Part shown: in pieces, positions 1 to 31,759 of the stretch
Layout of the letters: every line of letters starts with the position of its first letter
Position numbering within the stretch: the stretch's first letter is position 1
From: Protoeuglena noctilucae
Lineage: Eukaryota
DNA length: 31,759 bases
Assembly (NCBI GenBank): GCA_958009085.1
Contig: OY253674.1
Location: forward strand, 1,240,001-1,271,759
Direction: 5' to 3'
Notes under the pieces: generated by a model
What the model was told of the DNA's origin: nothing
The model's database searches: none
Seen by the model: only the letters and a program-made list of their open reading frames with translations
Made by a program: the position numbers and the translations under genes

Positions 1-2215
1 CAGAGTGGGTGCGACGGAGATGACGGGCACTGGCACTTGCACTGCCACTCTCACCCGCACCCGCACCTGCACCCTCACTGCCACCACCCTCGCCACCACC
101 ACCGCCACTCTCACCAACCCCCCCCTTTGCCAGGCACACCTCGGACCCGGTCACCCTGGCGATGAGGGGCCCTGGGTTGCTGGGAGTGCCCCAGAACACA
201 TCGCACTGCACGGCACGCGTGGGGTATGCAACAGTCACGCATCTATCAACAGATGAGCGCAACTGTGACCCCATGCAGCGGCATACGGTCACCCCACTCC
301 CTCACTTCCCCACTCCCTCACTCACCACATGCAGTGGCATGCTGTCAAACCCACTCCACTCATCCACTCCCACTCACCACATGTAGTGGCATGTTGTCCA
401 CTCCCACGAAAGGCGCCGCCCAGGCATCCAACGCAGACAGCACCCGCCCCAGCCACCCATGCCGCTGTCGGGACTCATCACCACCCTCCCCCTTCACCCG
501 ACCACCACCACCCTCTGCCCCTCCCCGCACATCCTCTCCCCTCCCCAACCCCTCACTCCCCTCCGCCACTCCCCGCACACCCTCTCCCCTCCCCACCCCC
601 TCACCCCCCTCTGCACCCCCCCGCACATCCCCACTCTCCCTCTCCACACCCCCGCTCGGCAGCTCTCTCGCTCCCCACGTCAACTCCCCCCCCGCATGCC
701 ACGCCGCCCCCTCCGCCTCCCCCAGCCTCCTCCGCACCGCATGCGCCACCACCCGCCCCGCCAGCTCCAACTCCAAACATTCCCTCGTATCCCTCATGTT
801 GCTGGCATTATCCCTTTTACTTCTCACATCTCTGGCGTCCCCCACGCACCCCGGCAGCGAGGCCTCCCGCACCGCCCCCAGCGTCGTGCGCCCTGACACC
901 AGCTGCCAGAGATCGCCAGCAGTGGGGGAGGTGCGCGACTCCGCCTCGAAACCATCTGAGAGAGATGGGGGAGAGATGGGATGGGTGATATGCACAGACT
1001 GGGTGCGCAGGGGCGAAGCGTGATGTGGGAAGGGGTGGGGAGGGGCGCACGATGGCACATGGGCAGAGGGGCGAGTGAGGACAGCACTGCTCGGCTAATC
1101 AAGCGCAGTAATGGGGTCCAATGGTAGGAAGCGTCGCGTCTCACCTGGCAGCTCCCCCGCTTTCAGGTGCGATATGTCTGGCCCCAGGTATGCGTGGCGC
1201 ATGGCACCCCACAGCGCAGCCACCAGGGCATCGGGGAGAAGGGCGCCGATGACACTGCGACGGGGGGTGGGTGGATGACGACTGGCGACAATGATGGACA
1301 AAAATAGACAGATGACCCCACGCAGTCAAAACTGGTCAACCAGCAGTGCCCTCACAGCCCCCCCCGCACTCACCCCACGTCCCTCGCATCTTTCACAAAC
1401 CCCACGTCATTCCACCGCACTGCCCGGGCTGGGCTCCTGGGCCCCTCCACGCCCGCCCCCTTCTCCGCTCGCCAACCCCGCGCCCAGTCCAGCAACGTCG
1501 CCTCCTGGGCCCCCTGCGACGTTGAAACCAAGCATGGTATTCATACATCACAGCAAATAGCCCTGCCTGTCCGTATGCTACCGCATTTCTACTCCAAAGC
1601 GCCCCTCACCTCCGCACGCTCCCGCCGTCGCGCGGCCCATCGGTCCAGGCCATCCAATCCCCATCGCCATGGATGCTCCTCGAATCCCTCCGTGTGCTCC
1701 GTGAATTGGACGGGGCCCCGGGGCCGCCGATACACCCCGGCCGGGCCAAATGCGCGGCCGCGGTGGGGAGGGGCGCGATGAGCCGACCCGGGCCCGGCCG
1801 ACGCCTCGCCCGGCGCACGGTTGTCGCCATGACGTCGTGCGTATCTCCCTCCGATGCCTCCCGGACCGCCCGCGCCGTCCCCTCTGCGCAGGTGCGCGTC
1901 GTAAGCGCGGCGCGACACAGGGCTCCCCAGCACCCGCCGGGCGTCGACGAGGCGCTGGAAGACCTCCCCGCGACTTTCCTCCCACTCCCAGATCTCCGAC
2001 GCCGATCCCGTCGCGTGGCCGTGGTCCGAGCGGCGCTGCAGGTCGGGATGCAGCGCGCGGGCCCTACGACGGAACGCGCGGCTGATCTCCTCGGCGCTCG
2101 CGTCCGACGAGACGCCTAGAAGCTCGTAATGGGTCAGATCGCGCACGGACTGAAGCGAGCGCGGGCGCGCGGACGCTAGGGCGCGCGTAGCAGCCCTCGC
2201 CATGCCCGGCTGCAT
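1..2215 (-). CDS. DnaJ (J-domain) protein, multi-exon, 3' end runs off the window
   Basis: Exon 1 (2215-1610) encodes THYELLGVSSDASAEEISRAFRRRARALHPD...FQRLVDARRVLGSPVSRRAYD, a J-domain with the HPD motif. Phase-consistent GT-AG splicing joins exons 1513-1374, 1254-1145, 955-378 and 205-<1. The C-terminal part has no family I can recognise. Confidence 0.8.
269..398. repeat. Three-copy degenerate direct repeat (~52-56 nt period) spanning an exon end and splice donor
   Basis: cactcaccacatgcagtggcatgctgtc (319-346) vs cactcaccacatgtagtggcatgttgtc (371-398), 26/28 identical. A third, decayed copy catgcagcggcatacggtc lies at 272-290. Confidence 0.8.
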
Positions 2216-2404
2216 GGCTCTGCGACCGCCATGCCAGTCGTCTTCGCGGCGGGGCCTGTGAAAGCGACGTTGCGGAGTCCACGCAGCGCGGAAGGGCGCG
2301 GGGGCGGCGGTGCACCTCTGGCAGCGACATCACGTTTCAATGTTTGGGTCGTGTGCTACAGAGCCTAAGCTCGCAGGCAGCGCACTGAGAAACTCCATCC
2401 TCGC

Positions 2405-2959
2405 TGCAGCCACAGTGAGATTGTCCGTTGTACGATTTCAAGGGCTTCAACTTCGTCGTGGCGTACGGCTCCCCTCACATGTCCCGGTATGTGAAGGGGC
2501 AGTCTCCGCCCACGCCCAACGCGGGATTGCCTCACCTCACGCGCCCCGTAGGGTCTCGGTTGTAGATCTTGTCCTGCTTTACTTTCAACAGCAGAGCAGG
2601 ACGAGATCTACTGCAGAGACCCGACGGGGCGCGTGAGAACGCGAGGCGTGTGTTGCATGGGCGGAGACTCCCCAGCGGGGCCGGGCGCGGGTGCGGGCTG
2701 TGGACGGAGTGGTTTTCATGACGAGCCCTGCAACTTGTCGATGCATCGACGCCTTGCAGATCTCTGGCTGAAAACCACTCCGTCCACGGCCCCGCAGAAA
2801 CCGGGGAGGAGAGACTGCTGTGTGTGTCGACTTGCTATGCACTGCTCCGCAACGGGTCGGCCCGGCGAACCGCGGCACAGGGGTCGCGCACTCTGCGCGC
2901 ACGGGAACCACGACGATTTATTCAGGCGACAGGCTCGGCGTCACTCACTCACGGCTGCA
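2405..2959 (+). ncRNA. Putative large structured ncRNA or pri-miRNA-like locus with two long hairpins
   Basis: Hairpin A: 2501-2512 pairs with 2658-2669 (12 bp perfect) and 2536-2583 pairs with 2590-2637 (~48 bp with a few mismatches). Hairpin B: 2695-2718 pairs with 2769-2792 (24 bp, one G-U). Enclosing stems are 2405-2419/2944-2959, 2453-2461/2908-2916 and 2675-2686/2860-2873. G-U wobbles favour the + strand. No credible protein is encoded here. Confidence 0.6.
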
Positions 2960-3275
2960 CGGGCGGGCCGGATCCAAAGGGGTCACGCCCACCTCAGGAT
3001 CGGCCTCCCCCCGCCAACACCTGCCCGCGCCAGGGCCCAATCGCGCCTCTATGCGCTCCGAGAGAAAGAACAGAGGACGCGGGCACGGAGCCGCAGGGCC
3101 GGCGCGCCGCGGATGGCCGAGCAGGTTGAAAATTGAGGACACGAGGATTTTTGTGTCTACTCTCATGTGGCGATCGTTCAGCTTATTCCTCGCCGAAAGT
3201 GGCTCAGAAACATGGAAAATGTCGGCTCGGGTGCTAGGAAATGAATCAAAACGTTCGGCGCTTGCGCGTCACGCG

Positions 3276-5507
3276 TCAGACCTCCCACATTCCTGCGTCC
3301 ACCCGCAGTCCCGTGTGCCGCGCCCCCTCCTGCCGCAGCACGTACACCTCGCGCCCTGGCCGCAGATCCGTCACCGACACGGCCTCGTCGCCCTCCCCTC
3401 CCTCGGCCGGGCCCACCAGCCTGTTGCAAGACAGGGATGGGCGCGTGAGTGGGACAGATGGGTGGCAGTGACTTGCAGATGGTGGAGTGGCAATGCGACA
3501 TTCAAGCTCATCGCACCCCTCACCGCACCGTCTCTGCCTTCTGCACCACCACCGACACCGCGTCCCCCCCCGCCCCCTCCGCCTCCACCAGCACCATCGG
3601 CCGCCGCTCGATCTTCACCCGCCCCACCGTCGCCTCTCTCACGGGCGCGCCCCCCTCCCCCCGCGGCCCCACCACCGCCACCCGCGCCCCCGCCCTCAGC
3701 TCCGACAGGTACGCCGTGCGATCCCCCGCCGCCAGGCAGTAGGCGTGCACCGCCCCCGCGTTGACCCGGAAGGGCCGCGCGTTGACGTAGCCCTCCGCAT
3801 CCAAGCACTCGGAATGCACCAGGAACAGCGCCCTCGCGAAGTTGCCCACGAGCATCCCCTCCCCCGGCGACAGACGCTCCGTCAGATCCACGCACGCGCG
3901 GTCGCCCACCCCCGCGTCCACCACCCGCGCCACCCGCACCGCCTCTAACATAGCCATTCCCGGCCTCTCGGCGTTGTTAGCGCCACCACCACGCGTGTCG
4001 AGGTCGGCAGAGTCTAAGACCCCCACCCCTGTCGCCTGCCGGGGCGCTTGTGCTTGAGCTTGCGGTGCCGCCCCCCGCACGTGCATCCCCAGTGCGGCCA
4101 TACGCTCGGCCAGCCGCGTCACTTGGCCCGCCTCCTGGGTCCGCAGCACCACGCCGCCCACGCCCACCTCCAGCGCCGTCAACATCACCTCGGCCTCCTG
4201 AAGAGAGGGCAACGGGGACATCCACATGTCACATCAGCATCATTTCGGCCTCTTGAGGAAATGGCGATTGGGACATTCACATGTCACACCGCCACCCCTC
4301 CCCACATGCTGGCAGCAAGTCCCATACCACGTCTTGTGGCAAGCATTGAGTTTGGCCACGCAGCGTGTCTCTCGATGGGCATGCGCCCCCAGTTAGCAAT
4401 TTCTGTAACTGGAGACACGTGCGCATGCGAGAGGCATGCGACGCGGCTGAGCCCAGGACACGCCACAGAGCGGCGTATGGCATTCGATACCCGCATGCAG
4501 CTGCGATGGACCCCATTGCCACGCCCATGCATGCGTTGCCCATCCAATGCCACCCTCCCCTCACCCCCGCGTCCTCGACCGCAAACAGCAGCGCCGCCCT
4601 GGACCCCCTCGTCTGCGCAATGAGGTTCTCTGCCGGGATGATCTGCCAGTCCGTCGCCTCCACCACCAGATGGTAGCCGGGGGGGTGCTGGGGGGGGTAG
4701 GGAGACGGTGGCGATGAGACTTGTTATCGCTAGCTCCGATGCTAAGAGAGATAGATGCGATGATGCTCGCCATCGCCAGCTGCAATGCCACTTTACTCCA
4801 TCCACACTCACTCGCCCCCTCCCCTCACCTTCTTCCCCACCAGTCGGTCAGTCACCCCCCGCAGCTCCCCCGCTCCGCCCACCGACACCCACTCCCCCGT
4901 ACACTCCCACTCCCCCTCGCTCTCCTCGATCCCATCACTGAGAAACGTCACGCAGACGCCCCCCTCGCATCCCGGCAGCTCCGCGTCACCCGGCACGCGC
5001 AGAATGTCAGCGAGGGACGCGCCGGGCCCCACCGTACGCGACGCCAGCACACGCGACGGGCCCCGGGACGCACTACCGCTGTCGACAACGAAGGCGCGGA
5101 CGCCGTTGGCGATCGCGGCGCGGACCACGGCCTCGCTCGTCGTCATGACCCAGACATCCTGCGCGCTTCGTTCACAGGGGCGAAGAGAGGGTCTTGGACA
5201 TGCCAAACGTCTCTAATATGCTGCAGGACAGCTGCGGCAAACCAAGCGTGGCAATCGCTTCGTCTGTGCGTGGGAAACAGCGCACCTTTTCGACGAGCGA
5301 CGCCCGCGCCACTGCGTCGCGCGCCGAGGAACGATGGGCGCGATGGGTGCGCGAGGACGTCGACGGGGGGAACGTCGTCTCGCGGAGACGTGCTCTGGCC
5401 CATGGCGCAGGCGCTGCTCGTAGCCCGCATGGCCCGCATGCGCACGGGGCTCTGCCCCGCGAAGCAAGCGCAGAGGAGCATTGCGTGACCGCCAGTGACC
5501 TCGACAT
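3276..5507 (-). CDS. 3-dehydroquinate synthase II (PF01959 / AroB' type) with a probable plastid transit peptide
   Basis: Exons 5507-5286, 5158-4829, 4687-4565, 4197-3524 and 3420-3276 are all phase-consistent GT-AG. Family motifs: DWQIIPAENLIA, GDRACVD, GEGMLVG, FLVHSE, RPFRVNAGAVHAY, YLSEL, VGRVKIERRP, GARHTG. The N-terminus is S/R/A-rich. Confidence 0.92.
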
Positions 5508-5801
5508 GGTTCATACATCGACAACGCATCCCTAGCCGCGACGCAAACGACAATTGACGCGACCAGCTAGCGGCTTGCACCGCGTCAGAACCAGGGCTCG
5601 CTGGCACAAAGCGTCCTCCCGGCCGAACGCCGCTGCAAATGCGGCGGGACCTCGTCCGCCCTGTCACCCGCCGGTTCGTGCCTCCTGGACGCGTTGGCGA
5701 GACGCAGGGCACGATCCCCTCAGGCCAGCGACCATCGCTGCGCTCCCCGCGCTCGCCTGCCGCCCGTGGCTGTCGCCGCCGTGACGCATCGCAAGCTCAA
5801 G

Positions 5802-8800
5802 ATGCTTGTGAAGATTATGGATGGCCTCTTCATCGGCGACAAGGACGCCGACGCCGCCGCGATGGATCGACGCGTGACGCACATCCTCCGGCGAGCGCGC
5901 GGCCGCATAACAGCGGCCTTCGATCTGCAATTCGCGAGTTTGCTATCTAAAGTAATCGCCTCGCGTCACGCGCCATCCCCTCCCGCTCCCTCGCCGCAGC
6001 GTGGGTCCCTTTGATGACGTGCCCCCTCCTTGCCCCCCCGGCGCCGCTGCGCCTTCGGTGCTCGTCGTCCCGGTCGATGACACCGACGACGCGGATCTCC
6101 TGGACCGTCTGCCGCCCGCGGTGGACTTCCTCGACGCCGCCATCGATGCTTTCCGGGACCGCAGGAGCGGTGGGGCCATGGTGCAGTGCGTGGCGGGGGT
6201 GTCGCGGTGAGGGATGGTGGATGGTGCAGTGTGTGGGTCGCAATGCATGACAGTGGTGTGCTTGTCAGCCATGCCTTTCTCAACCCCCTCACTCCCTCTC
6301 TCTCCCCCCCAGTAGCGTGTCGGTGGTGTGTGCGTGGGCCATGCGCCGCCACGGCCTCTCCCGCGACGACGCCCTCTCCCGCATCCGCACGCGGCACCCC
6401 CCCGCATGCCCCAACGACGGTTTCATGCACCAGCTGGCCATGTGGGGGTCCATGGGGTGTCGTGTGGATGCCAAGCACCCGGAATACCGAAGGTGCCAGT
6501 GGTGTCAGGGGACACAATCTCTGCTTGTGTTTGTGTGTGGGAACGAGTCACGGTGTCAAATTCACACCATGTCAGCACTTCACTCTGCCCCTCCCATATG
6601 CTACGCCTGCCTTGCTGCCACTCGCAACCACACCCGCGCCTCATCACATGCTCCCTCACCCATCTCCACTCCCCACACACCCCATCATCCCTCTCCTCCC
6701 CCCCAGGTTTTGCCTGGAGCAGCTGGGCGTGGATCACCGCGACGGTGCAGGCGTGGGCGAGGAGAGGCTGGCAGCGGACCCGGGGGCAGAGGGGGCGTCG
6801 TTGCATGGGAGTAACAATGACGATGTCAGTGGCAGTGGCAATGGGAGTAACAATAACAATGGGGGTAACAGTGGCAACACCAACCCCGGTGACCTGTACC
6901 GTTGCCGGTCGTGTCGACGGATGCTGTTTGGCGAGGGGAACGTCGTGCCGCCGGTGAGAGAGGGGGGGGGGGGGAGGTTACTTGATTAGCATGTAATTGT
7001 GCTTATCTCTGTCTACCTGTGCTCTTTCTCATATCTGTGTACCTGTGCACGTGTTCATATCCGTGTGCCCATGCATGCATATCCATCCCTCGCATATCTT
7101 TTGACAGTTATTCCCAATTCATCCGCAGTCGTCTGCCACCGGCTGGTCCCGATTTAAGCACGGGAGGGGACCCGCACGCCCACCACCGACCACAGCGAGT
7201 GCGGACGGGGGTGCGGGTGCCCATTCCCCATCGTCGCTGTTCCTGGAGCCGATGCGGTGGATGGAGGGGGTGCTGGGTGAGAGAGAGGGTTAGATGCGTG
7301 GCAAAAGGCGAAAGTAAGATGGATGCAATGCACTTCAGTAGTGGGTGACAGAGTATCGCCCACACCCACGCATCTGTCGCACCCTCCCTCCCCCCCTCAC
7401 AACATCGAACCCACCCACTTCCCCCACACCACCCACCCCCTCTCAGTCCCCCCTAACCCCAGGCTCCCCCCGTGGCAAGCTCTACTGCCCCTCGTGTCAC
7501 GCGCGCCTGGGATCCTTTGACTGGGCGGGGCTGCAGGACGAGAGGGGGCAGTGGGTGACGCCCGCGTTTCAAGTGCACAGGAGCAAAGTGGATGGGGGGG
7601 ACGGGGTGGGGGTGGGAGGGGTGGGAGTGGGGGTGGGCAGTGGGGTGGGGGGCGGTGTGGGAGGGAGTAAGGGGTTGGGCGGTGTAAGCGGTGTAACCAG
7701 CGGGGGTATGGGAGGGGTGGTGGCAGATGGGGTACAGGGCGGCACTGCACATGGTGTTTCCAGTGTGGGTCGTTTCGATTTCGTGATCTTCGACTGCGAC
7801 GGTGTGCTGGTCGACTCGGGTGAGGCAGCCGTGCCTATGTAGGCATGCATGCATGACATGGGGCTTGTGTGTGTAACAGTAGTGGTGGTGGTGGTGGTGA
7901 TACACCACCAAGTCTCTCCATCTGCCTAACTGTGTCCATCACCCCACCCAACGCCACCCCACCACATCACCATCCATTCCCTATTCTGTCTTCCCCTCAG
8001 AGCCCATCTCCTGCCAGTCCCTCGTGCTAGCCATCCACGCGGCCACGGGTGTCACCGTGCCTGGGTCATACCCGGATGACTTCGCGGCAGTGCAGGGGAT
8101 GGACGTCAAAGGGTGCGTGGGGCACTACAAAGCACAGATGGGGGTGGAGTGGGACGTGGAGGCGGTGGCGGGTGAGGGGTGTGGAGCGTGTATGTGGGTA
8201 GGGCATGGGTGCTGTGTCGTGGCTGGGCGGAGGTGGCAAGTATGGTGTGCCGCTTCACCTCGCTCTTGGGTTCTACTAAACTCAATCCCGCTGCCAATCC
8301 CTCATCCACCTCACCCATCTTCAATCCTCACTGATCCCCGCCTCCCCCCCAGCCGAGGTCTCCCGTCTCAAAGACGGCATCTACGCCCGCCTCGCCGACC
8401 AGCGCGGCATCGCGGCCATCCCAGGAGCAGCATCTCTGATTGAAGCATTGCGTGACAGGGGGTTGCCGTACGCACTGGGGTCGTCCGGGTCCCCTGCCAA
8501 GATCAAACGCAACCTGGCCACGAGCGGGCTCATATCTTTGTTTCACCCAAAACAGGCGAGGGGGGGGGGGTTGTGTGTGGGTGTGGGTGTGGGTGTGTGG
8601 GAGCAGCGCAGGTGTGTGGGTGTGTAAGGGAAGGACCCAAGCCTTTGCCTCACTCACTCTTACTCCCCCTCACTCCCTCCCCTTTCTCCAGGTCGTGAGT
8701 GCCTCGATGGTCCCCCGCGGCAAGCCCCATCCCGACATCTACCAAGAGGCCATGCGGCGCATGGGGTGCCAGGACCCACGAAGGGCGATGGTGATTGAGG

Positions 8801-9149
8801 ACGCCGTGCATGGGCTGGCGGCTGCGAGGGCGGCGGGGGCATTCGCGGTCGGGATTACCACGTCAGGTGAGGCTCTATGGCATTTGAGTGGTCATGGGGT
8901 GTCCATGGTTGTGGGGTGGTTGCGTGGGTGCTGGTAAGGCGATGACCGTGTGGGGTGGTGCTTAGAGTACTGTCGGGTCATGTATCGGTGTTGCTATGCG
9001 AGTGACATAAAAAGTGTTGCATTCTCGTCCCTCCACCCATCCACGCAGCCCCTCGCTCCGTGCTCGCCCCCCATGCCGATGCGGTCATTGACAGCCTGGC
9101 AGAGGTGATACAGCTGATGGGGTGGGGAGAGGGAGAGGGGGATGCGTGA
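5802..9149 (+). CDS. YVH1/DUSP12-like dual-specificity phosphatase fused to a C-terminal HAD-superfamily (CbbY/beta-PGM-like) hydrolase
   Basis: Exons 5802-5890, 6000-6206, 6313-6492, 6707-6953, 7129-7276, 7463-7819, 8001-8171, 8353-8555, 8692-8866, 9049-9149. DSP motifs: GLFIG, VQCVAGVSRS, PNDGFMHQL. YVH1 zinc-domain motifs: YRCRSCRRML, SLFLEPMRWM, GKLYCPSCHARLGSFDW, WVTPAFQVHRSKVD. HAD motifs: VIFDCDGVLVDSE, LGSSG, GKPHPDIY, VIEDAVHGLAAARAAG. Confidence 0.88.
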
Positions 9150-9410
9150 TGGCATGGATGGGAATGGTGGAGAGAGCGCAGGGTTGATGGGCAGACTAGC
9201 CGCGTGCACGTGTGGGTAGCTTGTCGCCTTCCCAACACAGCATGGATGGAGCAGCGTAGAGGCAACGCATGCACTGCACAGTGACTCAGGAGATCGCTGA
9301 ATGACGTGTTGACTGTCATCGCTTGACTGCTGAGGCTGTCGCTTTCAAAGCGTGGAAGAGCGGCGGGCGGCTAGCAGTCCCAGGGTGTGGCAGCCTGCGC
9401 CAGCGACGTC

Positions 9411-9561
9411 GCAATGACTGGCCTGGGACGGAGAGACGCGGCAATGACTGACCGGGGGTCAAGAGACGAGGCAGCCTGACCGGGTGCCAAGTGACAAGGC
9501 AGCCTGACCTGACCGGGTGTTAAGAGGCAAGTCAGTCACTGGCCGGGGGTCAACAGGGGCG
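9411..9561. repeat. Degenerate ~30-bp minisatellite, 5 units
   Basis: Units include gcaatgactggcctgggacggagagacgcg, gcaatgactgaccgggggtcaagagacgag, gcagcctgaccgggtgccaagtgacaag, gcagcctgacctgaccgggtgttaagaggcaag and tcagtcactggccgggggtcaacagggg. They share the core ctgRccggg...aaga. Confidence 0.7.
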
Positions 9562-10253
9562 GCAGCGGCGCAGGGCCGTGCATCTGCAAAGAGGAGGCAG
9601 ACGACTGGCGGGGCCGCTTGAGAAAAACCCAAAGAAAAGAGAGGCAAAGGGAGGGGGCGTCAACGTCACATTGACGCGCACGCAGACACGCTATCACACA
9701 CGCACGGCGCTGCTGCTGCCTGGCCTGGTGCGGTGGAGAGAGGGGCGAGGTGGCACACCGCTTGCAAGAGTGGGCGCGGCGCGACTCTGCTCGCCGGAGA
9801 GAGGCCGGTGGACCGGAAAAGTGCACAGGAAAGGACGAAGGGCAAGGGCGACGACGCGCCTCCGGCCGTGTCGGGCGGGCGCTGCTCGGTGCATGAAACA
9901 CGGCGCGCGGCCCGACACGGGGGCGCGGGATGGGGGAATGGGGAATGCAGGGAACGTGACGTGGCATGTCCCGATGCCGGGTGCGGATCGGGGCACGCGA
10001 GCGTCTCCCGTCTGCTGAGGGGAGAGCCTGTGACGCGGTGGGGCGGAGAGCCTCCGAGGGTGCGGAACAGAGCAGGGGAGAGGGAAAGGGGAGGAATGCG
10101 GTAAGAGGGCAGGCCGCGCGGGGCAGCCGCTGAGTCGGGGAGACCGGGCGCCGCACGCGCGGGGTGCCGGGAAAGGAAGGGTTCGGGTAGGGGGGGTTGG
10201 AGAAGGGAAGGGAAGGAAAAAATCGCAGCGCGACTGCGACTGATGCGAGGTTG

Positions 10254-10304
10254 GTTGCAACTGGTGCGTCGTTGCAACTGCTGTGTCGCTGCGACTGGCG
10301 TGCA
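10254..10304. repeat. Three 17-bp tandem units in the cyclase 3' flank
   Basis: gttgcaactggtgcgtc / gttgcaactgctgtgtc / gctgcgactggcgtgca. Confidence 0.6.
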
Positions 10305-10345
10305 AATGGGGCAGCGCAGGCATCCCTGCCCCCCACCGACCGCCT

Positions 10346-13300
10346 TCACCCGAGGCTGCGGCTGGGTCTCGGCAGCACCAGCATCTCCCCCGACGCCACC
10401 GTCTCCATCGCCGGGCGTGACGCGGCTGCCGGGAGAGGCGCCGTCCTCCCCAGCAGCCCCCCGTGGCCATTCGCCCCCTCTCCCCCAATCGAGTCCCGCC
10501 TCCGCTCCCCCGCCCGGTCGTCCCCGCTGACGCTGCCCTCTGTCCACCGCGTGCGCCGCCTCTGCCCCTCCGCGTCGCTGGACTGGGCGCCGGGCGACCG
10601 GGGGGCGTGGGGGGCGGGGGCGGAGGTGCGGGACTCGCGGGTGGGGGCGGGGTCGAGGGAGGCGGTGGGGGGGGTGAGGGAGGAGAGCATAGCAGGTCCG
10701 GCGTGGGGGGAGCGGACGAGGGAGGCCGCCCAGGCGCGCAGGGCCGGGTGGGTGCCATCCACAATGTACGTGGCCGTGGGGCCCTTGCCCTTCACATCGA
10801 CTTCCTCGGGGCTGCGTGGGGGGGAGAGAGGGAGGGACGTGACGGGGATGGAATGGGTGGAGATGTGAGACAGAGAGATGCAGTGGCATGACGGGGACTG
10901 GGGTGGTGGGTGGCACTGTGCAGAGCAGAGGGGGTGGTGGTGCGAATGCACTTATCGATCAACGGCATGCAGCATCGATGCCTTTCTATATTCGCCAAGC
11001 GTGTCAGTCCAAATCTCGCCTAAACAGGTCCGCGATGGCCTCCTCCCTCAGCCGCGCGTGGAAGGCGGCCGTGACGCGGATGTGCATGGGGCGGCTGGTG
11101 GACTCCATGCGGGATGCCGTGTTGACCGTGTCGCTGCGGATATCGCAGAGGAGACAAGGTGTCGATGGGGTGACCCTTACCCTCACTGTACCACTGATGA
11201 GAGACGAAGGTAGGTCACATCACAGTGCCGGCCCTCACCCCGCACCCCACCTGCACCCGCTACCACCCCATGCCACTCCGTATCCACTTACCCGACGAGC
11301 GTCATGCCCCGCTTGGTGTGTCCCAGCAGCCCCGCGCACGCCGGCCCCACGTGCAGCCCCGCGCGGATGCGGATGCCCGATCGCTCCCCCGGCCCCTCCC
11401 CCGGCAGCGGAATCGTCTCTGCGATCTCCACCATCGCCACCGCGCACGCCAGGGCACGGTCGCAGAAGTCAGGCGCGTCGGCGTCGTTCAGCCCCGCCAC
11501 CGCCACGTACGCATCCCCCACCGTCTCATACTGCGATGCAGAGGGGAGCGGGGACGGATGCAGGGACGGGGCGGGTGCTGCTTAGACCTCAGCCACGCCG
11601 ATGCTTGTCAGCTCAGCACCCATCCCCCTGCACCACACTGCCACACTGGTGTTGCCGCGCAACCACCCCCATCCGCAACCATCCTTGGCTCGCCTTGAAG
11701 AGCTTGAGCGCGTGGACGGCCGCGTCGACGCGAGTGAAGTAGTTGTGCAGGAGCACCAGCACGCGGCGGGCGTCCCAGGTGCTGACCATGCTCGTGTACC
11801 CCACAATGTCGGTGAAGAGGAAACCCATGGCGGGGCGCTCCCTGAGGGGAGACGTGGATGAGAGAGACGTGGATGGGGGGGACTGAATGGCATGGATGGC
11901 ATGGGTAGTGTGGATGCACCATGCCTGTGGGTTTGTTTGCGTGTGGCATGGCGGAGGGCGCTCGTGCATGCATGCATGCGTCTGCATGTATGCCGTCGTG
12001 TGCTCACCGGAAGAAGGGAAGGTCGTCGGCGCACGAGATGAGCTTGAAGGGGTCGGGGTTCGTGATGGAGGGGCCTGTGATGGAGCGAGAGAGGCAGGCG
12101 GTGACGACCATTACGGGCGTGCGCTGAGCAGGCAGCTGTTCACATCAGCAGGTGGCACGGGGAGACGCGGGTATGCGGCATGCGCAACGGGGCTGGCCCA
12201 ACACCCACCCGTGGTGCTGAGGTTGATGGGCGAGGGGACCGTGGTGTTGACGTGGCCGGGCAGCCCCAGTCGCGTGGCCCAGTAGGACAGCCCCCTCCCG
12301 CGCCGCCCCTTGCTGTCCGTCGGCAACGGACTCGCCCCCTCGCGGCCCCCCTCCCCAGACCAGTGCCCCATCGACAGGGCCTCAGGGGCGCCCCGCTGCG
12401 ATGACAGCGGATCCGCCGCCACCTTGCGGCCACGGGGGGTCTGCGGGGGGGGGGCAATGTGGGATGGAGGGTGATAAGCAAGGGCGCTCGCACAAGCAGT
12501 GGCAGTGGCGCCTTGGTAGCCAGCAGCCCACGCCCCTCATCACGTGCCCCTCTCCCCTCACCTTGGCGGAGAGCACGAGTGCCTCGGCTGCGTCGGGGTC
12601 CCCCACGACGTCCCCCAGGACGCGGGACTGCACGCGGAGCTGGATGCGGTAGAGGATGCGGGTGAGAGCGATGGTGAGGAGGGCGGTGGCCGTAACGACG
12701 TGCGAGAGGGGGGAGGGGACCAGGCCGCCGCGCACGAGGGCCCCCAGGATGAGGGTGACCTGCAGGGACAGCGCCGCCGCGCCGGACAGCACGGGCAGCG
12801 CTGACGCCTCCCATCCGCCATCGCAGGACCACAGGGCGGCCAGGGCGCGGGAGGCACTCTGCGGGGTGGGGACGAGGGGCATGTTTGGTGTATGCGTGCG
12901 TGAAGGGCATGCCAGAGAAGGGGAAGAGAGGGGCGCAGATGAGGTGGGTGTGGTTGCGATGACCAAACGCACCTTGGAGTAGACGAGGTCCATCCATGCG
13001 GATGGCTCCCACACGATGCATGCCACGGCCTGGAAGAGGAAGCACACGACGGCTGCAGGCGGGACGGCGAGGAGCGACAGTGGCGTGGCGGCGACTCAGC
13101 ATGAGGGGGCGGGGGTTAGGCCGGTGTTGAGTGGGCAGAGATACGGGGGGCTGACGTCCTCACCCGTGACGACGCCGACTTCGACGGGGCTCGGGAACTT
13201 GCACGCTGCCCAGTACGTGGCGTCTTGCATGCCCGCCAGCAGAGCCTGGGTTCACACACACCGAGGAGGGTGGCGTGAGCGGCGGCAGTCAGTGCGACAA

Positions 13301-14338
13301 CCCCGCCACCCGCCCTGGCTTCCAAGGACACGGCTCACCTTGGCGCCCTGCCCCAGCGCAGTGACCGCCAGCGATGCGACGTTGAGCATTCGAAACATGC
13401 GCCTGGGACCACCGGGGGGGAGGGGGCAGCTATGTCGACACAGCCGCGCAATTGAAAAACAAATCCATGTGTGGAGAAGACATGGCTGCGGGAATGTGAC
13501 GAGGTCAGTCCCCCGCCCATGCGCGTGGCTCACTGGTACCCCGAGCACGGCACGGGGGCCGTCACGAGCACCGCCACCGTCACGCTGCTGCGGATGCCGG
13601 CCTGCGGTGGGGTGAGGGCATGTTCCGCTGAGTCACGCGTGCTCCACAGACAGCCGAGTCGCACAGAGCCCCCGTGCATTTGCAAGCGTGCGGTGGGGTG
13701 TCACGCGCTCACCCACGGCGTGGTGTCGAAGAGGGGTCTGTCGTCATCCCCGTCGCTGTGCGGGTGCCTCGGCAGTGCCCCGGCCACGACATAGACCTGG
13801 GCAGCCACGACGAGGGCGGCAAGGAGCACGGAGCGGTGGTGGACGATGCGGTTGCGGGTGAGGGGGGCGGCCAGCAGCACCTGGGAGGGAGGGCGGCAGG
13901 GGGGTTGGGCAAGCGGACACGAGCGCACGGGGTCAGGTGGGGGGGCGTAAGCGAGCGCGGCGGGCTCACCAGGGCCGTGGCTGCGATGGCCCATGTCAGG
14001 ATGGTGGCCGCGGACATGAGGGCGCACGTCTGGCTCTGCGAGGGCGCGGGGGCAGTGTGAGCACGAGATTTGTGCCAATGTCCTGTCACAGCGGGACTGC
14101 TTCACTGGCCTCCATGCGACATGCCTGGAAGTTTATCTGATAAGAGGGGCATGACGCCGAACACGCCAGCAGCAGCGGGGCCAGGGCGCTCCAGACGACG
14201 ACATAGATAGCGAACCGCTGCGGGCGGGGAGGGCGAGGCCATGGGAGCCTGCGTCGCGGAGTGCGGCTGGGGAGGGGCGAGGCAGGGTTGCGCCCCCCGC
14301 CGCTTGCGGGGAAGCCATGCGCTCAGCGCCGACGACAT
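10346..14338 (-). CDS. Membrane-anchored class III adenylyl/guanylyl cyclase (single catalytic domain); start codon uncertain
   Basis: Catalytic exons encode FLFTDIVGYTSM...LLHNYFTRVD...LFK|YETVGDAYVAVAG...IRIRAGLHVGP...GLLG...LVG|DTVNTASRMEST...|SPEEVDVKGKGPTATY. Upstream exons (~12560-14060) encode several hydrophobic, TM-like segments. Stop at 10346. The structure of the 5' exons is approximate. Confidence 0.85.
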
Positions 14339-15675
14339 TCGATGCACACGGATAGAAACAAAGAAGGCGCAGAGCGCATATGGAGGCCGCAGAGATGGCC
14401 GTCGGCCCCGCAGCGGGCGTCGGCGACGCTGCACGGCATGCTGCCGACGTGCGCCTGCTCCTGGCACGGGCATTGCCAGGATGCGGCGCCTTGCACTCAC
14501 CACGGGTGTTCCTGCTGGCGCCAGTGGCTGTCCAAGGCCGCCAATCACGCCCAGGCCCCTGCGATGGGAATCGCTGCGGCCATTACCTGAGAGCCTTGCA
14601 ACGCTGCGAGGTGTATACAGGGGTCGATGCCAGGACCACGATTTCCGAGCAACCCTCGCGCTGCATCGTCGCATTGCCGGGCAAAGACGCCCGCCGCAGA
14701 GGGCGGCAAGGGCCCAAACACTTGCACGCCCCCCCGCCCCTCGGCAGGGACGCGCAACCGGATGCGGCGCCATAGAAAGCCACCGTTTTCGTCCCGTCAT
14801 GCGGGAAGGGCCGCGGGACCCCCTGCCGGCCTGCATTCCTTGCCTGGAGTGGCGAAACGAGGGGCTCCCCCCGTGAAAACGGAGAGCCGTCGTCGCCATC
14901 ACTTGTTAATCGGAAAAGGATCGCGGCGCGCAGGCCATCCATGCGGACAAAAGGTAGTTCGCCGCGCTTGCGAGTCCTCTCGGCAGAGCTAAGAGTGACG
15001 CGTGACGCGGAGGACCCGGCGCAGTCAAACGACGCAAACAAGGGAAAAGGGCGCAATGGGACTGCGCGGAAAGCGCTTCCTTCCAACGGCAATGCAGCCG
15101 CCCTGTAAAAACCGAGCCTGCTTTGCCGCCTGCTCTACGGCGACGCGCCAATCATAAAGCGGGGGCTCCACCGCCGGGCAGAAAAGGGCCGGAACGCCGC
15201 CGGCGCGCTGAACTGGCGGATTTGCAGCCAGTTGCACGAGTTGCACGCCCCAGCCCTGTCGAGGGGAACTCTCTATCCGTTTAAGTGAGACAAAAAGAGA
15301 GAACCCATCCGCGTTCGCTGGGCCCTGCTAGCTTTGCCTCGCAGCGCGGGTCAACAACAGCCATCTTCGTCCCCACATCGCCGGCTCCCGCCGCCCAGGG
15401 CGGCGCGCCTCGTTCGCAACCCGCAATTCTCATAGACTCGCGTTGCTGGCGCGCCCAAGTTCGCGCTCGTGCCGGCCGGGCGCGCGGGAAAGGCAGGCGA
15501 GATGGCGGGAGCTTGGCAACGCGGTCGACCGTCGAATCAGCCCACCGTGTAGTTTACTGGATAGAAATCACGGATTTATTTCGTTGTGGACGGCGGCACC
15601 TCCTGGATACGCCGGCAGCGACGGCGCAGGGCCTCGGCAGCTGTGAGAAGGCCACAGGTCCGCCCCGGGCGCAGG

Positions 15676-17273
15676 ATGGCGGAGGTTTTGCCGCCGATGC
15701 GGAGGGCGTTGGATCCCACGCCCTTCTTAGGAAGCATCAGCACCTCACCGGAGCTCCGGCGGCACCAGACGACCCTCCGCATCGCTGGCGAGGAGGACTA
15801 CGTCTTTGGGAACCTCGCCTTCGAGGTTGGGCGGCGAATGGAGCTGCTGAACAAGCCGCTGAGGATCAGGGTCGCCCAGTGGCTCGAGAAGCTCGCGCGG
15901 GCGCGCACGAGGCGAGTGGGCAGCCATGGCAACCTGCCCGGCCCTCGTCCACCTTGCGCTCCCCATCCCGACCGCGCCGCGCCGTCCTCCCCGCAGCAAT
16001 CGGACGTGGCAGCGCCTCCGCAACGAGTACGCGAGGGTCCTGGTGGCGCAGCTCGAGCGAGGGCGCGTCAGCGAGCCTTTCCACTCCCGCCCGCCGGACG
16101 TGAGCGCTGCATGACGTGGGCGCCGGATGCCGATGCCGCGATGCGCCACCTCGCTCGTTGAGCTGCTCGATCCGCGCCGTGCCTCACGCCACCTCTCCTC
16201 TCGCCCTCCCCCAGGGTCCCCTCCCCGAGCTCCCCCACTGGATGCGGCTGGCGGCCACGGCGGGCGGCCACCCGGCCACGCTGAGCGAGTCGGCGCGGCA
16301 GACGGCCTCCAAGCGCGCCGCGGGAGGCCCCTTCGGCTCCCACATGTACACCAACGCCGGCAGCCGCCCGGCGTCGGCAGGCGCGGGCGTCCCGGGGGGT
16401 GGCACCGACCCCGGCAGCGGCCCGCTGTCGTCCCGCGCCGCGCGTCGGCTGTTCGAGGAGGCGGCGGTGTTGCGGGGCTCCTCGGATGGCCCCTCCGCCG
16501 GCGCCGGCTCCCTGGGCCCCCGTAGCGGCAGTTACCACGAGGGCCTGTCCGGGGGTGCGCAGCGCGTGGGCAGCCGCGTGGCGCTGTCCGGGTTCGACGC
16601 CTCGCGGCTGGGCCCGCGGTCCAAGGCGGAGCTCGAGTCGGAGCTGGGGGCCAGCCGCGAGCGCAACACGGAGCTCAACTGGAAGCTCCGGGTGGCAGAG
16701 GACCGGTGAGGGAGGGAGGCGGGTCGGACTCTCGTGGACCACGTGCCTCGCGGGATGCGTTGGCGGCGCCGGGACTGTTCGCTTATTGTAATCCTCTCTC
16801 ATCTCCCACACCGCTCCCTGTCTTCGCTCCCAGTCTGCGCGACGCGTCCCTGCACCTAAGCCGCACGGTGGGCGACGCGGCGGCGCGGCGCGTGGTAGGG
16901 GAGGTGGCGGCGGAGCGGGCGTCCGCCGATGGCCTGGAGCGTCTCCTGCGCAAGAACGAGGAGAAGAGGGACGCGCTGAGGTGAGCCGCGCGCAAGTGCA
17001 AGTGCCGGGGGAGGTCAGGTGCTGTCCCGCCGCGGTGGTCTGTCTTGTTCAACATGACCGCGAGTCCGCGGTCGTTCCCGCAGGTCCACGCCCGAGTCCC
17101 TGCGGCTGTCCAAGCTCTACGGCGAGCAGCCCCTCTCAGCCTGGGCTGTGTCCTTTGGGGGCGCGTCGGATGCCACAGCCGTGTATGACGACGACGGGTG
17201 GCTGCGAGCCATGCAGGAGTTCCGAAGGCAGACGGAGCTCCTGCGCCAGCAGATCGCCCTCATCAGCCCCTGA
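15676..17273 (+). CDS. DUF4485-domain (CEP112 N-terminal-like) coiled-coil protein
   Basis: The spliced product contains RIRVAQWLEKL...T|SNRTWQRLRNEYARVLVAQLERGRVSEPFHSRPPD|GPLPELP, which matches the DUF4485 pattern (W..KL...W..RN.YA..L...G....PF...PP.GPLP.L). A coiled-coil segment follows. Last exon 17084-17273. Confidence 0.75.
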
Positions 17274-17428
17274 CACTGCCCGCTGCCACTGCCCTGCTCC
17301 CGTGTCGCTCTTGCTGCACTGCACCCTACCAGCGCCTGCCACCCTGCCCTCCCGCTCCTAGCTTCCAACTCCTAGCTTCGTTTGAATCAATCGCTGACTA
17401 ACGCTGCCTCCCCATGCATGCCCGAGAC

Positions 17429-18395
17429 TCAATGCCTCGACTTGTGTTTCTTCGCCTTCGCCTTACCCCCCTCTGCGCTCTCCCGCTTCTTTGATCGGTG
17501 CCCTTTACGTCCCTCTGCGCCCTTTCCGACCTCTCCATCCCCCTCCCCGCCCTCTGCCTCCCCATCCCTCGCATCGACCCCGCCCTCCTCCGCCAGCCCA
17601 GCTCCCCCGCCGTCACGCAAACTCGCCAGCAGCTCGTCCGCAGCATCGCCGGCCGTGCGCGGCGCCCTCCCCTGCTCCTGCTCGTCCTGCGGAGCAAGGC
17701 GGCTCACCGTGTTGTCCCACCCCACACCGCACTCATGCGCCCATCCGCCGCCGCTCAAGCCTCCCCTTCCCCACCTGCCGCGCCTCGCCCTGCCCCGCTA
17801 CCTCCCCCCGCCTCAGACGCTCTCGCTGCTCCTGATTCAGGCCCGACAGCGCGTGTGCCAGGAAGCGGTTGGCTGCCGGCACGTCCAGCGCCTGGGCCGG
17901 ACGGTTGCGGACCAGGAAGTCATCCTCCGCTGCCGCATGCAGCCTCCTCACGCGAATCTCAATGCGCTCCCAGTCCTGCGCTTGATAGGGGGCAAGGGAT
18001 TCGCCGGATGGATCCCCAAAATTGATGTGTGCAGTAGCAAACGTAGCCACGAGCATGCAGCACCTTGCACAGGTCTTGGTGGCTCGTGGGGTCCTCGCCG
18101 CAGACGCGCAGATACATGGAGAACAGAGTGTGCATCAGCCTGGCCCCTGCGATGTGCACCTCGGCCCGCCGGAGCGGGGGCAGCTGCCGCTCGACCTCGG
18201 GAGGGACGGCGCCCGTCAGCGCATCGACGGCGGCCTCCACCTGTGGTACACAACATGTCTGGTTAGTCAGATGCACGCAAAGCGCGCAGCGCACCCAAGC
18301 AGACGCGCCGGGCACGGCCGCACCTTGCCCAGCGCCGCAGCAAAGGCGTCCAGCTGCTCCTGAACCTTCTTCGGGACCTCGACCAGGGCGTCCAT
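17429..18395 (-). CDS. C1D/Rrp47 family (Sas10/C1D domain) exosome cofactor
   Basis: MDALVEVPKKVQEQLDAFAAALGK|VEAAV...TLFSMYLRVCGEDPTSHQDLCK|DWERIE...ALDVPAANRFLAHAL, followed by a basic K-rich tail (KKRES...KAKAKKHKSRH). The YL...G.DP..H and AA.RF..HAL motifs are typical of C1D. Confidence 0.8.
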
Positions 18396-19245
18396 TGCTG
18401 AAGGCTTGTGCGGCTGTCCAGGGGTGCTCGTTTGGGCTAGCGGATGCGGGGCCTGAAGCGTGGAGCGTCTTTAAAACGGTTCGGCGACCTGGCTATCACC
18501 CCTGGCGCACAGATGAGGGCCGGCGGCGGATGGATCCATCAAATAGCTTATTGTCATCGTCTAAACACGCATTGAATTGAAAGGCCGCCGGTATCAGCCT
18601 CTGGCACGCGCCGTCAGAGCTGGTTTCCGTCCACCGTGATCAACAGCCCCGCCCCAGGTGCGATTGCGTGGCATTACTCACATCGTGCGTCGAGGAGCGG
18701 CTAAGTGTGCCTAGTGGGCGACGCGCCGCCCCTGCCCGCTCCAAGCCGCTCTGTCCACTCTTACCATTCAGAGACGCTTCTTCTGGCGACGTACGTCTGC
18801 CGAGGTGAGACCGCCAGCTCTTGCTCCGCCCTGCCTGCTCGGATGGCGCCAGGATGCGCGGAATGGCGGCTGTTGCCGTCCCTGCGTCCCTCCGCCCCCC
18901 CGGGACCACCTGGGGCGCATCCGTTGCTCTTCGCGCGGCAAAGTTTCCACGGCGCTGCGCGGTGTCCCGCGAGCCGGCACGCCCGGCGTCCCGCGACCCC
19001 CGAACCCCCGCGCCGGATGACGATGGACGACATTTACCATAGAACGACTTGTCTGAGGCGCTCGCGTCTCTGACGAAACAATCGTCATGCACCACCAACC
19101 GACGGCTGCGTTCGGGGCTTCCGGGGGCTTTGGCGGAGCTGTGCTGCCTGCTGTTGTTCCTCGCGCGCAAACCCAAGCGCCGCTGCCCCCGTCATGCGCA
19201 GGCGCCGCTGGACCTGCTGAACGAGCCCATCGTTTTCGCATAGAG

Positions 19246-19608
19246 GTGAGCGGGGCCCGAAGGGTCACCATCGGCGCCCGCAGCGTCTGCCGCCGTCCGC
19301 CCCTGGGCAGGGCGGCGCCGGGCCTGCGGCCGGGACCCCGCGCGCCGCCGCGCCTCGGGCGTAAATCCGGGCGCGGCGGTGGGTTCCGGCGACGCTGTGC
19401 GCCGGGCGAAAGTCCCCGGGCTCTTTGGTAGAGAGTACCACCCCGCAAGGGGAGGGCCGCCGCCTGCCCCGCCTGGGGCCTCGGTCCCTGCGCCGGGGCG
19501 GCGGCGCAGCTCGCCTTTCTGCCGCCTCACGCGGGCGGCGCCGCTACAGTTATGTGGCCGGTGTGCGAGTGGCACACGAACTCAACGGGGCTCACTCTCG
19601 GTGCTCAC
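19246..19608 (+). ncRNA. RNase MRP RNA
   Basis: CR-I GAAAGTCCCCG (19408-19418) pairs with CR-V AACTCAACGGGGCTCAC (19579-19595) to form P4. P8 hairpin ggta-GAGAG-tacc carries the MRP-diagnostic GARAR loop (19427-19439). P9 is cccc-gcaa-gggg (19441-19452). CR-IV is TACAGTTAT (19545-19553). P1 is gtgagc/gctcac (19246-19251/19603-19608) and P2 is gtcaccatcggc/gccggt..gtggc. Ends are approximate. Confidence 0.92.
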
Positions 19609-20081
19609 GCTCACACTTTCCCTGGGCCCTCCCAGGTTTCGCTTTGGCGCCTGAAATGGCATGGCGGCAAGCGCGGTCGCTCGCACAGGGGGTCCCAGGT
19701 GCGCGTGGTTCTGCTCGGGTTGTCACCGTGCATGCTGTGATTCGGGGCCGCTGCGGGATGACGATGTCAGACCCACAGACCTGTGCTGACGGGCGGGCAG
19801 GTGGCCCGCCCGCTGACTGAGAAAACGTCGTTTCATGCACCACTCCGACCGCTGGCGCCCCGCGGAGCGTGGCGTGGGGTGACGATTGCAGCTGCCGCGG
19901 TGCGCAACGCCCGTCCCTTGTTGCTCCTCCCTTGCAGGCGCATCGGACAGGCGGCGACTTCAGGCTCACTTTGCCGAGATCCAAGCCTCACACCCGTGTC
20001 TGTCGACACGCTCACTCTGGAAGCCCCTTGCTCGCTTCAACACTCCCGCACCGCTACTCGACCCAACCCCTCCCCGTTCCT

Positions 20082-22291
20082 TCACCGATTGTTGCCGAGT
20101 TCCCCGCAGTCGGGCGCCTCAATCTCCCCCCGGATGTCGGCGGGCGGCAGGGTGTCGACGTCGATGGTGCGGTCCAACTGAGAGAAGGTCTCGAAGAAGG
20201 CGCGGAGGTGCTCGCGGCTCGTGTGGATGTCATCTGTGAGGAGGAAGAGACGAGCAGAATGCGGATCATCACACGTGGTATCACGCCTGCCACTTGTGTC
20301 CATCGACACCATCGCCAAACACATGCCGCTCGCCCCCCATCGCGACGCCCTCTCAGCTCCTCGGTACACCCTCGCATCCCGGTGCCCCCCACCCCACCCC
20401 ACCCCCTCACCGGTGCCGCACATCTCCCGGATCGAGTGCATGGCCAGCTGCGCCACCCCCACGTCCACCGTGCGGATGCCCGTGGCCGCTGAGATGATGG
20501 GGCCGATCGTCGACCCGCACGCCGTGTCCTGCCGCACCACGAACTCCTGGCTGGGCAGGCCGCGGCGGGCGCCCACCTCGCGGAAGAGCGCGGCGGTGAC
20601 GGACGTGGTGGCGTAGCGCTGGTTGCAGTTGTGCTTGATCACCACGCCCCCGTGCATGGCCGGGCGGTGACCCGGCTCGTGGCGGTCGGCGTAGTTGGGG
20701 TGCACGGCGTGGGCCATGTCGGACGAGACGACGAACGACCGCTGCATGGCGCGCTCCACGGCGCCCTCCTGCCCCGCGCCCAGGGTGCCCGCCACGCGTC
20801 GGATCGTGTCGAGCATCACGGGGCCGCCCGCCCCCACCGCGGACTCGCTGCCCACCTCCTCGTGGTCGAACAGCGCCATGGCACGCACCGCCTCCTCCTC
20901 CTCAAGCCCAGACGCGGACAGCAGGGCGTCCAGGGCACTGCGGGCGGGGTGGGAGCGATGTTACGGATGAGGCGTCCTCCACTCAGAGTGATATGAAATG
21001 GTCCTTAACACCACTAGCGGTGGATCGGTGCCATCCACTTGAAGTGATAAGAAACGCCCCCCCTTCCCCTGCTATCATCATCATCGCTCACCAGAAGGAC
21101 GACGCGAGGTTGTCGAGGCGCCCCACAAAGAGGAACTCCCCCCGCGCCCCCCCGATGACGCCCGGCTGCACGTCGCAGAGGTTGAGGTCAAAGTCTGCGA
21201 TATCGTCGGCGGCGCAACCCAGCTCCTCGGCCAGGAGCTGCAGCAGGAGGGGGCACTGGGCGTCCCGCCACTTGCGGAGGGGGTCGCCTGGAAGCAACGA
21301 GCCATGGGGTTAAGTGAATGGGTCAGTGAATGGCAGAGCGAGGGTTGCAAGCTCCACCAAGTCATCTACCCGAACCCCACAGCGCACCGTTGGCCCCAGC
21401 CCCGCCCGCCCCAGCCGGGCTCTCCAGCCGCCCCTTGACCTCCGTGGCCAGGATGGGTGCCAGCTCCGTCTCGGGGTTGGGCTTGAACCCGGCCGTGTTG
21501 ATGTCGCGGTTCAGGTGGATGGCCAGCATCGGAATGCGCAGGATGGGCCGGTCGATCTTTACCAGCTCGTGGCTCAGCCGCGCTCCCCGCCGCACCAGCA
21601 CGCGACCCGCCAGGCCCAGGTCGCGGTCGAACCACGTGTGCCACAGGCCCCCGCCGTACGTCTGCACCGCCAGCTGCAGGTACCCCTCCCGGGACCGCGC
21701 CGTGCGGGGCTTCAGCTTCAGGCACGGGGAGTCCGTGTGGGCGCCCACCACCAGGAAGCCGCCCCCGGGCTCGTAGCGCCCTCCCACGGCGAAGGCCACC
21801 AGCGTACTCATGTTCCGCGTAAAGAAGTACTTGCCGTTGCGCCGGATCTCCCAAGCGTCCCGCTCGGACAACTGCTCGTAGCCCGCAGCGAGGAGGGCGC
21901 GGCGAGCCTCGTCCACCGCGTGGTAGGGCGTCCAGGCCTGCGGGAGGCGCGAGCAGATGAGGATTCGGTCATCGAAACGAGACGCGGGGGCAACGCGCCG
22001 CGCGATGGCTCCCAGAGCGCGACCGCGCACCTTGTTGATGTAGTCGAGCATGCGGTGCGCCGTGGTCTTGCCCGCCGCAGCGGACGCGTCCTTAGGCGCG
22101 GTCATTTCCAGTCGGGCCACGTCAGGGCTGTCGCCAGAGCCGCAACGGGCGCGGATTTGCGGGACAACCAGACGCGGGCGAAGGAAGGAGCAGGGGTGGC
22201 TGGCAGAGACTTCAGACACTCCGTGTCGAGACCTGCGACGCGGAAAATGCCGTTGGCGACGTCGACGGCACGCCCGCAACTCCATCGGCAT
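20082..22291 (-). CDS. DNPEP: Aspartyl aminopeptidase (peptidase M18, DNPEP/Ape4-like); start uncertain (22291/22285 with a targeting extension, or 22105)
   Basis: Motifs: WTPYHAV, YFFTRNMSTLVAF, GAHTDSPCLKLKP, YGGGLWHTWFDRDLGLAGRV, IPMLAIHL, GRLDNL, FDHEEVGS, SSDMAHAVHPNY, QRYAT, CGSTIGP, MHSIRE. About five exons, stop at 20082. Confidence 0.95.
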
Positions 22292-22691
22292 CAGGATCAG
22301 CGCAAGGCTGACGGGTGCGCCTGCAGCTCGCAAGGGGGGTCCAAGGCTTGCCTGGCTCCAGCCGCAGAGCTCAAGAGACGTCCCCTGGGAAGCACTGCAC
22401 GCATTTGACGTCTCAACCGGTGGGCAGAGCCTGCGCCTGCCCCACACAAACCCGTGGCAATCAATCCACGCCAGCCCGCGGGAATCCGAGGCGCTTTTTC
22501 GAGCATGGGTCACGGGGCGGAAGTTGTTCAGCCCGACGACCGATAGGCTGGCGCCTGTGTCAGTTGCCTCCCGCTGCCTCGGCACAGCACCGCATGTCAG
22601 GCGCAGACCTGGGAGCGAGGCCAAGCTGCCCCCACACCATCTCTGCCCTTCCTCCTCTGCTGCAGCCCGAGCGTTCAAATAATCGCGGCGC

Positions 22692-22991
22692 CTATTTGAG
22701 CAGGCTGAACAGCTTGGGCGCCACGCACTTGTCGATGCACTTCCAATAGTCGAAGTACTGGCCGACGCAGTTGGCCTCCCCCGTCTTGTCCCCCTTGATC
22801 CTCTCGGCACATGCCTGAACGGGTAGCCAAGAGTTGCATGGATCACGGCCCCCGCCAGGTACGGCTACCAAGCAGCGTGTGCAGCTTCGGGCGCATGGCG
22901 TGTGCCCACCTCGTATGCAGCCAGGAACTTGATGCACTTCGGCTTGCACTCCTCCTCGAGGTGAGGCTTCGGGTCTGCCACGTCGTCGCTC
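22692..22991 (-). CDS. QCR6: Cytochrome bc1 complex subunit 6 (hinge protein, QCR6/UQCRH); first micro-exon lies upstream and is unplaced
   Basis: SDDVADPKPHLEEECKPKCIKFLAAYE|ACAERIKGDKTGEANCVGQYFDYWKCIDKCVAPKLFSLLK*. The DPK..LEE.C, C.GQYFDYW.CID.C and APKLF..LK motifs match plant/algal QCR6. Confidence 0.93.
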   Translation of the reverse strand, partial: ERRRGRPEASPRGGVQAEVHQVPGCIRGGHTPCARSCTRCLVAVPGGGRDPCNSWLPVQACAERIKGDKTGEANCVGQYFDYWKCIDKCVAPKLFSLLK

Positions 22992-24108
22992 CTGCGCAAC
23001 GGGGGGGCTTGTGAAGGTCTCAGCAGTCGTCGGCAGAGCAGCAGAAAACCTCTGATGGGGCTGAGAAAGGCACCGACGAGACGAGCGCATGCAAATAGCG
23101 TCAAGGAAGAGCTAGCGATGCAGCTCGAGACGCACAGACGGCGACAGGGCTCACAAGGCTGGCAGACTCGTTAAAACGCCATGCATGCGGAGTGCGGAGA
23201 CGCCGATTCGCGCTGCAAACAAACGCGCTGCAAGTCCACGCGTTCCCCTTTCACAGGCCGACAGGTCTTGCTCTGCCGGCCCGGGGAAAGCTGGGAGCCA
23301 CGAGAGGCTAAGTGCGCCCCAGCTACAGGGCGACTGTGACCTCTCCTCAACGCCAAGCGGGACGACAAGCAAAGGTATGAACCACATCGTCGGGACGCAA
23401 AGCTTAGACGGCGCGGAAGCCGCCCGGAGCATAAAACAGGCGGACCTCCAGCCACGCGGGGCGTGCAGGCTGCCCCTCGCCGCCCTGCGGCGCCCTCGTC
23501 GGCGGGGAGCAAGGTCGGGCCTCAGAGGAACATCCAGCCACGCTTCTCCACTCACATGGTCCCCTCCCTCGCAGCCAGCCGCGCGCGACGTCACGCCTGG
23601 ACCGATCCCACGACGATCGGCAATCACACCTGCCCACGAGTGCGAAATTGCGCGCAGGGACGGCAAGCGGGAGGGAATCCTGCAGCCTGGCCGACACCAA
23701 CTTTCTTACATGCGGAGTCGGCTTCAGAAAAGCTCAGCTGCTCACCTCCCCGGCTCCGTCGTCATCGATCGCTGACCCTTGGCGATTCAAGGTCACTCGC
23801 GCGTGAAGCTTGTGGAGAAAGTTGTGGGTTTCCGAAACGTCGCGCGAAAGGCGACATCTCAGCAGGAACTGAGATCTTTGGACCACAAGGAGTCGCGTGG
23901 ACGGCGGTTGGGGGCTCGCGGCCTCCCACCGCATCAGGGCGTTGGTGTCCGTGCCCTCCAAACAGCGCGAACTCCGCGAGCGAGGCCCGCGGGACTATGC
24001 GGGGCGCCTTGCGTCGCTTTCTCTGACATGCCTTTTCTCCTGTAAGGAGGACGGTCCACACAGACGCCCGGCCTGCGCGGGCGCCCGGGACCAGGGTTTG
24101 CGTACCTG

Positions 24109-27100
24109 ATGCTCGGGGAATATGCCCTGCTGCCCGGTCTGGGAGGGATGCCGGGGTTCGGAGGCCTCCCTCCGATCGTCACTCCGCCCCCCTTCCACCT
24201 CCCACCGGCCGTCTCGAAGGGGTGCGTCCGCGCAACGGACATGCAGGCGCTCTGCCATGCCTGTTCTCGACCGGTGGTCTCCGGGGGCCCCGCGACGAGC
24301 CCCGATCGATAAGCGACGACCGGACATGCATGCGATGCTTTCCTCGCTCCCCCCGCCTCCGCAGCTCGCTCCCCGCCGCGGGCCAGCAGTCGTGGCGCAG
24401 CGCCCCGGCCAGTCCCCGGAGCCTCTCGCCGCTCCCGGGCCGCAAGCCGCACCGCGGGGATGCGAACGGCGCGGTGGGCCCGCAGATGGGCCCCGCGCCG
24501 CTGTCGCGGTCGGCGAGCGGCACGGGGCGGGCGTCGAGCATCAAGGTGGTGGTGCGCGTCCGGCCGCTGAGCGAGGGCGAGGCGGCGGCGGGGGACCGCG
24601 AGGTGGCCGTGGCAACGGGGTCTGGCGGCCTGCAGGTCACGGCGCCCCCCGTGGCCGCGGGTGCCTCCGCCAAGGCCCGGTCCTTCGACTTCCACGCCTG
24701 CCTGGGCCCCCACGTGGGGCAGGCGGACGTGTTCGGGGTGTGCGGGGTGCCGCAGCTCGTCAACGCAGCGCTGCGGGGGTACAACGGTGAGCGAGCAAGC
24801 ACCCCGCTGCTGCTGGGGAAGGAGTTGCGTGGCAGCCCACGCGTGCTAGGCATGCACACGAGCTTGGCCCATGAGCACCAAGGCCTCCCCCCGGGCTCCC
24901 GCAGTCTCGGTGCTTGCGTATGGCCAGACGGGTTCCGGCAAGACGTACACGATGACGGGGAGGGAGTCTGCCATCGCGTCGGCCGGGTTCTCCTCGGCCG
25001 CTTCGCCCCCCGACGGCGTCGTGCCCCGCGCGCTGCGTCACCTCTTCGCCGCGGTGGATGCGGCGCAGAAGGGGGCTCCCCGCGGCGAGGGGGTGCAACT
25101 GGGGCTGTCCCAGGTGGAGATCTACAACGAGGCCGTCTACGACCTCTACCGCTTCACCAACAAGCCACTGGCCGTCAAGGCGAGCCGCGGGGGGGTACAT
25201 GGCGTTCCTTGCGTGAGCAGGACATCATGAGCAGGAACCGAGCCATCATCAGCAGCCACGTGCCATCCCCACCGTGCCCCTTCTCACCCCATCACCCCAC
25301 CGCTCCTCTGCTACCCCAACCCCTTTGCCTCCCCCCCCCAGTGGGACGCCTCGTCTGGCTTTTACGTGGACAAGGCGCAGGTGCTCCCCGTGGCGTCGTG
25401 CGAGGAGGCGCTGCGTGCGCTAGCGGTGGGCATGCAGCACCGCCACAAGGGGGCGCACGAGCTCAACCGCGAGTCGTCCCGCTCCCACTCCATCGTCACC
25501 GTGCACGTGGCCTCCACCGCCGTCGACGCCGCCACCGGCCGCCCCGTCACGCGCCGCTCCAAGCTCCTCTTCGTGGACCTGGCGGGGTCGGAGCGGCTCA
25601 AGGCCACGCGCACCACGGACGAGGGGCTCAAGGAGACGGGCAGCATCAACCGCAGCCTGTTCACGCTCGGCAAGGTCATCGGCACTTTGGGGGACGCCAG
25701 GGGGGGGGCCGCGCCCCACGTGCCCTACCGCGACAGCCTGCTGACCAAGCTGCTCATGGACAGCATCGGGGGGTCGGCCCTCACGCTCATGGTCGCCTGC
25801 GTGTCCCCCGCGGAGTCTCAAGCCGAGCAGACGCTGAGCACCCTCGCCTACGCCCAGAAGGCCAAGAATATCCGCAACAAGCCCGTAGTGCAGGTCGACC
25901 ACGCCGACGCAGAGATACTGGCGCTGCAGGCGAGGGAGTGATGGGGAATAGGTGCAGCAGGGTGTTGCGGGGAGCTGTGGGAGCTTGTGTGGTGTCAGCT
26001 ACATCTGTCGGGTTGTGTTGCGAACGTGTGCCCGTCTCACAGCACCCCCTTGCCCTCGCCTCGCTGCACAGAGGGAGCTCGCGCTGCTGCGGGAGGAGAA
26101 CAGCTACCTGCGTCGCCACGTGTCGTCCACGCCGGGACCCCTTCCCGCCCCGCTGCCGCCCCCGCGGCTGGCACACACGGACAGCGCCACCCCCGCGCGC
26201 CCCGACAGCCGCAGCTCCGAGGGCGGCGTCCCCGCCGGCGAGATGGCACTGTTACAGTCGCTCAGCCAGACGCGGGCGCGCGACCGCGGGGCGTCCGGGG
26301 CAGTGGCGGAGGAGGCGCGGGGGGCAGTGGCACGCGTGCGGGGGAGGGGCGACGCTGAGCTGCTGCGGATGGCCAGGGAGGACCTGGTGGCGGAGCTGCG
26401 TCGCGCCACGGAGCTGGTGCTGCGTCTGGCGGGGGAGCTGGACGAGGGGGCGGCCGAGAGAGACCGACTGCGGTGCGTGGGGGGTGGGATGAGGGGAGAG
26501 CGAGCGATTGCTTGGCCGCAGCTGTCTGTGTCTGTTCCTGTCAGCACCCTGCACGCGAAGCGGCGAGGACATCTCTTGTGGACCCCACAACTGTCGCTGT
26601 GCCTGATCACACACCCACTCTCACACCCTTGTGCCTCTCCCCATCCCAGGGCGTCCCGTCAGCTCCTGGCCCTGGACCACCGCGGCCTGGCGCAGGAGAA
26701 CGAGCAGCTGAGGCACAAGGTGGGGCTGCTCGAGGCACTCGTGAGGAGGAGGGGGTCGGGGGGCAGCGGGGCGCCGATGGATGCCGACACAGCCACCACC
26801 ACCCCCGCTGCCGACCCCGCGCCCGGCCGACCACGCGCCCCGTCCATGGGACGCGCGGGCACCCTCGCAATCGAGGCGCGCCAACCGCTAGACGCCCCCT
26901 CTCCCCTCGCGTCGGCATCCGAGAGTGACATGCACGCGGGGGACGCGCATGCGGGGCCCGTGGGCGACTGGGATGCCGCGGGGGTTCGGTACCTGGACCG
27001 GGTGCGGCGGCAGCTGGGAGCAGAGGCGTCCGGGAGCGGGGGCAGCGGCGCGAGCAGCCCCGCGCGGCGGCTGGCGGGCGTGCACAGCGACGTGCCCGGG

Positions 27101-27415
27101 GCGAGGGAGCGCATGGAGATGGGCCCGGTGGAGGCGCGGGTGCGGATGCGGCACCGCAGCCACAAGGGCGTGGGGCAGAGCGGGGACCGGGAGGGGGAGG
27201 CGGAGGAGGGGGAGGGAGGGGCGCGGTCGGCGCATGGCGACGCGGCGGTGACGGGGGCTGCGGGGGCAGGGGCGGCGCCGGAGGTGGTGCGTGCAGAGAG
27301 CGAGAGGAGCGACCCCGGCGAGAGGGGCGCGTCGCGGGTGGGGGACGACGGCCGAGGGGCAAGGGGGGGGCGCATCACTGTGTCTGGGCGTGCGATGGAG
27401 TTGCTGGGGGGATAG
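24109..27415 (+). CDS. Kinesin motor protein, KIF12/kinesin-16-like (start 24109 or 24148)
   Basis: Exons ~24109-24221, 24365-24787, 24905-25179, 25342-25929, 26072-26472, 26650-27415. Motifs: IKVVVRVRPL, AYGQTGSGKTYTM, EIYNE, NRESSRSH, FVDLAGSER, INRSLFTLGKVI, HVPYRDSLLTKLL, TLMVACVSP. The K|WDASSGFYV segment and TLMVACVSP resemble KIF12; the subfamily call is less certain than the kinesin call. Confidence 0.92.
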
Positions 27416-27514
27416 GCGGGTGATACGTGCCGACTGTGAAGCTTGCTTGCTTACTAGTACTAGGCTAGGACAACCCTCCGATGGTCTCCCCATCGCGTGA
27501 TTCAACCGGCGCCG

Positions 27515-28925
27515 TCATCCTGCCGCATCACTCGTCTCCTTGGCGCACACCCTCTTGAGGAATTCGTAGGCGGAGACCATGGCCGTGCCCCACAGGGCGC
27601 TGGATGCCATGCGGGGGGCCACCCCGCGGAACATCCCACGCAAGCCGTCGCGGGCGAACAGGTCGCGCACCACGGCACGCACCGTCGGCTGGGCCTCGCC
27701 TCGCGCCGCACGCGTCACCTGCGGGAGCAGAGGCAAAGCAGGGTCAGCCTCGTTAGCAGGCACTGGCCCGTTGCGGCATGCCATGCGCCCACGCGGCTGT
27801 CGCCGCCATCCCCGCACCTGCAGCCGCGTCTTGACGACGTCCAGCGGCGCTGTCAGGAACCCACTCGTGGCCCCTGCCGCGACCCCCGACGCCACCTGCA
27901 CCGCCCCCACCCACGGCACTGACGCCCCCCCGCCCCCGTCCCCGCTGCTGCTGAGCCCCAGCGCGTGCCACAGGAGCTTCTGGTACGTGCTGTAAGCGCT
28001 CCACCAGATGGCACTCGAGGGCGCGTACGTCAGCTGCGTGGGGAGCACAGGCATGGAATGGTGCATGCACCGCCCATGCGCCCATGCCCCGACAACTCCA
28101 CACCCACGCTGCCAGTGGCTCACCAGGGACACGGGCAGTCCCCGGTAGAGTCCCCGTAGCCCCTCCTGCGCCAAGATGGCCCGGAATGCCTGCAGGCCCC
28201 CCGCGTAGCGCGGCTTGGGGCCCTCGTGGGGGGCGTGCACGTGCGACGCCCCGGCCTCGTAGCTCCTCTCCACGCGGTCCGCGATCATCAGGCGCTGAGA
28301 CACCACGTCGATGGGCACCGAGACGGCCTGCGTGGCCAGGCTGGCGCAGAACCCCGCCACGAAGCTGGCCGCCCCCGCAGAGGCGGCGTCGCTGAGGCCG
28401 CCCCAGGCGTGGAGGTGCGCGGAGGACACCGCGCGGACCTTCTCGAGGGACGTCAGGTACACGATCCTGGGAGCGGGGCGGGGCGTTCGTGTCGCGTGCA
28501 GCTAGACTTGAGCTGGTGTGCGAGCCCACCGTCTCCGATGGCTACCTGGCGGGGATGGTGCCCACGAGCACCGTCCCGAAGCCCTTGTAAAGCCCACGGA
28601 TGCCCTCGGCTTGAAACACGTCGCGCGCAATGCGAGCCGCGCCGCGCAGGCCCTGCACACTGCCCTGCCCCTGCGCATCCGAAGCGATCTGCCGCGTCTT
28701 GATCACCGTCAGCGGGAAGAGGCACACCGTCACGGCGCTGAAGAGGCCTGCGATGGGTTAGGGGGTAGCAGCGCCCGTGGCCGCAACGCGCTAACCACGA
28801 GCGGCGCGGCTGGATCGATGGACGCTGTACGCAAGGCTGCCAAAAACCACACCTGTACCGTACACAAAGAACTTGCGCTTGTCCAAGGCGTCCCAATCGA
28901 TGTCTCTCCGGCTGTCCTCATGCAT
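27515..28925 (-). CDS. Mitochondrial carrier, SLC25A44-like
   Basis: The N-terminus MHEDSRRDIDWDALDKRKFFVYG carries the I.W..LDK.KF motif of SLC25A44 homologues. Three carrier signatures are present: PLTVIKTRQ, PIDVVSQRL, PLDVVKTRLQ. Also EGIRGLYKG, EGLRGLYRG, DGLRGMFRG and TYAPSSAIWW. Five exons. Confidence 0.92.
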
Positions 28926-29369
28926 CCTGGCCCCCACGTTGGTCCTGCCGCGGGATTCGCGCCAGCCAAGCCCGGCGAATGGACGGCACTCGTCTCGCGC
29001 ACCAAGCCACGGAAACCACTTTCAGCAGCCGATGCCACGATCAAATATGACTAGTAAAGCGCTTGATGCGCAAATCACGGCTCAAATCCTAGCCAGGGAG
29101 CGGAGCGACTGGGTGCCACTGCTGGGTGCTGGATGGCCGCCCTTCGCGGCTCTTTGCAAGCGATGCGCACGCCTCTGTGCCGGCGAGGATCCCATACTCC
29201 ATTGTCAAACGTGTCAGATGCAGACTTCACGATTTGGGGCCGCATTGCCCCCTGAAAGGGCAAGGGTCTTCCCCACGTGACAGCGCGACCTAGCATGGCA
29301 GCAGCTAGTCATGGCGAGGACCCGAGAGAGTGCAGACGGCAAGCTCTGCTCTGCTCCCGTCCCTCGCGT

Positions 29370-30823
29370 TCATGCCTCCCGCAGAGAGGCCCCCAATGGC
29401 GTCACAGACACAGCTCCCATCCGAATGGCCCACACGTCCGTGCCCGCCTCGGCCGGCCTGCAAGGACGCACAGCAGTCACGGTCGATGCGGTTACTCGGT
29501 CAGCACTCGACGGGTCCGCCATCACACCTGCAGACATGCACCCTTGCCTCTCAAACACCCGCAGCCCCTCCGGGCTCCAGGCAAAGAGGCCGTCCTTGTC
29601 CTGGGCATAGGCGCGGCCGTACCCGCGACCACCCGCGATGCGCGTCCAAGCCAGCGGGACGGGCGCCGACAGGCCAGGCACGGGCAGCCACTCAAAGGCG
29701 GTGTCATCGGGGCTGTGGGAAGAGAGCACATCGGTATGCAGCAAGCGGGCTGGTCGACACGCAGACTGCCCGGCAAGCAAAAAGAGTCCGCATCGCTCTG
29801 CGCTGCATCGGCGTGAGGACCAGGGCTGAGCTGCCACCCCTCCCTATCGCCCTGTCCGCACCGAATGGGCTCGGCACCCAAGAGGGCCGGCACGTCGACA
29901 TCCACAGCCCCCACGCCCAGGGGCACATTGACGTTGCAGAGGTCGGCGCCCGCGGGCCACTGGGACCACAGCCGCTCGACGGCCGCGAGCGCCGCGGCAC
30001 TGGCGACGTGGACCTGGGCGTCTGTCCAGCGGTGAAGGCCCTGGGGGAGTAAGGGGGGCAAGCATGCCTTGAGGAGCATAGTTGTTAAACGATGTTCTGC
30101 TTGTTCGATCCATGCCTCGCCTGGAAGAAGGGGAAGGAGAGGGCGATGGCGGGGAGGCCCAGGAGGGCCGCCTCGGCAGCGGCGCCCACGGTCCCAGACG
30201 AGAGGACGAAAGCACGACCGGCGTTGTGGCCGATGTTGGGGCCGCTGACGACGAGGTCGAAGGGGTGCGGGTCCGCCAGCTGCACGGGGAGGGGTGGGGG
30301 TGGCTGTCCATGCGCTCAGTCAGGACGGCCAGGGCGCTGAGATGGGAGGGTCGTGGCAGCAAGCAAGTGCTCGCCTGATGGATGGCGATGTTGGCGGCGG
30401 CGGCGGGCGTGCCGGTGACCGTGAAGAAGCCCGGCTCTGCCTCGGCCAGCGCCAGGGGACCCCGGGGCAGCGCCTTGGCCACGAAGGATTGGTTGTCCGC
30501 GGGGACGCAGACCGTCACGTCCCAGAGCGGGGACTGGCGAGCAATGGCGAGAAAGGTGCGAAGGAAGGGGCTCTGCGGCGGGGAGGCAGGGGTGCTGTGT
30601 CCGTTGAAGGGGCGTGCGCCGGGGTGCGCGTGCCCCCCTTGAGCTCCGCTCTCACGTCCGGCCCGTCATCGTTCGTCAGGAGCATGCGCATGGAACGATC
30701 TCGTTTGGTGGACCCAGCCGTCGCGCGGGGCGCCCTCGCCGCGCGGGGCGGCTCGCACGACTTGGGAGGACATGACGGGGATCCAGCCAGGCGGCGGGCG
30801 CTGGCCGCCGCCTGCAGGATCAT
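29370..30823 (-). CDS. surE: SurE-family 5'/3'-nucleotidase (start 30691, or 30823 with an N-terminal extension)
   Basis: [14 protein letters not shown]..., [55 protein letters not shown]...VSVTPL. These are all canonical SurE motifs, spread over five exons. Confidence 0.92.
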
Positions 30824-31233
30824 GCGCGATGCCAACTTTGATGACGGATGTGGCGAAAGGACTCGCTCGGTCGCCACTGCAAATCTCGAAGAGCGCGGCA
30901 GCACGGGTCAAAGGGAGGTCACGGTCCCTCGTAATCGCTTCGCGGCCCTCCACAACCCCTAAGAGCCAGCAGCAGGTGTATGATACCAGCAGTAGTCGAC
31001 AGGCGTCACGAACACGCCGCACAGATCCACGTCGGCGACGCTTCGACCGGACCACTGGCAGCGAGCGCTGGCGGGAATGCAAGACCGCGCGACCAACACC
31101 GACCGGCCCCTGTCCAGCGCTGGCAGATGTACCTAGAGGTTGATGACGTCGGACTGCTGGGTGGAGATCCAGCGATCGGTGGCGCTGCGCGTAACTGTAG
31201 GTGCCCCTGCCGTACTTGGCGGATCCGGATGCG

Positions 31234-31503
31234 ATGACGTCGCATTGGATTGTTTTCCATGTAGTGTCAGACGAGAAGGACTGGCAGGAGGGCGAGGAGG
31301 CCCGTCTCATCGTCGTGGGGAGCTCGCGGGAGCTGGGCGAGTACCGCATCGCGGGAGGCCTCCCTCTCACCCGCGCGGCAGGTAACGGCCGCGGCAACGG
31401 GCTGGGAATCTGCACATGACCTTGCTTGTTGCTGCCGCGATTGCATCATGTCAGCCGCGAGGGCGATTCGGCGCAGCGGGCACCGAGCACTCTGTGGCAC
31501 GCC
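31234..31503 (+). pseudogene. 5' fragment of a CBM20 (starch-binding domain) gene, truncated by the telomere
   Basis: MTSHWIVFHVVSDEKDWQEGEEARLIVVGSSRELGEYRIAGGLPL resembles the first half of CBM20 (V.F.V...GE.L.VVGS..ELG.W...A..L). It is followed by a donor-like G|GTAACG at 31382. Telomeric repeats start at 31504, before the domain can be completed. Confidence 0.55.
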
Positions 31504-31759
31504 TAGGGTTAGGGTCAGGTAGGCAGGGCAAGGTTAGGGTAGGTTAGGGTTAGGGTTAGGGTTAGGGTTAGGGTTAGGGTTAGGGTTAGGGTTAGGGTTA
31601 GGGTTAGGGTTAGGGTTAGGGTTAGGGTTAGGGTTAGGGTTAGGGTTAGGGTTAGGGTTAGGGTTAGGGTTAGGGTTAGGGTTAGGGTTAGGGTTAGGGT
31701 TAGGGTTAGGGTTAGGGTTAGGGTTAGGGTTAGGGTTAGGGTTAGGGTTAGGGTTAGGG
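31504..31759 (+). repeat. Telomere, (TTAGGG)n
   Basis: 36 perfect TTAGGG units from 31544 to the window end. They are preceded by ~40 nt of variant units (TAGGG TTAGGG TCAGG TAGG CAGGG CAAGG TTAGGG TAGG). Confidence 0.99.

Follow-up and report, generated by a model that had tools for sequence, protein, structure and literature searches.

Two long hairpins, A and B, sit in a spliced minus-strand transcript of Protoeuglena noctilucae, which is either the 3' UTR of the DHQ synthase II gene (DHQS2) or a separate RNA. Both hairpins are real and rare. The explanation favored here, to which about an even chance is given, is that the pair forms a two-hairpin Dicer-like (DCL) substrate of the Chlamydomonas UTR and intron type within a spliced Pol II transcript, where it would yield small RNAs and destabilize its host. 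An earlier note on this DNA had instead proposed a single nested fold of ~550 nt, with its structure read on the plus strand, and had interpreted it as a two-miRNA cistron or an undescribed RNA.

The window, meaning the whole 31,759-nt stretch analyzed, is the end of contig C7 in an assembly of 26.3 Mb and 27 contigs, in which TTAGGG-type telomere repeats are present at 13 of the 19 contig starts read. The hairpin region lies between two minus-strand genes, identified as in the earlier note: a DnaJ-domain gene (PF00226), with its first coding exon at 1610-2215 and its ATG at 2215 or 2203, and DHQS2 (PF01959), with its last exon at 3276-3420 and its stop codon at 3276-3278. The closest DHQS2 relatives among the 120 matches listed come from green algae and plants and share 40-52% identity. 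On these matches, the host is considered a green alga that has no close relative in the sequence collections.

Hairpin A (2497-2673, 177 nt) combines outer arms at 2497-2515/2655-2673 with inner arms at 2536-2583/2590-2637, the latter in Watson-Crick register at 41 of 48 positions. Hairpin B (2695-2792) has a basal stem at 2695-2718/2769-2792 and an interrupted upper part. A small hairpin at 2471-2499 is marginal (z -2.0 on the plus strand, -3.1 on the minus strand). As structures, these elements and the outer stems described below carry no strand assignment. For the segment 2400-2965, the predicted folding energy is -319.5 kcal/mol on the plus strand (z -11.45) and -312.6 kcal/mol on the minus strand (z -12.20); none of 100 shuffles folds as well, which places the segment outside the shuffled range. 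This stability is due to hairpins A and B, whose z-scores are -16.0 (plus) and -14.4 (minus) for A and -10.1 (plus) and -10.7 (minus) for B. The MFEI is 1.07-1.24 overall and 1.15/1.16 for hairpin A. When 111 segments of 566 nt from across the window are ranked, the hairpin region is fourth, and the three segments above it are 73-77% GC.

All the stems named in the earlier note are present where it had placed them, including the outer stems (left arms 2405-2419 and 2453-2461; right arms 2908-2916 and 2944-2959). The outer stems do not, however, exceed genomic background: among 250 sites drawn at random from the genome with matching geometry, 82% (plus) and 42% (minus) offer two nested helices that equal the best pair in the region. 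The scaffold obtained by swapping A and B for tetraloops is at shuffle level (z -0.02 plus, -1.16 minus), and the remainder of the proposed second arm (2793-2910) is less stable than its shuffles (z +1.8 plus, +0.8 minus). Both right arms of the outer stems lie within a spliced minus-strand intron at 2893-2992. Since this intron takes them, the envelope is out of reach of the spliced RNA. A unitary 550-nt fold is thus not supported, and in the favored reading the outer envelope around A and B is incidental.

An ungapped inverted-repeat scan gives hairpin A a score of 28 and hairpin B a score of 21. In 810 kb of other DNA from the same genome, scores of at least 20 are reached by four hairpins at three loci, with a maximum of 25, and five shuffles of 400 kb never scored above 16. 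Hairpin A is the strongest inverted repeat in the 842 kb scanned. Extrapolation from three loci in 810 kb gives roughly 100 such loci genome-wide, with wide uncertainty. MITE and foldback elements also carry inverted repeats, as the A/B region does. In contrast to such elements, A/B is single copy, has no terminal repeats above background and shows no target-site duplication by eye. The region matched only itself genome-wide at E values up to 10, in a search in which one candidate was scored and which short matches may escape. The mobile-element origin against which the earlier note had set its proposal is accordingly not supported.

Transcription of the locus is documented by assembled contigs from marine metatranscriptomes, of which four runs out of twelve were compared with the region. 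Contigs nearly identical to the region, and covering it in part, were found in three of these four runs, all from one study, and none in the fourth; they contain no sequence variants over the region. The X1 contigs cover 2333-2894 (depth 13.9), 2865-3022 (depth 20, unspliced) and 2993-3286 (depth 11.7). A joint between 2892 and 2993 in X1 (depth 11), with intron ends CT..AC on the forward strand, defines the 100-nt minus-strand GT-AG intron at 2893-2992. X1 thus contains the region in both spliced and unspliced form, and the splice joint was seen in one of the four runs. Neither the gap in coverage at 3287-3550 nor run X9, which gave no contig, was counted as evidence. Depth over the DHQS2 intron (bins 4234-4541) is zero in every run, which argues against DNA carry-over.

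The upstream exon (2993-3286, minus) overlaps the DHQS2 stop and is either DHQS2 3' UTR or the first exon of a separate RNA; the stretch 3120-3275 is richer in A+T, at about 50%. The downstream exon (2333-2892, minus) holds hairpin B, hairpin A and the small hairpin. The X1 contig end at 2333 lies 23 nt past a UGUAA-like word (TGTAG, 2360-2356, minus), a putative poly(A) signal. The simplest host is a DHQS2 3' UTR of ~0.9 kb, the alternative being a separate RNA that starts near 3250. Near 3270 there is a TGACG-type promoter word, but as it shows no enrichment across the genome (39 occurrences against 45.6 expected), it cannot tell a 3' UTR from a separate gene.

Two other identities for the transcript were rejected. 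A 116-codon ORF in the spliced RNA looks non-coding, with a GC3 of 0.67, compared with 0.79-0.88 in the flanking genes, no Pfam match and no Atlas match at 0.9 or above (best 0.84). A DnaJ 5' UTR is ruled against because it would contain nine AUGs ahead of the start codon and fold at about -418 kcal/mol, and because of a step in depth: in X2, contig depth drops from 20 to 3 upstream of ~2231, which suggests that the DnaJ gene has its own start site near this position.

Hairpins of similar appearance occur elsewhere in the genome, in introns whose placement was deduced from reading frames and splice words. A three-hairpin cluster on the plus strand at C19:418188-418830 (L144:8188-8830) is probably located in a 5' intron. 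Its G-U pairs number 8 versus 6, 10 versus 0 and 6 versus 0 on the plus and minus strands, with a strand asymmetry of 11-25 kcal/mol, and it is a cleaner polycistronic miRNA-like candidate than A/B. A lone miRNA-like hairpin on contig C1 (L070:2351-2444) lies in an intron of what we take to be a NOL10-like gene, with G-U pairs at 10 versus 2 in favor of the sense strand. Another lone hairpin of this kind, on C11 (L133:3503-3598), lies in a probable GC-AG intron and is as strand-symmetric as A/B. The C19, C1 and C11 hairpins have no Rfam match at threshold. The genome therefore holds a class of miRNA-like foldbacks, at least some of which are shaped at the RNA level.

The plus strand had been assigned to the hairpins on the grounds that most non-Watson-Crick positions were U-G wobbles on that strand. 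This count was not reproduced: with A, B and the 9-bp stem each taken in ungapped register, there are 12 non-Watson-Crick positions, of which only four are G-T, three are A-C (wobbles on the minus strand) and five are of other kinds. Counted in the MFE folds, G-U pairs number 6 (plus) versus 3 (minus) in A and 2 versus 0 in B, a sum of 8 versus 3, and the argument for the plus strand is weak. The sole evidence of strand is the minus-strand intron at 2893-2992, and the plus-strand assignment is probably wrong. A plus-strand RNA from the hairpin region is possible, as the contigs give strand through the intron only.

The mixture of mismatches (G-T, A-C and purine or pyrimidine clashes at 4, 3 and 5 of 12) also bears on a neutral origin, in which A and B would be functionless relics, left by two local inverted duplications within an intergenic stretch or a long UTR and transcribed only as part of the UTR. 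The folding energies point the same way, being nearly strand-symmetric (plus/minus -129.2/-129.6 kcal/mol for A and -70.1/-67.4 kcal/mol for B), and so does the lack of homologues in the metagenome, viral-contig and prokaryote-genome scans, which hence yielded no covariation. A metagenome scan with the DHQS2 exon returned 25 loci, none of them close (best segment 36-69% identity, mostly prokaryote-like). Exact-pattern scans gave 0 matches in viral contigs and 6 in prokaryote genomes, against about 4 expected by chance for a 19-mer. Relics of this kind are nevertheless quite unlikely, as the two hairpins are spaced 21 nt apart where only about one such locus is found per 270 kb, their arms match nothing else genome-wide, and sister hairpins elsewhere carry a strand-specific G-U excess.

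Searches against known RNA classes were negative for the hairpin region. No Rfam family was matched at threshold, and at E values up to 10 only generic hairpin models appeared, below their cut-offs; one of these is mir-4773, at 39.8 bits against a cut-off of 100. Model and motif searches of the region agreed with the earlier note in finding no features of RNase P, SRP, U3 or telomerase RNA. The conserved regions CR-I and CR-V (P4), which mark RNase P and MRP RNAs, were not found there by motif and Rfam search. Models of SRP, U3 and U6 had no match in the region, while each family was found elsewhere in the genome. The motif words typical of hammerhead, Sm, SECIS, U1 and snR30 elements gave nothing coherent in the region. 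Green-algal telomerase RNAs are defined by their template and a type-3 promoter in the accessible portion of the source (PMC8287931); the longest match to the TTAGGG repeat in 2201-3350 is 6 nt, inside stem A, and more than one repeat is required of a template.

The same intron that removes the outer arms raises a further alternative. The intron at 2893-2992 excludes the hairpins, and a longer one is possible from the sequence, running from the donor at 2992 to an acceptor at 2404 or 2385, although it was not seen in the contigs. A stable ncRNA of ~550 nt, or a box C/D RNA in hairpin B, would then be excised from this long minus-strand intron, hosted in the manner of the SRP RNA and probably the RNase MRP RNA of this genome. 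The donor at 2992 is in use, and the end of the fold adjoins AG acceptors, with a branch-like CTCAC at 2419. When folded within 2250-3150, the outer stems form on the minus strand alone (pairing probability 0.25-0.66, against 0 on the plus strand). The only C-box-like word in 2200-3350 (2718-2724) faces a CTGA, the D-box-like word at 2768-2771, in hairpin B. A box C/D snoRNA would have its boxes in kink-turn register and carry an antisense guide to rRNA or snRNA. The two words in hairpin B, however, are on the plus strand, opposite to the proposed intron, and lie paired within a perfect stem. The contigs, which drop rare forms, cover both sides but link 2993 to neither 2403 nor 2384, and the joint that was observed uses 2893 and removes the outer arms. 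With a scaffold at shuffle level, and with neither an Rfam family, nor RNase P CR-I/CR-V, nor a telomere template in the region, an RNA excised in this way is rather improbable.

Intronic hosting itself is well represented in the genome, which counts in favor of that alternative. All four SRP RNA copies found (C1:808493, C8:66589, C15:856345 and C2:805617) lie in introns of protein genes. Judging by the translations, two of the hosts are beta-tubulin genes, with the SRP RNA in the same intron of both, and the others are a PsbR-like gene and a gene for an acidic ribosomal P2-like protein. The acceptor follows ~20-30 nt after the end of each copy, and none has a T-run terminator. A literature search of incomplete coverage returned no report of intron-encoded SRP RNA in algae, and the intronic SRP RNAs may be a greater surprise in this genome than the hairpins. 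An RNase MRP RNA at 19379-19607 (plus, 57.3 bits), between donor-like and acceptor-like words, is apparently within an intron at 19246-19636 whose host has no obvious coding frame. Upstream of it, in the same host region, the segment 19018-19090 contains a C-box-like word, after which come two CTGA words and the reverse complement of the C-box-like word; the segment is a possible snoRNA, with no Rfam match. The sole U6 match (C12:80512-80614) is not followed by a T run, which is unusual for a Pol III transcript. Nuclear RNase P RNA had no match genome-wide (15 of 893 candidates scored), while MRP RNA is present.

Precursors of algal and plant miRNAs are stem-loops shorter than 300 nt that contain a 21-nt duplex with few mismatches. 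Further criteria are a transcribed precursor, miRNA and miRNA* reads with 2-nt 3' overhangs, a Dicer-like protein and an Argonaute. In a duplex test allowing at most 4 unpaired positions and an asymmetry of at most 3, hairpin A yielded 50 (plus) and 42 (minus) passing 21-mers and hairpin B 13 (plus) and 15 (minus), so that both hairpins have the structure of miRNA duplexes. A Dicer-like gene is present at C5:886-896 kb; it encodes DEAD and Helicase_C domains along with two RNase III stretches, and profile search detected no PAZ domain in it. An intact-looking non-LTR retroelement ORF of ~1600 aa adjoins this gene (C5:886000-896000).

An exon-wise genome search with a loose first filter gave no true match to the Argonaute domains Piwi, PAZ, ArgoL1 or ArgoL2. 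The profile search recovered RNase III pieces of 36 residues and therefore sees short exons; PAZ and ArgoL1 found no match in any control. The one weak Piwi candidate (E 0.41) was rejected as an integrase. An AT-richer stretch at C8:152357-155488, which carries an integrase (PF00665) together with several small ORFs, may be an integrated mobile element. By this sequence search, Argonaute is likely absent from the genome, and of all the results this negative one weighs most heavily against a functioning miRNA locus. A literature search of incomplete coverage found no report of an alga with Dicer but without Argonaute, and the portions available of two sources (PMC7994812; bioRxiv 2022.01.18.476847) do not settle whether Argonaute has been lost in this kind of alga. 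A search of 888 kb, or 3.4% of the genome, gave no near-perfect small-RNA target, a result that is uninformative at this coverage. The proposal of a two-miRNA cistron survives in part: transcription, single-copy status, duplex structure, a Dicer-like gene and sister loci speak for it, while the 550-nt unit and the plus strand are not supported.

In the favored reading, A and B would be two independent long foldbacks within one spliced minus-strand Pol II transcript, either the ~0.9-kb DHQS2 3' UTR or a non-coding RNA running from near the DHQS2 stop to ~2333. The PAZ-less Dicer-like protein would cut the stems into ~21-nt duplexes, as at a pri-miRNA or hairpin-siRNA locus, and this cleavage would destabilize the host RNA, in the way known for DCL3 of Chlamydomonas and its hairpins in UTRs and introns. 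Dicer cleavage, small-RNA output, Argonaute loading and the choice of host transcript are steps that we infer. Besides the negative Argonaute search, the lack of homologues and covariation in the scans and a splice joint seen in one run, two observations count against such a DCL substrate: the near strand symmetry of A and B in energy, unlike the C19 and C1 hairpins, and the mild G-U excess (8 versus 3), which favors the plus strand, opposite to the spliced one.

The closest precedent is found in Chlamydomonas reinhardtii. In the part of the source available (PMC4817775), its DCL3 has no PAZ domain and cleaves 43 or more mRNAs that carry UTR foldbacks; UTR miRNAs are described in 13 mRNAs, UTR siRNA precursors in 26 and foldbacks without small RNAs in 9. 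Within the same limits of that source, A and B resemble the DCL3 foldbacks in being long imperfect hairpins in a spliced Pol II transcript, 3' of a stop codon, and the two genomes are alike in having a Dicer-like protein without detectable PAZ and, for the sister hairpins, intronic positions. They differ from it in occurring in a distant green alga, as a tandem pair, with Argonaute not detected and with small RNAs that are presumed here. Several hairpins within a few hundred bases are also characteristic of polycistronic MIR clusters, known from Drosophila and, in two cases, from Ectocarpus in the text accessible (PMC12026948), but A/B has no sequence relation to these, only generic sub-threshold model matches. 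The stable intron-encoded RNAs of Cyanidioschyzon merolae, as far as the available text describes them (bioRxiv 10.1101/2025.12.01.691491), offer a parallel in being unclassed structured RNAs of a compact algal genome with ncRNA-hosting introns. Unlike these, A and B are exonic in the observed splice form, and an excised species is hypothetical here.

The Chlamydomonas foldbacks without small RNAs also suggest a role in cis only. Cleavage by Dicer would then determine how stable the DHQS2 transcript is or where its 3' end lies, or block read-through into DnaJ, with no Argonaute-loaded product. Comparable cases are Drosha acting on the DGCR8 mRNA and those Chlamydomonas mRNAs whose foldbacks give no small RNAs but whose levels increase in dcl3. 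A Dicer-like gene with no Argonaute found, hairpins that are exonic and downstream of the DHQS2 stop in the minus-strand RNA observed, and the precedent in the portion seen of PMC4817775 all fit such a role. It is unlikely all the same, although worth keeping in view: the other hairpins of the genome are intronic, where decay of an mRNA in cis is not an obvious purpose, the three-hairpin cluster suggests small-RNA production, and Argonaute may have escaped the search.

A broader and distinctly speculative scenario, about as doubtful as the neutral origin, would have the lineage keep Dicer and ~100 RNA-selected long hairpin loci after losing Argonaute. The hairpins would work through Dicer alone, cutting UTRs or freeing intron-born RNAs, in a lineage with intronic SRP RNA, and removal or retention of the 100-nt intron would act as a switch for the long-range pairing that surrounds them. 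If confirmed, the favored reading of A and B as a DCL substrate would show that the Chlamydomonas-type hairpin/DCL system also exists, with precursors in clusters, in a marine green alga only distantly related, a useful but expected result. It would be important only if Argonaute is truly absent, as RNA-selected Dicer substrates would then have been kept without a silencing effector.

Follow-up and report, generated by a model that had tools for sequence, protein, structure and literature searches.

GC-AG introns are real and spliced in the window of Protoeuglena noctilucae DNA analysed here (the whole stretch, 31,759 nucleotides long, with a G+C content of 67.3%), where they greatly exceed the share of 1% that is usual. 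They make up roughly 20-35% of the introns of this one window. With a probability of about 0.75, they represent ordinary major-spliceosome (U2-type) GC-AG introns, unusually frequent, under GC pressure on a normal spliceosome.

An earlier note on this DNA had proposed GC donors at nine positions, 5891(+), 8556(+), 11019(-), 11693(-), 15912(+), 25180(+), 25930(+), 30120(-) and 30374(-), and had described their motif as uniformly G|GCGAG, in eight cases AG|GCGAG. All nine coordinates proved correct: inspected on those strands, 9/9 sites read G|GCGAG and 8/9 read AG|GCGAG, the exception being CG|GCGAG at 5891. Together with a tenth GC-AG intron missing from that list, at 22233-22351(-), they make up a set of ten solid introns with GC..AG at their ends. 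The AGGCGAG heptamer occurs 15 times in the window, compared with 6.9 +/- 2.6 expected occurrences, and none of 100 shuffles reached 15. ATCC-type donor boxes are the mark of U12-type introns; read by eye, the GC donors are GCGAG or GCAAG, with no U12-type ATCC box.

GC-AG introns in spliced RNA

Spliced RNA contigs from marine metatranscriptomes (runs X1 and X2) were placed on positions 10900-30899, a stretch that covers seven of the nine sites and leaves 5891 and 8556 outside. The joints examined were the best-supported 15 of 40, and hence not a random sample. GC-AG splicing was found in X1 and X2 as four joints and one loose-end junction. RNA thus verified the junctions at 11019, 11693, 25180 and 25930 (4/7 covered sites), while those at 15912, 30120 and 30374 are not among the best-supported 15 of 40 joints. 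In the DNA run X8, a contig collinear with the window lacks the spliced joints.

Two of the confirmed introns belong to a guanylate/adenylate cyclase gene. For 10812..11019(-), with tag|GCGAGA..CAG, a loose end at 11020 in both X1 and X2 exactly equals window positions 10782-10811. The second, 11531..11693(-), with aag|GCGAGC..CAG, corresponds to the joint 11530>11694, present in X1 and X2 and absent from X8. The tenth intron, 22233..22351(-), with cag|GCAAGC..CAG, was revealed by the joint 22231>22351 in X1 and X2 and is located in the 5' region of an M18 aminopeptidase gene. It sits in either the 5'UTR or an N-terminal extension, since upstream of the ATG at 22105 the frame remains open. The other two, both in phase 0 and both with joints in X1 and X2, are found in a kinesin gene: 25180..25341(+), with aag|GCGAGC..CAG, in the motor, and 25930..26071(+), with cag|GCGAGG..CAG. 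The exact junctions at 25180 and 25930 are confirmed by the orthologous, intronless ORFs of relatives, which run uninterrupted through the junction points as ...LAVKWD... and ...LALQRELALLREEN..., respectively. Given junction ambiguity, GC..AG is the sole standard boundary for 11531-11693(-), 22233-22351(-), 25180-25341(+) and 25930-26071(+).

Ten GT-AG introns with RNA or cDNA support served as comparators. On the reverse strand, RNA confirmed 11134..11291 (cgg|GTAAGT), 11842..12007 (ccg|GTGAGC), 22815..22909 in a UCR-hinge gene (gag|GTGGGC, three runs) and the 564-nt intron 22992..23555 (cat|GTGAGT, in X2). Three more, 20938..21091 (ctg|GTGAGC), 21288..21387 (acg|GTGCGC) and 21938..22030 (aag|GTGCGC), also on the reverse strand, are confirmed both by RNA and by the mapping of a transcript-derived protein, P0002, whose exact mapping also defines 20234..20410(-) in the M18 gene (ccg|GTGAGG). 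On the forward strand, 26473..26649 (gcg|GTGCGT) is RNA-confirmed, and 24787..24904 of the kinesin gene (acg|GTGAGC) was deduced from how the pieces of one RNA contig add up and from the gene finder.

Frequency of GC-AG introns

GC-AG introns account for 5/15 introns with RNA or cDNA support. We also curated a list of 54 introns in ~13 genes (median length 120), with 10 solid GC-AG introns and 4 further ones that are predictions; the gene finder behind this list had the 14 confirmed introns as its training set, so that whole-list statistics lean toward the consensus. The finder is known to have erred three times at GC donors, which it wrongly chose or mis-placed. The earlier estimate of 9 GC-AG introns in about 50 was about right, perhaps slightly low. 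A regime in which GC donors form the majority, as in E. huxleyi (more than half of the junctions), is not seen in this small one-window sample, with GC donors at 5/15 supported and 10-14/54 curated introns.

The predicted candidates come from the gene finder. They include 29458..29547(-) in a SurE-like gene (gag|GCAAGG) and a weak candidate of 598 nt, 5159..5756(-), at the 5' end of a DHQS-II gene (cag|GCGAGC), with an AGGCGAG match at 5752-5758(-). Two uncertain candidate donors lie in the 5' part of the kinesin gene, for 23663-24219(+) (acg|GCAAGC) and 24243-24364(+) (cat|GCAGGC); in this region, a piece of one RNA contig begins at 24364, and another contig is unspliced through 24281-24787.

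Donor flanks and splice-site recognition

C at +2 is tightly tied to a complete flank, defined as AG at -2/-1 and [G/A]AG at +3 to +5. The full flank is present in 5/5 RNA-confirmed GC donors and in 0/10 RNA- or cDNA-supported GT donors (Fisher p=0.0003), as well as in 9/10 solid GC donors. In the curated list, with its lean toward the consensus, the proportions are 11/14 for GC and 7/40 for GT donors (p=7e-5). The GT donors have moved toward GC-rich forms like CG|GTGCGC; 36/40 in the curated list harbour G at +3, and GTGCGC and GTGGGC are found among them.

The RNA-confirmed GC donors keep the full consensus, as in the classic compensation of U2-type GC-AG introns, a pattern more in line with a normal spliceosome under GC pressure than with an altered U1. 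Such introns reportedly carry a compensatory strong donor consensus, as Thanaraj and Clark are said to have described in 2001 and Churbanov and colleagues in 2008. In a genome of 67% G+C, compositional pressure would erode A and T at the 5' splice site, and a donor would work while enough pairing to the normal U1, and later to U6, is left. Because function would need sufficient U1/U6 pairing, either T at +2 or a perfect flank would have to be retained. Donors might thus follow one of two routes, keeping T at +2 while the flank decays (CG|GTGCGC) or losing T and keeping a perfect flank (AG|GC[G/A]AG). Recognition would be by unaltered U1 and U6, and the driver may be GC-biased mutation or gene conversion.

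We considered an altered recognition of the 5' splice site, in which GC would be read like GT owing to a U1 variant able to pair with C at +2 or to modified contacts of U6/Prp8. The high GC-AG frequency, far over the 0.3-2% given for plants and animals, would agree with it, but this explanation appears quite unlikely. If C at +2 were read equally well, a perfect flank would not be demanded, and relaxed flanks would be expected at GC donors as they are at GT donors, unlike the 5/5 and 0/10 observed. Similarly high frequencies are also found in unrelated GC-rich algae, whose authors, in the available parts of their reports, ascribe them to composition. A Rfam search found no snRNA gene in the window, the sole match being RNase MRP. 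Of the two readings put forward in the earlier note, GC pressure compensated by the exonic AG fits the flanks, and a change in U1, U6 or Prp8 is not needed.

Introns absent from relatives

In the kinesin and M18 peptidase genes, eight coding introns were compared with the nearest environmental relatives, and none of the eight is present there, a result from which gain and loss are indistinguishable. Two pairs of relatives (L001/L002 and L003/L004) have uninterrupted kinesin ORFs that lack the four introns examined, and the four M18 coding introns map to contiguous positions in P0003, a relative 87% identical. These relatives are intron-poor, with 69-70% GC. The best named M18 matches are at most 70% identical, and the window does not stem from a close relative already sampled.

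The GC donors might then have arisen as a side effect of a recent, large-scale gain of introns, new introns arriving or being made with a GCGAG start. Gain would be favoured over loss if rates were similar, since the window and L001 share 64.5% identity and either of them compared with L003 gives 57.1 and 55.8% (606 columns). Nevertheless, whole-gene intron loss via cDNA conversion in the relatives accounts equally well for the pattern, and the missing introns comprise six GT and two GC introns, donor type being unlinked to absence. GCGAG is, moreover, just the GC-rich version of the general GC-donor consensus. Nor do the flanks look tandemly duplicated, with matches of just 11-16 nt, at 5/56 introns. 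An all-against-all blastn analysis of the 56 window introns yielded only matches of 21-53 nt, mostly C/T-rich, and one self-overlap, and thus no sequence families apart from short pyrimidine-tract matches. Altogether, a gain-derived origin of the GC donors seems improbable.

Introner elements, the transposon-derived introns reportedly described in Micromonas and Aureococcus by Huff and colleagues in 2016, resemble the kinesin and M18 introns in being present in one lineage and missing in close relatives. They differ in forming multi-copy families with recognisable similarity, none of which was found among the 56 introns of the window. A broader conjecture, in our view rather unlikely, is that the lineage gained introns massively after its split from its intron-poor relatives by a mechanism that leaves no repeat family. 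The high share of AG|GCGAG donors would then reflect the way in which young introns, under GC pressure, acquire or stabilise their splice sites.

Junctions placed by reading frame, profiles and homologues

For the donors at 5891, 8556, 15912, 30120 and 30374, the assignment is based on the reading frame, the continuity of Pfam profiles and homologue alignments. On a donor matrix derived from the 14 confirmed introns, these five score 6.2-7.7, and every in-phase alternative scores at most 0.8. In the DUF4485, HAD_2 and SurE families, profile positions continue over the proposed junctions within 1-2 residues.

The intron 5891..5999(+) (ccg|GCGAGC..CAG, phase 2) belongs to a DSPc phosphatase gene (DUSP12/YVH1-like) and is supported by the frame and the gene finder. 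There is no in-phase GT alternative at 5891, the sole in-phase donor with a positive score for its acceptor (6.3 vs -0.8 or less), and in the following exon the DSPc profile picks up again at position 43. In a gene for a HAD hydrolase, 8556..8691(+) (cag|GCGAGG..CAG, phase 0) separates HAD_2 positions 75-123, which stop 3 residues short of the donor, from positions 125-177, which begin at the first residue after the acceptor. The claim that restoring the protein motifs requires GC donors was too strong here, where six in-frame GT alternatives exist; they would add 7-22 residues and score at most 0.4, compared with 6.5 for the GC donor.

The intron 15912..15996(+) (gag|GCGAGT..CAG, phase 2) lies in a DUF4485 gene, with positions 2-38 of the profile encoded before it and 43-74 after it; the 4 profile positions in between correspond to 5 residues. 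Its donor scores 6.2, and alternatives score -0.7 or less. The other two of the five introns lie in a SurE-like gene. The junction of 30041..30120(-) (cag|GCGAGG..CAG, phase 0), FPFFQ|GLHRW, is gap-free in the four homologue alignments inspected. There, the GC-spliced model is better than the GT+30 alternative for 14/15 top homologues, with 1 tie, and the donor scores 6.5 vs -6.4. The junction of 30280..30374(-) (cag|GCGAGC..CAG, phase 0) is flanked by SurE positions 12-79 and 87-129, the 7 profile positions in between being covered by 6 residues. The GC donor scores 7.7, compared with 0.8 or less for the alternatives, and the GC-spliced model surpasses both GT alternatives for 15/15 top homologues.

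It is highly improbable that some of these five sites are mis-modelled, with a nearby GT donor in use and the frequency overstated: in-frame GT alternatives do exist at 8556 (six), 30374 (two), 30120 (one) and 15912 (one), a GTGGG-type donor is used elsewhere in the window (22815-22909) and the gene finder picked GC donors wrongly three times, but donor scores, Pfam continuity and homologue tests all side with the GC junctions, two of the GT alternatives imply introns of 47-50 nt when the shortest RNA-supported intron is 93 nt, and with the five sites set aside GC-AG introns still represent 5/15 of those supported.

Comparison with known systems and significance

The GC-AG introns of the window share with those of animals and plants the same dinucleotides and a near-perfect remaining donor consensus, AG|GC[A/G]AG. 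They differ by a 10- to 30-fold higher frequency and by +3 being nearly always G rather than A. For plants and animals, GC-AG proportions of ~0.3-2% are quoted in a report on pelagophytes, in the part available (bioRxiv 10.1101/2024.10.30.620910).

Such high usage, which the earlier note implied to be novel, had already been published for GC-rich algae, and the window is a further example of the phenomenon known from E. huxleyi and pelagophytes, as far as the accessible parts of these sources go (PMC4028052; bioRxiv 10.1101/2024.10.30.620910). In Emiliania (Gephyrocapsa) huxleyi, 56% of 241 curated junctions are GC-AG, 9 of them verified by RT-PCR, which was ascribed to a GC content of 65% (Feldmesser et al. 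2014, PMC4028052). This marine alga thus resembles the source of the window in being GC-rich, with GC donors far over 1%, acceptors that are still AG and RNA-verified junctions, and its authors likewise blame GC content. They also report that gene predictors mis-model its genes, in agreement with what had been anticipated for the window, where our own finder mis-placed three GC donors. Two differences are apparent: GC donors are the majority in E. huxleyi (56-60%) and ~20-35% in the window, and donor-flank compensation is seen in the window but is not mentioned for E. huxleyi in the available portions of PMC4028052.

Among pelagophytes, GC-AG introns represent 14-17% in Aureococcus and ~14% in Pelagomonas, ascribed to high GC, and 0.32% in the low-GC Aureoumbra (bioRxiv 10.1101/2024.10.30.620910, parts available). 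The 14-17% are near our estimate, and the average intron of 103-177 bp is comparable to the median of 120 in the window. In contrast, those pelagophyte genomes have 0.2-0.9 introns per gene, compared with ~54 introns in ~13 genes here, and their figures come from predictions, whereas those of the window derive partly from spliced RNA.

At least 7 of the ~13 genes of the window carry a GC donor, and gene finders restricted to GT donors would break or mis-frame about every second gene of a genome like this. Given that the same introns are missing in close relatives, this group could serve studies of intron turnover. A high share of GC-AG introns by itself does not indicate a new splicing mechanism. 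The window provides a further independent case of a GC-rich genome that has moved donor position +2 from T to C solely at sites with the remaining consensus intact, a natural read-out of the U1 complementarity required by a 5' splice site.

Gene content of the window

The window (31,759 bp; 67.3% G+C overall, 63%-73% locally) is a compact array of intron-split eukaryotic genes, according to a Pfam search that covered 300 of its 303 ORFs (stop to stop, 70 or more residues). Genes for a DSPc phosphatase (5802-7655), a HAD hydrolase, a DUF4485 protein and a kinesin are found on the forward strand, and those for DnaJ, an intron-split 3-dehydroquinate synthase II (PF01959; 3276-5150), an adenylate/guanylate cyclase, an M18 aspartyl aminopeptidase, a cytochrome bc1 hinge protein, a mitochondrial carrier and a SurE-like protein on the reverse strand. 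PF01959-type 3-dehydroquinate synthases II are known mainly from archaea; the one encoded here lies in a eukaryotic context, with introns within the gene. The DSPc gene apparently runs on into exons for a Cys-rich C-terminal domain, an arrangement that presumably resembles DUSP12/YVH1; the gene finder used below divided it into two gene models. An Rfam search of the window found only an RNase MRP RNA gene (19379-19607(+); RF00030, 57.3 bits, full-length model match), which is covered by an RNA contig of the metatranscriptome run X3 (18998-19686).

GC-AG junctions in RNA

An earlier note had placed GC donors at 5891(+), 8556(+), 11019(-), 11693(-), 15912(+), 25180(+), 25930(+), 30120(-) and 30374(-). 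All nine sites do read G|GCGAG, eight of them AG|GCGAG, and all are located on the coding strand of Pfam-marked genes. Four runs belonging to a single marine metatranscriptome study contained 40-56% of the words sampled from window 20500-30499, and four runs sharing one organism label contained 100%. We aligned three RNA runs, together with the DNA run X8 (one of those at 100%), to 10900-30899, the 20-kb stretch richest in proposed sites (seven of the nine, 5891 and 8556 being outside). An X8 contig is collinear with this entire stretch and could be where the window comes from.

Among the 15 of 40 joints listed (places where a run contig skips part of the window), 12 occur in RNA contigs and are missing from X8. 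After the few-base ambiguity of the joints had been resolved, GC..AG was the sole possible reading for four of these RNA joints, 11531-11693(-), 22233-22351(-), 25180-25341(+) and 25930-26071(+), the remaining eight being GT..AG. In two RNA runs, a contig end at 11020 that does not align in place matches 10782-10811 exactly, which reveals a fifth GC-AG intron, 10812-11019(-). Four of the proposed donors (11019, 11693, 25180 and 25930) are thus borne out on RNA. The intron at 22233-22351, outside the initial list, has the donor GCAAGC and is located in the 5' part of the M18 gene; as the frame is open upstream of the annotated ATG, it may be part of the 5'UTR or of an N-terminal extension. Sites 15912, 30120 and 30374 are not among the 15 of 40 joints listed. 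The other 12 of the 13 loose contig ends could not be assigned a position in the window (11 without a match, one with only a 12-mer match), and those near the SurE sites (30021, 30313, 30496) are therefore uninformative on the SurE junctions.

P0002, a 499-residue protein encoded by a transcript-sized environmental contig and 100% identical to an M18 exon, maps exactly to the window if four GT-AG coding introns are removed; three of these introns also correspond to RNA joints. From the way in which the pieces of one kinesin RNA contig add up, we infer another GT-AG intron at 24787-24904. In total, 15 introns are supported by RNA or cDNA, 5 of which are GC-AG.

The alignments also showed an RNA contig that terminates in a 22-nt T run (+ strand) at 22661(-), likely the poly(A) site of the hinge mRNA. 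As this position is ~225 nt upstream of the start of the M18 RNA contig (~22435), the spacer between the two genes is very short. Stretches of 26-33 nt recur on other long X8 contigs (11503-11535, 25573-25713, 26291-26316, 27189-27216 and 30393-30419); these dispersed short repeats, or matches of low complexity, generate false 5-9 kb joints in this DNA run.

Sites supported by coding frame and homology

For each of the five other sites (5891, 8556, 15912, 30120 and 30374), we listed all in-phase G[T/C] dinucleotides able to serve the same acceptor and scored them with a donor matrix derived from 14 confirmed introns. The five GC donors score between 6.2 and 7.7, and every alternative at most 0.8. 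There is no in-phase GT alternative for 5891, a single one for 15912 (GTGGCT, 33 nt upstream), one for 30120 (GTTTAA) that would leave an intron of 50 nt, and two for 30374, one of them making a 47-nt intron. Near its 8556 donor, the HAD intron has a run of 11 G residues and then GTGGGT/GTGTGG repeats (8561-8625(+)), which account for its six in-frame GT alternatives (GTGGGT, GTGTGG or GTGTAA; 7-22 additional residues).

With exact exons, Pfam profiles continue over the junctions for DUF4485 (profile positions 2-38 then 43-74), HAD_2 (75-123 then 125-177) and SurE (12-79 then 87-129). A protein search with the SurE ORF pieces gave no match at E<=0.001, an outcome probably due to read-through into introns and to a low number of shared words, and an exact 28-nt SurE exon pattern had 0 matches in metagenome_contigs. 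A HMMER search with SurE exon 2 against 1.84 billion representatives yielded 896 relatives, and the spliced models were scored against the first 50. Among the 15 best-scoring of these 50, the GC-donor model outscores both alternatives at 30374 in 15 of 15 cases, and the alternative at 30120 in 14, with one tie. The 30120 junction (FPFFQ|GLHRW) is gap-free in the four alignments inspected, and that of 30374 falls within a loop of variable length. All five donors are probably real, 8556 being the least secure.

Frequency of GC donors

We utilized a self-training Viterbi gene finder on both strands, with codon log-odds and with splice-site matrices (donor and acceptor) built on the 14 confirmed introns. 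Lax penalties joined the entire window into one gene, and stricter settings were used. The raw output of the finder, 53 introns including 15 with GC donors, reproduces the known structures and contains all nine proposed sites. Three of these GC donors (20234-20290, 26500-26649 and 8415-8691) are contradicted by RNA or Pfam and were corrected before counting, and two spurious rows were removed, 125-305(-) and 22961-23574(+), the latter lying antisense to a confirmed intron. The curated list comprises 54 introns, with a median length of 120 nt; 14 of them have GC donors, of which 10 are solid (5 by RNA, 5 by homology) and 4 predicted only. The initial estimate of 9 GC-AG introns in about 50 thus holds up and errs, if at all, on the low side. 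The window contains the heptamer AGGCGAG 15 times, versus 6.9 +/- 2.6 in shuffled sequences, none of 100 shuffles reaching 15; 10 of the 15 matches are at solid or candidate donors.

Introns absent from relatives

A search with the kinesin exon identified environmental genomic relatives (69-70% GC) at 77% (L001/L002) and 68% (L003/L004) identity. Their kinesin is a single uninterrupted ORF (970 residues in L001) that spans the positions of the window introns 24787, 25180, 25930 and 26473 (window 24787-26649 compared with L001:879-3788 and L003:1589-3811). L001 is genomic DNA, since the gene next to the kinesin there carries a GTGCGC..CAG intron. Similarly, P0003, an environmental M18 relative (87% identical), is contiguous over all four M18 coding introns (window 20234-22030). 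Among the sequences sampled, all eight introns checked are thus specific to the window lineage. In terms of identity, the window and L001 are closer to each other than either is to L003, a pattern that mildly favours intron gain in the window lineage; the loss of all introns from these genes in the relatives would explain it just as simply. An introner or tandem-duplication origin was rejected, as the 56 introns within the window form no repeat or sequence families and flank matches are limited to 11-16 nt in 5 of them. Six of the eight lineage-specific introns are GT-type, and intron presence or absence thus leaves the GC donors unexplained.

The closest named M18 matches are from green plants and algae, at up to 70% identity. 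In a quick, unfinished tree search, the window protein, P0003 and P0005 (another M18 protein) stand apart from the chlorophyte, streptophyte and opisthokont rows sampled. Published prasinophyte genomes with <1 intron per gene do not match the window, and Pseudoscourfieldia, Chloropicon and Mamiellophyceae are excluded as its source by intron density and GC content. Prasinoderma coloniale, a candidate for the window or for its relatives, has 69.8% GC; the word 'splice' is absent from the main texts of the two Prasinoderma papers.

Donor context and precedents in other algae

In U2-type GC-AG introns, the mismatch at +2 is offset by full pairing elsewhere in the donor. Among the RNA- or cDNA-supported introns, the full flank (AG at -2/-1 and [G/A]AG at +3 to +5) is present in 5 of 5 GC donors and 0 of 10 GT donors (Fisher p 0.0003). 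In the curated list, in which the finder favours the consensus, the proportions are 11/14 and 7/40 (p 7e-5). GT donors frequently read CG|GTGCGC or AG|GTGGGC. The full-flank bias of the GC donors is what is known for introns of this U2 type. It argues for normal U1/U6, which would act on donors whose A/T positions would have been eroded in a GC-rich genome. It speaks against a spliceosome that has become adapted to recognising GC. Of the two readings offered in the earlier note, these statistics fit GC pressure with flank compensation and disfavour altered splice-site recognition.

In E. huxleyi, Feldmesser et al. (2014, PMC4028052) observed GC-AG at 56% of 241 curated junctions, verified 9 by RT-PCR, and put this excess down to the 65% GC genome. 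A preprint (bioRxiv 10.1101/2024.10.30.620910) reports GC-AG proportions of 14-17% in Aureococcus, ~14% in Pelagomonas and 0.32% in the low-GC Aureoumbra, and quotes 0.3-2% for plants and animals. No other report on this point came up in a literature search for GC-AG together with prasinophytes, haptophytes or introners. In view of the excess published for other algae, the use of GC-AG introns in the window belongs to a known kind of phenomenon.
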